IMG/VR virus record: IMGVR_UViG_3300042557_001775
Coordinates: 8,743-72,742 of that record
Direction: 5' to 3' (one strand)
Length of the DNA stretch: 64,000 bases
From: a virus
Numbering within the stretch: position 1 is the stretch's first letter; every line of letters begins with the position of its first letter. This document shows, piece by piece, positions 1 through 64,000 of this stretch. Made by a program: the position numbers and the translations under genes. The notes beneath the pieces were generated by a model, which searched no databases, had not been told where the DNA came from, and was given only the letters and a program-made list of their open reading frames with translations.

Positions 1-2
1 TC

Positions 3-797
3 GTCAAGGGCGGCCAAGGCGCAGGCAAGACCTACGCTGCGCGTCAGCATGGCATGACCGCCGGCTTTGACCGCTGCGTGGAGTTCGGTGTCCACTCCCA
101 GACCGAGGCCGTGGACTTCCTCGGTATGATGATGCCGAGCGGCGAGTGGCTCGACGGCCCGTTGACCGAGGCGTTCCGCGCTGCGGCTCTGGGACAGCTC
201 GTCTTGCTCATCATTGACGAGATCTATCGTGGTCAGAACGGCGCTCGCACACCGCTTCTCACGGCCACGTCTCCCGCCCGTCTGCCGAGCGGCGAGCGGG
301 TCTATCGTCTCCGCACGGGTCGCGCCATCGTCGATCCGGTGACTGGCGTTCACACCTCCGAAATCATCGAGGCTCCTTGCCAGAACCTCGCCATCGTTGC
401 CACGACCAACGTCGGGGCCGAGTTCAACGTCGATCCGGGCTGCCCCGCCGAGCGCGAGCGGTTCCGCCCTATCCACGTCGAGGTTGACGAGGTCAAGATC
501 CGCGCTGTCTGCGGCGCCATCGCCACGGCCAAGGGCTTCAGCCCCTCCGTGGTTGACCGCACACTCGCCTTCTACCGCGAGTGCAACGTCCTCAAGACGG
601 ACGGGTTCATCGAACTCTGCCCGTCCACCCGCATCCTCTCCGAGGCGATCGAATACGCCGACAGCGAGGCCAACGTGAAGTCGATGCTGTGCGAACTCGG
701 ATTGCACATCTGGGTCGGCACCACCATCGAAGGCAAGCCCGAGGAAGAGCAAGTCAAGCGCGTCACCACCGCACTCGACAAGGCCTTCGGGAAATAA
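3..797 (+). CDS. AAA+ ATPase, MoxR/CbbQ-like (5' truncated by window)
   Basis: Frame is open upstream of ATG 54 and gives Walker A GGQGAGKT at nt 9-32; Walker B LLIIDE; sensor-1 VATTN; Arg-finger-like ERF. Confidence 0.85.
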   Translation, partial: VKGGQGAGKTYAARQHGMTAGFDRCVEFGVHSQTEAVDFLGMMMPSGEWLDGPLTEAFRAAALGQLVLLIIDEIYRGQNGARTPLLTATSPARLPSGERVYRLRTGRAIVDPVTGVHTSEIIEAPCQNLAIVATTNVGAEFNVDPGCPAERERFRPIHVEVDEVKIRAVCGAIATAKGFSPSVVDRTLAFYRECNVLKTDGFIELCPSTRILSEAIEYADSEANVKSMLCELGLHIWVGTTIEGKPEEEQVKRVTTALDKAFGK

Positions 798-817
798 CCT
801 GACCACCTAACGCGTAA

Positions 818-845
818 CCGCCCTTTCCAATCTGGGAGGGGGCGG
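818..845 (+). other. GC-rich intergenic stem-loop
   Basis: CCGCCCTTTCCA-atc-TGGGAGGGGGCGG with G-U pairs and one bulge; no U tract. Confidence 0.45.
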
Positions 846-860
846 CCGCACCAAAACACC

Positions 861-1295
861 ATGTTTAATTCAAGTGGATTCATCGAGGGTATCAAATCCC
901 TCTACAATCAGGGCGTTCGTAAGATCGTCACTGATTTCAGCGGCGGAGGCGACTCCGGCGATATCAACTACATTGCGTTCTATAGCGCGGGCGGTTCGGA
1001 AAAGCTAACCGTCGAAGAGCCACTCGACTGGCGGGATGAGATGCACAACATCATCACCAGCGAGGTTCATTGCGACTGGTATAACAACGAGGGAGGCGGC
1101 GGTTCGATCGTCATCAATCTCGAAGTCAACCCGCCGACCATCGAGGTCAACTCGTATTGGAACGAGACTGTCTGCCGCGACGAGCCGACTGTGACTGACA
1201 CGCTGGATCCGACGCTCGTGCTGCCGAAGCCGGCCGTTCCAGAACACGCGGCTGTCCGCGCTGCCAAGAAGCTGCCGAAACGGGAGGCCAAGTAA
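861..1295 (+). CDS. DUF6878-like phage protein
   Basis: FSGGGDSG and DWYNNEGGGG motifs; directly upstream of a DUF6915-like gene. Confidence 0.65.
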   Translation: MFNSSGFIEGIKSLYNQGVRKIVTDFSGGGDSGDINYIAFYSAGGSEKLTVEEPLDWRDEMHNIITSEVHCDWYNNEGGGGSIVINLEVNPPTIEVNSYWNETVCRDEPTVTDTLDPTLVLPKPAVPEHAAVRAAKKLPKREAK

Positions 1296-1702
1296 TGCAC
1301 CCCTATCACCACGCGCTCTCCAGCGCCAAGAAGTTCGGAGGCCAGCCCGAAGACTACCTCGCGATCCATCACTGGTTCGACGAGTCGAAGGAACAGTTCG
1401 CCAACTTCCGCCATCGTGCGCTGCGTCATCACGCGCAGGGCATCTACGAGTGTGAGCGCAAGTTCGGCATCACCATGACCAACTCGGACGGGCGCACGTT
1501 GCCTGTCCGTTACATCGGCGAGCAGCACGTCAACGAGGACATCGGGTTCATCCCGTCCCTCCAAGACTGGCTCTCCGCCATCGTCCCAGAGCCGTGGATG
1601 CGGAGTCGCCCCCATGGCGTGGACAAGAACACCGAGGACGAGGCCGTCAATCGACGGACTGTCCGCAAAACCAACACAACCAAGAAGGAGATCAAACTAT
1701 GA
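1295..1702 (+). CDS. DUF6915-like His-rich phage protein
   Basis: HPYHHALSSAKKFGG..EDY..IH.WFD.SK...HRALRHH..GI...EQHV.ED.G.IP signature; TAATG coupling. Confidence 0.75.
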   Translation: MHPYHHALSSAKKFGGQPEDYLAIHHWFDESKEQFANFRHRALRHHAQGIYECERKFGITMTNSDGRTLPVRYIGEQHVNEDIGFIPSLQDWLSAIVPEPWMRSRPHGVDKNTEDEAVNRRTVRKTNTTKKEIKL

Positions 1703-1950
1703 GATTAGTGAAATTCACCCGAGTTGACTCGAACAGCGGCGACGAGGGCTTGATCTGGATCAACCCAGAGCAGGTCGCTCGCGTCATTCCAAAGGCTTCC
1801 GTCTCCGAGACGCCGAAAGTCGCTTACGCAAACACCCGCATCTCTGTCGCCGGCACGTCGATTGCGTTCTGGGTCAAGGAGACGCCCGACGAAGTCGTCG
1901 CTGCGTTGACTGGCTCACCCGTTGCCGTCCGGTTGGCGGCGAAACTCTAA
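1699..1950 (+). CDS. small protein, FlbD-like pattern
   Basis: AAGGAG RBS and ATGA overlap; WINPEQV...VKETPDEV pattern. Confidence 0.55.
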   Translation: MRLVKFTRVDSNSGDEGLIWINPEQVARVIPKASVSETPKVAYANTRISVAGTSIAFWVKETPDEVVAALTGSPVAVRLAAKL

Positions 1951-1969
1951 CCAGAAAGGAAAACATATC

Positions 1970-2203
1970 ATGTTACAGATCATACAACGTCCCCTCCTCA
2001 CCGGAGGGCTTGAAACCGAATACCTCGAAGTCCCCTCGCCCGAGGAGATTGCTGCCGAGGTCGAACGCATCGAGTTCGAGCGCAACTCGTGGGCGCGCAA
2101 ACGCTACGCAGCGTTCGCCAACTACGACGTGGACACGCTCACGTTCGACGATGAACCCGGCCACATTGTCCCAGACCATGAACCCGTGGAGGAATTCCTA
2201 TGA
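1970..2203 (+). CDS. hypothetical acidic protein
   Basis: GAAAGGA RBS then ATG 1970; coupled to next gene. Confidence 0.6.
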   Translation: MLQIIQRPLLTGGLETEYLEVPSPEEIAAEVERIEFERNSWARKRYAAFANYDVDTLTFDDEPGHIVPDHEPVEEFL

Positions 2204-2511
2204 GCATCATGGACATCATGGAAGACATCAAACAAAACGTCGATTCGCTGCTCGTAGACCGGCAGTCCAAGCGAGTTCTGGCGATGCACGATCTCTCTCG
2301 CAGGGAGCCGAGCTACGAGCGCGGCTGTTTCGGGAAGGCGGATCTCGGACGTAGTTACGTCCGGCAAGCAGATCGAATCAGCCGTAAACGTCATAAACAC
2401 TACGGCGTCTACCGCTGTCCGCATTGCGGCGGCACTCACCTGACAACCAAACTGGAGAATCGGGGGCAATACGCACCGCTTCTCTACATCACAACAACGA
2501 AAGGAAACTAA
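2200..2511 (+). CDS. hypothetical Zn-ribbon protein
   Basis: GGAGG RBS; YRCPHCGGTHLT motif. Confidence 0.65.
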   Translation: MSIMDIMEDIKQNVDSLLVDRQSKRVLAMHDLSRREPSYERGCFGKADLGRSYVRQADRISRKRHKHYGVYRCPHCGGTHLTTKLENRGQYAPLLYITTTKGN

Positions 2512-2515
2512 AACC

Positions 2516-2764
2516 ATGATTAAAATCGATACCGAGTCCACCCTCTACGTCTGCACCGATGGGACAAACGCCGAGGTTCACATCATTGCCCCCAAGCGCA
2601 CCACGCTTGCGGAAGCAATCGCGGGGATCACAACCAGTAGCTACGAACACATTGAGCATCTCCGCCTCGACGACCCTGATCCCTACGGGCCTCACTGCAC
2701 TGACGCGGCGATCTTCAAGCTGCTGTGCGAGTCGGATATGGAACACCACACGTTCGACATCTAA
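2516..2764 (+). CDS. hypothetical protein
   Basis: GAAAGGA RBS; fits operon packing. Confidence 0.6.
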   Translation: MIKIDTESTLYVCTDGTNAEVHIIAPKRTTLAEAIAGITTSSYEHIEHLRLDDPDPYGPHCTDAAIFKLLCESDMEHHTFDI

Positions 2765-2784
2765 CCACCAACGAAAGGAAACAA

Positions 2785-2943
2785 ATGAAAGACAAAATCA
2801 CCAAACTCATCCACGACTACGAAAAGCGACTGAGGGAAAAGAACACTTTCCTTCAGAAAACGCACAACTCACACGTTGAAGGCATCGCCATTCAACTCGC
2901 AGAAACCCTAAAGGATTTGAAGCGGATCGTATCCGAACAATAG
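2785..2943 (+). CDS. hypothetical protein
   Basis: GAAAGGA RBS then ATG (MKDKITK...). Confidence 0.55.
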   Translation: MKDKITKLIHDYEKRLREKNTFLQKTHNSHVEGIAIQLAETLKDLKRIVSEQ

Positions 2944-2955
2944 AAAGGAACTACC

Positions 2956-3207
2956 ATGAGTAACTACGAAACCCTCAAAGAGGTAATCGGAAAGTATCAC
3001 GATGACGCGAAAAAGAAGCTCATCGAAAACAACGGCGAAATCGAAATCTTGCGAAAGAGATCAGCCGACCGCCACAGCAGATACCAAGTCGCGCCCAACG
3101 CAATGTTGGCCGAGGCGGACGAACGCTACAAGTTGGAGATCCGCGCCGAGTATTATCGCGGCATAGCTGACTTCTCGCGTGATCTGATTCGGAGGTTCAG
3201 CGTATGA
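2956..3207 (+). CDS. hypothetical protein
   Basis: GAAAGGA RBS. Confidence 0.6.
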   Translation: MSNYETLKEVIGKYHDDAKKKLIENNGEIEILRKRSADRHSRYQVAPNAMLAEADERYKLEIRAEYYRGIADFSRDLIRRFSV

Positions 3208-3368
3208 TCTCGTTTCAACAACAAGGCGAGTTACGATGGCTCCAGATCGGGCGCGGAAAGCCTCGCCTTGAGCTATATCTGCGTGGCTGGCATTGGGCGT
3301 GGCGCGACTACGGCTCTGTCCTCACAATCGCTATTCCCGGCCTCGTTCTTCGCTGGCTGCGGTATTGA
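3204..3368 (+). CDS. small Trp-rich hypothetical protein (54 aa, not in ORF track)
   Basis: GGAGG RBS and ATGA overlap; MISFQQQGELRWLQIGRG...LRWLRY*. Confidence 0.45.
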   Translation: MISFQQQGELRWLQIGRGKPRLELYLRGWHWAWRDYGSVLTIAIPGLVLRWLRY

Positions 3369-3396
3369 TTGAACGATTAATAACCTTGCATAGTCT
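3369..3396 (+). promoter_or_regulatory. possible sigma70-type promoter
   Basis: TTGAAC-N16-TAGTCT in an AT-rich gap. Confidence 0.3.
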
Positions 3397-3405
3397 TAAC
3401 CCTTA

Positions 3406-3717
3406 ATGGAGAAACAAACCATGAAATATCGTGAACACAACGGCCCTCTGCTGGCCCCCGAGAACTACATCCACCTCTGGAAAGCAGCGTCCAAACCCAA
3501 AGCGGAACCCAAGGCCTACGTCTGCCGTGACCTGTGGCGCCGCCTCACTACTGCCCTGCTGGCCGGAGCCAAGCTCCTGATGCTTGCAGCATGTAGCCCG
3601 AAGCCTGAATCCCCTGCCCTCGATCCGCTGGATCTGGTATGGGTTCAGCCCGAATCGGCCCGTGAGGAACGGGCCAAGACCCTTCCCAGAGTGGAAGGCA
3701 ATCCGTTTCAACTCTAA
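3406..3717 (+). CDS. hypothetical protein with hydrophobic segment and internal LAAC
   Basis: ORF fills the gap; alternative start at 3421. Confidence 0.5.
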   Translation: MEKQTMKYREHNGPLLAPENYIHLWKAASKPKAEPKAYVCRDLWRRLTTALLAGAKLLMLAACSPKPESPALDPLDLVWVQPESAREERAKTLPRVEGNPFQL

Positions 3718-3732
3718 CCCACTAATACTCAT

Positions 3733-3978
3733 ATGTTTCCAATCGAACAAACCAAACCACCTCGGGAGACTGTGATCCGAGTCAAAACCGAGAACTTCAT
3801 CAACAAGGCTGCCTGCAAAAAGTTCCTCATGGACTACGCGAAGGGCAACCGATACCACTCGTTTACCTGTTTTGACTCCGGTATTTACGACGAACTCAAC
3901 GGCCTCTTGCGCCGGTATATGCAGGGCATCGTGAAGCGCCAGCCGAGTAGCGGCCGAACCCTGAGATCGAACCGCTGA
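3733..3978 (+). CDS. hypothetical basic protein
   Basis: ORF packing. Confidence 0.55.
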   Translation: MFPIEQTKPPRETVIRVKTENFINKAACKKFLMDYAKGNRYHSFTCFDSGIYDELNGLLRRYMQGIVKRQPSSGRTLRSNR

Positions 3979-4069
3979 CCAGATTAGGGATTGCGGCGGA
4001 GTGGTTCTTCTCTGGTCATTATCATCCCCTGTCCAGTAACCGCATAAAAGCTGGACACTTTTCATAACC

Positions 4070-4459
4070 GTGCTACCTTCCTACCTCATGCAAGTGACGG
4101 CAACCGAGCGCACCTTCGGCCTGAAGGTCAGGGTTAAAGTCGGGGGCGACGAATCCTCGGCATGGCGGTCGGCGACTAAGTTCACCGACACATTAGCCAC
4201 CGAGGAGGAGAGCGGCGACGCAGCGGGCTGGGCCCTCCACAACGCTGACCGAGCCTTTATTTGGCTCGAGTCATGGCCCGAGTCGCGGAGCAAAGGGAAC
4301 AGCAAGAACCTGACCCACGAGTGCGTCCATGTCGCCATGAGCTTCCTGCGGGACCATGTCCGCGAAGACATCCGCAAAGCCGAAGAGACATGCTGCTACC
4401 TCGTGCAGCACTTGGTCGATGAAATCGAACACAAACTCAACCAGCGAAAAAAACAATGA
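4070..4459 (+). CDS. putative zincin-like metalloprotein
   Basis: LTHECVH (HExxH) followed by EETCCY. Confidence 0.6.
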   Translation: MLPSYLMQVTATERTFGLKVRVKVGGDESSAWRSATKFTDTLATEEESGDAAGWALHNADRAFIWLESWPESRSKGNSKNLTHECVHVAMSFLRDHVREDIRKAEETCCYLVQHLVDEIEHKLNQRKKQ

Positions 4460-4725
4460 ATAAAGAAACTTTATGGGGGCTTCTAATCCAGAACAACCCC
4501 CGCCTTACCGACGATCCTCATCTGACACCCGAGAGCGCACGGCGCTTTTTCGACATGGTTTGGAACACGGCCTACGGAGCCGGATGCAAGGACATGATCG
4601 ATCGCCAGCATGAGATTGCGGAGAACAGCGACGAGCCCACTCAGCAAGATTTTATCAAGTTCCTTGTGGACGCACTTGAACGACTTACCGATGAAAGCCC
4701 GAATCCGAAAAAAAAGAAACACTGA
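4456..4725 (+). CDS. hypothetical protein
   Basis: ATGA coupling. Confidence 0.55.
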   Translation: MNKETLWGLLIQNNPRLTDDPHLTPESARRFFDMVWNTAYGAGCKDMIDRQHEIAENSDEPTQQDFIKFLVDALERLTDESPNPKKKKH

Positions 4726-4918
4726 CCCCGCTCAGAGCGACGGCGAAGTCGCGTGGCGGCGACGTTACATCGAGCTTTATGACCAGCAGTGCAACGCCTA
4801 CGACGCGCACCGCTTGTGCCTTGAGGCTATCGACGCAAATGAATCCGAACGTGCTGCCGAGCTGCTTGAAGGGTTGGTCGCCGCTCACGAAGAAGAGGTT
4901 CGGCAATTGGTCAAATGA
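4691..4918 (+). CDS. hypothetical protein
   Basis: ATG at 4691, coiled-coil-like. Confidence 0.45.
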   Translation: MKARIRKKRNTDPAQSDGEVAWRRRYIELYDQQCNAYDAHRLCLEAIDANESERAAELLEGLVAAHEEEVRQLVK

Positions 4919-4954
4919 AACGCACTAAACTGCTAATTATAGATAAGTTGTTAC

Positions 4955-5221
4955 ATGGCTACTTATAAAGGCAAACAAGTCTCGCTGTATAAGCCCCGCA
5001 AAATGAAGGGGATTACTCCGGCTGGTAAAAAGAAATCTGTCTTCGTCCCCGGGAAAAAAGAGGGAACGGCAAAAGTCGTTCACTTTGGGGACTCCTCGAT
5101 GTCGGACTACACGCAGCACCGAGACAAGAAGCGCCGCGCCAATTTTCATTCGCGGCACAACTGCGCCGACAAGAAGGACAAAACCAAGGCGGGGTACTGG
5201 GCCTGTAAGAATTTATGGTGA
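4955..5221 (+). CDS. small basic viral protein (DUF5754-like)
   Basis: VHFGD..MSDYT.H.D..RR.NF..RH....K..AGYW....LW pattern. Confidence 0.65.
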   Translation: MATYKGKQVSLYKPRKMKGITPAGKKKSVFVPGKKEGTAKVVHFGDSSMSDYTQHRDKKRRANFHSRHNCADKKDKTKAGYWACKNLW

Positions 5222-5397
5222 ACTACCCCGATTGGATTTGCTCCGATTGCGGACGCAAGTATGGCAAGCGGCCCGAGGGGAATCCGCATGGAGCGACCTA
5301 TCACGAAGACACCTGCGGCGTTTGCGGCGAGGTGACCGAAGTGACCGAACCAAGAGACTACGGACATTTGAAGCATGACTGGCAAACAGCCAACTAG
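5215..5397 (+). CDS. small Zn-finger protein
   Basis: CSDCG ... CGVCG ... EPRDYG. Confidence 0.6.
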   Translation: MVNYPDWICSDCGRKYGKRPEGNPHGATYHEDTCGVCGEVTEVTEPRDYGHLKHDWQTAN

Positions 5398-5914
5398 ACA
5401 CTACCGGATCAAGGCCGATTGGTCCGCCATGCGTCTTGCTTATCTGCAAGGCGAGACGTTCCGCGCTATCTCCGCCACCTACGGGGTCAAAGAGAACACC
5501 ATCCGGAGCCGCGCTTCCCGCGAGAAGTGGCACGTTCCTCCGGCGCGGGTGATGACGACGCCCGAGGACAACGCCCTTTCCCTCCAGCGCGCCCATGAGA
5601 TTTGGCAGCAGCGCAAAGAGCGGGTCAAGGAAAGCGAATACAAGATCGCCGAGCGCATCTTGGCCCACGCTGAGACGATGCCGGAGGATCAACTCATCAA
5701 CAAGGCGGACAAGATCAAGATCGGGGTCGATATCGGCCGGCGTTCCGTCGGCATGGACGTCGAACAGAAGGACGTCAACGCGGTAAACATCGCCATTCTG
5801 GGAGACGTGGACGCCGAGTCTCTCAAGGCCATGAGCTACGACGCTCCGGCGGGACCGATGGCTCTTCCAGAGGTTCCCGAAACCAACTTCGGGGGCCCAG
5901 ACCAAGAACCATGA
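5375..5914 (+). CDS. probable terminase small subunit
   Basis: N-terminal HTH DW..MRLAY..G.TFRAISATYGVKENTIRSRASREKW, helical middle, beta-like C-terminal VNAVNIAIL. Confidence 0.55.
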   Translation: MTGKQPTRHYRIKADWSAMRLAYLQGETFRAISATYGVKENTIRSRASREKWHVPPARVMTTPEDNALSLQRAHEIWQQRKERVKESEYKIAERILAHAETMPEDQLINKADKIKIGVDIGRRSVGMDVEQKDVNAVNIAILGDVDAESLKAMSYDAPAGPMALPEVPETNFGGPDQEP

Positions 5915-6066
5915 AGCTCGTTCCGCTGCTGATCACGACCATCTGCTATTTGCTCACCGCCTGGGGCTTTTATCGAGACGGCCAGCTCGGCCTCTGTTGG
6001 GCCTTCCTCGGATATTCAATCGCAAATTTGGGATTCATCTACATCTGCATCTGGGGCAGCCCTTAA
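5911..6066 (+). CDS. small two-TM membrane protein (51 aa, not in ORF track)
   Basis: MKLVPLLITTICYLLTAWGFYRDGQLGLCWAFLGYSIANLGFIYICIWGSP*; ATGA overlap. Confidence 0.6.
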   Translation: MKLVPLLITTICYLLTAWGFYRDGQLGLCWAFLGYSIANLGFIYICIWGSP

Positions 6067-6070
6067 CTTT

Positions 6071-6394
6071 ATGTCTGAAAACAACACCGAAACCACTGAA
6101 ATCGCCAGCATCGAGAAGACGGAATATATTACGTCGCATCTGATGACGCTGGTGGGAAACTACCTCGCCAAGAAAGACCGCTCCGAGTTTGCCGAGTCCG
6201 ACGAATTGTTGGCCTCGCTCTTCTCGCAGCAAGCGATCCTGCTTATGGCCGTCAACGCGGTCCCGCACGACGTCCGTAAGGTTCTGGGAGAGGCCATCGA
6301 CGCAGAAGTCGTGAAGCTCGGCGAAGTTCCCGAGGAGCCCAAGCCGAAGGAAGCTCCGTCGAATCTAATCGTCCCAGACCGATTCGAGTCGTGA
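6071..6394 (+). CDS. hypothetical protein
   Basis: Last + strand gene before the convergence point. Confidence 0.6.
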   Translation: MSENNTETTEIASIEKTEYITSHLMTLVGNYLAKKDRSEFAESDELLASLFSQQAILLMAVNAVPHDVRKVLGEAIDAEVVKLGEVPEEPKPKEAPSNLIVPDRFES

Positions 6395-6415
6395 GCGAGA
6401 GCTTCTCTGCGCTGC

Positions 6416-7102
6416 TTATCCTTCTTGGGACGCTGGCGTTTCTGGCTGCTGTTGCGAGCTACCAGAAGTATTGAGCCAGCACCAAGAGGGAAAGCGGTAA
6501 CCTTCGCTGGCCTTCTCGGCCACGTCTTGGGGCAGCCACACCTTTGCCTTGAGGTTGCAGCCGCACACGCCGCAGTTGGCAAGGCTGGCGTCCCGCACTG
6601 TTTGGCGCGCTCCGATGATTGAGAAGATCGTCGAGGCCAGATTGGTGCAGACGAAGCATCCACTCATCCCCACGTTCAGGGGACAGGACGCGCAGGTGAT
6701 TGCTCGTCGATTGGCGGTCTCTTCGTCTACCAATCCTTTCTCTCCCAGAGCGGCGCGGACCGCCCCCAGAAAGCGCATGACGTCGTCGATGTTGAATTCC
6801 TTTTTTAACCCGACATCGCTGAGCAATTCACTTGCCTCAGAGTCGCGAGCTGCGAGTTCCTCTTCGGACAGTAGCGGCTGGCATCGTCCCAGATCTTGCT
6901 TGGCGCAGGTGAAGTTCTCGATGTCCTGGCGCGGGTTGCCGGCGGGCAAATTGTTCGCCGCCCGGTGATCACTCACCTGCCCCACGACGAGGTCGAGGAT
7001 GTTGTTCTGGAACCGGCACTCGGTCTCCGGCTGGATGTATTGCCACCCCCCTCTGGGAAGAAGCGATGCGTCGTTCCATGCGTAGTTGGTCGCGGCGTTC
7101 AT
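6416..7102 (-). CDS. Cys-rich (Zn-binding) phage protein
   Basis: CASCP, CFVC, CGVCGCNLKAKV and CW motifs; coupled to the giant gene. Confidence 0.75.
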   Translation of the reverse strand: MNAATNYAWNDASLLPRGGWQYIQPETECRFQNNILDLVVGQVSDHRAANNLPAGNPRQDIENFTCAKQDLGRCQPLLSEEELAARDSEASELLSDVGLKKEFNIDDVMRFLGAVRAALGEKGLVDEETANRRAITCASCPLNVGMSGCFVCTNLASTIFSIIGARQTVRDASLANCGVCGCNLKAKVWLPQDVAEKASEGYRFPSWCWLNTSGSSQQQPETPASQEG

Positions 7103-10100
7103 AGATCCCGCTCCTGTGCTTGCCCGGCGGCCTGTTCGGCCTCTCGCGCCCGCTCTGGGGCGGCGTTCTTGAGTGACTCTTTGCTTGGCTGGAAGGGCCG
7201 GTAAATGCCGGAGGCGATGTCTTCAAGGTCGTCTTTGCCAATGCCGGTGGCTCGAAGGCGACTAATCGCCGCCGGTTCGGGGAGCCCTAGGCGCCGGGCC
7301 GCCATGTATCGACGACGCGCTTCTTGCGTAAGACGGTATTGGGCTTGGTCCGTCAGGTCGAAGGAGCCGGCCACGGCGCCAGGAGGCTGAGTACCCCGGG
7401 AGAGAAGAACGCGGTTGAAAAGAGAGGTGGCGTCGCGCTTGTTTCGCAGAAACTCTGAAGCACCGAAGCCTAAAGCTTGATCCAGATCCACTTGGCGGAT
7501 GCGCGTTCCGGTTACGATGGCACCGATCTCTTGCGCCGCGCTAAACTGCTGCCCCGAATCGGAGACAACTCCGGCAACACCTAGGCCGCCCCGGTAAATT
7601 GTTTTTGCGGTGCCCGGCACGAACGCGCCAGCCAAGTGGGCGCCGATGGCTTGGGCAATATTCGTCCCAGAGTCTTGCGGATTGTAGATCCGTCGGCCGC
7701 CAGCATCGACGTTGCGGAGGACGCTAGTCACGGCGCCGAAGACAATCTGTTCGCCGACGAACGGTTTCATCAATTCGCCGACCATCGCCACCCCGCCATC
7801 AGCGATGGCTTCCGGCATACTCTCAGCGCGACCAAAAGCGCGCATCATCGCGACGAAAGGTTTTTTGAAATACTCATGCCCGTCGAAAAACGAGATGTCG
7901 GCGTAGCTGATGGTATTTCCCGTGCGCCCAAACAAGAGTAGCTGGTTATTCTTCTGCCAGTCTGGAAGGAACTCGCGGAGGTCTTCTTCGTCTTCGGGGG
8001 TCATTCCGGCCATCGCGGCAATTCCGCCAGCCGCGACAGAAGGCACTGTCATTGCCAAACCGAATCCTCCGATCCGCCGGTAACCGAGACTCCGCAGCTC
8101 TGGGTTGCCTGACTTAATTTCGCTGGCCGCCAACCTGAGCGTATTAATCGCTGTGCGAACAACTTCGGTGGTGAAAGTAATAAAGGGGGCGACGACTAAG
8201 CCGGGTCCCCGCTTGAGTTCCTGCACCCACTGCGGGGCTTCGGAGTAGGTCCAATAGATCTCCCGGGAGATCTCGGCAGCTTTCTCATCGAGTTCCGCTT
8301 CGGCCATTTTCGGATACGCCCGGCGATAGTTTTCCCGCTCAGTGTAGAAGACAATGGCCCGCATAATATTGTCCGACATCGCGTAAGTCCCTTGGGCAAA
8401 GTCCCAGAGCTTACGGAACGGCTGCGTAATCTTGCGGGTTACTGCGTCTCCGGCTTGCACACGAGCGCCGCCCAGTTCGCGGTAGTCCTGCACGAGGTCG
8501 TCGATCATGTTGGCGGTCACCGATTCGCCGAACACGCGGAGGCGGATGAGCTTTTCGATTTCTTGCCGGGCTTTCTCGTATGCTTTGGGCCCAGATCCGT
8601 AATTCTTGAACGCTTCTTGGATCGCTGTCTGGTGCGCCAGCCCGATGGCTTTGCCCGAAAACGACCCGGGCATCAACGCGCCGGTCGAAAGAAGTTTGAG
8701 GTATCCGGCCAAGTAGTTGCGTGTTTGTGCGGCTGCCGAGCCGACAGTCGCCATTGCCATCGAGAGGCCCGTAGCTTTGGCGAAAAGCCGCGCCGCGTTT
8801 TCCGCATCGCTCTGCGGATACATTTTGTAAAGGGCCTCGACGATGTCGCGGTTGCCCCAGACTCCGGCCAGCGGGGAGAGACGGGCATTGGTCTCGTCCG
8901 AGATTTTGACGAATCCAGTCGGGGCTTCCCAGTCTGCGAAGGCGTCCCGGAAGGCGGTCTCTGCGGCGGCTCGGTCGGCAGTGCGGAGTATTTCCTCGAA
9001 GTTGGCACCGCGCACAACAAACTCGCCAGTATCTTCGTCTTGGCGCATTTCCGGCTGCGCCGAAAACCATCCTTCCGATAGGCCAAGTTCGCGCAGCTCA
9101 CGCAGGAATCGGTGGTTGTAGATGAGCGTGGACATCTTGAGGATCGTTTTTCCGTAGGCCGTTTCCGGATTGTCGTAGACGCCCCAGAGCGCTTGGATTT
9201 CGGGGGCAATCGTCCCCCGGCTCATAAAGATCGACAGATTTTTCTGCCCCATGACTCGGCCAGAGAGCGCTTCGAGCGTCGGGTCCTTCACGGACAACGC
9301 TGCTTCGAGGGCGGTTTCTACGTCGGCGGCGGCCACAGATCGGGTCGCCTGGCGCTGGGCTTCGGCCTCAGAGATGGTCGTCCCAGTCTTGGTAGCGGTG
9401 TTCAGGATACGTTCCTTAGCCTTCTCAATAAGCTGCTTCTTTAGGAAGCCACGGGCGCCGGCCATGACCTTCAGATTCTTCCTCACGCGGTCAGCCCACT
9501 TGGGGTTGTCGAAGATGGCGTAGCTTCGGTTGAGGTAGATACCCAGCGTCTCGTCGATGGCGATTTCCAAGTCTCCGGAAACGAGCCCTTCGGATTTAAG
9601 CCGGCGCTGAAGCACGTTGATATGATCTCGCATCTGTGTCACGAGAACGCGCACATCCCGGGGAAGCGACTTCAAGGCCGCTGTCTGGCGCTCGCGGAAC
9701 TTCATCCGATTCTCCCGCCGATAGCGGTCTTTCAGCTCGGCGGCTGCTTCGGGATCAGTAAGGCGAACTCGCATCATCTCCGCCATCTGTGCTTCGGTGA
9801 AGGGGTTGTCTAGATTACCCAGAGCCGTGGTGATCTTGCGCGGGTCGATATTGCGGTCACGAACAGCGCGGACGAGGAGCCTGATGTTGGCGTCGGCCCG
9901 GCTGGCTTCGGCTTTGATGCCAGCTCGCGAGCTTTGGAACTTGTCGGTGCCGCGAGCGTCCATGAGGCGATCAACGGCAGAGATAAACTTGCCTTTGACG
10001 TAAGTGCCGCCGGTCGGGGTCTTGCTGACCTCGTCCCGGAATACCCGCTCGAACTTCCCACCGAGGGAGTCGCTATACCGAATATTCGGGATTTCGTTTA

Positions 10101-13100
10101 GCTCTTGTTCCGTCATCGAGTCCGGGTCTCGCTTGATCGTCACTTCTGGTGCGGGCGCACGCTTTTGCATCCGCTTTTCAACGGCGGCTTGGTTTTTCTC
10201 GTTGAACAAATCCCAGTAAACCCCCGAGTCCATCTGCCCACCGCTCGGCGGCCGGAAGTCGTCACCCTTCGTCTCCCCGTCGATAACGACGGGTTCCGCA
10301 CGACCGGTCTTTTGGGCCCAAGCAACGAATTCACTACGGCTCATGGCTTGAACCGCTTTATCGATCTCTGGGTCTGTTTTGCGCGTAGGTTTTGGCGCCG
10401 GTGTTCCCTTGGGCTCTGGGACGACTTTAAGTCGAGGCGACTCTCCCGTTGTGTCTGCGTCTGTTATGTCTGTATCGCTAACCTCGGGGGCAGCTTCTGG
10501 ATCGGGGTCGGGGGCAGGTGCTTTTTTCTTTTTCTTCGGCGGCTCTTTTGGCGGCTCTGGGTCCGGCTCGGGTTTTGGCTCAACAGGCGTCGGCGGCTCA
10601 GGTTTGGGCTCGATAGCCGGTTCAGCCGGTTGCCGCGCTTTGGCGGCGGCCAACTCCGAATAAAGCAGATTCAGTTCAGCTTCGATGTCGGCCATCGGAG
10701 TGAATGTGTTTCTTCCCAGCTTCTGGGCCGCTTCTCTGACACGAGGGTCTTCGGGCTTATTCGTATTCCGCCGCCGCTGTGTTTTGAAGGCGTGTAGTTC
10801 ATCAAGTCCCTCTAGGATTCCTTCCAGCGCGCGGAGATCCGACTCTTTCTTTGATATATCCTGTTGGATTTCATCGACCGACCTACCCGCTTCGGCGGCT
10901 TCGGCTTCGGCTGCTTGCTCCAGAAGAATTACTTCTGTACCCCGGGGCAAAACGTTGGTTCCGGCTACCCCGCTGGTCGGGGCGAAGCCCTGGCGATAGC
11001 GGAGCACTCGGCCGCTGGGGAGCCTGATTTCTCTTCGAGCTTCGGCTTGAGCTTGTTGAGCTTGTTGGCGACGGGTTTCACGGACAGCCGGCCATTCGGC
11101 GGCTAAGCGATTGCGGTCTTCGGAAGTGCCCGCTAAGTCCTGCGCTTCGAGCTGCTCCTCGATGTATTGCGCCTGGGCCACCGCTGCTTCCATTTCGTCG
11201 ATCATGCGACTGCGGATCAACTCTGGGGCTGCGTCGCCTTCCACGCTGGAGAAGTTCAGGCGCCATGAATCACTGAAGCCTTCAGCAAGAGGCGAGGAGC
11301 TATCGACTTGAACCCCGGTGATGAGGGCCACGATGGAGTTCCAGACATCTTTGAGCGCCGCGACGAAGTCTCCTTTGAACGTCCCCTTCCCGAATCCCAG
11401 AGTGGCAAGCTGCTTGGCGACCTCTGGATTGTGGGTCACCTCTACCACGAATTCTTCGAGGCTGGTCAGCGAGATGAGCGCCTGGTTGGATTCGGAGGCG
11501 GCGATTTCCTGAAGCTGATCGGAGATAATTTTGACTTCCGCGTCGGTCGGTTTTGCCGGGACGTCGAGGCCCCGGGAGCGGCCAGCCGCGATGATCGACT
11601 GCCGCCGGAATCCTTCCAGTCGCTGAATGGCGGCGCGCTCGGCGGAGTTCAGTTCAACAAAGCCGTTGAGCTTGGAATTGACGACAACGTGGGAAAGCTC
11701 GTGGAGAAGCGTGTCGATTGCGCCGCCCTCGCGGTTGTCGTGGATCGCGTTGGTGTTGAGATAAATCGAGTAGGCGCCGTCGCTTTCAGCGGCGCGGCCA
11801 GACCAAGTGACGGCATTCGACTTGATGATGTCGTCTTCGACTTCGCTTCGAGCTGCGTCGATCTGGGCGTCCGCTTTGTCCGGGTCGGCGTCAAGCGTGA
11901 TCTCCTTTTTCTTGCTTCCCAGAGTGAGGGTGATCTTGCCGTCTTTGACTTTGACCCGGCGGTCAATCTCTTCCTCGGTGAGCGGCTGGCTGTTGAAGTT
12001 GCGGCCAAAGCCTGCGATCTGGAGGGAGACGTTATCGTTCCACCCCAAACGCGGCCCCAGTTTAACAAATGCGGCGGCGATACTGCGGGCCTTGAGGCTC
12101 TGGCTTTGGTCGTTGGCGACAGTCTTGAGGAAGGTCTCGATGTCTTTGAACGCGCCCGATTGAATGAGCTTCCGGATGTTTTCGCGTTTGATTTTTAGCT
12201 TGGCGGCGTTGGATCCTCGGCGGCGAGCCGCTTGTGTCGCAGCCATGCCGGCGAGAAGCTCCGTGGCGCTTTTGGTCAGCAGCAGGTCCGCGAACGGCTG
12301 CGACGTCTGACCTATCACATTGCCGCCCGCCGCCAGCGTCGATTCCGTGGCGCGGCCTTCGGTCTCGATCGCCGTGACGATGCGGTTGATTTGCTCGTCG
12401 GTATAACCTTCGAGGTCTTTGCTGGTTAGGCCAGACCAGGAGGCGACGTAGGCTCGGGCTGCTCTGGGAGCGACTGTTCGGACGGTGCGGTTGAGAAGAC
12501 GAGTTCGTGGGCGAGATCCTCGAATCGGTTGAGCGGCGCCACTTGAAACGCTTCCGGATCGGTCAGCATCAGGTCCGCTAGGGCTCCGTAATCCCCTTTC
12601 GCCAGCCGGATCAGGATCGGGCCCCCCAAGCGATTGGCTAACTCGCGGTGCTCCTCCTGCGACAGCACCATCGCCAGCAGCCGACAAGCCACGTCCGGAA
12701 ATGCGGCCTGCATTTCCGCCACGCTTGGCCCATTCGAGGATTTCTCGGTTTTCTTTTTGTTGGAGGAGTCGCTCGGCTGTTGCACTGGGCTTCCAGTCAG
12801 CGGCTTTCTTTCCGATGAGGTTGTTTTCTGGTATTCCATAGAGTGTATTGTAGCTGACGTCGCCTTGGATGTAGCGGATAATTTCTTGCAGTCGTGGGTC
12901 TAAGTTAGAGAAGTCAACGCGCCCCGTCGCGGTTACGAGTTCTTCGAGGCGAGCAATTTTGCCCGGGTCTTTGTACCAATAGCGATCCTGGGACGGGTCC
13001 CATTCCAGCCCGAAAGTTCCAAGAAAAAGCTTTTGATCTTCAGTGCTGAGTTTGCTCATCAGCTTTTTGTCTTCGCCGACGAGCCTTAACAGTTCAGGAC

Positions 13101-16100
13101 CCACGCTTCCGCCCGGTGTATTTTCTTCTTCAGGCGCGTCGTCAGTGAGTTCGGTCACGTTCGCGACGTTTCCGACTTCCAGCTCTTCTTTTTGCGGCGC
13201 GATTAGGGTTTCCGGCACAAAGCGTTCGTCGAGGGAAACAGTCGAAGGGGCTTCCTTCCGCATCCTCCGGATCGACTTGGTGGCCGCGTTAACGGCGGCT
13301 TGGGCTACTTTGAACGGGGGAGCCTTGCTGCTCGTGATCCGGGAGACCTTGATAAGGTCGTCCACAAAACGATCAACTTCGGGAGAGCTGTCCGCGCTAA
13401 CCACAGTCTTTTTGATCGCGTCATAATCTTTTTTCCCGAGACGTTCCTCCGTTCCGGCTTTGGCAACTTGGCGCCGCTTTCCTTTTGGAGAAATTACTTT
13501 TTCAAGGCTGTCGAGCGTTTCGTTGAAAACCTTTACGGCGTAGGTCTTGTCGGGGTTGTCTCGAAAACGGGCGGCAATCTTATCACGCAGGACAGCAAGA
13601 TCGTTAAAGTCAGGCGCGTTTAGTCTTACTCCCAGATCGAGAGCGGCTTTTCGGACTTTGAGTTCAAGGTCTTCTGTAGGTTTGGGTTTTTTGACTGCGC
13701 GGGCAGCCGCCAAGGCCGCCGCAAAGCGACGAGCAATTTCGACCTGCGTCGCTACTGGAAGAGTGGACGTCCGACCAGAGGCCGCCGCAACGAATTGCTC
13801 CATGGTAGACGTCGCAGCCTTTTTCAGAGCCAGGGTGCGGAGGTCATCGGATTCGACATTGGTGAGCGGACTGCCACCTCCGACTGTAATGCCCGTTGTT
13901 CGTCCCAGAAATGGTTCGAGGCCTTCGAGGAGCTGACGGTAAAGGATGCTGAACGCTTCGGGCAGCGCGGCCATTCGTCGATTAAGCTGCTGCGCTTCGC
14001 GAAGATCTACCGCGCTGCTCGACAAACGAGTTTTCTCGGCCTCAAATCCACGCGCTGGGTCTTGCTGGTAAATCTTGGTGAAGCTTCCAACGCCACTAAG
14101 CTTTTTGAAGCTCAGGGGCCTGTACGCAGACGACTCCCGGTTCGCTTCAAGCCGCTTCTTGTCGTAAGCGTTGGGGAGCATCTCAAGGCGAGCGGACAGA
14201 TCGACCACGGCTTTCTCGGCGGCCCGCAAGGCGTTCTGTTCGTTCGGTGCTTCGACGAGTCCGAGACGCTGCTCCCGGAGCGTGTTGAGCCGTCCTTCGA
14301 TGGTCGCTCGTTCTTCTGCGAGTTTTCCGGCAGACTGATTGACGCGCTTTGTCCGCCCAGCGATCGCTCTTTTGATACGCTCAGCGTCGCTCCTAATCTG
14401 GGTTAGCTCGTCAGTTCTTGATTTTCGCTCTGCTTTGAGTGATGCGAGCCGTGTTTCTGCTTCGCGCAATTGAGCTTCGTAGTTAAGGCCTCCGAGCCCT
14501 TCGCGAACGAGTTGAGACGCGGCGAAGCGGCCTGTCGGCTGTTTTTTGACGGCTTCGCGCAGCTCGCGAATTTCCTTTTCGGCGTTGGTAATCGCGTTAG
14601 ACGAAAGTTCACCGAAGAGTTTTCCGCCTTTGCCTTCGGGCGCGTTCAGTTCTTGCCGCCGCGCTGCAAGGGCCGTCAAACGTTCGTTAAGTGTTTCTAG
14701 GGTGCTTTCTCCGTCGATGCGCGTCTCAAGCGCGGATAATTGCAGGGCTCTCGACTGGACATTCTTACGGGCTTCGGCCGCCCGACTGCTAACGGCGGCC
14801 TGCTCCTGCCGTAGTTCGGCTTCACGATTCGGTGTCGCGTTTTGCAACGCGGCTTCTATCTGTTCGAGCTGCGCCTTTGCATCAGCAAGGGTTTGCCGAT
14901 CTTTGTCTTGGGCCTTCCGAAGCGCGTTGAGCTGGCTGGTTAAGCCTCGCGTATTTCCAGCTTTTTCGGGAGCGCGTGCCGCCGATCCGATTTCAGCCAA
15001 CGCCATTTCGGCATCTCTAATCTCGGCGTCCAGACGATCACGCTCCGCGAGGGCGGCGTTGTTACCCCGCAGTAAGGCGTCAAAAGTTTTACGCGCTTTA
15101 TCGCGGTTTTGGATCGCCCCCGTGAGCGCAGTTTGAGTTTGTTGGATTTCTGCGTCTTCTTCGGCGTCGAGGCGGGCAAGCGCTTCTCGGTCTTGCTCTC
15201 CAGTCGTCCGTTGCTGGTCTCGGCCGGCTTTATTTTTCGGCGGAGATACGTTGGTGAGGGTGAAACTAAGCGGATTCTGCGCGAGAACAGGCGTCCCTTC
15301 TGGGACGAAGCGGCCAGTTTCGTCACGCACACCAGCTCCAGTTTTGACCGGTGCGTCATACGAGCCTTGGCTGACTTCGACGGGTGAGGATTTCCCGTCA
15401 ACGCCGCGCCAAGTGACGGACACCACTGTAGGAGCAATTCTTCCGCGAAACAGCCGGCGCTCGATTTTGACGTCCGGATCGCCTTGCAGCAGAGATACCA
15501 ATTCTGGGGTTGCGGGCACCACGTCACCAGCGTTCAGATGCCGTGCGATGTCGGTTATGGCGCGGCGCTTCGCCACGTTTCGGTTGTTAGTTGCGAGATT
15601 AAACTGCGTGAGAGCTTCGTTGTAAGCGCCGAGCTGCGCTGAATTAGCTTCGTCTTCCCTAGCGCGGACAACTTCGTCGGTGCGTTGCCGGGCGATGGTT
15701 GCGGCGTCGCGGAGCTTTTGGTCTCTCCGTTCTTTAGTCTCGGGCACCGCTTCCAATTCACCGGCTTCGTTGGTGAAGAAGCCTCCGGCAAACACTTTGG
15801 CTTGTTCCTCCTCAAAGAGTCTTTCGTAAATCGCGGTGCGTTCTTCGTTCGTCAGGGATTGCCGCTGCGGTTTTGTGGGGCGAACCGGAGCATTACCTTT
15901 CGGCGTCTGGATAACTGGCGTTAAACGAGCGACAATCGGGCGGCCATTATTCCATGCGGGGCCGGCCGGCTCGGAAGACAGATCGCTCGCTGGCGCGGGT
16001 TGAGGCCCGAATGGAGTTCGCATCTCGGCTAGGAGCGACGTCAGTTCGAGAGCCCGGGCGGACAAGGCTTCTCGCTGCGCTTGACCCGCTTTGCCGATGC

Positions 16101-18735
16101 CCAACTGGATCTTTGGCGTTGCGGCGAATACTCCGCGATCACTGTCTGCGAGCTTCTGCCGGACTTCGTTTAGCTCTTTTGTGTATTGCTCGCGCAGAGC
16201 TTTTCTTTCCGGAGTCTCATCTACTGCGGCCTGCTGCGGGTCCCGGGCGGCCCCTACGCCTGAAGCTTTGCTCGGCGCAGCGTCGCCCGAAACGTAATCT
16301 ATTTTGTAGTTTCGGGGCTCGTCTCTTGTGCCGTCGGAAATGGAAACTGTGGTGGGGAGTCGAACGATTGAGTTCTTCAGCGCGGCGAGCTTTTGTTTTG
16401 CTTCGACGAGCGCGGTGGAAGCGGGGTCGAGTGTTTGCGAAAGTTCAGCAACCTCTTGCTCCGCTGCCGCGATTTCTGCGGCGTTGCCACTGGCTCCAGA
16501 CGGCACGAAAGCATCTCCGTCTTGAGTTCCGGCGATCCCGAGCACCTCATTCAATTCTTCGGGAGTCTTCGCCGCGTTGATCGCCGCATTAAATTCGTCT
16601 TCTTGGGTGCGAAGATCTTCGAGAGGCCGGTTCGCTATGAGGTCGAACTGACTCGGCTTAAGCTCAAACCGATTGTTAGTGACGTCGTCTTGAAAAATGG
16701 CATTGCCGCTTTTGCGAAGGCCCACAAATCGAGCATTCCGAGTTCCTCCTCGGCCATCAGCGATGCTTACTTCGGCGCCCGAGTTCAAAGTTCCTACTCG
16801 ATCGGTGAGGACGCTGCCTTCCAACGCTTTGCGATTTTCGGCTTCTTGAGCTTCGCGTGCGCCCCGGGAGTTCGCCAGCTCACTGACGAACGTGGCCGCC
16901 CCCATGGCTTGGCGAGCGGCGGTCGTCGGCGCACGACTCAACCGCTCACGAAGCGCGGCAACTGCCGTCGCTTTTTGTTCAGCTTCTTTGGCGCTTAAGG
17001 TTTGATCGGTAAGCTCCTTTTCAAGGCGGGCGATCTCGGCTTCTGCCTCCTGCTTCTTGAGCGTCGCGTCGGCCTCGGAAAAATCAAACTGCCCCGAACC
17101 AAGAAGCACGAAGCCTGAAGCCCCTGGCATGTATGCGGGATCGGCCTCATGCGTTTCCTTGATGGGTTTTTGCCGAGGGGCGAGTTCCGGCTCGGCTTCT
17201 CCTTCGACCCCCGCTTCGCGCTGCGATTTGAAATACTCCAGCTCCTTGGCTAGGGCGGCACCTTCTATGGTTCCCAGATCCAAGGGCGCTACGCGGACGC
17301 CGCCGAGATCAACCGCTGCGCCGACACGCCCGTCATACTCCGTCTCTGGATCGATGGCCGCCCATCCGGCGCTCTCGTTGAAGCGGAACTTGAGGCCGTC
17401 CCTTTCGATCGGCTCCGACCACGCTCCCAGAATGTCCTGCGGGGTTTCGGGGGCGGCAGGAGTTTCTTGGTCTTGGTCGTCCCCACCGATTCCGTCTATC
17501 GCTTGCTTGGTGCGAGGTGCGAGGTTTTCCAACACGCCGCCACCGCCGCCAAGCATACCGCCGATTGTGGCGCCAGCCGCTGCCGCGATCATACGCTCCC
17601 TCCCCGCCCCAGGAGCGTTGAGCCGCTCTTCGATAGTCTGGTTCGGGTCGGCCATGCCAACGGCGGCTTGTTCGAGGCCGGTCTGGAGATACTCGGTCGC
17701 GCCCTCCAGCGGCGCACCGATGGCCGCCCCTCTGGCCGCTCCAGCGGCAACGCGCCCGGGGAACTTCAAATTCAGCGGCTTGCTTTCGACGCCAAACATC
17801 TTGTTGACGCCCGGAATCTTCGAAGCCACGAATCCCTCAAACAAAGTATCCAGCGCGGCGCCGGGGACCGATGTGGCGAGAGCCGCCGTGACTGCTTCGC
17901 TGCCACCCTCCCCGGTCTCATCCCGGATCTGGCCGTAAGTCCCGCCGGAAATCTGTCCCAAATTGGCGAGGTACGCGCCGGTCATGGCGCCGTAGCGGGT
18001 TCCGCTGGAAACGGCCCCCTGAACTCCCCGCGCAGCATCATCGACAGTCCCCGCAAGTCCACGGGCGGTTCCTTCGGCGGCCTTGGCCCCCACCGATCGG
18101 GTCAGGAGGCCCCGGGTAATCTCTTCGGCGACTTTGCGCTCGGCTTCGTCGGCCACTTCTCCGGCGGCCCGACGCTTGGCGATCTGGTTGATGACCATCC
18201 GCTTGGCGAGCGATTTACCGACCGCGCCGCCGACGCCGCCTCCCAGAATCGAGGTCAAAAGCTGGGGGAGCTGTTCGCCGAGGAGGCCGACGGCATAGCG
18301 GCCGGCATCGCCCAAGTCTTCGATATCTTCAAAAGGATCCTGCACCGAAGCGGCCTGCGTGGCCGCCTCTTCCATGGCCCGACGATAATTGTCGTAGCCC
18401 CAATCGGCGGCCCGCTCGATACCAAGTCCGTCGGCGGCCAGCCCCAAGAAGCCGTAAGCCAGTCCTTCGAGCTGGTCCCCGCCCCGGCTCAATCCGACAG
18501 AGAACTCTTCTCCCAGAGTACGGGGGACGGCTTCGAATCTGGTTCCGACGTTTAACCCTCGGGAGCTGTCGGCCAACGAAGGCAAAAGACTCTTGGCCGA
18601 CTCCTGCTCCTGCTCGGGCGCAGATTCTTGGGGTATCGCCAGCTCGGCAGGTTCATCTAAAGACACCCGCCGCTGGTTTAACCCTTGAACCTTTTCTTCG
18701 TCTTCTTGCTCCAGAAGATAGTCGTACCAAGCCAT
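7099..18735 (-). CDS. giant internal virion/ejection polyvalent protein (3878 aa) with zincin HExxH domain
   Basis: 11.6-kb ORF at the end of the virion module; Gly/Ala-rich N-terminus, coiled coils, TLLHELSH..EEFVVE, PK/PE-rich linker, helical C-terminus with hydrophobic segments. Confidence 0.85.
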   Translation of the reverse strand: MAWYDYLLEQEDEEKVQGLNQRRVSLDEPAELAIPQESAPEQEQESAKSLLPSLADSSRGLNVGTRFEAVPRTLGEEFSVGLSRGGDQLEGLAYGFLGLAADGLGIERAADWGYDNYRRAMEEAATQAASVQDPFEDIEDLGDAGRYAVGLLGEQLPQLLTSILGGGVGGAVGKSLAKRMVINQIAKRRAAGEVADEAERKVAEEITRGLLTRSVGAKAAEGTARGLAGTVDDAARGVQGAVSSGTRYGAMTGAYLANLGQISGGTYGQIRDETGEGGSEAVTAALATSVPGAALDTLFEGFVASKIPGVNKMFGVESKPLNLKFPGRVAAGAARGAAIGAPLEGATEYLQTGLEQAAVGMADPNQTIEERLNAPGAGRERMIAAAAGATIGGMLGGGGGVLENLAPRTKQAIDGIGGDDQDQETPAAPETPQDILGAWSEPIERDGLKFRFNESAGWAAIDPETEYDGRVGAAVDLGGVRVAPLDLGTIEGAALAKELEYFKSQREAGVEGEAEPELAPRQKPIKETHEADPAYMPGASGFVLLGSGQFDFSEADATLKKQEAEAEIARLEKELTDQTLSAKEAEQKATAVAALRERLSRAPTTAARQAMGAATFVSELANSRGAREAQEAENRKALEGSVLTDRVGTLNSGAEVSIADGRGGTRNARFVGLRKSGNAIFQDDVTNNRFELKPSQFDLIANRPLEDLRTQEDEFNAAINAAKTPEELNEVLGIAGTQDGDAFVPSGASGNAAEIAAAEQEVAELSQTLDPASTALVEAKQKLAALKNSIVRLPTTVSISDGTRDEPRNYKIDYVSGDAAPSKASGVGAARDPQQAAVDETPERKALREQYTKELNEVRQKLADSDRGVFAATPKIQLGIGKAGQAQREALSARALELTSLLAEMRTPFGPQPAPASDLSSEPAGPAWNNGRPIVARLTPVIQTPKGNAPVRPTKPQRQSLTNEERTAIYERLFEEEQAKVFAGGFFTNEAGELEAVPETKERRDQKLRDAATIARQRTDEVVRAREDEANSAQLGAYNEALTQFNLATNNRNVAKRRAITDIARHLNAGDVVPATPELVSLLQGDPDVKIERRLFRGRIAPTVVSVTWRGVDGKSSPVEVSQGSYDAPVKTGAGVRDETGRFVPEGTPVLAQNPLSFTLTNVSPPKNKAGRDQQRTTGEQDREALARLDAEEDAEIQQTQTALTGAIQNRDKARKTFDALLRGNNAALAERDRLDAEIRDAEMALAEIGSAARAPEKAGNTRGLTSQLNALRKAQDKDRQTLADAKAQLEQIEAALQNATPNREAELRQEQAAVSSRAAEARKNVQSRALQLSALETRIDGESTLETLNERLTALAARRQELNAPEGKGGKLFGELSSNAITNAEKEIRELREAVKKQPTGRFAASQLVREGLGGLNYEAQLREAETRLASLKAERKSRTDELTQIRSDAERIKRAIAGRTKRVNQSAGKLAEERATIEGRLNTLREQRLGLVEAPNEQNALRAAEKAVVDLSARLEMLPNAYDKKRLEANRESSAYRPLSFKKLSGVGSFTKIYQQDPARGFEAEKTRLSSSAVDLREAQQLNRRMAALPEAFSILYRQLLEGLEPFLGRTTGITVGGGSPLTNVESDDLRTLALKKAATSTMEQFVAAASGRTSTLPVATQVEIARRFAAALAAARAVKKPKPTEDLELKVRKAALDLGVRLNAPDFNDLAVLRDKIAARFRDNPDKTYAVKVFNETLDSLEKVISPKGKRRQVAKAGTEERLGKKDYDAIKKTVVSADSSPEVDRFVDDLIKVSRITSSKAPPFKVAQAAVNAATKSIRRMRKEAPSTVSLDERFVPETLIAPQKEELEVGNVANVTELTDDAPEEENTPGGSVGPELLRLVGEDKKLMSKLSTEDQKLFLGTFGLEWDPSQDRYWYKDPGKIARLEELVTATGRVDFSNLDPRLQEIIRYIQGDVSYNTLYGIPENNLIGKKAADWKPSATAERLLQQKENREILEWAKRGGNAGRISGRGLSAAGDGAVAGGAPRVSQSLGGPDPDPAGERGLRSPSGPDADRSGSVSSGAAQPIRGSRPRTRLLNRTVRTVAPRAARAYVASWSGLTSKDLEGYTDEQINRIVTAIETEGRATESTLAAGGNVIGQTSQPFADLLLTKSATELLAGMAATQAARRRGSNAAKLKIKRENIRKLIQSGAFKDIETFLKTVANDQSQSLKARSIAAAFVKLGPRLGWNDNVSLQIAGFGRNFNSQPLTEEEIDRRVKVKDGKITLTLGSKKKEITLDADPDKADAQIDAARSEVEDDIIKSNAVTWSGRAAESDGAYSIYLNTNAIHDNREGGAIDTLLHELSHVVVNSKLNGFVELNSAERAAIQRLEGFRRQSIIAAGRSRGLDVPAKPTDAEVKIISDQLQEIAASESNQALISLTSLEEFVVEVTHNPEVAKQLATLGFGKGTFKGDFVAALKDVWNSIVALITGVQVDSSSPLAEGFSDSWRLNFSSVEGDAAPELIRSRMIDEMEAAVAQAQYIEEQLEAQDLAGTSEDRNRLAAEWPAVRETRRQQAQQAQAEARREIRLPSGRVLRYRQGFAPTSGVAGTNVLPRGTEVILLEQAAEAEAAEAGRSVDEIQQDISKKESDLRALEGILEGLDELHAFKTQRRRNTNKPEDPRVREAAQKLGRNTFTPMADIEAELNLLYSELAAAKARQPAEPAIEPKPEPPTPVEPKPEPDPEPPKEPPKKKKKAPAPDPDPEAAPEVSDTDITDADTTGESPRLKVVPEPKGTPAPKPTRKTDPEIDKAVQAMSRSEFVAWAQKTGRAEPVVIDGETKGDDFRPPSGGQMDSGVYWDLFNEKNQAAVEKRMQKRAPAPEVTIKRDPDSMTEQELNEIPNIRYSDSLGGKFERVFRDEVSKTPTGGTYVKGKFISAVDRLMDARGTDKFQSSRAGIKAEASRADANIRLLVRAVRDRNIDPRKITTALGNLDNPFTEAQMAEMMRVRLTDPEAAAELKDRYRRENRMKFRERQTAALKSLPRDVRVLVTQMRDHINVLQRRLKSEGLVSGDLEIAIDETLGIYLNRSYAIFDNPKWADRVRKNLKVMAGARGFLKKQLIEKAKERILNTATKTGTTISEAEAQRQATRSVAAADVETALEAALSVKDPTLEALSGRVMGQKNLSIFMSRGTIAPEIQALWGVYDNPETAYGKTILKMSTLIYNHRFLRELRELGLSEGWFSAQPEMRQDEDTGEFVVRGANFEEILRTADRAAAETAFRDAFADWEAPTGFVKISDETNARLSPLAGVWGNRDIVEALYKMYPQSDAENAARLFAKATGLSMAMATVGSAAAQTRNYLAGYLKLLSTGALMPGSFSGKAIGLAHQTAIQEAFKNYGSGPKAYEKARQEIEKLIRLRVFGESVTANMIDDLVQDYRELGGARVQAGDAVTRKITQPFRKLWDFAQGTYAMSDNIMRAIVFYTERENYRRAYPKMAEAELDEKAAEISREIYWTYSEAPQWVQELKRGPGLVVAPFITFTTEVVRTAINTLRLAASEIKSGNPELRSLGYRRIGGFGLAMTVPSVAAGGIAAMAGMTPEDEEDLREFLPDWQKNNQLLLFGRTGNTISYADISFFDGHEYFKKPFVAMMRAFGRAESMPEAIADGGVAMVGELMKPFVGEQIVFGAVTSVLRNVDAGGRRIYNPQDSGTNIAQAIGAHLAGAFVPGTAKTIYRGGLGVAGVVSDSGQQFSAAQEIGAIVTGTRIRQVDLDQALGFGASEFLRNKRDATSLFNRVLLSRGTQPPGAVAGSFDLTDQAQYRLTQEARRRYMAARRLGLPEPAAISRLRATGIGKDDLEDIASGIYRPFQPSKESLKNAAPERAREAEQAAGQAQERDL

Positions 18736-18758
18736 TGCTAAAAGTAGCGGTTGTTAGG

Positions 18759-19787
18759 TTATGATGCAACTGGCCGGGACTTCCAGTAATCCAGATAATC
18801 GTCAAACGTCGGCTCGGGCTTCGGGTCGGCGGTTACGAACTTGGGAATCGCGTTGATGGCTTGAATCCTGACTTCGCCGTTAGAGTCCATGAGTGCCCGG
18901 AGTCCGCGTTTTGCCTCCTTTGAGAACCCCTTAAAACGCTCTTCCTTGGGCTTGTTCCACTCTTGGCTAAGGTAGTCTTGAAACTGGGACGGCGCTTCAA
19001 ACCGTTGGCCGTATAGCACATAGGCGTCCCGTTGGATTTTACCTAACGCGTTCGCCATCTCTCGGGGGCGCCCAATGTGTCCATAACCGGATGTTGCGTC
19101 GGGACTGTTGTCAGTAAAATGGTGGCCGACTTCGTGTTCCAATGTTTCTCTGACGTCACTGCGGGGGTTGGCTGCCGCTGCTTCTAGGTCCGGCGGCTCC
19201 ATGTTATTCTTGTCTAAATATTGCGCGACGCTCTTTCCGAGCGGCTCTTGCGAATAGTTTTTGCTTTTAGCCGCAACAAATTCAGGACTGTTTAACCTAA
19301 TTCCAGTTTCGGGGTTGTAGTGCGCGGCCTTCTGCACTTTTTCTCCGGTCTCCACTTTTACAAATACGGGCGCGTCAATTTTGTCGTAGTCGATGGTATA
19401 CGCGTCTCCGTAGTATCGGCCTTTAGGGACATCCATCGCCCCTTGATTTTGATCTTCTGCCCACGCACGCGGGTTCCGGAATCCGGCGGGCTGCCTTTTC
19501 ATAAAGGGCAAAGCCGCTTCTGGATTCTCTTTGTCGAACGCTTTCGCCTTGGCAATTTCTGCGTCAAGGTTTTCGCCGTAGTACGGCGAAAGCACCTCGC
19601 GGCCAGTAACCATCGACGCGGCTCCGGCTTCGAGATTCGGCATCGGGCCGTATTTCTCAAGCAGCTCCGCGTCGGACAGGGTGGAGATCGGCTGCCCTTT
19701 GATCTCGCTCAAGTTCCGGACACCCGGCCCACTTCGCCCCGGGAGATACGGGTCAACGGCTTCCAGAATTTCGTCGTACCAAGCCAT
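18759..19787 (-). CDS. virion-associated zincin-like metallopeptidase
   Basis: AHYNP...I.LN, TLEHEVGH, downstream PREMAN. Confidence 0.65.
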   Translation of the reverse strand: MAWYDEILEAVDPYLPGRSGPGVRNLSEIKGQPISTLSDAELLEKYGPMPNLEAGAASMVTGREVLSPYYGENLDAEIAKAKAFDKENPEAALPFMKRQPAGFRNPRAWAEDQNQGAMDVPKGRYYGDAYTIDYDKIDAPVFVKVETGEKVQKAAHYNPETGIRLNSPEFVAAKSKNYSQEPLGKSVAQYLDKNNMEPPDLEAAAANPRSDVRETLEHEVGHHFTDNSPDATSGYGHIGRPREMANALGKIQRDAYVLYGQRFEAPSQFQDYLSQEWNKPKEERFKGFSKEAKRGLRALMDSNGEVRIQAINAIPKFVTADPKPEPTFDDYLDYWKSRPVAS

Positions 19788-19804
19788 GATGCAAGCACCA
19801 GAAA

Positions 19805-21736
19805 CTAAAGTTTACCGAGTTGGGCGCGAAGTTTCTTTAGCTCGGAATCGATGCGGCTCCATTGTTTTTTCGCCGACTCATAGTCTAGTCGTCCGTCGGC
19901 TCCCGGCAAAGGAACGATCGCCGCTTGATCTTTTGTAAGCTGGGCGATTTGGAACTCGACGCTTGCTCGTTTGCCGGACTTTGCCTGCTGAGCCTTCGCG
20001 CTGCTCGCTCGTGCGCTCAAAGCTTTGTACCTCTGGTCAGCGGTTTCTCGGGTCGAGGCGTCAACCGCATCCATATTTTCTGCCGTAAACGGATTCGGTT
20101 TGGCGACGTTGGCGGGTTTGGCTGCGGGCGCTGTAGCTGCATTCGCGCTGCCCGTCATCGCTCCGATAGATTCATCGGTAAGATCTTCGGGCGCGAAGAT
20201 TGAAATCCCTTGCCGCCCCCTCGAAATCACGGGCCTACCAGAATCACGGGCCGCTTTCATGGCGGCCGCCCGGAGAGCTGGCAACGTCGCTTCGTCAACT
20301 TTCCGCGCGCGTGCATCGTTATCGAAACGGTCGATATCCAAGACCGTGTCGTCGTTCGGCAGATTAAACGATTTATCGAGCTGGCTTCGCGTGCCATCGT
20401 CAGGTGCGGTCGCGCGCTTTTCGGACCAGATGCCGACATAATCGCGCGCCGTCATCGTCGGAGCCCCCGACACTTCGCGGTTTAACCGTGTGATCTCCCG
20501 GTTAAGAAACTCTTTTTCTACTGGGTCAGTCGTTGCGGCCGCAGCGGTCGTCAGCGCATCTACCCGCTTCTTGCCCAAATCCAATAGTTTTTCCGGATCG
20601 GGTCCGCTCTGAGGTTTGCCAAGCAGAGCAGCAAAGGCTTCCTCTGTCTTTTCGGCGTTTCTTTTTTGCACCGCGCCTACAAGCTGAGCTGGGGTGTACG
20701 CGCCTTGGGAAGTCCGCGACAATTCGTCGTAAAGATTCAACGAGTCGTCGTCAAACTTCCGCAGGGCGTCGTATTCTTGCGGCCCCAAGCCGAAACGCGT
20801 AGCGGCTTCGTCTAGGATGCGCTTTTGCGTTGTGCGGTATTTTCCTTGAATTCTCGGCGCCTCTTTGCGGCTGGAGCTGTAGACTGCTGCGTTGATGTTT
20901 CGCTCCAGGTCCTTGTCCGCTTGGAGGAACCTCCGCAGATCAGATGGCCCTTGCGGCGTCTCGGTTTCGGCGTCCGGCTGGCTGGCAAATGACTTTGCGT
21001 CCCCGCCAGTATACGGCGTTTGGAAGTTTGTCAGGGGATTCTGGGACAATGTGCGGCTCGCTGAAGACATCACTTCGGCTTTCTCAAAGTCGCTAATCGG
21101 CTGAGAAACATCCTGCACGGACGCGTCAGAGCCAACGGGCGCAAGTTCGGTCAAATCAAGGTCGGCTCCGAAGTTGTCCAGAACGTTAGACCTGGGCGCC
21201 TCTGCAAAAGTTCGCAGTAATGGATTGCCGGCCGCCGCGCTTGTCGTTTCGGACAAAGACACTGGACCTGGCCGATCCATCATGTCTTGCGGCGCCATGC
21301 GACGCGCATCGTCCGAAATCGGAGCTGCTTGTTTCGTCGCTTGTCCCGGAGTCGCTTTGGGGGCGATTGAGCCAGGACCAAAAAGATCGCGGAATTGATC
21401 TGGATAGAGTCCAGAAAAATCGTCGTCACCTTCGAGGCTGCCTTGAGCTAAAGACCGCCGATATTCGGCAGTCGCCAAGGATTCGCTGGCTGCCGCTTGG
21501 CTTGCTGTTATTTGGGCTCGCAGCTTTTCAAGCTCAAGCTGCGCCGCCGTGGCCGCGTACGGCAGCGTCTCCCGCTTGATGGCGTTGTTGAGCGCCGACT
21601 CCTCTTGGCGTCGCTGCTCCTCTTGCTGCATGAGCTTAGTGCGACGGACATCGTTAAACGCCGCGATGCCCACTCCGATGGGGTTCCAGTCCCATGGAGG
21701 TGCTGTGCTGATTGGTGCGAATGCTGCTCCTGCCAT
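19805..21736 (-). CDS. internal virion (ejection) protein
   Basis: Position; Ala/Gln-rich coiled coils. Confidence 0.65.
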   Translation of the reverse strand: MAGAAFAPISTAPPWDWNPIGVGIAAFNDVRRTKLMQQEEQRRQEESALNNAIKRETLPYAATAAQLELEKLRAQITASQAAASESLATAEYRRSLAQGSLEGDDDFSGLYPDQFRDLFGPGSIAPKATPGQATKQAAPISDDARRMAPQDMMDRPGPVSLSETTSAAAGNPLLRTFAEAPRSNVLDNFGADLDLTELAPVGSDASVQDVSQPISDFEKAEVMSSASRTLSQNPLTNFQTPYTGGDAKSFASQPDAETETPQGPSDLRRFLQADKDLERNINAAVYSSSRKEAPRIQGKYRTTQKRILDEAATRFGLGPQEYDALRKFDDDSLNLYDELSRTSQGAYTPAQLVGAVQKRNAEKTEEAFAALLGKPQSGPDPEKLLDLGKKRVDALTTAAAATTDPVEKEFLNREITRLNREVSGAPTMTARDYVGIWSEKRATAPDDGTRSQLDKSFNLPNDDTVLDIDRFDNDARARKVDEATLPALRAAAMKAARDSGRPVISRGRQGISIFAPEDLTDESIGAMTGSANAATAPAAKPANVAKPNPFTAENMDAVDASTRETADQRYKALSARASSAKAQQAKSGKRASVEFQIAQLTKDQAAIVPLPGADGRLDYESAKKQWSRIDSELKKLRAQLGKL

Positions 21737-21741
21737 AATGC

Positions 21742-23241
21742 TTAAATATAACTGAATGATTTATTTCCAACCCCATACTGACCGGCTGGAGTGTAATAAT
21801 ACTGACCGACACCCCACCGCGACATCTCAGAAGGGTCTTTTCCCCACGCTTTAGCCGCGCCGGTAGCCGATCCATAAAAACCTGAATTACGGTCTAAGCC
21901 TCCCGTCACCATCGAGCTTAACGAGCTTCCGACACCTAGGATATCGTTGAAGCTAAAGCGACTTTGGGGTGCCGAGAAGCTCCTGCTGTAGTCTCCGCCG
22001 CCTCCACTGCCGCCAAGCGATCCCCCAAGGCTCGCCCCTAATGAAGCACCTGCGGCAGTGCCTAACCCAGGGGCCACGAAAGTGCCTACTAAACCCCCTG
22101 CGACAGCTCCGCCGAGTGACGCGATAGAAGATAGCCCCGCTGCGTATTGCCGGTTCTTGTCCGCTTCTACTTGAAGTTGATTTTGCCAAGACGTGTTGTT
22201 GATGCTCTGTCTCCAGTCACCCCACGTTGTAGCAGCCGCGACAGACTGTCTTGACGCGGAGTCGTACGCAGAGGTCTGCATGGCGCCGCTTTTTAGTATC
22301 GCGTCTAGCCCGCCCAAGTATCGTGTCTTGCCCATGTCGCTTTGCGACACAAGAACATCCCGTGCGACGCCTTGCCGGGCCCCTAAAATTGTATTCAAGC
22401 CAGTCTGTTGATTCCGAACGTATGCTTGTTGCGCTCCAAATATATTTTCGTTGTTTCGCTGGTTTATTGTTAGCGCGTCTTTACTGCTTATCCCCAGGTA
22501 GTCACTGGCCTGCGCTGCCGTGGTTTGCAATCCGGATACTTGGGTGTCGTAGATAAGTTTCGCCCAATTCTGGGCGCTTTGGTCTGCCTGCATCGCAAGA
22601 TCCAGCGAAGTGAGGCCTAAGTTACGAGCGGCCAACGCCGATCCCGCTTGGCTTCCAGCCCCAAGTCCTCCCTGAAGAGCCCCGTACGCGCTTTGCCGTT
22701 GCACGGAAGCCATCACGTCGGCGGGCAAACGCCCTTGTAACATCTCAAGGTTGTTCCGGCTAATCTGCTCTTGCTGAGCTAACTGATACGGGTTTGCCCG
22801 GTCGATCATGCTTTGCCGAGTACGGAACGCAGACTCCGTCAACTTGTCGGCAAAACTAATAAAATTGTCTGCATTCTTTAGGTTGAAATCGACTGCCTCT
22901 TGGCCTGAGCGCGTAACAAGGCCGTCTGAACGAGTTTTGTATTCGTCGATATAGCCTTTCTCTTCTGCGTAGAGTGCCGGCAGCGCGTCTCGAAAAGACG
23001 CGATGGCATCTTGCATCGATGTAGAATATTCGGTGTTGGCGGACTCGATAAGAGAGCGGTAGTCACCAGCTCTTTCTTGCTCTAGCGTAACAACCTCCTT
23101 GGCCGCAGCGATACTTTTATCGACGTACGCTTTGATCGCGGCCATCGATTTCCCGTACGCATTGTCCGCAAGCTGAATTCCTTTTTGCTCCCGTTCCCGG
23201 TTCACCTTCCCCGGATCGCCTTTGCTGCCGCCCATGCTCAT
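21742..23241 (-). CDS. internal virion/pilot-like protein
   Basis: GGAGG RBS, MSMGGSKG start; Gly/Ala/Gln-rich with glycine-zipper hydrophobic C-terminal segment. Confidence 0.7.
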   Translation of the reverse strand: MSMGGSKGDPGKVNREREQKGIQLADNAYGKSMAAIKAYVDKSIAAAKEVVTLEQERAGDYRSLIESANTEYSTSMQDAIASFRDALPALYAEEKGYIDEYKTRSDGLVTRSGQEAVDFNLKNADNFISFADKLTESAFRTRQSMIDRANPYQLAQQEQISRNNLEMLQGRLPADVMASVQRQSAYGALQGGLGAGSQAGSALAARNLGLTSLDLAMQADQSAQNWAKLIYDTQVSGLQTTAAQASDYLGISSKDALTINQRNNENIFGAQQAYVRNQQTGLNTILGARQGVARDVLVSQSDMGKTRYLGGLDAILKSGAMQTSAYDSASRQSVAAATTWGDWRQSINNTSWQNQLQVEADKNRQYAAGLSSIASLGGAVAGGLVGTFVAPGLGTAAGASLGASLGGSLGGSGGGGDYSRSFSAPQSRFSFNDILGVGSSLSSMVTGGLDRNSGFYGSATGAAKAWGKDPSEMSRWGVGQYYYTPAGQYGVGNKSFSYI

Positions 23242-23711
23242 GCGGCCTCCTTCCCGATCCACTCAATTGGATCGTCATTCGCGGTGAAGAATTTCCACAT
23301 TTCAAGGCTCGACTCCCGGGCGGCTTCGGGGCCTCGAAGGATCATCACGATCATCGGAGCCATCAGGAGATGGACGTCCCGGAGCGTCAACGCATAGGCG
23401 CGCCCTCTTGACCCTTCGCGCTCCAGTTCCACCGAATCCCGCCAAGCGATGATGGCTTGGAAAATTAGCGGCATCAGCTTCGCTTTGTGCGCGTTGAAAA
23501 ACTCGTTGGTCGGCAGCTCGACCAAAGCACCCCAGAAAGTCAGGTCGATTTCTTCGCGGGGCGGCAACTCGTCCCCGTCCACGAGGGCATCCCAGAGTTC
23601 GGAAATGCCGCCGAGCGTCGTGATAAAGTCGAGTGCGCTTCGGTCTCCGCCAAACCATTCAAGCAGTTTGGCGTCTCGGGCGTCTCTCCATTCAGGTGAA
23701 TCGTAGATCAT
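23238..23711 (-). CDS. conserved helical phage protein (WDxLVDGD motif)
   Basis: ELWDALVDGD...LP.NEFF motif; located between adaptor and internal proteins. Confidence 0.65.
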   Translation of the reverse strand: MIYDSPEWRDARDAKLLEWFGGDRSALDFITTLGGISELWDALVDGDELPPREEIDLTFWGALVELPTNEFFNAHKAKLMPLIFQAIIAWRDSVELEREGSRGRAYALTLRDVHLLMAPMIVMILRGPEAARESSLEMWKFFTANDDPIEWIGKEAA

Positions 23712-23712
23712 G

Positions 23713-23733
23713 GGTTAGCAGGTTATTATATCA
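23713..23733 (-). promoter_or_regulatory. extended -10-like TGATATAAT fused to AACC-N4-AACC element
   Basis: Minus strand reads TGATATAATAACCTGCTAACCCATG. Confidence 0.45.
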
Positions 23734-26700
23734 CCGCATGAAGCGGACTGCACGTCGGATGGGCGGCTGCCCCGTGAAGTTCTGCTGTGCGAGCTGGGTG
23801 GCGAGCATTTGGGTGGCCTTCTCCATATGGGCCGCGATCTGGTCTCCTCCCAGAAGAAAACCCTTGGCGGCCTCGAAGACGGCGGCAAAGTTCCGCAGAT
23901 ACATCTTCTCGTTGTCTGAAGCATGAGGCAAGAAGCGCCGTTTCCCGAGGATACGGACCACGGGGACAGTGTCAGGCAGAGTGATGAAGTATTTCCGCTT
24001 GAGCTTGTTGCCGTCAGCGGGATCGGGGGCCTCGCCGCGATCGACTGCGCCTTGCATCCAAGCGTAGTCGTCCCCGCGATAGCCAGGACCGCCGCGCAGC
24101 CATTCGGAGTACCTATCATGGACGGCACGGGGATTGTTATCGAAGGACATGAAAAGGATCGTCTCAATCTCCTGGGGCAGGAAAAACTCGCCCGTCGCGG
24201 TGACGTTGAGCGTGTAAGTGTCCACGCTGCCAACCCATTTGCCGGTCAGCATGAGCTGCTCCTCGGCGGTGTTGATGAACCGCTTCACGGCGGCATCGGA
24301 AAGGCGATACGCCTCGGGGAGTTCCAGCCCCGCTCTGCCCCAGTGGTAACCGAACGTGTCCGGGGCAGAGGCCGACAACTGCTGCCGCTTGGCGCGGCGG
24401 GTTTCTTCGATGTCGGCCACAATGTCGCGTTCGACCAGAGCAAGAGCCGATGCCTTTATGGCTCCGGCTGCGTCGGCATACTTGGAATCATCGTCACGAC
24501 CGTTGACGACAACTACCGATCCAGACGGGGAGTTGTTCTTGCGCGTCATGGCGGCCGGGACCAAGTAGCTCTCGATCATCAGCTTTTTCTGCTCGTACGT
24601 CACGGCTGGGCGCGGGCCGCTGTAATCTTCGCGCCGTTGGAGGAACGCCTGATGGGAACGGATTTCTGTGACGGCTTGGTCGGCCAACGTCTGCATCCTC
24701 GAAGCGGGGATCTGCAATCCTCCGGCGATTTCGTTGTGGAGGCGCCCGATTTCTCCGGTCGCATCGCGCCGGGCTTCTTCGACGCCGCGAACGAGATTCC
24801 TTTCCACGAGGGCAAAGGCTTCTTGCTTAAAGGCCGCAGCGGCGTCGGCTTGCCCCCGGGAGGTGGCAACATAGGATTCGACGAGCTTTTTGCGGATCTC
24901 GTCGTCGAACGTCCCGGGTGCGGTCGCCTTGTAATCTTCGCGGCGGGCCAAGAAGTTAAAGTGCGCGGCGGCCTCGGTGTTGGCGGTTGTCAGGTAAGCG
25001 TCAATCCGCGCCGTTGGGATTTTCACGCCGTCAGGCAACTCATTGTGCAGCCGCCCCGCGAATGTAGCTACAGCGCGACGAGACGCTTCTACCTGAGTCA
25101 TCAGGTCACGCTCGATAAGTTCAAAGGCTTCCTGTTTTAGTTTGGTGGCTACGTCGGGAGCGGCTTGAGCGGTAGCGAGGTAGGACTCGACCAACTTTTT
25201 ACGGACTTCAAAAGAAAAGGTCGCAGGAGCTGTCGCGTTGTAGTCTTCCCGTTTCGCCAGAAAATTGTAGTGCGCGAGGGCTTCCGTTGCCGCCGTACTC
25301 AAGTAAGTCGTAAGTCTCGCTGTCGGGACTTTCACGCCGTCGGGAAGTTCGTTGTGTAAACGGGTTTCGTCCGGAAGTCCGGCAACACTGCGACGGGTAG
25401 CCTCTACCTGAGTCATCAGGTTGCGTTCGATCAGCTCAAACGCCGTCTGCTTCAACTGACTAGCGACGTCGGGCGTCCCTTGGGCAACGGCGATACATGC
25501 TTCAACGAGCTTTTTGCGGATCTCAAACGGAAAAGTCGGCGCGGTCGCGTTGTAATCTTCTCGGCGCGCCAAGAAAGTGAAGTGATCCGTAGCTTCGCTT
25601 ACCGCCTGGGACAAATACGCGGCAAGGCGAGTAGTCGGGTATTTGAGCCCCTCGGGAAGTTCGTTGTGCAGCTTGGCGACGTCTGCGTCATCGGTGTACT
25701 CGCGACGAGCCGTTTCCACTTGCGCCATCAGGTTGCGCTCGATAAGCGAAAACGCCTCGGCTTTAAGGCTCACGCTCAAATCAACGACTTTGTCGTTTCC
25801 TGCCGTTGCGGCGCCGCGCGTCGTGGCATGATACGATTCGATCAGCTTTTTGCGAATTTCATAGGGGAACGGGATAGGCAGAGTGCCGGTGGAGTAGTCC
25901 TCGCGGCGAATCAAAAAGTTCCAATGGGCCGTCGCGTCCAAGACCGCTTGATTCATGTAGTCTACGATGCGCGCAGTCATCACTTTGACGCCATCGGGTA
26001 GTTCGTTGTGCAATCGCCCAATCTCGCCGGGTTGGTCGCGCCGATTAGCTTCAACCCTTGCCATTAGATCGCGCTCGATCAACGAAGCGGCTTCTTGCTT
26101 CAAGGCGGTTGCAACGTCGGCCTGTCCGCCAGCGGTCGCGATATACGCTTCGACTAGTTTCTTTTTGATCTCAAAAGGAAACGACGGAAACGGCGGGTCG
26201 GTTTCTCTGTAGTCTTCGCGGCGCGCGAAGAAAGCCCACTGAGCGGCAGCGTCGGTCCCCGCTTGAGACAAATAGGTTTCAAGCCGACTGGTCTTAAACC
26301 GAGTTCCGCCGGGCAGCTCATTGTGCAAGCGGCCAGCTTCGCCGGGATAACCTTTACGTTCCGCCTCGACCAAAGCCATCACGTTGCGCTGGATCAACTC
26401 GAATGCCTGCGTTTTGATCGCGCCACCGTCGGCTCCATTGTCGGTCATCAACAAAGACAGCGTCAGGAGGCGGATGACTTCTCCCGGTAGCGCGGCTGGA
26501 AATGAAGTGGCGTCGCTGGAGAGCGCGATAAACGTCAGCGGGACACGATCAAATTCCTCCGACCGAGCAATGAAGTTGTGGTGGTCTATCGCCTGTTGGT
26601 ATGCCTGATTAAGGTAAGACCGAATACGGGTCGCGGTAAGCCGATACTTAGAAACGGTCTCAAGCCCAACTCGCCCGACCATGCCGCCGAAAGTGTTTTG

Positions 26701-27099
26701 GCTACTCAGGGCCAAAGTTTGAAACGCGGTCTTACGCTCGCGGTCCACCGTGGTGGTGATTTTGCGCTCGATATACGAGTAAGCTTTTTGCTCCAGAACA
26801 GCCGCCCGCTCTAAGTCGTTGTTCTCTTCGCGCCATAGCGCGAGGATCATGCTCTTGGTCGCGTCCGGCTCGTCGAGAATCAAGAGCCCGGTAAGTGGAT
26901 TGCCGGTCGTGCCACCAGCTTGCCAGACAAGCTCAGTACGCTCTGCCTCTTCCTGCCGAGAGACAAAATTAAAATGATCGATCAGACGACGTTGCGCTTC
27001 GTTTATTCGGCTGTCGATGCGTGCAGAATTGCTCGTGGCTACGCCATTATCGACGTAGGCGGCGAATAACCCGCGTGCTTGGACAAACGAAGTAGCCAT
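23731..27099 (-). CDS. head-tail adaptor (tail tubular A-like) protein with tandem ~103-aa repeats
   Basis: Six clear (R/K)LHNE..REDY..EI(R/K)KKL..LIER repeats, two degenerate N-terminal units, and a complete adaptor-like C-terminal domain (FINTAEEQL...KW.G...LPQEIETIL). Confidence 0.7.
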   Translation of the reverse strand: MATSFVQARGLFAAYVDNGVATSNSARIDSRINEAQRRLIDHFNFVSRQEEAERTELVWQAGGTTGNPLTGLLILDEPDATKSMILALWREENNDLERAAVLEQKAYSYIERKITTTVDRERKTAFQTLALSSQNTFGGMVGRVGLETVSKYRLTATRIRSYLNQAYQQAIDHHNFIARSEEFDRVPLTFIALSSDATSFPAALPGEVIRLLTLSLLMTDNGADGGAIKTQAFELIQRNVMALVEAERKGYPGEAGRLHNELPGGTRFKTSRLETYLSQAGTDAAAQWAFFARREDYRETDPPFPSFPFEIKKKLVEAYIATAGGQADVATALKQEAASLIERDLMARVEANRRDQPGEIGRLHNELPDGVKVMTARIVDYMNQAVLDATAHWNFLIRREDYSTGTLPIPFPYEIRKKLIESYHATTRGAATAGNDKVVDLSVSLKAEAFSLIERNLMAQVETARREYTDDADVAKLHNELPEGLKYPTTRLAAYLSQAVSEATDHFTFLARREDYNATAPTFPFEIRKKLVEACIAVAQGTPDVASQLKQTAFELIERNLMTQVEATRRSVAGLPDETRLHNELPDGVKVPTARLTTYLSTAATEALAHYNFLAKREDYNATAPATFSFEVRKKLVESYLATAQAAPDVATKLKQEAFELIERDLMTQVEASRRAVATFAGRLHNELPDGVKIPTARIDAYLTTANTEAAAHFNFLARREDYKATAPGTFDDEIRKKLVESYVATSRGQADAAAAFKQEAFALVERNLVRGVEEARRDATGEIGRLHNEIAGGLQIPASRMQTLADQAVTEIRSHQAFLQRREDYSGPRPAVTYEQKKLMIESYLVPAAMTRKNNSPSGSVVVVNGRDDDSKYADAAGAIKASALALVERDIVADIEETRRAKRQQLSASAPDTFGYHWGRAGLELPEAYRLSDAAVKRFINTAEEQLMLTGKWVGSVDTYTLNVTATGEFFLPQEIETILFMSFDNNPRAVHDRYSEWLRGGPGYRGDDYAWMQGAVDRGEAPDPADGNKLKRKYFITLPDTVPVVRILGKRRFLPHASDNEKMYLRNFAAVFEAAKGFLLGGDQIAAHMEKATQMLATQLAQQNFTGQPPIRRAVRFMR

Positions 27100-27782
27100 T
27101 AAGCCGGTATTTCTTCAACTGTCACTAAGACATTCCCACTCGCGCCGAAGAGGTCTGGCGTGGTACTAGAGCCCGCGAGATACGCAGTGCCGCTGGTAGT
27201 CCCGACGCGCAGCGAATAAGTAACAGCGGTCGTAGTGTTGGGGGTGTGCAGCCCTTCGACAATAATACTTCTCGACTCGGCGGCGCCGCCAAAACTAGTT
27301 ACCGTAGCGGCGAAGCACGTCGATTCGATGCCAGCCATCAGGCCCGCCGTAATGGACGCGGGGTACGTTGCCCCGCCGATGGAACAGCTCGGCAAAAAAG
27401 CACGAACCAGCATTTTGTTGGCGGTTGTGCGCGGGGTGATGCCCGGCGTGTTTAGCACGTTGGCCCCCGCGTTCCCCGGCAAGGCCGTTGACGAACCCGT
27501 CGCTATCACTCCAGAAGTGGAAAAGTGCGACAAGCTGGCCGTGACAATATTGCTTCCTATCACAGTCTGCCATTTCGCGTCCCAAAACCCGTTGAGGGTT
27601 CCCTTGGAAGTATCTAGCCACAGCGCCGATCCGTCAGTCGGGACGTTGGTGTTTACCCCACTGATAAACACAATCTTTTTGCCTGCTGGCGCGGTCAAAT
27701 AGGACGCAAACGTCTCCAACAAAGTTTGGAGATTGCTCGGATACTTTGAGTTTACGGGCAGAGTTCCGGGTATAAGCGGCAT
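27099..27782 (-). CDS. tail fibre/spike-like protein
   Basis: Thr/Ser/Gly-rich beta protein; P.TT.AVTY..RVG..SG...VTVEEI C-terminal pattern. Confidence 0.6.
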   Translation of the reverse strand: MPLIPGTLPVNSKYPSNLQTLLETFASYLTAPAGKKIVFISGVNTNVPTDGSALWLDTSKGTLNGFWDAKWQTVIGSNIVTASLSHFSTSGVIATGSSTALPGNAGANVLNTPGITPRTTANKMLVRAFLPSCSIGGATYPASITAGLMAGIESTCFAATVTSFGGAAESRSIIVEGLHTPNTTTAVTYSLRVGTTSGTAYLAGSSTTPDLFGASGNVLVTVEEIPA

Positions 27783-27784
27783 AA

Positions 27785-29680
27785 TTAACGTTTATTGAAG
27801 TGTGGGCTTAATAGTATATCCCATCCGAAAGGAGCGCAACTAGCCCTCGGGGTAATGATCATGGCTTTGGTCGCGGTGCAAGGAACACAAAACACCCGGC
27901 CGTCCGGCAATACAACTCCTCCCGCATAAGCTCCTTTACCGAAGCCGTCTTGGGTGGTTGGAGGCGTCGGAAACCCCGGTAGCTGAATCGAAGCGGTGGA
28001 GCCAGAAGCGTCAGAGTCAAAAACGCGCGGAAATTGTGCCCGCCCCGGAATGAGAACGACAAACCCATCCGGCAGCCGGACCATGCCGGAATAGTCCTCG
28101 ACAGTGCTGACCGGGAGGCTGACCGCCGTGCGTAACAACTGTTGCGCGTCAGAGCTGAACACCTCTATCTTTAACGTCGTCGGGCTAGATTGATCGACGA
28201 GCGGAATCAATATCTCGCCTCGAGCGTTAAGCAATGGGGCTGCGCGAAAATGCGACTGCGGCTCGGACGGAGTTGGAAACAAGTTTAGCTGTTGTGACCC
28301 GTTGTAACCGCCGGGGGCAAGCGCACCTGTTCCGCTTTGATAAACATGTGCGCCGAAAAACACGTCGCCTTGGGAAGTTAACGAGGCCCCGCGAGTAAGA
28401 TACGTCCCTTTATTAAGACCCGTAAGCACTTCTAGAGTGCCGTCCATGCGAACTATCGCAGGATTAACGCTGGCGTTTGGTGCCAGAAACGCGGACCGGT
28501 GTCCACTGAACTTGCGCGTGTTTGGCAGCATAACCCCTCCTACAAACGCTCTGTTCGGAAGCGACGCGACTTCGTTGGTCCACACAGATCTATTTTCGTA
28601 AGGATAGTACAGCAGCGCTCGCTTGGAGTTGTATGGAACGCACACCACAGCAATTTGAGGTATGCGGGTATAATTGTAAGACGCGCTGTCAAGCGCATCG
28701 CCAGCCGCCGACACGGGATAGTCCGCCATGAGAACGCCGCCGGCAAAAAGGGCGCCTGTGTTGGGATAAGTTCCGTTTTCTGGAGTCGGTGCCGATACAA
28801 TCACATCCTTCCTCGGGTCGTAAATCATTGCTTCCGTATAATTGAAAGGAACTAGAAACACGCGCCCATCGGGAAGTAATACCCCGCCGCTAAAGGCCCC
28901 GCCGAATCCAGCGGTCAAAGTCGAGCCGCCTGGAAACGTCGGAGCCGCCGCCCGGGAACGACCGACAACTGGAAAACTTCTATTTCGGGATGCCGTTAGT
29001 TCTAAGTTTGAGCGTAGCTGAGTAAAAAAAGTACCTTCTTGCTGCCCAAACCAGCGCGTGGTCCCATCGGGCGCTGAATTCAAAAAGTGTACGCAGGCAT
29101 CAAGGTCGCCGGCCGGATGGCCGCCTGTTACTCCCCGCCCGAAGTGAGTGGACAAAACAGCTTCGGTCGCAATGTTCGTCGATCCCACAGCTCCTGGTTT
29201 GAGACTGCGACTGCCCACCGCATTATCCGCGAGGTGCTTCTCTTGAACGGGTCGAACCTGATTAGAATCTGTTGGCGCGGCGCTTACCGGATGATCAAGC
29301 TGCTCGTCGCCGATAGCCCGCGCCTTAATGTGGTTTCGCCCAACCGCGCGCTGCGAATCGTCGGTGGGGCTGCTTTGCAGTTTTGTTTCAGTGACGGACC
29401 CGTCTTGTAGCTTACTGGCCGTAACCGATAGGCCGGGCAAAAGGTTCGCTAACCCTACTTCCGCAGCTACCTGGCCCCTCCGCACGATCGCGACGTCTGT
29501 GGTCAACGTCGATGTAAGAGGAGCTTCGATTCCGCCATTGTAAATCCAGTTACGCAATGAGGCCATCGAAGCGTTGAAGGTTTCACTCGCTCTTGAGACC
29601 AACATCAAGTCCGTAGCTGCGACCGGCTCTAGCACTGGGTCAAGCTGCGCTATCGTTTTGTTTGTGGTGTAGTTCGGCAT
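27785..29680 (-). CDS. tail fibre/receptor-binding protein with beta-propeller repeats
   Basis: VTASKLQDGSVTETKL fibre repeats; repeated (F/Y)xGGVxLPDGRVFxVP blades. Confidence 0.7.
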   Translation of the reverse strand: MPNYTTNKTIAQLDPVLEPVAATDLMLVSRASETFNASMASLRNWIYNGGIEAPLTSTLTTDVAIVRRGQVAAEVGLANLLPGLSVTASKLQDGSVTETKLQSSPTDDSQRAVGRNHIKARAIGDEQLDHPVSAAPTDSNQVRPVQEKHLADNAVGSRSLKPGAVGSTNIATEAVLSTHFGRGVTGGHPAGDLDACVHFLNSAPDGTTRWFGQQEGTFFTQLRSNLELTASRNRSFPVVGRSRAAAPTFPGGSTLTAGFGGAFSGGVLLPDGRVFLVPFNYTEAMIYDPRKDVIVSAPTPENGTYPNTGALFAGGVLMADYPVSAAGDALDSASYNYTRIPQIAVVCVPYNSKRALLYYPYENRSVWTNEVASLPNRAFVGGVMLPNTRKFSGHRSAFLAPNASVNPAIVRMDGTLEVLTGLNKGTYLTRGASLTSQGDVFFGAHVYQSGTGALAPGGYNGSQQLNLFPTPSEPQSHFRAAPLLNARGEILIPLVDQSSPTTLKIEVFSSDAQQLLRTAVSLPVSTVEDYSGMVRLPDGFVVLIPGRAQFPRVFDSDASGSTASIQLPGFPTPPTTQDGFGKGAYAGGVVLPDGRVFCVPCTATKAMIITPRASCAPFGWDILLSPHFNKR

Positions 29681-29952
29681 TAAAGCGATAGTTTGAAATT
29701 CAATGTGTCATCATTTGCCGCAAACGTGCTGAGCAATAAATAACGGTTGCTGTTAATGAGTAAATATACAGCTTCTGTCGGGCGATTGTAGCTCAGATGC
29801 CCGTCGAATGCTTGCGTCCCCAGCAGTTGCTGCGTCGGCAAGATTGCGGTCGCGTACACTGGTGCTGAAAGCCCCCCGCTGAGCGGTCTACAACCTACCC
29901 CGGTAGTAGCCCCTATTTCCAGTGGCGCCGCCGTTATAGCGCGGCAGCTCAT
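29680..29952 (-). CDS. small structural-module protein
   Basis: Translationally coupled on both sides. Confidence 0.55.
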   Translation of the reverse strand: MSCRAITAAPLEIGATTGVGCRPLSGGLSAPVYATAILPTQQLLGTQAFDGHLSYNRPTEAVYLLINSNRYLLLSTFAANDDTLNFKLSL

Positions 29953-32084
29953 AAAATTGAGCCTCCTCCAACGGATTCGGTCTGCTTAGTAGCGTGTAAT
30001 AGCAGCCTGCCTAACCTCGCGCGGCCGCGCCATGAAATGCGTAGCGCAAATTCGTGCCCTAAGTTTGCGGGTAATTCAGTCGCTGCGTTGTCAGCTTCCG
30101 GCGGGGTAGGCAGCCGAAATTGAGAAATATACCCCCGGGCGTAATCAGGTACGTTATTGGAAACGCCGTCTGGAACAAACTGCGTTACAAAGCACTGTGT
30201 AATAGTGTGCCAATGCACCCACTGCGGGCTATCATCGGCGTGCCAATAAATTTTGCACTCGAACGTTTCGTCGGGCCCGCCGCCCAAATCGTCGAACCAA
30301 ACGTCGCACCTCAGTAGCTTTTTGACATTATACTCTTCCTTGAAATCAAAGCTTTTCGTGTTCACGAGCGCATTGACGGGCCGAACAACGCCTGCGCCAT
30401 CAATGTCATGCTCTCGGTCTAAAGACACTTCCCACAATTCATGGAAGTTGGTGTGAAAGCATATGGCAAACATGCGACGAACACCGCCGACCTCGGCGGC
30501 AAACACTTGCAAGGGAGAGATTCCAGTCCACACGCCATCAAACGAAGCTGCTGATTTTTCTCGGTTCCCTGCCGTGTTTCGAAAGTCCAATACCGCGATT
30601 CCGTCGTAGACAATGTTAACCGGCGCGTCCGCGAGCAAAGCGGCGCTTGCATCTTGCGCTGCTTTTGTACTGCCCGACGCAGTAGGAACGACCGCGCGAG
30701 GCCAACAAGTCATCAACAGACGGTCATCAAAGTAGGCAAAACTTACGCGCTCCAGAAGATACGATGTGTCGTATTTTAAGATCGAGTCGATTTCTGAGGA
30801 CATGGGCGTTTGGCCGTAGCCCTCAAAATCAGCGCGCGCGCTCCGGTACGAGCGAATTCCGTTTCCGTCCAAGCTCCGAAAAAACAGATCCCCGTTTACT
30901 GCTTGCACACTCTCGGCCGCCGACCCTACGTTCAAAAATAACACGCGCTGAAAACCTTTGGTTTGCTTCCATTGCATTCGTTCGAGCGAAACGGTAAAGC
31001 TCGCGGCGCCTCGCTCGCAAAACGCGATAAGATCGCCTTGTCCAGTCGCGTCATCTTGGACTGGAACAAACGCCATGGTCTGTACTTTTCCCATTTCGCC
31101 GGGCAACGAAAACGACCCACCTTCGGCTAAAAACGTATGCTCGCTAAAATTCAGCAAATCTTGATCGCTACCTGAATTGAATCTCGCGACGAAACCGCCA
31201 GCCCCGGCGGTTGCAACCGCAGCGGGTATCACAAACGAGTACTCGTCGTTTCTTTGAACGACAACGTATGTTCCGTTGATGTTCGGGGTGCTGCTGTGTC
31301 CGGTGATTGTGACTGAATCGCCCGCCGAAAAACCGTGAGGTGCTTCTGTCGTAACAACGCACGGAAAGTCTACGCTTGTGCTTTTAATTGCTACGCTGGA
31401 CACGCTGCCTCCGTAAATGAGATCCCCCGCCATTATTTCACTGCCGTCGTTGACGGCCACAAAAAGTCGCCCTTGTCCGTACGCCATTTGCTTTCCGGAC
31501 GGAACGCTAGGGGAACCGTAATAGCTCGCCGGTTGACAGCCATAGCCGTCATAGATGATCGGCTCGTTTGCGCCGTCTTGGATGACGACAAATTTCTCGG
31601 CTTGTACTAAATAAACCGGAACGGTGTTCAGTATCGGAACTGACTGGTTGACCCAAAAACACGAACCCGCTGTTAGATCAATCGCTAGGACGCGCCCATC
31701 GATGACGAGGATAAGCTGCGCCGGTCGCCCCTCGCGGGGGTCATTATAAATTAAACCCCCTTGATAATACCGCCCTGCCCGGACGTACGCTTCAAACCGG
31801 CTTGCGGAAGTAGAAGTGTCTCCCGTTAATCTTGGTCCCGAAAGGCCGTCTTGGACCCACTCGTCAAATCCCGGCTGCCCACTAGCGACTGACGTTGGCG
31901 ATCGCCAATAAGAAGCTCGGATTTGAGAAAAACCCGGCCGCGTTCTAGGACCGCCGGCGCCCCGAAAAGTGCAATTTTCGGCGTAGGACGCCGCGCCGTC
32001 AGCAATCTGGGACGGATCGCGGCTTCCATCCATGCCGACCAAGCCACGGAAGCCATCAACCAGTCTTTCCTGGTCGATAATCAT
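29949..32084 (-). CDS. tail nozzle/stabilisation protein (tail tubular B, P22 gp10-like)
   Basis: 711 aa beta-rich protein after the capsid gene; GRLFVA, GDLFFRS, PMSSEID motifs; E1-FCCH-like insert VVTTEAPHGFSAGDSVTITG...NGTYVV. Confidence 0.7.
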   Translation of the reverse strand: MIIDQERLVDGFRGLVGMDGSRDPSQIADGAASYAENCTFRGAGGPRTRPGFSQIRASYWRSPTSVASGQPGFDEWVQDGLSGPRLTGDTSTSASRFEAYVRAGRYYQGGLIYNDPREGRPAQLILVIDGRVLAIDLTAGSCFWVNQSVPILNTVPVYLVQAEKFVVIQDGANEPIIYDGYGCQPASYYGSPSVPSGKQMAYGQGRLFVAVNDGSEIMAGDLIYGGSVSSVAIKSTSVDFPCVVTTEAPHGFSAGDSVTITGHSSTPNINGTYVVVQRNDEYSFVIPAAVATAGAGGFVARFNSGSDQDLLNFSEHTFLAEGGSFSLPGEMGKVQTMAFVPVQDDATGQGDLIAFCERGAASFTVSLERMQWKQTKGFQRVLFLNVGSAAESVQAVNGDLFFRSLDGNGIRSYRSARADFEGYGQTPMSSEIDSILKYDTSYLLERVSFAYFDDRLLMTCWPRAVVPTASGSTKAAQDASAALLADAPVNIVYDGIAVLDFRNTAGNREKSAASFDGVWTGISPLQVFAAEVGGVRRMFAICFHTNFHELWEVSLDREHDIDGAGVVRPVNALVNTKSFDFKEEYNVKKLLRCDVWFDDLGGGPDETFECKIYWHADDSPQWVHWHTITQCFVTQFVPDGVSNNVPDYARGYISQFRLPTPPEADNAATELPANLGHEFALRISWRGRARLGRLLLHATKQTESVGGGSIL

Positions 32085-32090
32085 CCGGCG

Positions 32091-32318
32091 TTACTCCTTG
32101 GCGAGGGCGGTCATCATCGCCTCGTCAAAACCGGCGTCTTCGGTCGGTTCGGCTTCCGCTTCGGCAGGAGCTTCGCCGACGGGAAGGCCGTCGATGGCGG
32201 TGAGAGTGAGAGTGCCAGCTCCGAGCTGAAGAGTCGCCAAAGCTTCGAATGTCGAACCTTCGGTAACCCCATCAGGCGGAACCATGCCGTTAGGAACGGG
32301 AAATGTGATGGATTTCAT
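32091..32318 (-). CDS. small acidic virion-module protein
   Basis: ATG preceded by AACC element; follows the capsid gene. Confidence 0.6.
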   Translation of the reverse strand: MKSITFPVPNGMVPPDGVTEGSTFEALATLQLGAGTLTLTAIDGLPVGEAPAEAEAEPTEDAGFDEAMMTALAKE

Positions 32319-32330
32319 GTGGTTTGCGAG

Positions 32331-32382
32331 GTTGCCCCCAGTCTACCCCGGAGATTTACTCCGGGGCAGTGTTGGGAACAAC
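32331..32382 (-). terminator. long stem-loop after major capsid gene
   Basis: Core CCCCGGAG-attta-CTCCGGGG (32346-32366) with extended outer pairing; no clear U tract. Confidence 0.5.
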
Positions 32383-33675
32383 TTAGGCCGTAATCGCGGT
32401 GTTCGCGCAGTTGAGCGCGTCAACAACACGCGGGCAGCGGCGGTGACGAATCACGAAGCCGAGTTCAGGGCGCAGGAGCTTAGGACCGTAGGCATAGAGG
32501 GCCCGAAAGTACCCAATATTGCCGTCCGGATTGATCAAGCGATCCTGGATGTTCCTCCAAGTGAATTCACCCGACCAGGAATAGGCCGGATTGTATTTCA
32601 GTTGGCCGACGCCCGTGGGCTTCGGGATGAGGATCTTCAGCACGTCCGCGTGGTAAACCACGGTGTCCGTGAACGGAGCGTCCTTGTAAGCCTGCGACAC
32701 TTCGAACTGGCGACCGATGGTCAACGCGTTGGAGCCTTCGAAAGGCTGCACGCGAGTCCATTTACGATCGGTATCGTTGAACGTGTAGCGCGGCGGAAAC
32801 TCAACCGTGAAGAACTTGAACCCGCGATACGTACCGGAGAGTCCCGGAGCCGCCATCATCGGGCTGCTGTTGCCAGCGCCCTCGAAGGCGTAACGGAAGT
32901 CGTCACGGACGTTGCTGTCCTCCATCTTCAGATCGTAGAAGCTGAAGCGATCGCCGACCAAGGCGTAGACCGGCGTCATTTCGTCAACCCGGGTGTACGG
33001 ATTGATCGAGCCGCCGAGATAGCCCATTTGTTCGTAAACGAACTCAAGGACATCCCAGGTCAGTTTACCGACTTTGGCCGCAACAGTGCCAGCGGCCATC
33101 GCAGTTCCGGACGCTGTGCCGTAAGTGGCGGAAGTCGCCAAGGCATCAGACGCACCGGCAAAGAACTGCGAGCGCGTGGCGGTCACAACTCCACTATTGG
33201 CCGTCTTGTAGACCGCCAAATAGTTGCTGACTGCGTTGAGGTACTCGTCCTGGTACGCGTTGGTCCAGACCCAGCGGGTGTTTTCGGTCAGGATGCGGAT
33301 GATATTCCGAACCTGATCTTCCACCTGCCAAGCGAACTGAAGGTCGTCCAAGCAGATGTCGGGCGAGTTCAGCGAGGCCTTTTTGAGGCTCGTCTGGCGC
33401 AGGGTGATGCCGAAGCGGTCGAGGGTTTGACCGGCGTTGGTACACTGGCCTCCGGCTTCGCCGTTGCTGCTCGACCAGGCCGAGAAGGCGACGGGTGATG
33501 TAGGAAGCACCCGCTCATAGATCGGGTAGCTGTATTGAGTGCCCTGCCCGTCGAGCCAAGGCTCTTTAGGCAAGTGCTTGAGGTAAAAGTCCGAGTTGGT
33601 GATGTTCTTCGCAACGTTGTTGCGAATCAAACCAGCATGCTCGTGAAACAATTTCTGAATGTTAGGTGCAGACAT
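32383..33675 (-). CDS. major capsid protein
   Basis: 430 aa; strong GAAAGGAG RBS, own promoter and downstream hairpin, strongly biased codons; position between scaffold and nozzle genes. Confidence 0.8.
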   Translation of the reverse strand: MSAPNIQKLFHEHAGLIRNNVAKNITNSDFYLKHLPKEPWLDGQGTQYSYPIYERVLPTSPVAFSAWSSSNGEAGGQCTNAGQTLDRFGITLRQTSLKKASLNSPDICLDDLQFAWQVEDQVRNIIRILTENTRWVWTNAYQDEYLNAVSNYLAVYKTANSGVVTATRSQFFAGASDALATSATYGTASGTAMAAGTVAAKVGKLTWDVLEFVYEQMGYLGGSINPYTRVDEMTPVYALVGDRFSFYDLKMEDSNVRDDFRYAFEGAGNSSPMMAAPGLSGTYRGFKFFTVEFPPRYTFNDTDRKWTRVQPFEGSNALTIGRQFEVSQAYKDAPFTDTVVYHADVLKILIPKPTGVGQLKYNPAYSWSGEFTWRNIQDRLINPDGNIGYFRALYAYGPKLLRPELGFVIRHRRCPRVVDALNCANTAITA

Positions 33676-33848
33676 AAGCCTGTTTTTCTCCTTTCAAGAG
33701 AGGTTTTGTGGTTATGAATCTAGTGATGTCCAAAACCGCCATTGCGGAGCCAGACGCTAGATCCAAGGTTTTCTTTACCCTCTGCGGAAAGGGCCTATAC
33801 ACGCAGTTGTTTTTTCGAGCCGAGTATTACCGCTACTCGTAAGCGTGA
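33676..33848 (-). ncRNA. structured 5' leader of capsid mRNA (putative cis-regulatory RNA)
   Basis: Hairpin CGAGUA/UACUCG, pseudoknot-compatible CUGCG/CGCAG plus CCCU/AGGG, long stem AUCUAG..GUC..CCGC-aaug-GCGG..GAC..CUAGAU. Confidence 0.45.
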
Positions 33849-33853
33849 GATAA

Positions 33854-33880
33854 ATTATACGCAGCCGGAAAGCGTGTCAA
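33854..33880 (-). promoter_or_regulatory. sigma70-like promoter for capsid gene
   Basis: Perfect TTGACA and TATAAT, but spacer is 15 nt (17 nt to TAATTT). Confidence 0.6.
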
Positions 33881-34344
33881 ATGGCGCTCAATTGCGAGGC
33901 GGCTTCCTGCGAAGCAGCTTCGTAAGTCACGGGCGGTTCGGGCCAATCGCTGCGGGGATCTGGGCTAACCGACGAGGCCAACAGAATTCCCTCAAGCCAC
34001 TGCTTCATCGCCGTCATGGCGGGACCGAGAGTCTGGCCGCTCGTCACAAGAGCCATCTCAAGACGTTGCAACCCGATGACTTGGAGACTCGTCAGGAATC
34101 GGGAAGTCCACTGCTCTGCGGTATAGGTGAGATCGGTGACGGTCCAAGTGCGCGTCACGGTTTGCGCTTCGACATCTACGACATCCGATTGATTCAAGAC
34201 TTGGGTTTCGGGGTTGTAGGCAGGCGGTTCGCTTTCCACCACAGTCATCTCCAAAAGCTCTGGAGCAAGGCCGACAATCGGCTCCTCATCAATGCGCGGC
34301 CACGGAAGGACTTGTTCTGTTTGGGTGTTGTAGAGAAGTTTCAT
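33877..34344 (-). CDS. tail fibre assembly-like protein
   Basis: PPAYNPETQVL..V.RTWTV.DL and C-terminal WPEPP patterns. Confidence 0.55.
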   Translation of the reverse strand: MKLLYNTQTEQVLPWPRIDEEPIVGLAPELLEMTVVESEPPAYNPETQVLNQSDVVDVEAQTVTRTWTVTDLTYTAEQWTSRFLTSLQVIGLQRLEMALVTSGQTLGPAMTAMKQWLEGILLASSVSPDPRSDWPEPPVTYEAASQEAASQLSAI

Positions 34345-34346
34345 AC

Positions 34347-34862
34347 TTAGAATATTACGCTGACATTAGAAAGTGCAGGGCTTTGGGCTGCGGCTCCTTT
34401 CCAAAAGTTTATACGAACTACATGACCCGCAGGCACGTTGGACGCTGTAAGCGTGACGGTCTGTGGTGTGTTGATTGCAGTCCCCGCACCAGCAATTTGC
34501 TGCCCAAGAGTTCTGTTAAAGACATTAGCACCCATGGCCCACGCGTTTGCATTAAATGGACTTGAGGCGCTAAATGTGAGAATGAAATCAGACGTTGCAG
34601 GCATTGTGAAATCTCGGAAAAACGGCAATGTCCCCCCTGCTTCTACTGGTGAACGTGTAAGGCCCTGAAGATTTGCGTAATAGACGCCATTCAACAAACG
34701 CACCAAGAAATCGTTTGTAGACACATTTACAAATGTGCGCCAGCCAAAAGGCACCGCCCTGCCCCACCAATTCGCAACATTGCTTGTCATGCCAGTAACA
34801 TTTGAAAAGTCACCGTTTACGTCTTCAGCGAAGGCATACGGATTGATTACAAAAGCACTCAC
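34347..34862 (-). CDS. fibre-associated, carbohydrate-binding-like protein
   Basis: MSAFVINPYAF N-terminus, NGDFS start of a beta-sandwich; low GC. Confidence 0.6.
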   Translation of the reverse strand: MSAFVINPYAFAEDVNGDFSNVTGMTSNVANWWGRAVPFGWRTFVNVSTNDFLVRLLNGVYYANLQGLTRSPVEAGGTLPFFRDFTMPATSDFILTFSASSPFNANAWAMGANVFNRTLGQQIAGAGTAINTPQTVTLTASNVPAGHVVRINFWKGAAAQSPALSNVSVIF

Positions 34863-36250
34863 AGCCTTGTCCCTCTGAGAATAACTTTGAGTCCAGCGCC
34901 AGCTACCAAGGAACCGGGTTGGTCGATGTCGATGGTGATTTCGCGGTTGGCGGGAAATACGTTATAAAAATCGCTGATCGACGATGCTCCTGTCCGGATC
35001 ACAGCAGCAGGCGACGAAGTCGCGCTGGATCGTTGATTGGGGCTGATGTGCAGCTTCGTAGACAGCACGGAGAAGTCGCTGAGACCGCCAGTAAGACCCG
35101 GTTGATTAATGTCTACTACAAGCGCGGAACCAGTTGGCGCGACAGTGACTGACGCCGCAACAGACGTGAGGCGAAAACTAACGGGGGCACGGAAAGTCAC
35201 TTTTGTTCCGGCAGTTAGCGCAGACGTCTCGTCGGAACAGGCGATGACGAATTCGATAGCTGCGCCGACAAGATCGTAAGTCGGAACTAATAGGCTGTCT
35301 CGCGTATTCTTTTTGATATCGATGCTGAACGCATTGTTAAAAGTAATACCAAAGGACGTGACTTCCACGTAGTTCGGGCTTTCTCCGTCTCCGACTACTA
35401 CATATTCGGTTTCTACACGGGCGGTCTTTACAGTTTGCGGTGTTGGAATATTGGCAATGTCCCGCCCATCAATATTCAGCCGGTTGCCCGGCCCCAAATC
35501 CTGCCAATATACCGCATCGGTTACAGGTATAGATTCATTGTCGAATTTCGCCCGATAAATCCGCCCTCCTGAATGCACTACATCCCCCGCAAGGTAGCGG
35601 GTTCCGTCAACAAGTGTATGGTTAGCGGTCCACGGAACGGCGGCGTTGAAATAGAGGTCGTCGTGATTGTGGGCAGAAGGCGGAAGCGAGGAGGGTTTAT
35701 TTAGGATCTCCGCATCGCCACTCGTTGCGTTCCAGTCGGCTTTGACTTGCGGAGATGCCTCCACATAGGTAGATGACGACGGCACCCAGACATAGATTTT
35801 GGATGTGTCCAGAGCCGTATAGACGCGATTCACCTCACCCGGGGTGGGGAAAGCTCCCCTATTGGCAAACGATGGAAAGAAATTCAGGTGCGTTCTAGCG
35901 GCAGCAAGGCTAGACGTTAGCAAGGTACGCCCCGAGCCGGTGGCATCTGAAATTGCACTAGCGGGGTGATCGTGCGCGCTGGGCGTAAACGTAGAAGGCT
36001 TATTAGCTAGGGTATCCCAATCTGCTACGCTTTGCTTTTCCACGAAGTTCTCGTTCGCGACGCCGTCTTTGAACCAATACTCCACGATAGAGTTGCCACT
36101 TTTAATACCGACGGTTAAGCCCTGATAACGAAAGCCGGATGTGAGGTCAGCCAGCGCGAGCGCGACAGTATCGTAAGGACCGTATTTGGCGTCCAGAGCG
36201 GTTGGCGCTCCAATCAGAACGCCTGTTGCAAGTGTGATTCCAGATGGCAT
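34859..36250 (-). CDS. fibre/decoration protein
   Basis: WDTLANKPSTFTPSAH.H and ADWNATSGDAEILNKP motifs; CBM5/12-like YLAGDVV..G.IYRA; C-terminal ITIDIDQ.GS..AGAGLKV.L. Confidence 0.7.
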   Translation of the reverse strand: MPSGITLATGVLIGAPTALDAKYGPYDTVALALADLTSGFRYQGLTVGIKSGNSIVEYWFKDGVANENFVEKQSVADWDTLANKPSTFTPSAHDHPASAISDATGSGRTLLTSSLAAARTHLNFFPSFANRGAFPTPGEVNRVYTALDTSKIYVWVPSSSTYVEASPQVKADWNATSGDAEILNKPSSLPPSAHNHDDLYFNAAVPWTANHTLVDGTRYLAGDVVHSGGRIYRAKFDNESIPVTDAVYWQDLGPGNRLNIDGRDIANIPTPQTVKTARVETEYVVVGDGESPNYVEVTSFGITFNNAFSIDIKKNTRDSLLVPTYDLVGAAIEFVIACSDETSALTAGTKVTFRAPVSFRLTSVAASVTVAPTGSALVVDINQPGLTGGLSDFSVLSTKLHISPNQRSSATSSPAAVIRTGASSISDFYNVFPANREITIDIDQPGSLVAGAGLKVILRGTRL

Positions 36251-37440
36251 TAGAGCGTGTTCCTCAGTTCTAAAGTTGTGGCCGAGTCAGTCTGCGGATT
36301 TTTGCTTACGAGCACCTTAAAATTGCGCGTCCAACGCGGCGATGTTGACGCCTGAGCAACGTTATTTTGGGTCTCTTCAGTCTTAAATGGTCCGGTAATC
36401 GAACCGCTGTTAAGGGCCGACACGAAAAAAGCAGTCTTGCTAGTTAGGGCAGAGTCGTGCGCTACGCCTACAAACTGGTTGCTCACGTTGTAGGGGACAG
36501 ACAGGGTGCCGCCAGCATCCGCCACCACCTTCGCAATAGTTGCGGAAGCGTGAATGTTTATAGCGGTTCCAGAGGTGCCGTTACCAAGAGCCGTGATCGC
36601 AGCTCCAAACTGAGCCGCAGTAAACGTCACAGGAGACTTGATGTAGTACCAAGGATAGACTCCCATGACTCCCAGAAAACCTGTGGAGGCCACCTCCGTA
36701 CCGGCATAACGCCAGCCGTCCAAATTGGTGCTGATTGCTCCCTTGTTGTCGAAGTATGCTCCTGTTCCGGCAGTGTATGGCAACGAGACCAGCCACTCAT
36801 TGTTGTATTGTTCCACGGGAATAACGCCCAAGTTATTGTTGTTGGTCGTTGTTGTGAGCCCCGTTCCTGTGAATTCAGGAGTTCCCGCCGCGCCGACTAC
36901 TTCGGGACCTAGAGAGCCGTCACCGTTTGTGATGCGGCCACGATTGAAAGTTACTGTAAGAGTTCTTTGCACTGGCGTTCCGACCTCTTGCACTCCGGTG
37001 AGCCCACTGACTGACAACGTCAAAGACGGAACGTTTTCATCTCGTATCCATGGAAGGACTGTCGGGAAAAGAATTTTGTCTAGCGCTTGCACTATAGTCC
37101 GAGATTTCCAAGTGCTGGCCGGTTCTGGGGTTGCTCCGCCCACAAGAGTATTAAAAGTATGGTCAGGAATCGCGCTTGAATACAAACTGCCCGCCTTGCC
37201 GTCCAACGCCGTTTGTAAATCCGAAACCTCGCTGATCAGGTGACTATGCGCGCTGGGATCGAACGTTGTCGGCTTTCCCGTAATTTGGCTCCACTCGCTT
37301 ACGCCCGGATCGCCTTTGACCCCTTGAGGCCCAACCGCTCCCGCAGGCCCAACCGGCCCAATCGCTCCTTGAGGCCCGACTCCTTCAATAACTTCGATGA
37401 CCTCTTTCGGAGCCTCGATGATCTCAATTACCTCGGCCAT
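36250..37440 (-). CDS. collagen-like fibre/decoration protein
   Basis: Short Gly-X-Y run GPQGAIGPVGPAGAVGPQGVKGDPG; HSH.ISEV.DLQ.ALDGK motif. Confidence 0.7.
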   Translation of the reverse strand: MAEVIEIIEAPKEVIEVIEGVGPQGAIGPVGPAGAVGPQGVKGDPGVSEWSQITGKPTTFDPSAHSHLISEVSDLQTALDGKAGSLYSSAIPDHTFNTLVGGATPEPASTWKSRTIVQALDKILFPTVLPWIRDENVPSLTLSVSGLTGVQEVGTPVQRTLTVTFNRGRITNGDGSLGPEVVGAAGTPEFTGTGLTTTTNNNNLGVIPVEQYNNEWLVSLPYTAGTGAYFDNKGAISTNLDGWRYAGTEVASTGFLGVMGVYPWYYIKSPVTFTAAQFGAAITALGNGTSGTAINIHASATIAKVVADAGGTLSVPYNVSNQFVGVAHDSALTSKTAFFVSALNSGSITGPFKTEETQNNVAQASTSPRWTRNFKVLVSKNPQTDSATTLELRNTL

Positions 37441-37775
37441 TAGCGCGTTACCTCCGGGGTGCAAACCGCCACGCCTTCGATTAAGCGCGTGACTTCGCTG
37501 TTTAAGACAAGCTCTAGGTCATAGACGTATCGGCCCGCAGGAAGGGCCTGCGTTTGTGCTTCGGTAAGCGACACCTTAATTGTCCCGGCCGTTCCTCCCA
37601 GAGTGATTCCCGACGTGTGCGTCAATGAAATTGCTGCGGTCGGAGCGTCGTAGCTGGTCCGGAGCTGCATACGCGCAGACGCCCCTGTCAAATTCACGGG
37701 GGCGCTGCCGCGCTTGTAGACAAGATCCAACGACCAAGTCGTGCCTTGCGGAATTGTGATGTCGTGGGAGACCAT
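37440..37775 (-). CDS. BppU-N/LtfC-like Ig-fold structural protein
   Basis: I.QG.T...VNLTG.SARMQLR...G.I...L...QT..L...YVYDLEL......RL.EG.....PEVTR. Confidence 0.7.
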   Translation of the reverse strand: MVSHDITIPQGTTWSLDLVYKRGSAPVNLTGASARMQLRTSYDAPTAAISLTHTSGITLGGTAGTIKVSLTEAQTQALPAGRYVYDLELVLNSEVTRLIEGVAVCTPEVTR

Positions 37776-37789
37776 CCGCTAATATACAC

Positions 37790-39004
37790 CTACGCGCCCA
37801 TGCCCGCCTTCACCGCGTCGAGAAAGTCCTCGTAGTCGGCTCCGCCTTCAGGAGAAACCGCAGGAGACGTTCCGCCGCCCGCGCCAGGGGTCGTGGCTGT
37901 GTATTTCTCCAGCGCAGACGACACCTCTTGATATTTCTCAAAAAGATTCGTGAGCTGCGTGTAAAGGAACGGCGCCGCTGCCGCCCGAAGCGCGAAGTCA
38001 GCGCGTTGCGGGATTTCTAGGCGGTCGATATCGACGGATCGCGCAGTCTGCACGACGTTGTCGATCGCTCCGTTCCACGCGTCGTCCCCTTCCCGCTTGC
38101 GGAAAAGAGGAACGTTGTCCTCGACCGCTTTCCACACCGCGTCGATTGACGCGTTGTAGGTGCGGCCCATTTCCTCTTGGGTCTTGGCGGCTTGCGCCTG
38201 ACGATGCTCTTCGAGCTTCTGATTGGCGAGCTTGGCGTTGTTGGAAATCCGAGTGCGGATTCCTTGAACTTTTTGATATTCCTCGGCCAGCTCGTACAGA
38301 CGAAAGCGGTCGCGGTCGTTCATGCTCGACGCAATGTCCACCAGCAACTCGGTCTGGCGCTCAGAGTCCGATTCAGCAAAAGCCGTGCGAAGATCCGCCT
38401 CACGGACTTCATACTTCTTCGCCATTGCGGAGATTGTGCCGTCGATTCGCCGCAACGGCTCGACCACGGCCTCTTTGTATTCCTGGGTGGCTTCGACCCG
38501 AGCAATTTCCAGCTCACGTTCCTGCGCGTCAATGCGCTCCCGCATTGCTTTCAGTTCGGTCGGATCGGCTTCCCGGGGCTTGGATTCCAACGCAGCAAGC
38601 TTGGCTTCGAGTTCTTGGCGACGCGTCCGCTCTTCTTTCAGCGCACGGCGTTGCTCCGCCCACTTGGTTTTGGCGCTAGGCGTAGGCGCAATATCGTCGC
38701 CCGGAAGTTCTCCTAGCTCGTCGTCTTTCGGAGTCGGAGCGGCCGGCTCATCTTTCTTACCTTTGAGCGCGGCGACCAACGAATCCGCCGAAGGTCCCTT
38801 AATCTCGGGAGCCTTAACCGCCTCGGCCGTCGGAGCCGGGGGCGTTGATGCCGGTGCGGCAGGAGTATCCGCTGCGGTTTCGGTCGCGGGGCTCTCGAAG
38901 GCTTCGCGCATAGCGCGCGCTGCATCGAAACTGAATGAACCGCCCGCCTCATCAGGCGACGGAGTGTTGTCGGCCGGAGCCGGAGCAGTGGTTTGGTTGT
39001 CCAT
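37790..39004 (-). CDS. capsid scaffolding protein
   Basis: Disordered Pro/Ala N-terminus, long coiled coil, short amphipathic C-terminal helix (EDFLDAVK). Confidence 0.65.
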   Translation of the reverse strand: MDNQTTAPAPADNTPSPDEAGGSFSFDAARAMREAFESPATETAADTPAAPASTPPAPTAEAVKAPEIKGPSADSLVAALKGKKDEPAAPTPKDDELGELPGDDIAPTPSAKTKWAEQRRALKEERTRRQELEAKLAALESKPREADPTELKAMRERIDAQERELEIARVEATQEYKEAVVEPLRRIDGTISAMAKKYEVREADLRTAFAESDSERQTELLVDIASSMNDRDRFRLYELAEEYQKVQGIRTRISNNAKLANQKLEEHRQAQAAKTQEEMGRTYNASIDAVWKAVEDNVPLFRKREGDDAWNGAIDNVVQTARSVDIDRLEIPQRADFALRAAAAPFLYTQLTNLFEKYQEVSSALEKYTATTPGAGGGTSPAVSPEGGADYEDFLDAVKAGMGA

Positions 39005-39008
39005 AAAA

Positions 39009-39290
39009 TTATTCTTCAACGAGTGACGGCATCAGATCTCGGGCCGACGGGGCTAGTCGGGCGGGCATCGCGAGTCGCTCAAGCGAGCGAAGCGCATGGA
39101 AGTAGCCTTCGCGCCGAGCGTTCTGCATGGCGTTCCATTCCATAAAATTCAATCCGGGAGGAGTGGGCATCTCAAGCGGCTCGCCCAATTCCTTGAGGAC
39201 GTCGATAGCCCGTTGAACGTGCGGTTCTTGTAGAGTCTGCGCCAGCGCGGGGCGGAACAGCTCGTTTTTGCGATATTCTTCGGCGGTCAT
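39009..39290 (-). CDS. small head-module protein (Bbp19-like position)
   Basis: NARREG motif; sits directly before the scaffold gene. Confidence 0.55.
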   Translation of the reverse strand: MTAEEYRKNELFRPALAQTLQEPHVQRAIDVLKELGEPLEMPTPPGLNFMEWNAMQNARREGYFHALRSLERLAMPARLAPSARDLMPSLVEE

Positions 39291-39868
39291 TGAGTGGCTT
39301 GAAAGTGCATGGCATCCCGGGACCAGAACGCTCCGGCGGAAAGCCAACCTTCGCGGGCAAAGATTTCCATTACGTCGAAAGGCATCCGCGACTTGGTCGG
39401 CCAATGCGTAAGGTTTCCATTTCGATTGGCGTCGAAGTCTACAGCAGCGGCACGGGCATGAAGGCTCGGCAAGCTGCCGCCGCGCATCGAGCGGTTAGCG
39501 AAAGCTCCGAAGAAACGATTCACTCCCGCTTCCGTCCTAGATTCGTCGGTCGTGTAGCGCTCCCCGAGAGCCTTGAGGATTCGCTCAAAGCTCGGCGCGA
39601 GCTTTTCGTGAACGGCAATCGTCTTCACAGTCGAGGGGCCGTTGTACAAAAACATCTTGTACGGCACCGGAACCGGCTCCAGCGGAACGTGTCCGGGACG
39701 CCCGTAAAAGTTAGTCAGCGCCGCTTGCGTAGTCTTAGGCCAAGGCTTTGATGCCGGCATCAGCCCGCGAAGATGCCGCTGGGCGGCCGCGACGGACTTG
39801 GGTCCCCAAAAGCCGTCAGGCTCAGTCCCGACGGTTTCTTGGATAATTTTGATCTGCGTTTGGTTCAC
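39287..39868 (-). CDS. endolysin, M15 (L,D/D,D-peptidase-like) with short PG-binding N-terminus
   Basis: PDGFWGPKS; R.MRGG...SLHARAAAVD; DAMHFQ. Confidence 0.85.
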   Translation of the reverse strand: MNQTQIKIIQETVGTEPDGFWGPKSVAAAQRHLRGLMPASKPWPKTTQAALTNFYGRPGHVPLEPVPVPYKMFLYNGPSTVKTIAVHEKLAPSFERILKALGERYTTDESRTEAGVNRFFGAFANRSMRGGSLPSLHARAAAVDFDANRNGNLTHWPTKSRMPFDVMEIFAREGWLSAGAFWSRDAMHFQATQ

Positions 39869-40011
39869 CGGGTCGGCTTGACTACGCTTTTTCCTGTCGG
39901 CTCTACCGACACAGTCACTCGCTGGTTAACAAAGTCGTAACCAAACCCAATCTTCGGGGTCACACATCCCGCGAGTAGGACCCCGCAAACGAGGATAAAA
40001 GCCCGTCTCAC
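39865..40011 (-). CDS. small lipoprotein, possible spanin (48 aa, not in ORF track)
   Basis: GTG start; MRRAFILVCGVLLAGC lipobox; GTGA overlaps with both neighbours. Confidence 0.6.
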   Translation of the reverse strand: MRRAFILVCGVLLAGCVTPKIGFGYDFVNQRVTVSVEPTGKSVVKPTR

Positions 40012-40184
40012 TTGCGCGAAAACTTAGCGATCACGTTGACGATCGCGCGCAGGGTTTTCTCCGGCTGCTCGCCCGGAATTAACTCAAAGACGGCAATCAG
40101 CCCGACCATAACGGTGGTCAGGGCGCCAATGATTTCGAGCCAGTTCAGGCCGGAGACAAGAGTAAGGATTTCAGTGAGATTCAT
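40008..40184 (-). CDS. holin-like membrane protein (58 aa, not in ORF track)
   Basis: MNLTEILTLVSGLNWLEIIGALTTVMVGLIAVFELIPGEQPEKTLRAIVNVIAKFSRK*. Confidence 0.6.
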   Translation of the reverse strand: MNLTEILTLVSGLNWLEIIGALTTVMVGLIAVFELIPGEQPEKTLRAIVNVIAKFSRK

Positions 40185-40206
40185 ACATTTTGCGGTGTTC
40201 AGGTTA

Positions 40207-40449
40207 TTACCTATTCATCAGATGTCGGAAGCTGTCAAATACCCAAGCGGACATTGCCGCTATGGCGGCGGCGACCCCGTAAATGGAGGACTTTGCCGTC
40301 TCCAGGTGCTTCAACCTTTCGTCGTGCTTATCGAAGACTTTGCCGAACCTCTCTTGGTTGTCCAAAATAAGGTCTACCTTAGTCTCCAGCCGCACGAGCC
40401 GCTGAGCGTCTAGGAAGTGGTCTGATTCTTTGCCGGCCATTTCATTCAT
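40207..40449 (-). CDS. XhlA-like coiled-coil plus C-terminal TM protein (lysis-associated)
   Basis: RLVRLETKVD...HDERLKHLE followed by a TM helix. Confidence 0.65.
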   Translation of the reverse strand: MNEMAGKESDHFLDAQRLVRLETKVDLILDNQERFGKVFDKHDERLKHLETAKSSIYGVAAAIAAMSAWVFDSFRHLMNR

Positions 40450-40476
40450 AATAAACGCGGTTCACAACCGGTGCAA

Positions 40477-43400
40477 CTAGACGAATGTCGGGTCGATGAC
40501 TTGCCAGCCACGGTTGATTGCTTGCGTTTTACTGCTGTTGTACGTCGTGGTGTCTCCGGCGGTCGCGATAGTGCCGCTGAAATCCACAACATTGGAGTCT
40601 CCGGGTAGGCTCGAGGGGAAAGACCAAGTGCCCAGCGTCCTCAGAATTCCAGCCAGAACCGTGACGCTGACGGCGCCCACGCTTTTTACCTGTACCCCGC
40701 TTCGACAGACAACTCCGACAGGAAACTGCGTCGCGAAGAAATCATAAAACACGCTGCTACCGAGAGAAGCTACATTTTCGACCGTAATCTCCTCCATCAC
40801 AGAAACTCCAGAGTTATCTTTCCGTATCGGAGCTATAGCCAGCGTCAAAGCGCCGGCATTGCGTACCCGCAACGATGACATGTGTCCGCTGTAGCCGCGC
40901 CACGAGCCGTCAGAAAATGGCACCGCGTTAAAGAGTGTTCCGGTAACCGCGCTGTTGGACGAGAACTTCGAGAGTAATGGCGCCCCTCTAAAATCTGCCG
41001 TAGTTAGAAGGGGGCAGTTGTCCAAATAGACCTCACTCAAATGCGTCCACTGGTCACCCTCGTAGATAGCCATCTGCCCGCCGGTCAGCCCGTCTCCAGC
41101 AAATGGCTGTCCATTTATAGAGAGTACATCGCCGTCAAAAATAAGCGGGGCGTCCCCGCCAGTCGGCTGCCATTTAGTGATGTCCGACACCCGATCAATG
41201 ATCGACCATGAAGAAGATGCCGAAGTGGAAGTATCTCGTTTTGCTTTATGGATGAGATAAGGTCGGCCGTTTACTGGATACCGGCCCCCAGCGACGGCCC
41301 CCCCGAAAAACGTTAAATTCCGAAATACCACCACCGAGTTTTGCTTCAAACCGGACGTCAAATTAGCTTGTGTAAACTGATCAATATTAATGGCTTGAAA
41401 ACCAAGACCTCCTTTCCGTACCTCGATCCATTGACTACTTGATACGAATGAGCGTGAAACGGCGGCAGAAGTAACCGATTGCAACACCGCGTTGTCGCGT
41501 AAATCTAACAGCCGAATCGACCGGCGCCCGGCGCTTGGAAAACTCGCTAACTGCGTGTTTCTTGCATACAGTTTCTGAACTCCGGTAATGTGCCGAAATT
41601 CCATCGGCAGGTTAGAGCCGTACGTACTATAAAACTGCCACCACTCACCGGTAATAGGGTCGCCGTCAGTATCAGCTTCCGGGTCGTAATCATAGGTGCG
41701 GTTTCCGAAGTACGTTTTGGTTGTGTTTGCGGGGAGCACAAGCGACGTCAGCGGATTATCCGACACGTCAAGCTCTAGCAAAGGCGCGCCATACTGCACG
41801 TCGATTGTCTGTAAGTTGTTTCCGGATAAATCCAGTCGGAACAGCCGGTAGCCAGTAGATTGATCCGCTGGTAGAGGCAGCACGAAAGCCGGACCCAAAT
41901 TATTGTCCGCGAGTTTAAGTATCTCAGTTTTACTTTCAATGCCGGTGCCTCCCAAATCAAAGGAGGTCAATAAGTTATTGCTTACATCGATTTCCCTAGG
42001 ACGATAGCCGCCGAACACTCCTCCAGGAAACGCCAAAGACGTAAGTCCTTGGGTAGCGGAATCAGGGTATTGATTTGAAAGATTGAGTACGTCGCTCGGA
42101 AAGAAGTGAGTGAACGTGGCAGTGTTTATTTTATTGTTTGCTGCTTTGTACGACTCTTCTATTCCATAATTACTGAAGGTCGCTGCGGTTAGCTGATTAA
42201 ACGAAAGGTCTACGCGTCGCAGATATCTCGTGGTCGGCGGTGTCGAGCCAAAGGTCGTCCCATACAGACTAGGTCGCCGTTGGGATATCATCGACAAGTC
42301 GATGCCGCATCTATCTACCTTAAAGGTCGCGTCCGTCAGGAAGTTTGATTGAACGTCTAGGTCTATAAGATCCGCGCAATCCTCAATATTAAGATACGTT
42401 AGCCGATTAAACGATAAGTCCAATATGTAAATTGGGGTGTTCGGCGCTGAAAACTCGCTTAAGCCTAAATTGCTCAGCATTAAATGGCGTTTGACTTCGG
42501 TCACCATCCCGACGCGCGCGAGCAAAGGATTGTTCGGGGTGTTCCGGTAAAGCCAGCGCTCAGTTACGGGTCGCCCAAAAAAGTCGGTTCGAAGCTCTGA
42601 CGCCAGCGCAGGGACGCCGACGGGATCATTGTTCTCGGCCAACGCAATCTCGAGATATTGCCTAGTACCAACATAATACGTCCCCTCGACGCCAGCCAGA
42701 GTAAACTTCATTCCGATAACTGGATCATCCGGCGGCGGCCACGTGTTTGGAATTCGCGTAAAATCAATGACTGTCGGCCTTACAGTCAAATATTGTCGGA
42801 AAGTACCCCAGTTCTGCGAAATATTTACTGTGTAGGTGCCGTTGCCGCCCGTGCCGGTTCCTAGCGCGGTGATACGGGTGTCTTTCACTAGCTTGTTACC
42901 AAAGTAAGTCCCTACAGGTAGCTCCACCCCGTCGGTTATGTTCATCCCGACTTGAAGAGGCACTGAGCCCGGTTCGTTTACAACATCGTCTACTGTCAGG
43001 GTTGTGCCGTTTATGTTTGCGCGAAACCGAGGAGGACGCGCAGTAACTACTGGGTTACCGAAATCGAAGTCAGGGTGCGGCAGCCAAAAGATCGGGTATT
43101 CTCCAAATGTTCCGACTGACTTCAAAGAACAATAAGGGTACGTGAAATTACACAGTGGATGCTGGCATCTAAGAACCGACGCCGCGCCTTCGCAGAACTC
43201 AGGCTGATTCTGCACCGCAAGTAACGCGTAAAGTGCGTCTTTTTTTGTACCCAAAACAGCTTTGAAGCCTGAGTCTGCCTCCGTCCACCCTTCGACAATA
43301 GACTCGAAGATGTCGCCCGGAAAAGCATCGGTTCGTTGCGGTAGGTTAAAGTATATTCGTCTGCCCGTTGGAAAAAACACGCGGTTTGTCGCTTCGTCGT

Positions 43401-43566
43401 ACGTGTATTCCGAAAACTGTTCGTCCAACGTCGCCCCCGACTGGCCGAACGCCCCTTCCCAATTTGGGATTTCTTTAATTGCGCCGAACGCGGGGTCCAA
43501 CACAAAATACGTATCGTCGCGAAAAACGCTTTGCCTTCCTTTGACGCTGCCTCGTATCGCAAACAT
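40477..43566 (-). CDS. leucine-rich-repeat-containing virion-module protein
   Basis: LDLSFNRLT, LDVQSNFLT, VDLSFNQLT, IDVSNNLLT, LKLADNNL, LDLSGNNLQ, LDVSDNPLT, LDLRDN, VYLDNCPLL; phage tail repeat GTTLTV...ITALGTGTGGNGTYTV. Confidence 0.8.
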   Translation of the reverse strand: MFAIRGSVKGRQSVFRDDTYFVLDPAFGAIKEIPNWEGAFGQSGATLDEQFSEYTYDEATNRVFFPTGRRIYFNLPQRTDAFPGDIFESIVEGWTEADSGFKAVLGTKKDALYALLAVQNQPEFCEGAASVLRCQHPLCNFTYPYCSLKSVGTFGEYPIFWLPHPDFDFGNPVVTARPPRFRANINGTTLTVDDVVNEPGSVPLQVGMNITDGVELPVGTYFGNKLVKDTRITALGTGTGGNGTYTVNISQNWGTFRQYLTVRPTVIDFTRIPNTWPPPDDPVIGMKFTLAGVEGTYYVGTRQYLEIALAENNDPVGVPALASELRTDFFGRPVTERWLYRNTPNNPLLARVGMVTEVKRHLMLSNLGLSEFSAPNTPIYILDLSFNRLTYLNIEDCADLIDLDVQSNFLTDATFKVDRCGIDLSMISQRRPSLYGTTFGSTPPTTRYLRRVDLSFNQLTAATFSNYGIEESYKAANNKINTATFTHFFPSDVLNLSNQYPDSATQGLTSLAFPGGVFGGYRPREIDVSNNLLTSFDLGGTGIESKTEILKLADNNLGPAFVLPLPADQSTGYRLFRLDLSGNNLQTIDVQYGAPLLELDVSDNPLTSLVLPANTTKTYFGNRTYDYDPEADTDGDPITGEWWQFYSTYGSNLPMEFRHITGVQKLYARNTQLASFPSAGRRSIRLLDLRDNAVLQSVTSAAVSRSFVSSSQWIEVRKGGLGFQAINIDQFTQANLTSGLKQNSVVVFRNLTFFGGAVAGGRYPVNGRPYLIHKAKRDTSTSASSSWSIIDRVSDITKWQPTGGDAPLIFDGDVLSINGQPFAGDGLTGGQMAIYEGDQWTHLSEVYLDNCPLLTTADFRGAPLLSKFSSNSAVTGTLFNAVPFSDGSWRGYSGHMSSLRVRNAGALTLAIAPIRKDNSGVSVMEEITVENVASLGSSVFYDFFATQFPVGVVCRSGVQVKSVGAVSVTVLAGILRTLGTWSFPSSLPGDSNVVDFSGTIATAGDTTTYNSSKTQAINRGWQVIDPTFV

Positions 43567-43919
43567 TACGCCGCGATCCACTCGTCGTCACCAATCTTAA
43601 TCAACGCCTGCGACGCTGAATTCCGAGTGTACGTTATTACTGTCGAGCTGCCCGCTTCAAGCGCAACCTCGCCGGGATCAGGAGACAATATCAAAATTTG
43701 AGTCCCTATCGGAAACTTTACTGAGGCGCTCGGAACATAGACCGGCCCCCCCGCCGTAACCACTAGCCCGCCAGCATCTTCTAATTGAAGTGTATAAGGG
43801 GCGTTACTGAATAGCCGCCTCACTCCGCACGACAACGGTGCGGCCCCTGCTTCTTGGGCCGAGGTAATGGGAAAAAGCTCCCCGCTAAACGGGTTAAACT
43901 TGTACCCTGGAAGACTCAT
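43566..43919 (-). CDS. small structural protein (fibre-base-like)
   Basis: YTL...DAG, FPIGTQI, LIKIG.DEW patterns; coupled to the LRR gene. Confidence 0.6.
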   Translation of the reverse strand: MSLPGYKFNPFSGELFPITSAQEAGAAPLSCGVRRLFSNAPYTLQLEDAGGLVVTAGGPVYVPSASVKFPIGTQILILSPDPGEVALEAGSSTVITYTRNSASQALIKIGDDEWIAA

Positions 43920-44134
43920 TGAATGCTGCGGTTAAGCGATTTAGGGATCGCGCGCAAATTGCTACGGCGATTCGACATGCCGTTCATGTGATGGACGTCT
44001 TTGCCGTCGCCCTTACGAACGTGGCCGAGCTTCTCCATCTTACGGCGAGCCTTGTTCCGCTGGCTGCGACGTTTGATTTGCTCCGGCTTCGCGTGGTAGT
44101 CGGCGTATTCTTTGGCGTAGTTTCGAGCGCTCAT
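43916..44134 (-). CDS. small HNH endonuclease-like protein
   Basis: GDGKDVHH...N..SNLR....NRS. Confidence 0.7.
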   Translation of the reverse strand: MSARNYAKEYADYHAKPEQIKRRSQRNKARRKMEKLGHVRKGDGKDVHHMNGMSNRRSNLRAIPKSLNRSIQ

Positions 44135-46473
44135 TGAGTTTCGGTAGGCACGATTTCGGGAACCGCCATGCGGCTTGCCATTTTAACCTTGGCGGCGGTT
44201 TCGGCGTCTTTCAGCGCCATTTTTTGGGACGTCTCGGCCTGTTTCAAAGCCATGGTCGCCTGATGCCGCTCGACATCCATTTGCAACTTGGCTTGACGCT
44301 CCATCAGTTCTTGACGGGCTTTCGGCGAAAGCTGTTCAGACTCGGCGAGCTTCTGCTCCATCGCGGCGATGCGGGCCTGCTCCGACTCGATCATTCGCTG
44401 CTGTTCGGCTTGCTGCGCCATCGCTTGCTTCTCGGCGGCGGCTTTCAGCTCGTCGGCCATGCGGTCGCGGGACGCGCCGAGCTGCTGGAGACGCTGGCGC
44501 ATCAGGGCGACTTGATCTTTGCGGACAAGATCGCTGCCGAGCCGCTGAACGTGCTCGGCCAAGTGCGGCAAGAACAAGTCCATGGCCTGAAGGGCCGCCA
44601 TCGGGTCGGCCCCGTTGGAGATGCCCTCCTGCATTTGCTCCAGCGCCTGAAGGTGTCGGCCGGCGTGAATGAAGTGATTTTCTCCGTCGCTCACTGGCAT
44701 CGGGCTGCCGTTCGACATCAGGCCATTCTCGATGACGGCAAGCTTGTCGTCCATAGGCGGACGCAAGGACGTTCCTGGAGCGGGCAAATACCGATCCACG
44801 ACCTCTTGGCCGAAGCGGGCAGCAATCCTATCACGCAAAAGATTGAGTCGACCGGCCTCGTCGAGGCTTCCGAAAATTGCCATTGTCTCCTCGATGGCGA
44901 TTTGACGCATTCCGGGAGAGCCGAAACCGATCGCTCGAACGGGCTCAACGCTACGCCAGCGGTAGATGGCTTCCTCCGGAACCCCGCGCTTGATACAACG
45001 GCGCCGAAAATCGACGGCCTCCCTGCCGCCGGGTTCGAGGGCGGTGTATTTGCGACGGCTCAGTCGGCGATAGACTTCCGTGAGCAACCGCTTCCACGGG
45101 TGGTAAAACAGATTGATCGACGCTGAGCTTAGGATCGCTTCTTGCTGAAGCTGCGCTCTAACCTCGTATGCCGTCCGCGCCTGGCCGTCTGCGTTCATGG
45201 CGCGAGACTGGTATCCCACAGTGCGGTTGGTCATGTTCTGCGTCAGGTCTTGCAGGACCGGCAGCATGTTGCGGCTGTAGTCGGGGATCGCTTTCTCGAC
45301 GACTTTCAGCCCGGGAGGGAACAACGCGTAAGGGCCGTAATAAGACAACGTAAGATCTTCGAGTGCGCGGCTACCCTGATCTCCAGGCTGCACGATCAAG
45401 GCCGAGCTTAACAACGCACCGTCGACCATGCCGCAGCGAAGGCGGTTCAAAAGCTGGATGTGCGGGTAGATCTTAAATCCAAGACCCCGAATGCCATGAT
45501 ACGTTCCGTTGCCGACCCCGTACGTGAACGTCACAAAGCAATTGACCGGCGACGAAAAGCGATTGGCGCGGGTAAAGAGAAACTCTTCGTCCGGCTCGTC
45601 TTCGTCAATTGAGCCTACGGGATCGCGCAAAAACATCAAATGCGAGACCTTCCCCGAGAATTCCCGAACCCACATGTGGACTACGTCAACTTTCTTGGCG
45701 CGGCTATTCGTATAGAGGAGGTCATTGTTCTTCAGCTCGACCTCCAGTTTTTCCCACTCACCGACTTCGTAGTTCGTTCGTTCGTTGCAGGCCCTTAAAA
45801 GCGCGTGCCGGACCATCTTGACGTTCCAGCCTAACGAGGCAGCAACCTTGGGGTCGCGGATGTAATGATAAAGTTGATGGGCCTGATACTCGCGCTCCAC
45901 TGTCGCGCATTCGATCTCGAACTCGTTGGCCTTTGTACCCCGGGGCATACGAAACTCGGAAAGCCCCGCCACGCGCCAACGCCAATCGACTTCATCTTCA
46001 AAATACGTCACGCCAACTCCGTGCGAAACGAATTGGTCGGCCAACATTTGGTGGGAGAATTCAAACTCCGGCCATTCTTTAAGCGTCCGGTGAAACTCTT
46101 CCGAGATGACGCGCTCCCACTCGACCCGCTGCTCGGTCGTTCCGTAATCCAAAGACACGCGGGCCAGCGAATCAACCGATGCCGTCAAATCGTAGTATCC
46201 GGCCAAGGCTTGCTCTTTGAGGGCCGCCGCCTCGCCAAAATCCAAGTTCGTTCTCTCGCCCTGACCCATCTCCGTCAGGTCGTCTTGGTTGAACGGCGGC
46301 GAGCCGTTGAACATCGAGTCAATCAACGCTCGGTTCTGGGAACTCCCAGCGTCGGAATCCTTCAAGGCTTTGTAAATGGAGCGGGCTGCGTCAACAGTCG
46401 TGACGCGCATTTTCGGCGGCTTGCCTGATTCGTTCAGCCCCGCCAGTTCAAGTGGTTGCAATCCGGATTCCAT
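44131..46473 (-). CDS. portal protein
   Basis: 780 aa downstream of the terminase; RTAYEV motif; long Gln/Ala coiled-coil C-terminal barrel as in P22/T7-like portals. Confidence 0.8.
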   Translation of the reverse strand: MESGLQPLELAGLNESGKPPKMRVTTVDAARSIYKALKDSDAGSSQNRALIDSMFNGSPPFNQDDLTEMGQGERTNLDFGEAAALKEQALAGYYDLTASVDSLARVSLDYGTTEQRVEWERVISEEFHRTLKEWPEFEFSHQMLADQFVSHGVGVTYFEDEVDWRWRVAGLSEFRMPRGTKANEFEIECATVEREYQAHQLYHYIRDPKVAASLGWNVKMVRHALLRACNERTNYEVGEWEKLEVELKNNDLLYTNSRAKKVDVVHMWVREFSGKVSHLMFLRDPVGSIDEDEPDEEFLFTRANRFSSPVNCFVTFTYGVGNGTYHGIRGLGFKIYPHIQLLNRLRCGMVDGALLSSALIVQPGDQGSRALEDLTLSYYGPYALFPPGLKVVEKAIPDYSRNMLPVLQDLTQNMTNRTVGYQSRAMNADGQARTAYEVRAQLQQEAILSSASINLFYHPWKRLLTEVYRRLSRRKYTALEPGGREAVDFRRRCIKRGVPEEAIYRWRSVEPVRAIGFGSPGMRQIAIEETMAIFGSLDEAGRLNLLRDRIAARFGQEVVDRYLPAPGTSLRPPMDDKLAVIENGLMSNGSPMPVSDGENHFIHAGRHLQALEQMQEGISNGADPMAALQAMDLFLPHLAEHVQRLGSDLVRKDQVALMRQRLQQLGASRDRMADELKAAAEKQAMAQQAEQQRMIESEQARIAAMEQKLAESEQLSPKARQELMERQAKLQMDVERHQATMALKQAETSQKMALKDAETAAKVKMASRMAVPEIVPTETQ

Positions 46474-46487
46474 GGGTGGTCAGGTTA

Positions 46488-46736
46488 TTATAGCTTAGGG
46501 CGAAGAAATGTCACCCGGCGGACTCCGCTGGAGCGAAAAACCCGGAACGATTGACGTTCGACCGAAGGGTTGCGGAGCATTCGCTGATACAGCCCCGAGC
46601 TTGCGAAGTCGCGATGGCTTTTCCATCCCTCTCGGCGGAGCGCCTCTTCATTGACGCCTTCAGATTCAGCCTCTATCGCCGCCCACGCCGAGTCGTAAAG
46701 ATCAGACGCGGAGGGCTTTGCTTTCTTCTGGATCAT
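46488..46736 (-). CDS. small hypothetical protein
   Basis: Fills the gap between phosphoesterase and portal genes. Confidence 0.55.
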   Translation of the reverse strand: MIQKKAKPSASDLYDSAWAAIEAESEGVNEEALRREGWKSHRDFASSGLYQRMLRNPSVERQSFRVFRSSGVRRVTFLRPKL

Positions 46737-47523
46737 AGGTCAAAAGTTTTACCGCAGGGAGGCTGTTCGCCGGAAGATTACGCCAATCGAGAATACCGAC
46801 CGACGGGCGGCACAAGCTATCGCCGACGACTTTGTGTCCGTAGCGGGTCAGCATTTGCCACGCGCCGGTCACGAGGAAGAGCGCGTGAGCGTCCGAGTAG
46901 TAACCGCCGCAATGGCGATGTCCTCTCAAGAACACCCGGGGCAGCCGATGGCCGGAGCGCGCGTAGTTCAAACGAGCGTTTCCCATCGTAATGCTCATGG
47001 CCCCCGCTTCGAGATACGCCCGTGCGCTGGTCGGCATGTGGTGCGCTACGTCGATAAGCGTTCCATTGAGTTCAAGCAGCGCCTTGTCGCCGCAGAACTG
47101 CCCGCCGCACTCTTGCGCGATATACTCTTCCCAGTCGCCGGTATGACATTCAGTTCCGGCAATGAAGTAGCGCTTTGCGGCTACTTTCGCCAGCGGAAGC
47201 AACGCTTGGATCGCCGCGCTGCTGTGGTCTTTCATCTTGGCGGCGACGACTTCCTGAGTCCCGTGGTGCCGGCCTTCGATGCAATCTCCGTTGACGATCA
47301 GCGCCCAGGGCGCCCCTTTGAAGTGTTCAAAGATCCGTGTCTGCATGTCGGTCCAACACGACCACAACCACTGCTGATGAAGGTTATCGCCTAAGTTGAC
47401 GGTGTTGCCGTAACTGACTTTGGCGCCGTCAGGCCAGAGCCCGACAGAAGAACCGCAATGTAAATCAGATACGACAACTACTCCTGCTACTTCGGCTGAC
47501 GCCGGTTTCGGTCGTTTACGCAT
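46702..47523 (-). CDS. calcineurin-like metallophosphoesterase
   Basis: SDLHCG, NGDCIEG, GTECH, AHH, RGHRH motifs. Confidence 0.8.
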   Translation of the reverse strand: MRKRPKPASAEVAGVVVVSDLHCGSSVGLWPDGAKVSYGNTVNLGDNLHQQWLWSCWTDMQTRIFEHFKGAPWALIVNGDCIEGRHHGTQEVVAAKMKDHSSAAIQALLPLAKVAAKRYFIAGTECHTGDWEEYIAQECGGQFCGDKALLELNGTLIDVAHHMPTSARAYLEAGAMSITMGNARLNYARSGHRLPRVFLRGHRHCGGYYSDAHALFLVTGAWQMLTRYGHKVVGDSLCRPSVGILDWRNLPANSLPAVKLLTYDPEESKALRV

Positions 47524-47547
47524 GAGGTTAGTCGGTTATGATAAACG

Positions 47548-49323
47548 CTAAAATCGGGAAAGCAAACTAGGGTTCCGTGACGGGGTAAACTTTGTCATCG
47601 TCCGTTTCCACCGGGTTTCACGCCCGCCAGTCCCAGAGTTACCATCCTGGGGCGCCCGAATACCAAACCGCTCACGGACAACTTCGAGCAAAACGAATGA
47701 CGCATCCGCTATGTCAGGAGACCGCCCCGTCCTAGATTTCATGTCAACTTTGCTCTCAACGATTACTTTCATCGCCCCGCTCTTGCGCGTGTCGTAGTGG
47801 CGGCTCGTCATCTCTCGGGCCAAGTCCGGCCCGATACCGCGAATCTGCCCGTTCTGGAGGTACTCCTTAGCCCCGAACCACAGCTCGGTCACCCGGTTGG
47901 AGTATTTCTCGTTGGCTTTGGTCGAGTCGTACGAGGACAGCGCTCGCTCCGAAGGCGCCCCGCCGAAGTGAACCCGCATGAACTCATTGTTCCCCGCCAC
48001 CGACGCGAGCGCATCGCAGAACGGGACGCCACCGCCCGTCACGTCCACGCCGACGTTGTACCAAGGGATGTTGTGCTGGATGACAATGTCTCGGATCTTT
48101 CGGGCAATCTGCATGGTGCGCGGTTCGGGGCTGGACACCTCGTCTTCGAGGTAATGGAACTCGTCGAAAGCCACTTGGTCGAACCCCTCTTTGCCTACTC
48201 CGTAAGACCCGAGATAAATGACGCAGCGGTCACCGCCGGAGACAAACGACGGGTCAATGCCGACCACGCGCTGTGGCGTTTTCAGCCAGACCGCCTGTTG
48301 GTCGCCCTTGAACCGAATAATCTCCGTCTCCGAATAGATGGCCTTCGACGCCGCCTGGGGCGCCCAAAACCCGCGATAATCCCTCCAAAACAACGGCGAG
48401 TCCTCCCCCAACCGCGCGCGGGCCTCGTCGATCTTTTCAAATTTCTGGATCGGCCACTTGTTTTCCCCGATCAAGTAATTCGGATTTTTAAGCGCGTCAA
48501 AGTGCAGACACACGCCGCCGATCTTGGTCTCCCAGCGGCCGGTATCCACGTTGATCGCCCCCCACCCGTCTTTCGGCTCCACGAACTTGCCGAACGGATC
48601 GTAATAGCTCGTCGGGTTTGAGGCGGCGCAAATGTGCAAGACAGGGTTGTTCGCCATGTTCGACAGGGCGGTGTCGATCAAGGCATGACTCAACTCGGAC
48701 AGCTCGTCCGCCGCCAGATAGACCCGAAGTGCTTTCATGCCTCTCATTTTGCCGGTCACTTCATTGCTTTTGCGGGCTTCGGCGGGAATCAGGTAAACGC
48801 CGGATTGTTCCTGCCTTTGGCCGTTTTTCATCACGTAGATCGCCGGAGTCGGCGTATCCGCAAGCTTGGCAGGGGCGACCTCTTTGATCGCGGGCCAATA
48901 CCTCTGCACTGCGCCCCAAACTCTTTTCTTGGCGTCGCGGATCGAGGTCGAGGTCAGCAAGCCCAGGGTGTGGTACGGCGCGGAGAGCCAATTCAACAAA
49001 ACCCAGACAGCCATGAAATCCGACTTGCCGCTACTCCCGCAGCCTGCGAAACCGACATAACGATTATGGCAGCATTCGTGCAACATCGATTCGGCCCAGG
49101 GGTGCCAAATGAAGTTCTCGGTCTTGTGGTTCCAAAAGATTTTGGCCGCACGTTTGAAGTGCTCTTCGCGGCCCAACCAATCGGGCGAGCGACCGCCCTC
49201 GCGGTACATAAAAAGCTCGATGGCCCAGTCGGCGTACTCCGGCGGGAAAATGAATCCGTAGCGGCGGATCGCCGTCGAGGGGACGAGTTTTGCGTCGTTA
49301 ATGAGACAGGGCTTAAAAATCAT
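47548..49323 (-). CDS. terL: terminase large subunit
   Basis: Walker A GCGSSGKS, Walker B LAADE, ASNP, RNase H-like GIDP / VDVTGGG / SPDIADA. Confidence 0.9.
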   Translation of the reverse strand: MIFKPCLINDAKLVPSTAIRRYGFIFPPEYADWAIELFMYREGGRSPDWLGREEHFKRAAKIFWNHKTENFIWHPWAESMLHECCHNRYVGFAGCGSSGKSDFMAVWVLLNWLSAPYHTLGLLTSTSIRDAKKRVWGAVQRYWPAIKEVAPAKLADTPTPAIYVMKNGQRQEQSGVYLIPAEARKSNEVTGKMRGMKALRVYLAADELSELSHALIDTALSNMANNPVLHICAASNPTSYYDPFGKFVEPKDGWGAINVDTGRWETKIGGVCLHFDALKNPNYLIGENKWPIQKFEKIDEARARLGEDSPLFWRDYRGFWAPQAASKAIYSETEIIRFKGDQQAVWLKTPQRVVGIDPSFVSGGDRCVIYLGSYGVGKEGFDQVAFDEFHYLEDEVSSPEPRTMQIARKIRDIVIQHNIPWYNVGVDVTGGGVPFCDALASVAGNNEFMRVHFGGAPSERALSSYDSTKANEKYSNRVTELWFGAKEYLQNGQIRGIGPDLAREMTSRHYDTRKSGAMKVIVESKVDMKSRTGRSPDIADASFVLLEVVRERFGIRAPQDGNSGTGGRETRWKRTMTKFTPSRNPSLLSRF

Positions 49324-49329
49324 AAGTCT

Positions 49330-49560
49330 TTTGTGCCAAAATCCTTGTCACAGCCCGGCACAGGCCGATTTGATAACGGCGCAAGGCGCTGGTACTCTGA
49401 AGGTTTACGCATTTGTGCAATCAACTTCGAATCCCGTGCGCGCTGCCCTATTTTCAAATTCGTAAGTCACTCGACTTACTCTGTTAAACGGAAAGTTACG
49501 CAACATTTGTTGTGAACCTTTGTGCAAGGTTATGAATAATTTTGAACGAATTGGCACAGA
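49330..49560. repeat. TTTGTGC(C)AA repeats and palindromes around attP
   Basis: TTTGTGCCAA 49330, TTTGTGCAA 49412 and 49519, inverted TTGGCACAGA 49551; GTAAGTC-N4-GACTTAC 49462-49479; AACCTT-N5-AAGGTT 49515-49531. Confidence 0.55.
49426..49447 (+). mobile_element. attP core: 3' fragment of a tRNA gene (Asp-like)
   Basis: TTCGAAT-CCCGT-GCGCGCT-G-CC reads as T-loop, T-stem, acceptor strand, G73, CC; about 130 nt upstream of the integrase. Confidence 0.7.
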
Positions 49561-49577
49561 CTTACGTCAAATTTCCC

Positions 49578-50834
49578 ATGAGCAAATCCAGACTTATTGA
49601 GACCAGCCCCGGTGTTCACGAACTCGAACTGAACGGCTCGCGGGTCAAAATCCGTGAGACCAAAAACGGCAACTACAAGTTTTTTCGGCTCGACTGGAAA
49701 GTCGGTAGCCGCGCATTCCGCCGCGCCTTTTCCTCCTCCGAAAAAGCCATCGACGAGGCCGAGCGCATTGTACGGGATCTTGCCCGGGCCGAAGGGGAAA
49801 AAACAACCGTGCGTAGCGAGGATATCGTCTACTACCGCGAATGCGCCCGAAAGCTTGGCGGCGTTCCCCTGCACGAAGCCGTCGAGTTCTACTGCAAGTT
49901 CCACCGCGTCGGCGCTCCCCGCAAAACCATCGCCGATCTCGCCCAAGAACTCGAAGTCGCCACCCGCGCCCGCGAAGCATCCCGGCGGCATCTCGAAACA
50001 ACCATTCATCTCAACAAGGTATGGACAAAATGGACGGGCGCAATGACGCCCTCCGAAATTACCCCCGCGCTCATCGAGCGAAAGTTCTCCGAGAGCGACT
50101 ACTCGGCCCACACGAAAAAGAATTTGCTGCGGGGTTACCGGGCCCTGGAGCTGTTCGCGATCCGCCAAAAATATCTGCCGCGTGAATTCGAGAGCGTAGC
50201 CGAGCGGGTGACCATACCCAAAACGCGCAACGCCACGCCAGCCGTGTTCACTCCGGAAGATCTGATGCGGCTCTTCGTTGCCGCGCAGCCGAAACATTTG
50301 TCCTACATCGCCATGATGGCGTTTGCTGGCGCCCGCCGGGCGGAGTTCGAGCGCATGACCCGCGACCACATTTCGCTCGATGACAAAGTCGCCATCATCA
50401 ACGCGGAAATTGCCAAGAAGGGTTCCCGGCGCGTTTTGGAATTACCGGAAAACCTTTGCGAGTGGCTGCGCGTGGCCGAACTTCCCGAGAAAGGTCTCCT
50501 CACGTCACGCAAAAGCATCGAGCGGCTCTCATCCAATAAAGCGGCGCTGAAAGAAGTGGGGCTGGACGCATCAAAGTGGGAGCAGAATGTGCTCCGCCAC
50601 TCCTTTTGCTCCTACCACTTGGCCTTACACCGCAACGCGGCCACCACTTCAGAGCAGGCCGGCAACTCACCTCAAATGCTCCGCGAGCACTACAAATCAC
50701 TCGTGACCCCCGCCGCCGCCAAAGAATGGTTCGGAATCACTCCCGAGAAGGTTAATCAATTCGCGAGTGCGAATAATCTTGTCGGGTTAATAAAATGGTC
50801 TTGCCGAAAGAAAGGAGAGGTGTCAATCTCGTAA
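49578..50834 (+). CDS. int: tyrosine recombinase (phage integrase)
   Basis: GARRAE (R), AKK (K), NVLRHSF, AGNS, EHY (Y). Confidence 0.9.
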   Translation: MSKSRLIETSPGVHELELNGSRVKIRETKNGNYKFFRLDWKVGSRAFRRAFSSSEKAIDEAERIVRDLARAEGEKTTVRSEDIVYYRECARKLGGVPLHEAVEFYCKFHRVGAPRKTIADLAQELEVATRAREASRRHLETTIHLNKVWTKWTGAMTPSEITPALIERKFSESDYSAHTKKNLLRGYRALELFAIRQKYLPREFESVAERVTIPKTRNATPAVFTPEDLMRLFVAAQPKHLSYIAMMAFAGARRAEFERMTRDHISLDDKVAIINAEIAKKGSRRVLELPENLCEWLRVAELPEKGLLTSRKSIERLSSNKAALKEVGLDASKWEQNVLRHSFCSYHLALHRNAATTSEQAGNSPQMLREHYKSLVTPAAAKEWFGITPEKVNQFASANNLVGLIKWSCRKKGEVSIS

Positions 50835-50871
50835 CAACCTTGAAACCCCAATCAAGAAAGGAAAACACAAC

Positions 50872-51162
50872 ATGCCCAATCAACTGAAACCAGGAACGCG
50901 CCGTCTCAGCTATGTCGAGACGCGCCAAGCAGCCAAAGCTTTGGATATCTTAGCTGCGGCCAAAAGCACCAACGTATCGGCCCTCATTCGTGAGGCCACC
51001 GAGGACTACCTGAAAAAGGTAGATAAAGACAACTCCGTCCGAAAGCTCGCCCTGCAAATCGTGACTGAACTTCCCGACGACGCAGAAGAACGAGCGGAAG
51101 CGGATTTAGACCCGAAAACAATGGAACAGCTTACCGCCGTAATGAAAAAGATTCGGCGTTAA
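50872..51162 (+). CDS. ribbon-helix-helix regulator (candidate repressor)
   Basis: GAAAGGA RBS; RRLSYVE beta strand then ALDILAAAKSTNVSALIREA. Confidence 0.65.
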   Translation: MPNQLKPGTRRLSYVETRQAAKALDILAAAKSTNVSALIREATEDYLKKVDKDNSVRKLALQIVTELPDDAEERAEADLDPKTMEQLTAVMKKIRR

Positions 51163-51165
51163 CGA

Positions 51166-51183
51166 TTGGCACGATCGTGCTAA
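51166..51183. promoter_or_regulatory. palindromic operator candidate
   Basis: TTGGCACGATCGTGCTAA (one mismatch), sharing a half-site with the attP repeats. Confidence 0.5.
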
Positions 51184-51291
51184 TTTTTGGCGGAATCGTC
51201 CGCGCATTTTGGCGCATCAGAGTCTTATCTACGTCACAACCCCACCACCTAAAACAAACGACTAAAACTCAAAACCAATATACCAGAAGTC

Positions 51292-51510
51292 ATGGTCATC
51301 AACCTCACCAAAGCCCAAGAAGAGGCGCTTAAACGCCTATCGAACCAAGTCAACCTCCCTCCGGACAAAATCGCCGAGTTATTTGTGCAGGACGGAATTT
51401 CATCGTATGCTTATACCAACGATGGACACTCCTCTTTGCGAGAATCTCTTGCCGAGTCTTCAGAAGCTTCGCAACCCGAAGCTGATCCGGAGCTTTGCCA
51501 GCGACGCTGA
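51292..51510 (+). CDS. small RHH-like protein
   Basis: MVINLTKAQEEALKRLS...PDKIAELFV. Confidence 0.5.
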   Translation: MVINLTKAQEEALKRLSNQVNLPPDKIAELFVQDGISSYAYTNDGHSSLRESLAESSEASQPEADPELCQRR

Positions 51511-51610
51511 ATTAGAAGACGCACTCATCAAGGCTGCGGAGGCTACTGGCTACTCCATGAGCGAGATTATCCGGCAAGCTCTCCGCAAGTCCTTGATCGA
51601 AGGTTCTTAA
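51422..51610 (+). CDS. small RHH/CopG-like protein
   Basis: IRSFASD.ELEDAL.KAA..TG.SMSEIIRQAL. Confidence 0.55.
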   Translation: MDTPLCENLLPSLQKLRNPKLIRSFASDAELEDALIKAAEATGYSMSEIIRQALRKSLIEGS

Positions 51611-51621
51611 CCTCACAACCC

Positions 51622-51708
51622 GTGACAATCATCAGCATAGTCTGGTGCCTGCTTCTCATGCTCGTGGTCGTTGCCTGCATCGACAACGACGAGCCGCCCT
51701 ACTTATGA
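51622..51708 (+). CDS. 28-aa single-TM peptide (not in ORF track)
   Basis: GTG right after the AACC element; VTIISIVWCLLLMLVVVACIDNDEPPYL*; ATGA overlap with next gene. Confidence 0.4.
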   Translation: MTIISIVWCLLLMLVVVACIDNDEPPYL

Positions 51709-51992
51709 CAATGACAATCGAATGCTCGGCTTTCACCGCGACCCCGATCGCCGAAGGCCGCATTAAGTTGGAAATCCAATCGGCCGCCGCGCCGCGCAAA
51801 GACGTCTACACCGCAGGGGAAGCCGTTGCTCGCCTAAGCGAGATCTTCGGCAAACCCCTTCACCGCAATTCGCTGGCCTACTGGCGAAAACAAGGGCTCC
51901 CGTGCGTCAAGCTCGGGGAGAAAAAGATCATGTACTCCGAAGACGACCTTGTGCGATGGGCTCAAGGACGTATCACCTCTGCCATCCCGTGA
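51705..51992 (+). CDS. excisionase/MerR-like HTH protein
   Basis: YTAGEA...SLAYWRKQGLP.VKLG.KKIMYS.DDL.RW. Confidence 0.65.
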   Translation: MTMTIECSAFTATPIAEGRIKLEIQSAAAPRKDVYTAGEAVARLSEIFGKPLHRNSLAYWRKQGLPCVKLGEKKIMYSEDDLVRWAQGRITSAIP

Positions 51993-52363
51993 ATAGTCGC
52001 CAAAAAGGAAAAAGGGTCGAGCGGCTCTGGAGGGATCAACTCCGGGAGGCCGGTTTTCTCAAAGCCTACCGAGGACAACAATACTGCGGAGCGGCCGGCG
52101 ACGCCGACGTCGTTTGCCCCGAGCTGCCAGGCTTTCACTTCGAGGTCAAAGGCGTCCAGAACCTGAACGTCTTGGCCGCGATGAAGCAAGCGCTCAACGA
52201 CTGCGGAAAAAAGATTCCGGTCCTAGCGCATAAGAAAAACGGCGAGCCGTGGCTTGTGACCATGCTCGCCGATGACTGGCTGCCCTTAGTTAAAGAGACT
52301 GACCGAGTTAGTCTGTCGGACACTCCCGAATCGGCTCACGAATCGGCTCACGATAATCCGTGA
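51989..52363 (+). CDS. Holliday junction resolvase (PD-(D/E)XK, Hjc-like)
   Basis: NSRQKGKR.ER, ADV, HFEVK, PVLAHKKN..PWLV. Confidence 0.8.
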   Translation: MNSRQKGKRVERLWRDQLREAGFLKAYRGQQYCGAAGDADVVCPELPGFHFEVKGVQNLNVLAAMKQALNDCGKKIPVLAHKKNGEPWLVTMLADDWLPLVKETDRVSLSDTPESAHESAHDNP

Positions 52364-52502
52364 AATATGTGGTGCCGTTTTCTCTCCGAACGGCTCCGTA
52401 ACCCTCGTAGCCCTTGGGGCCGTAAATTTGCACAAACTCAGGTTCAGAAGCCAGTGCGGCTAAAGCTGACGACACAAACAGCATACAAATTAAGTATTTC
52501 AT
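52308..52502 (-). CDS. small exported protein, antisense to the operon
   Basis: Signal peptide MKYLICMLFVSSALAALA; AT-rich; fills an otherwise empty gap. Confidence 0.55.
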   Translation of the reverse strand: MKYLICMLFVSSALAALASEPEFVQIYGPKGYEGYGAVRRENGTTYFTDYREPIREPIRECPTD

Positions 52503-52540
52503 GCAAGTAAGTAGACTTAAACGGCACTGCCGCGTTCAAA

Positions 52541-53206
52541 ATGACTCCTGATCAAGTTCGTAATCTTTACGACCAACAATATGCGGATTCGTACGATCAG
52601 ACCTTCAGAGAAGGACCCATCGCAGCGTCGATGACCAAAAGCGAAAAGAAGATTCTCAAACTTTTACTCAGCAAAGGGGGCCCGTGGCTTGACGTCGGAT
52701 GCGGCACCGGCTTCTCCCTCGCTCAATTTCCGCACATCGAGCGGACTGGGCTGGACTTGTCCCCGGCAATGTTAAAGAAGGCCCGCGCCGCGAATCAAAC
52801 CGCCAACTTTATCGAAGGTAACTTTCTCGATCCCCGTCCAGAATGGAACGGACGTTTCCGCTTGGTGACCTGTATGTGGTACGCCTACGCGTTGCTGGAC
52901 TCCGTCCGCGAAATCGAGTGCGCCATCGACAACATGGCTGACTGGACAACAGACACAGGCTTTCTCTTCGTTCCCGTGTGCGACCCGCGTGCGTTTGGGA
53001 CATTTCCGGAGCGGCAACCGTGGTGGGGCGGGGCCGACGAAGTTCAAATTACTGCGGTGGTGTGGAACTACACGGACTCGCACCAGCATCTTAACTTGGT
53101 AAGCCCGACTTTGGAGGTCATGCGCGGGATGCTTCGCAACAGGTTCCACACCGTCACTGACATTTCTTACGAAATAACCGCGCTTCTTGCCGCCGACAAA
53201 AAATGA
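52541..53206 (+). CDS. class I SAM-dependent methyltransferase
   Basis: WLDVGCGTG, TGLDLSPAML..AR, FIEGN, FRLVTC. Confidence 0.85.
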   Translation: MTPDQVRNLYDQQYADSYDQTFREGPIAASMTKSEKKILKLLLSKGGPWLDVGCGTGFSLAQFPHIERTGLDLSPAMLKKARAANQTANFIEGNFLDPRPEWNGRFRLVTCMWYAYALLDSVREIECAIDNMADWTTDTGFLFVPVCDPRAFGTFPERQPWWGGADEVQITAVVWNYTDSHQHLNLVSPTLEVMRGMLRNRFHTVTDISYEITALLAADKK

Positions 53207-55620
53207 AGCTCTTCCCCTACCAAAAAGAAGCCGTAGAGCGGCACCTGAAGATCCTTGACTCAGTCGGGGCCAGCTTGGACGGAACCGGCTGCGGAGGCGG
53301 GAAAACTGTTATCGCCAGCGCGGTGGCCGCCAAGTACGCGCTGAAAACCTGCGTGGTCTGCCCGAAAAGCGTCATCGCCAAGTGGGAGGCCACACTCGCG
53401 GCGTTCGGGGTCAAACCCCTCTTTGTTCTCAACCCCGAAAAGTTGCGGACCGGGAACACGCCCTGGGTGAAGAAACTACCCAAAGGGAAAAAAGGGACGT
53501 TCGAGTGGCAGCTTCCCGAGCGGTGTCTTTTGATTTTCGACGAGGCGCACGTCTGCGGCTCGGCGACGTCCCAGAACGGAAAACTCCTTGAGTCCGCCGC
53601 TGACCATTGCGTTCTCATGCTCTCGGCGACCGCTGCCGAGTCCCCTCTCCGCATGAAAGCCATCGGAGTCCAGCTCCGGCTTTTTACCTCCGGCTACTAC
53701 TGGAAATGGGTCCGCGAACAAGGAGCGGTCGAGTCTCGATGGGGCGGACTGGAGTGGGATCCTAAGCGCGCTGAAAACAAAGAAAAAATGGAACGCCTTC
53801 ACCATTCGATATTCGCGAACAGAGGATACCGAGTCCCGGAGGCCGTCCTACGCGAGCAACTCCCAGAACTAATGGTTACCGACGAACAACTATGGCTTTC
53901 CACAACCGACAAAAATGAAGTCAAAAAACTCTACGACGAAATGGCCGACCCCGAAGATCCAGGAGCGGTCAAAAACCTCCGACAGCGTCAAGCAATCGAG
54001 AAGATCAAAGTCCCCTACCTCGTGGAGAGGGCGAAAGAAATCGTGGACGCCGGAGGATCAGCCGTCGTCTTTTTCAACTTCCACGAATCTATCGACGCCG
54101 CCCGCGTCCATTTCGACCAAGGCTGCGTCATCGACGGACGCGAAAGCGCGGAACAGCGGCTCGAAACGCGTCGCCGGTTCCAAGAAAACGAACTGCGGAC
54201 GATCCTCGTCCAGATCGCGGCCGGCGGACAAAGCATCGATCTACACGACACAAGTGGTTCGTTCCCTCGCGTGGCTTTGCTGTGCCCCCAATTCAGCGGA
54301 GTTGTGGAAGAGCAGGCTATTGGACGGATCGCCCGAGTGGGGGCCCGGTCGAGGGCTCTCGTTATCCGACTGTTTGCCCCCGGAAGCGTAGAAGCGGCCG
54401 CCGCCAAACTCAGCGCCGAAAAACGCGAAAACTTAGAAATTTTGAATGAGGGCAAGAAAAGTTTGAACGAATCCGCCAGTCCCGAAGTCTCTTCTTCCAT
54501 GTCCGGGTTATCAACCTCACAACCTGCGGCCGATGCGCCCGAAATTCTTCCCGCTCACAGCGAGCATTCACCTTCATCCCTAAAACTCAAAGCTATATGC
54601 CCAGGATTCCGAAACGACCAAACCAGAGACAAATCAGCAGCCGACCGAGGGACCCTCGGCCACAAAGCGGTGGAGCTGGAAAACCTCGACGTGATTCCAC
54701 CGGACGATTCACGTCTGCGCGAAGCAGCGGAAATGTGCCTGAAGTATCTCTCCCTGCTGCGGAAAAAGGCCGGCCCAAGCGCAAAGGAAATTCGCGAAGA
54801 AAGGTACTCGATGCTGGATCAGTTTGGTCATATCGACCATCTGTTCCTGAACGGGCCGCAAGCCCACTTAATCGACTACAAGTTTGCGTTCAGCGCCTAC
54901 GAAGCGGACTCACCTCAATTTTGGGCCTATTGTCTCGGCGTTTGGGATAAACATCCCGAGGTCGAGGAAATCACCGCCCACGTAGTTTTACCATTTCAAG
55001 GGGTTATCGACGTCGAGTCTTGGTCGCGGAAGTCCGACTATGAGCGGCTCTCGGCGCAAACCGCCGCGATCATCGAATCCGCTCGCCGCGATAACCCCGA
55101 GACTTACCAGACCGGCAGCCATTGCGCGTGGTGCGGGCAACGGGCCAAATGCCCGAAGCTCAACAACCTCGCGCTGGCCGTTGCCGCCCAATACCAACCC
55201 GAAGCGCTGGAACTTCCGGCCAAGTTCGACCCCGCGCTGATCGACGATCCCCAGGTCATCGCCGTCGCCAAAAAACTCGGCCCGATCTTGAAGGCGTGGG
55301 CCGAGAAAGTCGATCAACGTGCGCTCGAAATGCGCTTGGTCGAGGGCATCGAGATTCCCGGCTTCGAGTTGGCCGAGCGGTCGGCTCCTTTCAAAATCAC
55401 GGACGCGCAGGCAGCATGGGAAGTGGTCAAAGATCACATGACGCCCGAAGCCTTCGCCGGGTGCGCGGAAGTAAAAATCGGAGCGCTGGAGAAGGCGTTC
55501 GTCCGCACCGCCAAGCGCGGCACCATCAAATCCGCCAAGGAGACTTTGCGCTGCGCCCTTCTGGACGCCAACGCAGCTCAGTCCGAAGGCACCAGCCAAT
55601 ACCTGAGGAAGAGCAAATGA
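53203..55620 (+). CDS. SF2 helicase fused to Cas4-like PD-(D/E)XK nuclease (DUF2800-like)
   Basis: GCGGGKT, DEAH, LSAT, QAIGRIARVG; then HSPSS..CP, GTLGH, GHID, IDYKF, CAWC..CP. Confidence 0.85.
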   Translation: MKLFPYQKEAVERHLKILDSVGASLDGTGCGGGKTVIASAVAAKYALKTCVVCPKSVIAKWEATLAAFGVKPLFVLNPEKLRTGNTPWVKKLPKGKKGTFEWQLPERCLLIFDEAHVCGSATSQNGKLLESAADHCVLMLSATAAESPLRMKAIGVQLRLFTSGYYWKWVREQGAVESRWGGLEWDPKRAENKEKMERLHHSIFANRGYRVPEAVLREQLPELMVTDEQLWLSTTDKNEVKKLYDEMADPEDPGAVKNLRQRQAIEKIKVPYLVERAKEIVDAGGSAVVFFNFHESIDAARVHFDQGCVIDGRESAEQRLETRRRFQENELRTILVQIAAGGQSIDLHDTSGSFPRVALLCPQFSGVVEEQAIGRIARVGARSRALVIRLFAPGSVEAAAAKLSAEKRENLEILNEGKKSLNESASPEVSSSMSGLSTSQPAADAPEILPAHSEHSPSSLKLKAICPGFRNDQTRDKSAADRGTLGHKAVELENLDVIPPDDSRLREAAEMCLKYLSLLRKKAGPSAKEIREERYSMLDQFGHIDHLFLNGPQAHLIDYKFAFSAYEADSPQFWAYCLGVWDKHPEVEEITAHVVLPFQGVIDVESWSRKSDYERLSAQTAAIIESARRDNPETYQTGSHCAWCGQRAKCPKLNNLALAVAAQYQPEALELPAKFDPALIDDPQVIAVAKKLGPILKAWAEKVDQRALEMRLVEGIEIPGFELAERSAPFKITDAQAAWEVVKDHMTPEAFAGCAEVKIGALEKAFVRTAKRGTIKSAKETLRCALLDANAAQSEGTSQYLRKSK

Positions 55621-55757
55621 CCAAGACAACGCGCCTTTGTATTCAGGCTGGCCTCATCTACGCGCTGCTGCTGATGGCCGCCGTAGTAGTCCTCCGGCGC
55701 GTCATCCCGGACGAGCCGGTTCCAGACCTCACTCTCTGCCCTTTTTGCCACAAATGA
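55617..55757 (+). CDS. small TM protein with CPFC
   Basis: ATGA overlaps on both sides. Confidence 0.5.
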   Translation: MTKTTRLCIQAGLIYALLLMAAVVVLRRVIPDEPVPDLTLCPFCHK

Positions 55758-55993
55758 TCTGCCATGAGTTCCGCATCCCGATCTCGGTTCACACGCCTAT
55801 GGGCGAAGGTGACGCGATTCTGTTCGTCGATTACGGGCTGGCGGTTAACTCGATGTGGGTCGTGCGGCTCCATCATTCCGGCGTCGTCAAACACTTCTTC
55901 TCCGAAGACGTCCGTGTTTACGGAAACCCGATGGATGGGCGGGGATGGGACGCTGAAATTCCGAAGGATTGGAAAACTTTGAAGGGTTCTTAA
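55754..55993 (+). CDS. hypothetical phage protein
   Basis: TPMGEG.A.LF.DYG...N..WVV pattern. Confidence 0.6.
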   Translation: MICHEFRIPISVHTPMGEGDAILFVDYGLAVNSMWVVRLHHSGVVKHFFSEDVRVYGNPMDGRGWDAEIPKDWKTLKGS

Positions 55994-56046
55994 CCCAACA
56001 ACCGAGGCAGCGGCACTGCCAAACAACAAACAAAACTAAACATCGT

Positions 56047-56805
56047 ATGAGCAAAATATCGTTTGAAGACCTCGACAAGGCCCCAGCCGAGTCGAACACC
56101 GAAACCGCAGTCGTCGTGAAACCGGACTTGGCCGTGGCCGTCCCAATCGCAGAACCGGCCAAAGGACTCTTGGGAGAGTGGACCGCGCAAGACACGCGCC
56201 TGCCCCGCTTGAACTTGGTCAACAAGTCCGGCGACCTCGCCAACACGTTCGTCCCAGGGACTTACGTCATCAATAAAGAGCACCAGCTCAACCAACTCTC
56301 GGCCGACTCCCGCGAACGGAGCAACCCGATCAACGTCATCGTCGCGACGATGGCGAAACAGTATCAGGAAAACATTCCGTTCGATCAGCGCGAGTCCACT
56401 CCGGCTCGCCTCTTCAACAAAGCCTCCGAAGTCATGGCGGCCGCCGGATCAATCAGCCGCATGAGCGGCGAAGGGAAATTCTCCGAAATCGCGCACATCG
56501 AGCTTTTCCTCGAAGAGCCGGAGGGGTTGACCGAAGACGCCCAGGCGCTCTTCTACTACACGTTCGGGGGCAAAAAATACACCCGCGTCATGTGGACTGT
56601 CAGCGGCACCGCTTTCGGCGCAGTCGCCGTCACGATCGCCAGTGCGCTGCGGGGACACTTGTCTTCGACCGGACTGACCGGAGGTCAATGGCTCCTCGGG
56701 TCGAACCTGATCAAAGGCCAAAAGAATAGCTGGTGGCAGCCGAGCATCCGCACCAACGGACTCGTGGCCCCAGAGGTCACCAAAGAAATCGAGGGCAACC
56801 TCTAA
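56047..56805 (+). CDS. putative single-stranded DNA-binding protein
   Basis: D.RLPRLNLV motif; lies between nuclease and polA and is followed by a strong hairpin. Confidence 0.55.
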   Translation: MSKISFEDLDKAPAESNTETAVVVKPDLAVAVPIAEPAKGLLGEWTAQDTRLPRLNLVNKSGDLANTFVPGTYVINKEHQLNQLSADSRERSNPINVIVATMAKQYQENIPFDQRESTPARLFNKASEVMAAAGSISRMSGEGKFSEIAHIELFLEEPEGLTEDAQALFYYTFGGKKYTRVMWTVSGTAFGAVAVTIASALRGHLSSTGLTGGQWLLGSNLIKGQKNSWWQPSIRTNGLVAPEVTKEIEGNL

Positions 56806-56812
56806 TCAATCT

Positions 56813-56874
56813 GCTTCCGGCTGGAGGGACTGTTTGTGGGGGCATGGGCACCCCTCTGGCCGGAAGCTCTTTTT
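56813..56874 (+). terminator. long hairpin plus U tract
   Basis: GCTTCCGGCTGGAGGG...CCCTCTGGCCGGAAGC followed by TCTTTTT. Confidence 0.65.
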
Positions 56875-57459
56875 ATGACCCACCTTTATATTGCAGGACC
56901 GATGCGCGGCTACCCGCGTTATAATTTTGACGCCTTTTTTGCCGCCGATCTCGACTTGAGAGATCGCGGATACGAACCGATCAACCCCGCCAAGCTCGAC
57001 TTGGACGCGGGCTTCGATCCCGACAAAGATCCCGTCACAGCGGAGTTCATGGACGAAGCGATGCGCCGCGATATCGCGGGCATCCTCAAAGCCGACGCTC
57101 TCGTCCTTCTCCCGGGGTGGGACCGGTCCACGGGGGCCAGAGCCGAGAAAGCCCTGGCCGAATGGCGCGGCATTCCCGTCCTTCTCTATCCGTCACTCAT
57201 CGAGCTTAACAAAGAGTCGATTCTTCTCGAAGCCGAACGCTTGACCGACGGCGACCGGCAAAACCAATACGGGCCGCCGGAGCAAGATTTCGCGAGAACC
57301 GCCGCGATGTGGAATTCCCTCTTTGGATGGAACGCGACAGCGCGTGACGTGGCAATGGCGATGATCTGCCTCAAACTTTCGCGGCAAACTCACATGGCAA
57401 AACGCGACAACTGGACGGACATCGCTGGTTACGCCAAGTGCGGATGGAGGTGCCCATGA
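56875..57459 (+). CDS. DUF4406 (NDT-like) - DUF6378 fusion protein
   Basis: YIAGPMRG...NF.AF, INPA, LLPGW..S.GA..E; then GDRQ.QYG.P..DF, LKLSR, DNW.DIAGY. Confidence 0.8.
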   Translation: MTHLYIAGPMRGYPRYNFDAFFAADLDLRDRGYEPINPAKLDLDAGFDPDKDPVTAEFMDEAMRRDIAGILKADALVLLPGWDRSTGARAEKALAEWRGIPVLLYPSLIELNKESILLEAERLTDGDRQNQYGPPEQDFARTAAMWNSLFGWNATARDVAMAMICLKLSRQTHMAKRDNWTDIAGYAKCGWRCP

Positions 57460-57662
57460 ACGAGCAGCTCGACCTATTTATGAAGCAAACAGAAGAATTC
57501 ACCGCATGGAAAGCCCTCGCCGGCCCTTACCGCGACGACGAGCAATGGATGTTGGATAACGTCCTCGCCGATTTACGGCGCGGCGGCATCAAGTTTCTGG
57601 TGCGATACACCGCGAGCGGACTAGAGGTCTGGCGCGACAAAGTCGGGTGGCTCGGCGAATGA
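57456..57662 (+). CDS. hypothetical protein
   Basis: GGAGG RBS, ATGA overlap. Confidence 0.6.
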   Translation: MNEQLDLFMKQTEEFTAWKALAGPYRDDEQWMLDNVLADLRRGGIKFLVRYTASGLEVWRDKVGWLGE

Positions 57663-57928
57663 GAACTTACACCATCGTCATCGAGGAAAACGTTCCGCTG
57701 GCCCGCAAAACCAAGACCGGAAACCTCTACGTGCATCCGCTGTCGTGGATCATCGAAAAACTACGGGTGAACGATTCATTCCTTTACCCCGCGTCTACGG
57801 GTGAGCGGCCCAACAACCTTCGCTCCATAGCCAACGGCTATGCCAAGCGCCTTGGTATCAAAATCGCCACGCGCACAGTGATCGACCGAGAAGGGGTCGA
57901 TCGCATCCGCTTTTACCGCACAGCATGA
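57659..57928 (+). CDS. small DNA-binding-like protein
   Basis: IEENVPL...L.VNDSF....IR.YR pattern. Confidence 0.6.
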   Translation: MRTYTIVIEENVPLARKTKTGNLYVHPLSWIIEKLRVNDSFLYPASTGERPNNLRSIANGYAKRLGIKIATRTVIDREGVDRIRFYRTA

Positions 57929-58119
57929 GTAACTACACGCTAGGCCGCATCGAATTCAGCGATCCGGACATTGTTCGGCCGGAACAGACTCTCTCCGTCA
58001 CGCTCGGAGTTCTGTGCGGCATCCAAGTCGAGCAAGAAGACTTGATCGACGAACTCTGCGACTTCGCGGGCTACCTCCTCACCCTTATCTGCGAACTCGA
58101 TGGTAGCGATCGACTTTGA
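57925..58119 (+). CDS. small acidic protein
   Basis: Coupled to both neighbours. Confidence 0.5.
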   Translation: MSNYTLGRIEFSDPDIVRPEQTLSVTLGVLCGIQVEQEDLIDELCDFAGYLLTLICELDGSDRL

Positions 58120-59902
58120 GTCTTACTACGACTCCGAGGTCAGTGTAACGACCCTCGGTGCGTACAACTACGCCCGGCATACGGACATTTACATGGTGTC
58201 CATGTACTCCGACTCAGGCTGGGCTTACGTCGGTCTGCCGAAAGATGCGCCCTGGGCTGCCTGTGACAAGCAAGAGTGGGTTATGCACAACGCGGCGTTT
58301 GACCTTACTCTGTTGGCGGCACTGGTCGAAAAAAGCGTTGTCGCCGACGTCCGCCCCTCAGAAGTCTACGATACCGCCGACATGGCGGCATACCTCGGCT
58401 ACCCGCGCTCGCTGAAGGAAGCCTCCAAATACTTGTTGGGTGTCGAGATGTCCAAGTCCACCCGGGACAACATGAAGGGCCGCCACTACCATCTGCCGCC
58501 AGGAGTCATCGTCCCAAAGCGGAAGCGCATGGACAACGATTTCAAAAAAGAGATCGCCCGGTACGCCTTGAAAGACGCCAAGGCCACTCTCCTGCTCTGG
58601 AGATGCCACGGACACAAATGGCCGGCGCACGAACGCGAGATCTCCAAGATGACCCGCGAGATGACCATGAAGGGCGTTCCGCTGAGTCTGCCTCGGCTGG
58701 AAGCCGCCCGCGTTACCCTCGAAGAGGAAGCCGCCAGAGCCGCTACGCTGATCCCGTGGGCAGGCAAGAGCGACGTCGCGCTCCTATCACTCCAAGCGAT
58801 CCGCGATCAATGCGACCTCGAAGGCATCCGCAAACCGACCACGTTCGCCGAAAAGACTACCGAAGGGGCGGAGTGGGAAGCCGAGTTCGCCGACCAATTC
58901 CCCTGGGTACGCGCCGTCAGAGATTTCCGCAAAGCCAATAAACACATGAAAACCGTGGAGGCGATGCGGAAACGCCTTAAACCAGACTCGGTCTGGATGC
59001 CTTACGACATGAAATACTTCGGCGCCCTCACCGGCCGCGACAGCGGCTCCGGAGGATGGAACGCCCAGAACCTCCCCAAAGGTCACGTCGCCGGAGTCGA
59101 TATCCGCAACCTCATCGAGGCGCCTTCCGGAAAGACTTTAATCATCGCCGACTTGGCCCAAATCGAAGCGCGGTGCATCTGCTACCTCGCCGGGGACAAG
59201 AAGAGTTTGGAACTCATGGCCGGTGGCGCTGACGTTTACGAAGCCCACGCCCGAGCCACGATGGGCTACACCGACCCTCGCTCGCTCAAAGAAGTGGACA
59301 ACAAAATGCGGCAGCTCGCCAAAGCGCGTGTCCTCGGCCTCGGCTACGGATGCGGCGCGGAAAAGTTCCGCTACGTCGCCAAGATCATGGCAGGACTCGA
59401 TATATCTTTAGACGAAGCGCAAGAAATTGTGCAGTCCTACCGCAGCACCAACCCGCTCATCATCGGACTGTGGAGGAAGCTGGACCGCGCCATGCGAGCA
59501 GCCGTCAACGAGAAGAACCAAACTTTCGAGCTGACGCTGCCTTCCGGACGGACGCTCGCCTACCGCGAAGTCACGTCTTCGGGCGAAGGGCGCGGCGACT
59601 ACCGCTGCAAGATACCCCGGGGCGGAACGATGGCGCCGACCAAACTGTATGGTGGGCTTCTCGCAGAAAACGCAACCCAGGCGTTTGCGCGGGACGTTTT
59701 CATGGATCGCTGCGCTGCCCTGCGCGACGCGGGAGCCGACATCATCATGCGGGTTCACGACGAAGTTGTCATAATGTGCGAAGAAAGATTGAGCGAATCC
59801 TTCAAAGCCGATGTCGAAGCAATACTCTCCACCCCGCCGGACTGGTGTTCGACCCTTCCGCTTGGAGCCGAAGCCACAATCTCAAAGTTCTACATGAAAT
59901 GA
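58100..59902 (+). CDS. polA: family A DNA polymerase with 3'-5' exonuclease
   Basis: ExoI IDFESY, ExoII HNAAFD, ExoIII YALKD; TGR, QNLP; motif A ADLAQIEAR; motif B RQLAKARVLGLGYG; motif C VHDE. Confidence 0.92.
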   Translation: MVAIDFESYYDSEVSVTTLGAYNYARHTDIYMVSMYSDSGWAYVGLPKDAPWAACDKQEWVMHNAAFDLTLLAALVEKSVVADVRPSEVYDTADMAAYLGYPRSLKEASKYLLGVEMSKSTRDNMKGRHYHLPPGVIVPKRKRMDNDFKKEIARYALKDAKATLLLWRCHGHKWPAHEREISKMTREMTMKGVPLSLPRLEAARVTLEEEAARAATLIPWAGKSDVALLSLQAIRDQCDLEGIRKPTTFAEKTTEGAEWEAEFADQFPWVRAVRDFRKANKHMKTVEAMRKRLKPDSVWMPYDMKYFGALTGRDSGSGGWNAQNLPKGHVAGVDIRNLIEAPSGKTLIIADLAQIEARCICYLAGDKKSLELMAGGADVYEAHARATMGYTDPRSLKEVDNKMRQLAKARVLGLGYGCGAEKFRYVAKIMAGLDISLDEAQEIVQSYRSTNPLIIGLWRKLDRAMRAAVNEKNQTFELTLPSGRTLAYREVTSSGEGRGDYRCKIPRGGTMAPTKLYGGLLAENATQAFARDVFMDRCAALRDAGADIIMRVHDEVVIMCEERLSESFKADVEAILSTPPDWCSTLPLGAEATISKFYMK

Positions 59903-60114
59903 CCAATAAGTTCCTAGAAACCTTTCAACAAGTCACCGGATGGAAAACTCCAGAGCGGTTCGGCCGCGAACACGATGGCTTCGTCACCATCGAGGAAAAC
60001 GCCCGCTCTCACAACCATGACGCGTTCTTTTGGGACGCCGACATGGGCCATGAGCGTTTGCAAACAATGTGGATGGACGGCCTTTACTTTGTGCGTAGGT
60101 TGTTAACCAGATAA
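59899..60114 (+). CDS. hypothetical protein
   Basis: ATGA overlap with polA. Confidence 0.5.
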   Translation: MTNKFLETFQQVTGWKTPERFGREHDGFVTIEENARSHNHDAFFWDADMGHERLQTMWMDGLYFVRRLLTR

Positions 60115-60118
60115 CCTT

Positions 60119-61456
60119 ATGCGATACCTCTCGGTTTGCAGCGGCATCGAAGCCGCAAGCGTGGCGTGGGAACCCCTTGGCTGGTCCCCCGCAGCGTTCT
60201 CTGAAATTGAGCCATTTCCGGCCGCCGTCCTCGCCCACCATTGGCCGGAAGTCCCTAACTTGGGCGACATGAACAACTATGAAAAATGGAACAACTTGGA
60301 CGCAATCGACCTTTTGGCCGGAGGAACGCCATGCCAGTCCTTTAGTGTCGCCGGGCTGCGAAAAGGACTCAAAGACCCCCGTGGAGGACTCATGCTTACC
60401 TACCTTGAAATCGCTCGGCGTTTCCGGCCTCGATGGGTTGTCTGGGAGAACGTCCCCGGCGTCCTGTCTAGCGACGGAGGACGGGATTTTGGTTCCTTCC
60501 TCGGGGCGTTGGGGGAGCTGGGGTATGGCTGGGCCTACCGCGTCTTGGACGCTCAATGGGTCCGAACACACCGGCACCCCCGCGCCGTCCCGCAGCGCAG
60601 GCGACGTGTCTTCGTTGTCGGATGTTTTGGAGACCGGACCCGTGCCGCCAAGGTTCTTTTTGAGTCCCAAAGCGTGTGCAGGGATTCTGCGGAGAGCCGA
60701 AAAAAGAAAGAAGACGTTGCCGGAACATTTAAGGCTCGCGCTCGAAGCGGGGGCTGGTGTCAAGACGTCGATCTCGCCAGCTCTGGATACATGCAAGTCG
60801 CCGGAGCCCTCGATACCGAGTGTGGCGGAAACAAACTGACCCACCAGACCTTGCTCAACGGACATGCGCTGGCCGTGGGTGCGCTCTCGGCCGATGACGG
60901 CGAACAGGGGTATACAACCGTCCAAGCAGCAGCGTCGGGGATGCTGGTTCCGGCCCGAATGGTCGCCTTCGGCGAATACGTCGAAGACGGAACCGCCTCG
61001 GCCATGAAAGCCCGAGACTACAAAGACGCGACCGACTTGGTTGCTGTGGATGCGTATAACCAGACTGTAAGCAGCACGTCGCAAGCCATCTCGTCTTCCG
61101 CGAGCGACATCCACCACACCGGAGGAGCTATTGTTCCGGCGGTCGCGGTACAGGACGTGAGCGACCGCGACAAGAAACAGAACGGACGTGGATGGAGCGA
61201 GGACGGAACTAGCTACACGCTCGACGCGGCGGCGACGCAAGGTGTCGCTCGGGGCCTAGCAGTCAGACGGCTTACTCCGACTGAATGTGAAAGGCTCCAA
61301 GGATTTCCCGATAACCACACCTTGATCCCGTGGAAGAAGAAACCGGCGGATCAATGCCCCGACGGCCCACGCTACAAAGCCTTGGGCAACTCGATGGCCG
61401 TGAACTGCATGGAATGGATCGGCCAACGCATCGACTTCTACGACAAGCAATCATAA
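60119..61456 (+). CDS. DNA (cytosine-5) methyltransferase
   Basis: SVCSGIEA, GGTPCQSFS, WENV, PQRRRR, RRLTPTECERLQGFPD, ALGNS. Confidence 0.92.
   Translation: MRYLSVCSGIEAASVAWEPLGWSPAAFSEIEPFPAAVLAHHWPEVPNLGDMNNYEKWNNLDAIDLLAGGTPCQSFSVAGLRKGLKDPRGGLMLTYLEIARRFRPRWVVWENVPGVLSSDGGRDFGSFLGALGELGYGWAYRVLDAQWVRTHRHPRAVPQRRRRVFVVGCFGDRTRAAKVLFESQSVCRDSAESRKKKEDVAGTFKARARSGGWCQDVDLASSGYMQVAGALDTECGGNKLTHQTLLNGHALAVGALSADDGEQGYTTVQAAASGMLVPARMVAFGEYVEDGTASAMKARDYKDATDLVAVDAYNQTVSSTSQAISSSASDIHHTGGAIVPAVAVQDVSDRDKKQNGRGWSEDGTSYTLDAAATQGVARGLAVRRLTPTECERLQGFPDNHTLIPWKKKPADQCPDGPRYKALGNSMAVNCMEWIGQRIDFYDKQS
60279..60839 (+). CDS. overprinted +1-frame ORF inside the C5-MTase (M.EcoHK31I beta-like)
   Basis: 186-aa ORF containing SLSDVLE...RFFLSPKACAGILRRAEKR...LP..L..AL. 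Confidence 0.55.
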   Translation: MKNGTTWTQSTFWPEERHASPLVSPGCEKDSKTPVEDSCLPTLKSLGVSGLDGLSGRTSPASCLATEDGILVPSSGRWGSWGMAGPTASWTLNGSEHTGTPAPSRSAGDVSSLSDVLETGPVPPRFFLSPKACAGILRRAEKRKKTLPEHLRLALEAGAGVKTSISPALDTCKSPEPSIPSVAETN

Positions 61457-61481
61457 CCCAACAACCCACAAGGAGAATGAA

Positions 61482-61676
61482 ATGTACAACAGCGAGAAAC
61501 GAGTCCGTGAAAAAGACGGCTACAACAGCCTCGGGGAAGCCCTCGCGGCGCGCTCTTCACTAGCCAGAAAACGAGGCAAGCGGTTCAAGACCCTGCGCCC
61601 CTACCAAGTCAACGGCCGATGGTTCCTGACCAAAATGGGCAAGGGCCAAGCAAAGCAATACTTCTCTGAATTTTGA
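61482..61676 (+). CDS. small basic protein
   Basis: AGGAG RBS. Confidence 0.55.
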   Translation: MYNSEKRVREKDGYNSLGEALAARSSLARKRGKRFKTLRPYQVNGRWFLTKMGKGQAKQYFSEF

Positions 61677-61680
61677 TAAA

Positions 61681-64000
61681 ATGAACCTCGACATCACCCC
61701 TGAAGAATTCGGCATCAACCCCTGCCCCGAGTCCGGAGAAGGATGCCACGGCTGGATCTACGGCGCAGCCCACCGGCTCGTTGCCGCTGGATTTGAAGAC
61801 GATGAGATCGAGGCGTGGATCGAAGCTTACCTCAAACGCCCGTCCCAGCCCCGCGAAATCGCCAACACCCTGTCCAAGGTTCGGGCCGAAGCCGACGGCA
61901 AGATCCCGCCGCGAAAGAGCGTCGGAGCCAAACGCCCGAAAGACGAGGCGGCCATCGCCAAGCTCTTGGAGGGCGGCCCGATCTCGGTCGAGGACTTCAT
62001 CGCGTCGAGTCCCAGTCCGGTATCAATTGATACCTCCGCCGTCCTCAAGGCGTTATTCCCGGGAGAGAAGACCATTCTCTTCACCGATCAGATGTCTCAG
62101 GGCCAGCGAGTCTGGGACGAAGCTGTCCTTCCAGAGGACGTAGATCGTCTGGGACGGACAAATACGCAGGGCGCCTGGTTCCTTCTCAACCCAGTCAGCG
62201 GAGACTACGCCGAACGCGAGGGAGCCAAACCCTCCCGCCGGTCCGAAGCGACCATCTCCGCTTACAAACACGTCCTCGTCGAGTCCGACAACGTCAACCT
62301 CGGAGAGTGGCTCGCCATCCTGCGCCAGCTCGACCTCCCCATCGTCTGCGTAACTCTCAGCGGCAATGCCTCGGCCCACGCTATCGTCCGGGTCTCCGCA
62401 GATAACCGAGATGAGTGGGTCGCCGCCGCCAAGAAAATTGCTGATCTCGTCGTTCCGCTCGGAGCCGACCCTAATGCCATCACCGCAGTCCGGCTCACGC
62501 GCCTCCCAGGCGTGGTGCGAAAAGACAACGGAAATACCCAACGGCTGATTTGGTTCAATCCAGAGGCCGTGCCGACTGAAAAATGCACAGTTAACAAGTC
62601 CGAGGGGGACGAAACCGGCCCGAAAGGGGACACCGAAGCCCCAAAAGAGGACAAGATCGACGAAAAAACGGAAAAATCGCCCGAAAATCCCGTCAAAATC
62701 GTCGAAAAAGACGACTTCTCAGACATCTACTACGACGGCAAAGCCTATTTCATGCGCTCCGCCGACGGGGTCTGGCGGTATGAGATGGCAGGAATGCTCC
62801 ACTCCGCACTAAAGGTGCGCGGCTACGCCGACAGCGCGCCCAAGGGGCGAGCGACCCCAATGGACGTAGCCAAAGGTGTCATCCGCGAACACCGCCGAGT
62901 CGATGGCGCAGGCCCTCGCCTCTACAGCCCCCACGAAACATGGGCGGAAGGCGGCAAAAGGTTCCTTAACACGGCCTGCGTGAAGCTGATGCCGGCCGCA
63001 GAATCCGCCGGAGCATGGGGCGAACGCTTCCCGCGCTACGCAGCCATCCTCGACAACACGTTCGCCGACCCAACCTACAAGGAAGTCTTTCTAGCTTGGT
63101 TCAAACGCTTCTACGAATCCGCCGGAACCGGAGACCTTGCCCTAGGCCAAGCCCTCGCCCTGGTCGGCCCCGTCCAGTGCTTCAAATCCTTCATCATCGA
63201 GCAAATCCTCCGCCCCGCCATGGGCGGCTACGCCGACCTGTCCTCGATCGTCAGCGGCGAAAGCAACGGCTTTAATAGCGAACTCTACCACTCCCCCTTG
63301 GCCGTCATCGACGACTCCAAGGCCAGCGAGTCCGAGGCCCAACTCAACCGCTACTCCTCGGCAATCAAAAAGCTCGCGGCCCATGGTCGTCACAAATACC
63401 ACGAAAAGTTTGTTACTCCGATCCTCGTCGAGTGGAAGGGTCGAGTGATCATCGCGGCCAACGACGACGCGGTTAGTATCCAATCCGTCCCCGCCCTCGA
63501 TATTAGCAACGAAGACAAACTCATCGTTCTCGCCATGCGTACGTGGGAAGACAACCCCGGCCCCGCCGCCTTGACCGACGTGGTCGAGGAACTCCCCCAC
63601 CTCCTCGCGTGGATCAAGGAGTGGGAGGTGCCAGTGCGCTACGTCGATGCCGGTTCACGCTACGGGATCCGGAGCGTCATCGCCGCCGAGATCCGCGACA
63701 AGATCGAAGCCTCGGCTCGTTATGCAGAGCTTCAGGATACGATTAACGCGTGGTGGCGGCGCCGTCCGGTCGAAGACCGCGAGACGGCTTGGGAAGGCAC
63801 CGCCGTCGAACTCCACCAGGACTTCAACACGATCTTCGACAACAGCGCCCTCACCCGCGAGTGGACTGTCCGGAATCTGGGACACCGCCTGCGCCAGCTC
63901 TCCAACATCCCCGGCTCAGGCGTCAGCATCGTGCAACGGCGCTACGGCCCCTTGAAAGTTATCAAGTGGAGGATCGAGCCTCCGGCCAAAGAGATCCTCG
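61681..64000 (+). CDS. primase-helicase (AEP/RepB-like primase plus DUF5906-like P-loop), 3' truncated, not in ORF track
   Basis: Frame from ATG 61681 (MNLDITPEEFG) is in phase with the window end; VLVESD, SGNASAHA, RLTRLPG; LALVGPVQCFKS, FNSEL, VIDD, IIAAN. Confidence 0.8.
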   Translation, partial: MNLDITPEEFGINPCPESGEGCHGWIYGAAHRLVAAGFEDDEIEAWIEAYLKRPSQPREIANTLSKVRAEADGKIPPRKSVGAKRPKDEAAIAKLLEGGPISVEDFIASSPSPVSIDTSAVLKALFPGEKTILFTDQMSQGQRVWDEAVLPEDVDRLGRTNTQGAWFLLNPVSGDYAEREGAKPSRRSEATISAYKHVLVESDNVNLGEWLAILRQLDLPIVCVTLSGNASAHAIVRVSADNRDEWVAAAKKIADLVVPLGADPNAITAVRLTRLPGVVRKDNGNTQRLIWFNPEAVPTEKCTVNKSEGDETGPKGDTEAPKEDKIDEKTEKSPENPVKIVEKDDFSDIYYDGKAYFMRSADGVWRYEMAGMLHSALKVRGYADSAPKGRATPMDVAKGVIREHRRVDGAGPRLYSPHETWAEGGKRFLNTACVKLMPAAESAGAWGERFPRYAAILDNTFADPTYKEVFLAWFKRFYESAGTGDLALGQALALVGPVQCFKSFIIEQILRPAMGGYADLSSIVSGESNGFNSELYHSPLAVIDDSKASESEAQLNRYSSAIKKLAAHGRHKYHEKFVTPILVEWKGRVIIAANDDAVSIQSVPALDISNEDKLIVLAMRTWEDNPGPAALTDVVEELPHLLAWIKEWEVPVRYVDAGSRYGIRSVIAAEIRDKIEASARYAELQDTINAWWRRRPVEDRETAWEGTAVELHQDFNTIFDNSALTREWTVRNLGHRLRQLSNIPGSGVSIVQRRYGPLKVIKWRIEPPAKEIL

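Follow-up and report, generated by a model that had tools for sequence, protein, structure and literature searches.

Late promoters of phage T4 have the sequence TATAAATA and are read by gp55, a phage sigma factor. Compact phage promoters that lack a -35 element have also been described in print (PMC12276001, PMC5312081). The middle and late promoters of phiEco32 have AATGTA centred at -11.5 and are read by the phage sigma factor gp36 (PMC12276001), while the late promoters of the non-virion RNA polymerase of AR9, a jumbo phage that encodes a multisubunit polymerase and has UTRs of 26-491 nt, read AACA-N6-T-A/G(+1) (PMC5312081). Leaderless genes in Deinococcus-Thermus and Actinomycetota have promoters whose -10 box adjoins the open reading frame (PMC12340547, PMC4633059). 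N4-like phages have hairpin early promoters, RNAPII middle promoters and sigma-70-like late promoters (PMC9163698, PMC4496689).

Other short repeats are described in mycobacteriophages. The stoperators of Cluster A phages such as L5 are numerous asymmetric sites of about 13 bp, located in short intergenic spaces and oriented with transcription (PMC9283540). Their ligand is the immunity repressor, a monomer, which blocks elongation when bound. The start-associated sequences (SAS) of Cluster K phages are asymmetric 13-mers found in one orientation, 3-7 bp before the start codons of non-structural genes only; they contain the Shine-Dalgarno (SD) core AGGAG and in some cases the stop codon upstream, and inverted repeats precede about half of them (PMC3203893).

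A strand-specific short DNA signal really does front about 20 genes of an uncultured phage with a 72.6-kb genome, and is found in the genomes of its relatives as well. The stretch analysed here, called the window, comprises 64,000 nt of this genome, and coordinates refer to it unless stated otherwise. A sequence-only reading had described the signal as AACC-N4-HACC (H being A, C or T). All 15 of the exact copies it listed are found in the window, and its two variants, at 849 (+) and at 32321-32333 (-, with N5), are borne out by direct reading. The motif occurs 23 times in the window against 4.57 ± 2.26 expected, and none of 100 shuffles reaches 23. There are 33 copies in the full genome, 32 of them on the coding strand, where 500-nt block shuffles of the whole genome give 3.73 ± 1.81; the single non-coding-strand copy compares with 1.90 expected. 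The motif is concentrated at gene junctions: in 85 gene-upstream segments of 60 nt (5,355 nt), each dinucleotide-shuffled separately, there are 16 copies versus 0.35 ± 0.58 (maximum 3 in 1000 shuffles), and none on the opposite strand. Enrichment over a composition-matched junction background is thus both present and strand-dependent. The spacing is strict, since across the genome N4 gives 33 matches and N2, N3, N5 and N6 give 3, 7, 7 and 1, respectively. Placing G at the H position yields 3 matches versus 2.3 expected. The statement that the element always lies on the coding strand holds for 22 of the 23 copies in the window and fails for an antisense copy at 18680. This is one of eight in-gene exact copies, absent from the earlier list (the others are at 3750, 9796, 34204, 37121, 51853, 54513 and 56975), whose number is close to the chance expectation.

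What was first described is just this phage's version of a motif common to the clade, with 4 more nucleotides on its upstream side. In this phage the complete element is T(C/A)AT-AACC-N4-H-ACC: among the 32 coding-strand copies, T is found at -4 in 24, A at -2 in 20, and T at -1 in 19. This preference makes the upstream half AT-rich and -10-like, although the genome is 57% GC. T at -4 also separates the junction copies in the window (14/15) from the in-gene copies (2/8). ATAACC is the most enriched 6-mer in the upstream segments of G000 (13 segments versus 0.78 expected). Within the element, AACC is directly repeated 8 bp apart, and the boxes consist of A and C only, on a coding strand that is itself A- and C-rich. 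Early, replication and structural modules are served alike.

Copies that end 0-2 nt before a start codon had been put at about seven; there are four canonical ones, together with the two variants. On the minus strand, TATAAT-AACCTGCTAACC (23713..23724) lies 1 nt before ATG 23711, which lacks an SD motif, TATAAT-AACCTGACCACC (46475..46486) lies 1 nt before ATG 46473 of the 780-aa putative portal gene, and TATCAT-AACCGACTAACC (47526..47537), which follows closely on the large terminase gene, ends 2 nt before ATG 47523. These are the three late copies that TATAAT or TATCAT, reported for several, immediately precedes. On the plus strand, GGTTGTT-AACCAGATAACC (60105..60116) is placed 2 nt before ATG 60119 of a 445-aa DNA methyltransferase gene without an SD motif. 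The variant CACCAAAACACC (849..860, +) abuts ATG 861 and has no ATAAC half, and the N5 variant AACCTCGCAAACC (32321..32333, -), downstream of the hairpin that follows the capsid gene and 2 nt before ATG 32318, has no T(C/A)AT half; the membership of both is uncertain.

The remaining junction copies stand further from the next start codon. AACCTGACCACC is also present at 796..807 (+), preceded by AAAT, 53 nt before ATG 861 and overlapping the stop codon (TAA 795-797) of a 449-aa AAA-ATPase gene. As had been noticed, the longer sequence AATAACCTGACCACC is shared by 793-807 (+) and 46475-46489 (-); it is found nowhere else, and the expected number is 0. Between copy 796 and ATG 861 there is a GC-rich hairpin, and the same order of element and GC hairpin is seen in the relative G006; this hairpin was counted against a promoter function. 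TCAT-AACCGTGCTACC (4066..4077, +) lies 10 nt before ATG 4088, which is also the start codon of the orthologue in G004. TCAT-AACCTAACAACC (18749..18760, -) contains the TAA stop of a 342-aa gene and lies 13 nt before ATG 18735 of the gene for a 3878-aa virion protein; G006 has a copy at the matching place, with different N4 and flanks. TCAT-AACCACAAAACC (33702..33713, -) precedes ATG 33675 of the 430-aa putative capsid gene by 26 nt, with AGGAG in the leader, and TAAT-AACCTGAACACC (40194..40205, -) is 9 nt before ATG 40184 of the 58-aa gene that heads the lysis cluster.

A region of about 1 kb that includes the RHH genes holds five copies. AACCTTGAAACC (50836..50847, +) directly follows the integrase stop, 24 nt before ATG 50872, with AAAGGA in the leader. 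Two copies precede ATG 51292: AACCCCACCACC (51238..51249, +), after TCAC, by 42 nt, with a terminator-like hairpin upstream at 51162-51178, and AACCAATATACC (51273..51284, +), after TCAA, by 7 nt. GGTTCTT-AACCTCACAACC (51609..51620, +) provides with its TAA the stop of an RHH gene, and its GGTT and AACC are able to form a stem of 4-5 bp with a 3-nt loop. Further along the plus strand, GGTTCTT-AACCCAACAACC (55992..56003) includes the stop of a 118-aa ORF and lies 43 nt before ATG 56047 of a clade-core 252-aa protein (start taken from the Atlas record), while TCAT-AACCCAACAACC (61455..61466) includes the methyltransferase stop and lies 15 nt before ATG 61482, with AGGAG in the leader. A scan with the clade-type pattern gives 4 matches versus 0.58 expected. 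One is TAATAACCTTGCA (3378..3390, +), which has no ACC box and lies 15 nt before ATG 3406. Another clade-type copy, TCATAACCTTGCA (49523..49535, -), is found in the divergent integrase/terminase intergenic region and aims at the terminase gene, whose ATG 49323 is about 200 nt further downstream; this was counted in favour of a promoter function.

The element is present in related uncultured phages, in the shared form (G)TAATAAC-N3-RYA. Five of an initial set of six relatives have words containing TAATAA, AATAAC or ATAAC among those most enriched upstream of genes; in G003 SD-like words come first and ATAACC fifth. Several genes of G003 have ATAACC between the SD motif and the ATG, which a promoter function leaves unexplained. 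What is conserved is the boxes, while N4 and the flanks vary. In G008, which is about 99% identical, 19 of 22 junction copies are exact at collinear positions, 4 of these being altered in N4 alone, and non-junction copies are kept in 5 of 11 cases. G006 (78%) shares the junction positions of the element but not its N4 and flanks. The start-site box reads ACA in many relatives. Most of the 44 related loci displayed have such an element at the post-terminase junction, although the gene that follows varies, and several unrelated sequence groups there have TTGAC(N) 16-18 nt upstream of TAATAA, TCATAA or TCTTAA.

The element-to-ATG distance in the phage ranges from 0 to 53 nt; the element is thus not positioned by the ATG, and the ACC box keeps register with ATAAC and not with the ATG. 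Among 679 unique [TAG][AC]ATAAC sites in relatives, the number of bases from ATAAC to the first ATG of a long ORF has two peaks, at 5-6 (33 sites, in which the last A of RYA or the base after it opens the ATG) and at 9-10 (31 sites, most of them with the ATG directly behind the ACC box), with troughs at 3-4 (7 sites) and 7-8 (6 sites). In G001, five genes have ATAAC-N3-AC-ATG. The TAA of the element is the stop codon of the upstream ORF in 56 of 141 sites. In the phage, SD motifs are confined to long leaders, with AGGAG or AAAGGA where the leader is at least 15 nt. Likewise, SD-like tetramers between element and ATG in the relatives number 0/77 at distances of 0-6 nt, 2/52 at 7-12, 3/52 at 13-18 and 14/44 at 19-30. 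The element itself does not qualify as an SD motif, which would be a purine-rich stretch located 5-10 nt ahead of the start and complementary to the 3' end of the 16S rRNA.

In the early region there are eight perfect palindromes of 20 bp, four of which abut or overlap a copy of the element (genome positions 3112-6232, outside the window); in G006 a different inverted repeat abuts one of its copies. An element abutting a palindrome was counted for a promoter, since this is the usual promoter-operator layout.

The element does not appear to be a canonical sigma-70 promoter. In the 32 coding-strand copies there is no signal where a TTGACA-like -35 hexamer would stand, 16-18 bp upstream of the -10 hexamer, and a -35-like hexamer is only weakly enriched over 109 clade sites. 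In the hexamer that ends just before AACC, position 6 is T in 19/32 copies and position 2, where the consensus has A, is A in 9/32; in G004 a G is conserved at position 2. A sigma-70 scan finds one of the 15 junction copies in the window, and its totals do not exceed those of shuffles (7 vs 8.0; 4 vs 7.5). The copy found is that of the portal gene, where GTGACA is separated from TATAAT by 16 nt (11/12 matches), the only copy with a canonical -35.

No phage sigma factor or RNA polymerase was recognised by Pfam or PHROGs among about 80 ORFs, or in six-frame scans. The six-frame scan for Sigma70_r2 gave no match, with a control that matched in 11 of 14 genomes; a very divergent sigma factor would escape it. 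PF00940 (T7-like single-subunit RNA polymerase) was not matched in Pfam scans of the ORFs, nor in a six-frame scan whose control matched nowhere either. The sole HTH that resembles region 4 is N-terminal in a 179-aa protein (E = 0.002, below cut-off) that looks like a small terminase subunit. The 3878-aa protein matches no Pfam family and, alone or as a 7-sequence profile, no PDB entry; its only PHROG match, at the C-terminus, is 'virion structural protein', and its central third is poorly conserved. The integrase is recognised by Pfam PF00589 (27.7 bits) and phrog_1 (E = 3.9e-20). Adjoining it are the genes of an RHH_1 protein (51383-51610) and of a 96-aa protein (50872-51162), both of which have homologues in all six relatives compared. 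Of the RHH assignments made earlier, Pfam RHH_1 supports that of the gene ending at the 51609 TAA, while the 96-aa protein (ATG 50872) has no family match.

The reading that we prefer, with a probability of about 0.5, is that the element may be a core promoter with an initiator, used for most transcription units of this phage and its uncultured clade. Transcription start at the element, one of the three functions suggested earlier, is favoured because of the AT-rich half, the variable ATG distance, the restriction of SD motifs to long leaders, and the ATG placement in relatives (at the predicted +1, one base after it, or straight after the ACC box). The upstream part, T(C/A)ATAAC in the phage and (G)TAATAAC in relatives, would be the -10-like half, and the downstream part a start-site box at a rigid distance from it. 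Transcription is predicted to start at the H of AACC-N4-H-ACC, equivalent to the last A of RYA in the clade motif; copies with C or T at H would start instead at the invariant A that comes next, and ACC would be the first transcribed bases. Three types of message would result: leaderless or 1-nt-leader mRNAs in relatives such as G001; mRNAs of the phage with leaders of 4-6 nt and no SD motif, approximately 5'-(A)ACC-N0-2-AUG, as at the portal gene and the genes at 23711, 47523 and 60119; and ordinary SD-led mRNAs with a long leader, for example that of the capsid gene. Both the start of transcription at the element and the identity of the enzyme are inferred from sequence. Given that no phage sigma factor or RNA polymerase is recognisable, the reader might be the host RNA polymerase with a phage factor or an unusual host sigma factor, or else an unrecognised phage enzyme.

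Rigid spacing and conserved bases after the start are unusual for bacterial promoters. They would suit a protein-binding site equally, and the peaks of ATG distance could also come from any fixed-length site packed between stop and start codons. An unlikely alternative, though one with several points in its favour, is that the element is an oriented asymmetric regulator site, possibly for one of the conserved RHH proteins, acting as an operator or 'stoperator' that silences or times lytic genes. The phage has an integrase with the RHH and 96-aa proteins as neighbours, so that 20 or more promoters would need silencing in a lysogen, which a repressor site explains directly. The clustering around the RHH genes, the rigid spacing with its directly repeated AACC, and the frequent occupation of the entire stop-to-start space also fit, as do the asymmetric copies, numbering over 20, that occupy short intergenic spaces and face one way with respect to transcription, as stoperators do (PMC9283540). 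However, an operator needs neither a -10-like AT-rich half nor the sigma-70-type context of the portal copy and the post-terminase junctions, and the 20-bp palindromes beside the element are better candidate sites for a dimeric RHH protein. Immunity sites usually diverge together with their repressor, yet the upstream half hardly varies between phages in which the identity of the RHH-gene products is only 43-75%.

Somewhat more doubtful is an action in RNA, as a start-associated 5'-UTR sequence for SD-independent translation or factor binding like SAS/ESAS. The canonical copies and variants that end 0-2 nt before SD-less ATGs suggest it, as do the ATG-adjacent ACC boxes kept by variants 849 and 32321 without the ATAAC half, the G003 arrangement, and the SAS layout, which as described closely parallels the palindrome-element pairing (PMC3203893). 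ACC lies within -6..-1 of 11 of 56 ATG starts versus 3.75 expected, but this excess is mostly contributed by the element itself. A general role in translation initiation fits badly with the variable ATG distance: 9 of the 15 junction copies in the window are 9-53 nt from the ATG, three of them before an SD-like motif of their own, and the register of the ACC box follows ATAAC. Moreover, boxes without G cannot pair with the anti-SD, whereas SAS has AGGAG. It is very unlikely that the element is an RNA-processing site at which an endonuclease cuts polycistronic transcripts to release short-leader mRNAs. The coding-strand junction position and variable ATG distance would agree with this, and some toxin endoribonucleases cut at ACA, the start-site box of many relatives. 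However, no nuclease candidate is linked to the element, an Rfam search gave no match, and the AT-rich half and the sigma-70-type -35 context of the portal copy and several post-terminase groups are left unexplained. That base composition alone produces the pattern, as generic A/C-rich sequence before starts, is hardly credible. The A/C-rich coding strand and the chance-like number of in-gene copies would permit it, but it is contradicted by the spacing counts and shuffle tests, by the flanks that separate junction from in-gene copies, and by the conservation in relatives.

Compared with the described systems, the phage resembles N4-like phages in genome size (about 72 kb), in having a gene for a giant virion protein of about 3,900 aa, and in the inverted repeats before its early genes. 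It differs from these phages, as they are described, in that the giant protein has no match among virion RNA polymerase families or solved structures, no RNAPII was found, an integrase is present, and the N4 and LUZ7 motifs are different (PMC9163698, PMC4496689). Like the stoperators, the element is present as over 20 asymmetric sites, each about 13 bp long, whose orientation is tied to transcription, in a phage with an integrase; it differs from those described in sequence, in its -10-like AT-rich half, and in its fixed relation to putative leaderless starts in relatives (PMC9283540). With SAS/ESAS it shares asymmetric repeats in one orientation near starts, sometimes including the upstream stop, and a subset paired with inverted repeats (four of the eight palindromes, and one in G006), the sequence of these inverted repeats differing between phages. 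Unlike the SAS described, it is found at anything from 0 to 53 nt from the start, its boxes lack G, and structural genes are among those it serves (PMC3203893).

The compact promoters of T4 and phiEco32 are similar in having a short element near -10 (here relative to a predicted start), no conserved -35, many copies across the genome and a phage-specific sequence. The element here differs in running on into a conserved H-ACC start-site box at a rigid distance, and in serving early, replication and structural modules in a phage with no recognisable sigma-like gene. With the AR9 late promoters, as described, it shares a two-part motif of an AAC-containing box, a fixed spacer and a pyrimidine-purine start, but the AAC box is 3 nt closer to the predicted start and no such polymerase genes were found (PMC5312081). 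Compared with the leaderless-gene promoters described, the upstream half is not TANNNT, and a conserved leader of 4-6 nt is predicted instead of none; the likeness is that the genes lack an SD motif and that the ATG in relatives begins with the predicted +1 or with the next base (PMC12340547, PMC4633059). The sequence-only reading had recognised no described equivalent, which was too strong: this kind of element is already known, and comparable ones, namely stoperators, SAS/ESAS and compact phage promoters without a -35, are in print (PMC9283540, PMC3203893, PMC12276001, PMC5312081).

The AACC-N4-HACC element, in which H is the ninth position, is strongly enriched at gene junctions, and every coordinate that the sequence-only reading had assigned to it was correct. 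The window holds 23 exact matches against 4.57 +/- 2.26 expected. Fifteen lie at gene junctions and eight within genes, one of the latter antisense; these eight, about as many as chance would give, are without the conserved upstream T. Across the whole genome there are 33 exact copies. The element had been claimed to lie always on the coding strand, which holds for 32 of the 33 and fails for the antisense in-gene match in the window. With strands oriented and 500-nt blocks shuffled, the 32 coding-strand copies compare with 3.73 +/- 1.81 expected, and the single copy on the other strand with 1.90. Enrichment over a composition-matched background, whose absence had been named first among the findings that would speak against the element, is evident in 60-nt upstream windows (n = 85), with 16 copies where per-window dinucleotide shuffles give 0.35 +/- 0.58; the opposite strand of the same windows has zero copies. 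Spacing is likewise constrained: a spacer of N4 gives 33 matches, and N2, N3, N5 and N6 give 3, 7, 7 and 1. A G in the ninth position shows no enrichment, and ACC right before start codons is no general feature apart from the element itself. The motif is real, a clade of phages conserves it, and it clearly has a function.

When the 32 coding-strand copies are aligned, four further positions emerge upstream, namely T (24/32), C or A, A (20/32) and T (19/32), and the element is therefore written T(C/A)AT-AACC-N4-H-ACC. Within N4, A is preferred at the third base and C at the fourth, and the -35 region of the aligned copies carries no signal. In the replication module, three or four copies have the sequence GGTT-NTT-AACC, where GGTT can pair with the AACC box to give a 4-5-bp stem and a 3-nt loop; Rfam returned no match at gathering thresholds. 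A consensus scan for terminators upstream of the copies showed no consistent excess: one half had 40 hits where 26.3 +/- 5.7 were expected, and the other had 18 where 25.4 +/- 6.4 were. The gap that separates the element at 796 from the gene after it, window 808-860 (+), holds a GC-rich hairpin without a T tract, and G006, one of the compared phage genomes, has a hairpin of different sequence in the same arrangement.

The virus record of 72,742 bp, of which the window is bases 8743-72742, represents a circular assembly of 72,615 bp, since its ends overlap by exactly 127 bp. Plus-strand genes run from about window 49542 through the record start to window 6394, and minus-strand genes from window 6416 to 49323. 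The minus block encodes the large terminase (phrog_2), a putative portal (780 aa) and a putative capsid protein (430 aa), both without a family match, tail-like proteins, an M15 endolysin and a virion protein of 3878 aa (window 7099-18735, -). The plus block encodes a tyrosine integrase (window 49542-50834, +; Pfam 27.7 bits with a cut-off of 27.1; phrog_1, E = 3.9e-20), a ribbon-helix-helix (RHH) protein (Pfam RHH_1), a 96-aa protein that had been called RHH and has no family match here, an Xis-like HTH protein, a helicase-nuclease, a family-A DNA polymerase, two methyltransferases, a primase and many small ORFans. No tRNA genes were found. The integrase gene is divergent from the large terminase gene and is followed by the RHH and Xis-like genes; in the integrase region, a naive longest-ORF gene model places spurious ORFs on the other strand. 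Unlike N4-like phages, this phage is probably temperate. Membership of the N4-like group, first guessed from the giant gene and the genome size, was rejected, as there is an integrase and the searches yielded neither a virion RNA polymerase nor RNAPII nor any N4-type structural family.

Megablast and tblastn searches of a cultured phage collection gave no match for the terminase-portal DNA or the portal protein; the sole matches of the terminase among cultured phages, at 22.5-25.1% identity, include no close or moderate relative. Two terminase scans of GTDB genomes (with a single sequence and with a 12-sequence alignment) gave no prophage relative, and the core 252-aa protein (56047-56805) matched hypothetical-protein clusters and nothing else. 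At least 104 stretches in IMG/VR encode a related terminase, and seven whole or large IMG/VR records formed the comparison set.

Among these relatives, the form held in common is (G)TAATAAC-N3-R-Y-A, often followed by ACC. ATAACC is the most enriched upstream hexamer in G000 (13 windows against 0.78 expected). In five of the six relatives first fetched, words containing ATAAC, or TAATAA or AATAAC, are among the top enriched; in G003, ATAACC ranks fifth, SD-like (Shine-Dalgarno) words coming first. Exact AACC-N4-HACC is enriched in the nearest subclade (G006, G007, G008 and G010) and partly in G002 and G003, with no enrichment in G001, G004 and G005. By comparison of pattern-match lists rather than sequence alignment, G008, whose terminase is ~99% identical, keeps 19 of 22 junction copies as collinear exact matches, four of them differing only inside N4, and 5 of 11 other copies. 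In G006 (78%), the element stands at matching junctions (the giant gene, the CobT-like gene, after the AAA ATPase, the methyltransferase and the primase), with N4 and flanks that differ from those of this phage. The junction just 3' of the terminase gene has such an element in most of 44 related loci, despite differing next genes.

The distance to the start codon is variable. In the window, the 12-mer lies 1, 1, 2, 2, 7, 9, 10, 13, 15, 24, 26, 42, 43 or 53 nt from the start, the gene start after the 51609 copy being uncertain; AGGAG or AAAGGA occurs in the 15-, 24- and 26-nt leaders and is missing from the short ones. All fetched DNA contains 679 unique [TAG][AC]ATAAC sites, and for these the number of bases separating ATAAC from the first ATG that opens at least 60 codons was counted. 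One peak lies at 5-6 (33 sites), where the ATG starts on the last A of RYA or a single base further on, and another at 9-10 (31 sites), mostly RYA-ACC or RYA-AAC(C) and then ATG at once; 7 sites fall at 3-4 and 6 at 7-8, both lows. Inside the ATAAC-to-ATG interval, SD-like tetramers number 0/77 at distances of 0-6, 2/52 at 7-12, 3/52 at 13-18 and 14/44 at 19-30. The peaks could reflect tight packing of any fixed-length site between stop and start, and at 56 of 141 sites the preceding ORF ends on a TAA of the element. Many structural genes of the late block, for example those starting at 19787, 21736, 27099, 27782 and 29680 (-), have neither SD nor element, and their starts touch or overlap the preceding stop after A/T-rich sequence. 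This suggests translational coupling, or a host that is weakly SD-dependent.

The reading preferred here, at a probability of about 0.5, is that the element serves as a core promoter specific to the phage and includes a conserved start box. In the simplest account, RNA would begin at the final A of RYA, which corresponds to H, the ATG would be placed as near to the RNA 5' end as the conserved part permits, and an SD would be needed in long leaders only. The predicted 5' UTRs of the portal gene and the genes at 23711, 47523 and 60119 would then be ~4-6 nt, consisting of (A)ACC plus 0-2 nt. In geometry, the element fits a multisubunit polymerase, with an AT-rich hexamer (TAATAA/TCATAA), six bases and a pyrimidine-purine step. 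At the post-terminase junction, TTGAC(N) lies 16-18 nt upstream of the hexamer in several unrelated sequence groups, and the portal copy scores 11/12 as a sigma-70-type promoter. As a class, the element is not a canonical sigma-70 promoter, for which rigid spacing and conserved transcribed bases would be unusual. Window 37776-37795 (-), TGTATATT, lies 5 nt before the ATG at 37775 and looks like an ordinary extended -10 box set for a leaderless start, of a type other than the AACC element. In G003 (loci L090-L093, ~41.6-48.3 kb, -), a repeated 5' cassette at several gene starts consists of a short inverted repeat GTTCC-N4-GGAAC, an AACC-rich stretch, AAAGGA, ATAACC and ATG. Its ATAACC lies between SD and ATG, a use for which a promoter does not account.

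No sigma factor or RNA polymerase was found among ~80 ORFs or in six frames (the PF00940 control matched nowhere), so the protein that reads the element is not a recognised one. Since the phage has an integrase, promoters dependent on a phage-made factor would make sense. For the 3878-aa giant protein, neither polymerase families nor solved structures gave a match; it has an invariant HExxH at 2345-2349, inside a block (~2290-2500) conserved in seven phages, which also conserve its N-terminal ~80-410 and last third (2900-3878), the middle being highly variable. Two other polymerase candidates were rejected: the 558-aa early protein (L001:6346-8022, +, in genome positions) looks CobT/vWA-like, which is a lead only, and the 449-aa protein encoded after it (L001:8190 to window 797, +) is an AAA ATPase, which weakly matches a CobS-like PHROG. 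Three of six compared relatives have homologues of this gene pair. A fuller scheme is speculative and rather unlikely: a new phage initiation factor for host RNA polymerase, or polymerase activity in an unannotated protein, might require ATAAC plus the transcribed ACC, messages beginning 5'-(A)ACC-AUG (4-6-nt leaders, no SD) might be translated near-leaderless, and phage-specific palindromes next to early copies might gate the promoter in lysogeny.

The palindromes in question are near-perfect 20-bp sequences, GAATCAGAA-nn-TTCTGATTC, with eight copies before early genes at L001 1642-8170, outside the window. Four of the eight abut or overlap an AACC element; inverted repeats of other sequence occupy this place in G006 and G003. 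The palindromes could serve a dimeric regulator as operators or act as hairpin promoters. That the element itself is a repressor site ranks second to the promoter. On paper the element is much like the stoperators of Cluster A mycobacteriophages, which in the excerpt of PMC9283540 number more than 20, are asymmetric 13-mers set in short intergenic spaces and oriented with transcription, and are bound by the immunity repressor. The repressor site is placed second because the palindromes would be more natural sites for dimeric RHH proteins, because the AT-rich half and the -35 contexts would be left unexplained, and because the upstream half hardly changes across phages whose RHH-gene products have diverged.

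Action in RNA or translation ranks third. The variants at 849 (+) and 32321 (-) and the G003 placement of ATAACC would fit it, as would a great likeness on paper to the Start-Associated Sequences (SAS/ESAS) of Cluster K mycobacteriophages. In the excerpt of PMC3203893, these 13-mers are asymmetric, share one orientation and lie 3-7 bp ahead of start codons, about half of them with inverted repeats upstream, and palindromes or inverted repeats lie beside some element copies here too. The third rank follows from the register of the ACC box, which is kept with ATAAC rather than with the ATG.

The element offers a simple handle on gene switch-on in widespread uncultured phages of ~70 kb. Its copies probably mark where transcription units begin, and they put right some of the predicted start codons, 4088 and 56047 among them. 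The element also predicts that the host of the phage can translate messages with leaders of 0-6 nt and no SD. If the promoter function is true, it would be a very short portable promoter.

Elements of this kind are known, comparable phage-specific junction motifs being in print, and the present one is a new member of that kind. The late promoters of T4 are among the nearest to it in style. The promoters of N4 and LUZ7, as described in excerpts of PMC9163698 and PMC4496689, are unlike it: the early promoters of both and the middle promoters of LUZ7 are hairpins, the N4 middle promoters are AT-rich, and the late promoters of both are sigma-70-like. Also among the nearest in style, according to excerpts of the respective reports, are the phiEco32 gp36 promoters, with AATGTA centred at -11.5 (PMC12276001), and the AR9 late promoters, which read AACA-N6-T-A/G (PMC5312081).

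Follow-up and report, generated by a model that had tools for sequence, protein, structure and literature searches.

A viral gene that concatenates adaptor-like modules, probably to form a neck or tail extension whose length can be adjusted

Short-tailed phages are considered to have a single adaptor ring. The notable exception was crAss001, in which four genes supply five rings. Its paper describes paralogous proteins with three conserved helices that form five stacked dodecameric rings in a 23 nm barrel, a last ring whose N-terminal residues 15-26 bind the muzzle, and an extended barrel that is linked to reaching through the capsule. The paper on T7 describes a gp11 adaptor whose helix 1-2 loop faces down and touches the nozzle, as well as a markedly electronegative channel, and that on SU10 describes adjacent adaptor subunits in two alternating conformations. 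Statements about the T7 and crAss adaptors in an earlier note on the DNA described here agree with these papers.

We analyzed a viral gene that encodes adaptor-like modules repeated within one chain, an arrangement for which a literature search at index level found no published description. The earlier note had proposed about nine adaptor-like units, and counting gives the same figure: the protein consists of eight helical units followed by a C-terminal domain, making nine modules.

Gene context and module layout

The window (the whole 64,000-nt stretch of viral DNA that was analyzed) contains an open reading frame that encodes a protein of 1122 aa (P0001; Table 1). Judged by sequence comparison, the gene is real, with 124 relatives and a gene order that is conserved in 32 IMG/VR loci. 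It sits in a tail module, directly upstream of a large-protein block whose last member is a 3878-aa virion protein. The immediately upstream ORF adjoins the adaptor gene in all relatives, is conserved over its first ~140 aa (64-72%) and may encode a fibre or dock partner. The 711-aa protein ranges from 668 to 956 aa in relatives and is a nozzle candidate by position only; it has no family match, and Atlas gave only unnamed viral clusters for it. BLASTP of this protein and a 780-aa neighbor against the SU10 nozzle and portal found nothing, and the neighboring genes are candidates for nozzle and portal by their position only.

Table 1. Positions in the window of the adaptor gene, its modules and two neighboring genes
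Feature	Residues	Coordinates	Strand	Basis or remark
Whole gene, 1122-aa poly-adaptor protein P0001	1-1122	23731..27099	-	stop codon 23731-23733
Module N1, degenerate, highly conserved	1-125	26725..27099	-	HMM, profile comparison, AF2
Module N2, degenerate	126-251	26347..26724	-	HMM, profile comparison, AF2
Unit U1	252-356	26032..26346	-	LHNE at aa 258 (nt 26328); motif, HMM, AF2
Unit U2	357-470	25690..26031	-	LHNE at aa 363 (nt 26013); motif, HMM, AF2
Unit U3	471-574	25378..25689	-	LHNE at aa 477 (nt 25671); motif, HMM, AF2
Unit U4	575-677	25069..25377	-	LHNE at aa 581 (nt 25359); motif, HMM, AF2
Unit U5	678-780	24760..25068	-	LHNE at aa 684 (nt 25050); motif, HMM, AF2
Unit U6, last unit, type 7, adjoins adaptor domain	781-904	24388..24759	-	LHNE at aa 787 (nt 24741); AF2, fold matches
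C-terminal domain, predicted complete podophage-type head-to-tail adaptor	905-1122	23734..24387	-	Atlas, hhalign, AF2, Foldseek, VIA, BFVD
Beta-sandwich insertion, adaptor helix 2 to helix 3	~959-1054	23938..24225	-	AF2 strands
C-terminal tail, basic, low-confidence	1109-1122	23734..23775	-	pLDDT <50
227-aa ORF, immediately upstream		27099..27782	-	conserved adjacency in relatives
Conserved 711-aa protein, flanked by capsid-like gene and fibre genes		29949..32084	-	position

The full-length AF2 model has a mean pLDDT of 84.6 and a pTM of 0.37, a value that leaves the relative placement of the modules without a prediction. Within this model, the repeat region consists of folded modules with pLDDT mostly 85-94.

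The C-terminal domain

Structure prediction and structural comparison support the assignment of the C-terminal domain as a podophage head-to-tail adaptor. In an AF2 model of aa 782-1122 (pLDDT 84.1, pTM 0.74), aa 905-1122 comprise two helices, a beta-sandwich dock, two further helices and a disordered basic tail. This order matches that of the T7, SU10 and PhiXacm4-11 adaptors in their papers (a preprint for PhiXacm4-11). The modeled beta-sandwich is the counterpart of what T7/SU10-type adaptors have as fibre dock or upper domain. By AF2, Foldseek and VIA, the domain has the four-helix lower bundle split by a dock and the tail of a SU10/T7-type adaptor, and it is the only module with the combination of conserved helices and beta-sandwich that typifies crAss ring proteins. 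The basic tail is placed like the portal-embracing tail of other adaptors and, going by the papers on T7 and SU10, may play the same role; its R1122, the last residue of the protein, is invariant in 48 sequences.

The earlier note had called this domain adaptor-like and suggested a structural check with Foldseek; Atlas, AF2, Foldseek, VIA and BFVD agree on that reading. Atlas features assign the domain to PF24175 SU10_adaptor clusters (score 0.96, 25 of 30 matches). A broad C-domain profile aligns with the SU10 gp11 family in hhalign (75.7%, E 2.4e-5, columns 6-137 against 7-130), while a narrow profile gave 0.17% and E 0.36 against the same family. The Foldseek check matched solved podophage adaptors: eight PDB matches fall at E<=1e-3, the best cited being SU10 (7z47_A, E 2.8e-6), and ranks 1-21 among the matches listed are all phage tail, neck or adaptor entries. 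The list includes SU10, A4, Pa223, GP4, N4 and the crAss001 barrel (7qoj_F, E 3.3e-3, probability 1.00). VIA aligned the domain with the adaptors of A4 (Z 11.5, 187 aa, rmsd 4.1), SU10 (7z47_A, Z 11.4, 198 aa, rmsd 4.8), GP4 (Z 11.0), Moo19 (Z 10.5) and KHP30 (Z 10.3), with the crAss001 rings 7qoj_E (Z 7.5, 164 aa) and 7qog_C (Z 7.1), and with P22 gp4 (Z 5.9). BFVD yielded 70 matches at E<=1e-3; those that have a name are called head-to-tail adaptor or tail tubular protein A.

Sequence searches paint a sparser picture. PF24175 and PF17212 had no match to the whole protein at E<=1 or to the C-domain at E<=10, and Pfam-A scans of the protein gave no match to the ring models PF24228, PF25702 and PF25710; PF24175 is matched by 2 of 67 remote relatives (best E 2.6e-4). 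Nothing relevant came from PDB sequences, searched with the protein (phmmer) and with a profile (hmmsearch), and tblastn of the protein against 50,697 phage records found no match. An HMM built from 62 SU10-like sequences found no relative of the 1122-aa protein (best E 0.21). With hhalign, a single T7 gp11 sequence gave E 0.054, a comparison without power since the SU10-versus-T7 control did no better (E 0.053), and single crAss001 ring sequences gave nothing (E>=0.09). The earlier note had also allowed that another gene could be the true adaptor. In this phage, whose divergence is high enough to hide such a gene, no adaptor or ring match appeared in six-frame searches of the genome with five families (PF24175, PF17212, PF25710, PF24228 and PF11650), and no adaptor was found in Pfam and PHROG scans of the neighboring genes.

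Whole-protein Pfam matches to PAX (PF00292, 32.7 bits), DUF3615 and Phasin_2 are spurious, as is a PHROG match to a transcriptional regulator (E 0.12). Automated pipelines mislabel the family with spurious Pfam names of this kind (PAX, DUF3615), and the cluster names for eight relatives read 'hypothetical protein' and nothing further.

Repeat units and their variation among relatives

The six LHNE motifs each lie within 2 nt of the positions given in the earlier note. Their units form direct DNA repeats (60-80% identity, spaced 309-342 nt) and share pairwise protein identities of 37-67%; Tandem Repeats Finder did not report the units of the gene as an array because the repeats are too diverged. 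An HMM built from the six units alone also finds aa 12-125 and aa 138-251 at E<1e-3, and profile-profile comparison matches both N1 (98.8%, E 4.5e-17) and N2 (99.96%, E 5e-39) to the unit, so that the two degenerate units that had been suspected ahead of the six are recovered by both methods.

Profile-profile comparison also connects the units to the C-terminal domain. The N-terminal half of this domain matches N2 (96.8%, E 2.1e-10; 95.2% in a separate comparison), N1 (94.9%, E 4.6e-8) and the unit (90.3%, E 1.5e-6), and the sequence of N2 is intermediate between unit and C-domain. The C-terminal half matches N1 (79.5%, E 1.5e-5) and, weakly and in an unchanged register, the unit (E 0.014) and N2 (E 0.018). 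By these comparisons, the match between the unit and the helical core of the C-domain exceeds chance by far.

In the AF2 models, all eight units have four helices in a short-long-medium-long pattern (short, ~25 aa, ~15 aa and ~28 aa) and lack the beta-sandwich fibre dock. U4, for instance, has helices at aa 576-584, 593-617, 630-644 and 648-675, and N1 at aa 5-12, 25-49, 78-92 and 96-130. The first helix of the modules is short (8-11 residues), and the loop between helices 1 and 2 bears a hallmark motif in every module (LHNELPxG, GLELPE or, in N1, VDNGV). The VDNGV motif is nearly invariant, and the near-invariant residues of N1 are A13, P14, V16, D17, N18, G19 and V20. U2 has an inserted loop between its third and fourth helices; U6 has a low-confidence inserted loop (aa 851-869) and a last helix (aa 868-909) that continues into the C-domain. 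The suggestion that each unit resembles the terminal domain's helical part, minus the beta-rich insertion, is upheld by the profile register with both halves of the C-domain and by the AF2 helices. Sequence and models together support a view of the eight units as dock-less derivatives of the adaptor's own helical core.

U6, the sole unit searched by fold (within the smaller model), matched neck adaptors in VIA over 83-109 aligned residues with modest Z of 6.0-6.7, where Z below about 13 may be chance for helical bundles (8q01_b 6.7, 9lu4_D 6.7, 5ydn_A 6.6, 9oab_Ea 6.5, 1xn8 6.1). Neck adaptors of phage 812, T4 (gp13/14), Mu and P74-26 are among these matches (Z 6.5-6.7). Foldseek with the full-length model found no solved chain meaningfully spanning several modules, and its non-phage matches have probability <=0.16 and rmsd >39 A. 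An oligomer prediction for four copies of U4-U5 (aa 575-780), made with an alignment, scored 0.00 against a mark of 0.42 and speaks neither for nor against self-association.

The 124 relatives (E<=1e-3) differ in their number of middle units. The repeat counts that the earlier note had proposed as a check yield a clean series from 0 to 7 in steps of ~104 aa, with protein length following the count. Among 112 complete proteins, nine have two middle units, 37 have three, 39 have four, ten have five, eight have six and nine have seven; two further forms lack middle units altogether (P0145 and P0217), and another has a single one (P0215). The tree built from 91 proteins implies at least 30 changes in unit number, and sister proteins differ by up to 4 units. 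Mean identity among relatives is 0.74 for N1, 0.79 for the C-domain, 0.72 for the last unit and 0.58 for the first; the last unit is conserved in position and interior units vary. A search revealed a wider superfamily in which roughly one in two of the representatives that look complete has 2-7 adaptor-like modules. In many relatives, the N-terminal end is likewise formed by a full adaptor-like module with a dock. Among relatives that lack linkers, there are also forms with two modules (C-C) and with four (P0275).

Loci with more units tend to have longer fibre modules (Spearman 0.76 across 20 distinct loci, without correction for phylogeny). Three phylogenetically independent pairs include 2-3 that are concordant and none that are opposite (p>=0.25), a number of pairs that puts significance out of reach.

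Possible arrangements in the virion and comparison with known systems

The gene probably gives rise to a neck or tail extension whose length can be adjusted. We lean modestly towards a full explanation in which it encodes the virion head-to-tail adaptor, extended N-terminally by serial duplication of its own helical core, with the modules stacked. Twelve copies would attach to the portal clip by means of their C-terminal domains and tails, and the remaining modules would lead away from it in additional twelve-fold tiers. The outcome would be a barrel resembling the five stacked rings of crAss001, fused as one chain, with N1 at the far end receiving the nozzle. This orientation is suggested by the hallmark motifs, since they occupy the loop that faces the nozzle in T7 gp11, and the shortening of helix 1 would allow the top of a module's last helix to join the bottom of the next module. 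Each middle unit would add an estimated ~4-4.6 nm (from the 28-residue helix and from 23 nm for five crAss001 rings), and with such a fixed gain the repeat number would set tail length without a tape measure. Topological reasoning, the crAss001 precedent and the raw correlation with fibre-module length are what suggest a multi-tier neck or tail set by repeat number, and we give a crAss001-like tail barrel of tunable length, fused into one chain, roughly an even chance. As the earlier note proposed, such a structure might serve to cross a thick envelope or to house the giant ejection protein.

The collinearity of the modules is deduced only from predicted secondary structure and the text of the papers. 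The N-terminal extension could equally exit the ring outward, since helix 1 of canonical adaptors appears from these texts to start on the upper, outer side of the bundle. In that case the eight modules of each of twelve chains would project outward or downward as peripheral rods, taking the form of whiskers, of struts or of a cage that surrounds the tail; the N1 tip would bind fibres, capsid or host surface, and repeat number would determine reach, not tail length. Unit numbers that change this readily are typically seen in fibres and appendages, a spacer arm would account equally well for conserved ends around a variable middle, the AF2 model leaves the arrangement between modules unfixed, and the fibre correlation also fits arms that cooperate with fibres. 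Rods are the main rival to stacked rings, and we nevertheless consider them the less likely of the two. In the models the modules keep a ring-forming adaptor/neck fold and not a coiled coil or fibre fold, their most conserved motif lies in the loop that in T7 faces the next tail component, modules of this type do stack as rings in crAss001, and the dock-bearing N-terminal module of many relatives suggests a second ring.

Other observations also run against a barrel. A DNA conduit would tolerate such lability in unit number less readily than a peripheral appendage would, and the units are only slightly acidic (net charge 0 to -3), compared with the marked electronegativity reported for T7.

It is improbable that the repeat region is absent from the mature tail, whether as a cleaved assembly or scaffolding extension or because the protein is internal or ejected and has an adaptor-like domain. 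The position directly upstream of the large-protein block would fit such a role, but the region is kept as whole, confidently folded modules with conserved ends, no cleavage motif stood out in the protein, and a C-terminal adaptor domain with a free tail fits a portal-bound protein, by analogy with the published adaptors. About as improbable is that the modules of one chain occupy adjacent places in one twelve-position ring, each chain acting as a covalent dimer, trimer or tetramer so that fewer than twelve chains are needed: two- and four-module relatives without linkers, the divisibility of 12 by 2, 3, 4 and 6, and the alternating conformations described for SU10 subunits favor it, but there are nine modules here and 4 to 9 in close relatives (3 and 4 in the zero- and one-unit forms), several of these counts (5, 7, 8 and 9) are not divisors of 12, and the portal-embracing tail and dock are present in one module only.

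Whatever the arrangement, a single gene can also carry adaptor modules in series, a design that is common in uncultured phages and evolutionarily very labile in copy number. If the modules stack as we favor, the protein would be a self-measuring tail wall with its length written in repeat number, natural variants with 0 to 7 units would make the length idea testable, and tail length in phages would gain a simple engineering handle. A bolder version, possible in our view if somewhat doubtful, is that this uncultured podophage lineage has a long tail tube of twelve poly-adaptor chains that dispenses with a tail-tube protein and tape measure and grows in steps of ~4-5 nm per 104-aa module, with the principle holding superfamily-wide; with stacking on that scale, phage tails would have one more general mode of construction. 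The at least 30 gains and losses of units among the 91 relatives would then plausibly track the thickness of the host envelope. Even if the modules are side arms, the family would constitute a new and abundant class of virion proteins that currently lacks annotation.

The protein can be compared with several described systems. Its C-terminal 218 aa share domain order and predicted fold with the T7 gp11 and SU10 gp11 adaptors (PF17212 Tube and PF24175 SU10_adaptor), though the window protein has no sequence-level match to either Pfam model. Whereas those adaptors are single modules of ~196-250 aa, the window protein adds eight dock-less modules (~900 aa) before the adaptor. The crAss001 rings R1-R5 (gp43, gp40, gp35 and gp34; PF24228, PF25702 and PF25710) likewise reuse paralogous adaptor-like modules along the tail. 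They are, however, separate gene products that each have a beta-sandwich, while here the modules are fused, the sandwich is in the last module only, close relatives have between 0 and 7 middle units and there is no sequence match; stacking is established for crAss001 and would apply to the window protein by inference.

U6 also superposes on neck adaptors (Mu 5ydn, YqbG 1xn8, P74-26, JBD30, phage 812 and T4 gp13/14) at Z 6.0-6.7, values that helical bundles can reach by chance. These helical proteins of long-tailed phages form rings and have no dock, which would also hold for the units, but they are single modules and have no sequence relation to the units. Finally, the tape measure proteins of long-tailed phages encode tail length in the length of one protein, which is changed by internal duplication, and lie within a tube that a different protein forms. 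The repeat protein described here would itself be the wall, and its likeness to tape measures is a functional analogy, not homology.

Modular architecture of the poly-adaptor

The 1122-aa protein, which we call the poly-adaptor, contains six units (U1-U6, aa 252-904) that carry the motif LHNE at aa 258, 363, 477, 581, 684 and 787 (nt 26328, 26013, 25671, 25359, 25050 and 24741). Pairwise protein identity among the six is 37-67%. The corresponding DNA repeats are spaced by 309-342 nt and share 60-80% identity, and Tandem Repeats Finder reported no array for the units because these repeats are too diverged. An HMM built from the six LHNE units alone also detects aa 12-125 and 138-251, which lie in two degenerate N-terminal modules, N1 (aa 1-125) and N2 (aa 126-251). 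hhalign matched N1 to the unit (98.8%, E 4.5e-17), N2 to the unit (99.96%, E 5e-39) and N1 to N2 (99.2%). The protein therefore comprises eight units and a C-terminal domain (C-domain, aa 905-1122), or nine modules. An earlier note on this sequence had counted about nine, a number that the HMM and hhalign bear out, and had placed each of the six LHNE motifs within 2 nt of the positions computed here.

A full-length AF2 model has a mean pLDDT of 84.6 and does not fix inter-module geometry (pTM 0.37). Its low-confidence parts are confined to four short segments (loop insertions at aa 851-869 and 992-1009, the rest C-terminal tail). In this model all eight units share a helix pattern, with a short helix of 8-16 aa followed by helices of about 25, 15 and 28 aa, and U6 ends in a helix extended to 42 residues, which continues into the C-domain. 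Independently, the unit alignment contains three segments without proline or glycine and has insertion hot spots only in two loops. Helix 1 is shortened to 8-11 residues in poly-adaptor modules, and the loop between helices 1 and 2 carries a hallmark motif that reads LHNELPxG in the units, GLELPE in the C-domain and VDNGV, nearly invariant, in N1.

Profile comparisons connect the units to both halves of the C-domain. With family-level profiles, C-domain residues 1-82 match N2 (95.2%, E 2.5e-8). We then broadened the C-domain profile to 86 sequences, remote relatives among them; its N-half matches N2 (96.8%, E 2.1e-10), N1 (94.9%, E 4.6e-8) and the canonical unit (90.3%, E 1.5e-6). Its C-half (domain aa 140-218) matches N1 (79.5%, E 1.5e-5) and, weakly and in the same register, the unit and N2 (E 0.014 and 0.018). 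The units therefore correspond to the helices that flank a beta-rich stretch, with that stretch missing, which upholds the earlier description of the unit as the helical part of the terminal domain. In the AF2 model the C-domain helices span aa 916-926 and 935-952 before the strands and 1071-1083 and 1087-1108 after them.

Fold of the C-terminal domain and of a single unit

The C-domain has no Pfam, PHROG or PDB-sequence match. A first lead came from the ESM Atlas, where 25 of the 30 clusters nearest to aa 905-1122 belong to the set bearing PF24175, SU10_adaptor (score 0.96). The SU10 adaptor is gp11, which is described as having a helix bundle, a fibre dock and an embracing loop (SU10 paper). 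A narrow C-domain profile did not match 62 collected relatives of gp11 (E 0.36); the broadened profile matched the gp11 family over 121 columns with the same N-terminal start (75.7%, E 2.4e-5). PF24175 itself is matched by 2 of 67 remote relatives (best E 2.6e-4).

An AF2 model of aa 782-1122 (pLDDT 84.1, pTM 0.74) was compared with known structures. The best Foldseek matches in the PDB are SU10 tail chains (E 2.8e-6), followed by cyanophage A4, Pa223, GP4, Carin-1, KHP30, VP1, N4, the crAss001 tail barrel (E 3.3e-3) and DEV; eight matches reach E<=1e-3 and, among the matches listed, ranks 1-21 are all phage tail, neck or adaptor entries. VIA-align, searched over 48,161 representative chains, ranks A4 first (Z 11.5, 187 aa, rmsd 4.1), then SU10 (Z 11.4, model residues 122-341 against chain residues 3-232) and GP4 (Z 11.0), with further values of 10.5, 10.3, 9.7, 9.6 and 9.3; crAss001 rings score 7.5 and 7.1, P22 gp4 5.9 and KP32 tail tubular protein A 5.1. 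BFVD yields 70 matches at E<=1e-3, the named ones being 'head to tail adaptor', 'tail tubular protein A' and podophage structural proteins. The predicted C-domain runs through two helices, a beta-sandwich insertion of about 100 aa (the dock), two helices and a low-confidence basic tail with an invariant final arginine, and this order equals that described for T7 gp11 and the PhiXacm4-11 adaptor in their respective papers. Foldseek and VIA-align thus place the model among podophage adaptors, as the earlier note had proposed for the terminal domain, and with high confidence we regard its adaptor identity as established at the level of the predicted fold.

For a single unit we used U6 (residues 1-120 of the same model). 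VIA-align matches it to phage 812 (Z 6.7), T4 gp13/14 (6.7) and the Mu neck subunit (6.6, 89 aa, rmsd 4.2), values that helical bundles reach by chance, and to P74-26 (6.5, 91 aa, rmsd 3.2), phiCD508 (6.4), YqbG (6.1) and the JBD30 connector (6.0), likewise in a range attainable by chance. The best matches are neck or head-to-tail adaptor proteins with a few unrelated helical proteins interspersed. Fold matching alone is no more than suggestive of a kinship between the modelled unit and neck adaptors; it is in line with the homology between units and C-domain within the protein.

One automatic label was rejected. PAX (PF00292) scores 32.7 bits against a curated cut-off of 22 at aa 613-651 of the poly-adaptor (about nt 25147-25263) and is a false positive on a repeat helix. 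PAX and DUF3615 labels are precomputed for many relatives, and the PAX label is an error that automated annotation will propagate.

Unit number and the wider superfamily

The poly-adaptor has nothing similar in the INPHARED phage collection. A near-length search identified 124 relatives. Except for a few automatic names that are evidently wrong, these are unnamed or called 'hypothetical protein'. Their lengths are quantised and track the LHN[ED] count, with two motifs at about 675 aa, three at 780, four at 884, five at 988, six at 1092 and seven at 1196. Among 112 complete proteins, 9 have two middle units (U-type units between N2 and the C-domain), 37 three, 39 four, 10 five, 8 six and 9 seven. 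A search for shorter proteins returned mostly fragments and one complete N1-N2-C form without a middle unit (P0145, 479 aa); the representative search added P0217, without a middle unit, and P0215, with one. Repeat counts across relatives, a comparison proposed in the earlier note, thus range from 0 to 7 middle units.

On a tree of 91 proteins built from the non-repeat parts, unit number changes at least 30 times (45-50 in the five shuffles listed), and sister proteins differ by up to four units. When units were typed against a seven-unit reference, the unit adjoining the C-domain was of the same type in nearly all proteins and the preceding unit mostly so, with two or three types in varying numbers in the interior. 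Mean pairwise identity is 0.79 for the C-domain, 0.74 for N1, 0.72 for the last unit, 0.63 for N2 and 0.58 for the first middle unit. The pattern is one of conserved ends and an expandable middle.

Three relatives combine adaptor repeats with a precomputed lamin-tail domain, PF00932 (P0103, 1951 aa; P0117, 1301 aa; P0119, 1585 aa). These suggest that some poly-adaptors bear extra surface-exposed domains.

Searching 1.84 billion representatives with a profile yielded 288 matches at E<=1e-3. We scanned the 141 newly listed proteins with module HMMs and classified them with a rough script: 111 look complete, 103 of which have at least one recognised module (one in 47, two in 25, three in 18, four in 7, five in 4, six in 1 and seven in 1). 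By the same script, dock-bearing modules number two in 43 proteins, three in one and four in P0275 (901 aa). P0289 (1277 aa) consists of about four and a half modules of a 300-aa type, and in several proteins, such as P0221 (1140 aa), P0233 and P0247, helical modules are flanked on either side by a full adaptor-like module. Tails with multi-dock proteins would carry several fibre tiers if every dock takes fibres. Long, unnamed viral proteins (583-1308 aa) are also among the BFVD matches. Adaptor-module concatenation is therefore general and not peculiar to this genome.

Genome setting and possible assembly

The parent IMG/VR virus record is 72,742 bp long, has direct terminal repeats and is rated complete; the window covers its bases 8743-72742. 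The structural module lies on the minus strand, and the plus strand carries helicase/exonuclease, DNA polymerase, methyltransferase and primase genes.

Genes of the structural module, with positions in the window
Feature	Position (nt)	Strand	Evidence or remark
Large terminase	47548-49323	-	phrog_2, E 6.5e-20
Portal candidate, 780 aa	structural module	-	
Fibre-like proteins and endolysin	structural module	-	
Capsid-like gene, 430 aa	structural module	-	
711-aa conserved protein	29949-32084	-	synteny; 668-956 aa in relatives
Fibre-like protein, 631 aa	structural module	-	
227-aa ORF	27099-27782	-	directly upstream of poly-adaptor gene
Poly-adaptor, 1122 aa	23731-27099	-	open ORF
157-aa helical protein	23238-23711	-	directly downstream of poly-adaptor gene; phrog_21390, E 7e-19, unknown function
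506-aa protein	21742-23262	-	downstream of poly-adaptor
ORFs of 643 and 342 aa	between 506-aa and 3878-aa ORFs	-	
3878-aa protein	7099-18735	-	phrog_22602 'virion structural protein', E 3e-30; end of structural block

Gene order is kept across 32 IMG/VR loci: capsid-like, 711-like, fibre ORFs, an ORF of about 140 aa, poly-adaptor, a small ORF, 506-like, further ORFs and the giant protein. The 711-aa protein is 46-52% identical among relatives, except in the near-identical locus L003; it belongs to no Pfam, PHROG or named Atlas family, and BLASTP showed no resemblance to the SU10 nozzle. Over the first 140 or so residues of the 227-aa ORF, distant relatives share 64-72% identity (L003, 96%), and the homologue always lies directly upstream of the poly-adaptor gene. 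The 3878-aa ORF has no Pfam match, its PHROG match covers residues 3265-3693, and homologues occupy the same position in relatives (31-58% identity over the parts contained in the loci). In some relatives (L009, L022, L032) a second copy of the 140-aa gene lies nearby. Relatives in general have, in the slot directly downstream of the adaptor gene, an ORF of 113-171 aa that looks unrelated to the 157-aa protein. The 506-aa protein has a glycine/serine-rich C-terminal part, and its counterparts in relatives are 505-801 aa long. Six-frame searches of the whole genome with PF24175, PF17212, PF25710, PF24228 and PF11650 detected no further adaptor or ring gene, though in a phage this divergent one may have escaped detection. 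By position the 711-aa protein is a nozzle candidate; the 227-aa ORF product may be a partner of the fibre dock, the 506-aa protein could be a plug or needle filling the channel, and the 3878-aa ORF probably encodes a giant internal or ejected protein.

Middle-unit number correlates with total ORF length between the 711-like and 140-aa genes (Spearman 0.76, p 1e-4, 20 distinct loci). The longest fibre ORF gives a weaker correlation (0.55), 506-like length a weak one (0.54, n=18, uncorrected) and 711-like length none (0.10). The link between unit number and fibre-module length is a lead and not a result, because there are only three phylogenetically independent pairs (2-3 in the same direction, 0 opposite, p>=0.25).

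The T7 paper describes an up-down four-helix bundle common to all adaptors, in which the last helix forms the channel lining and terminates at the portal clip, and the helix 1-2 loop faces down and touches the nozzle platform. The corresponding loop is the site of the hallmark motif in every poly-adaptor module. In the reading that we favour, shortening of helix 1 would allow the upper end of each module to connect with the lower end of the following one. The modules would then form a line that, counted from the portal, reads C, U6 to U1, N2, N1, with twelve chains tiling further rings, N1 taking the nozzle and each middle unit adding about 4-4.6 nm. We judge such a stacked barrel to have an even chance of being correct. 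Alternatively, the twelve chains might form peripheral rods, which we consider possible but rather unlikely; such rods agree about as well as the barrel does with the lability of unit number and with canonical adaptors, where helix 1 starts on the outer, upper side. Other readings taken together seem less likely again.

Adaptors and multi-ring barrels are already known. Among the entries listed in literature searches, none describes as many as nine adaptor modules joined in one chain, and to our knowledge such a chain, its labile module number and so large a family of this kind are undescribed. A precedent for the stacked barrel is that of crAss001, in which, according to the crAss001 paper, four paralogous proteins form five stacked dodecameric rings that together make a barrel 23 nm long between portal and muzzle, where that paper gives other podoviruses one ring only. 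Each crAss001 ring protein has three conserved helices and a beta-sandwich, and the last ring binds the muzzle through its N-terminal residues 15-26 (crAss001 paper).
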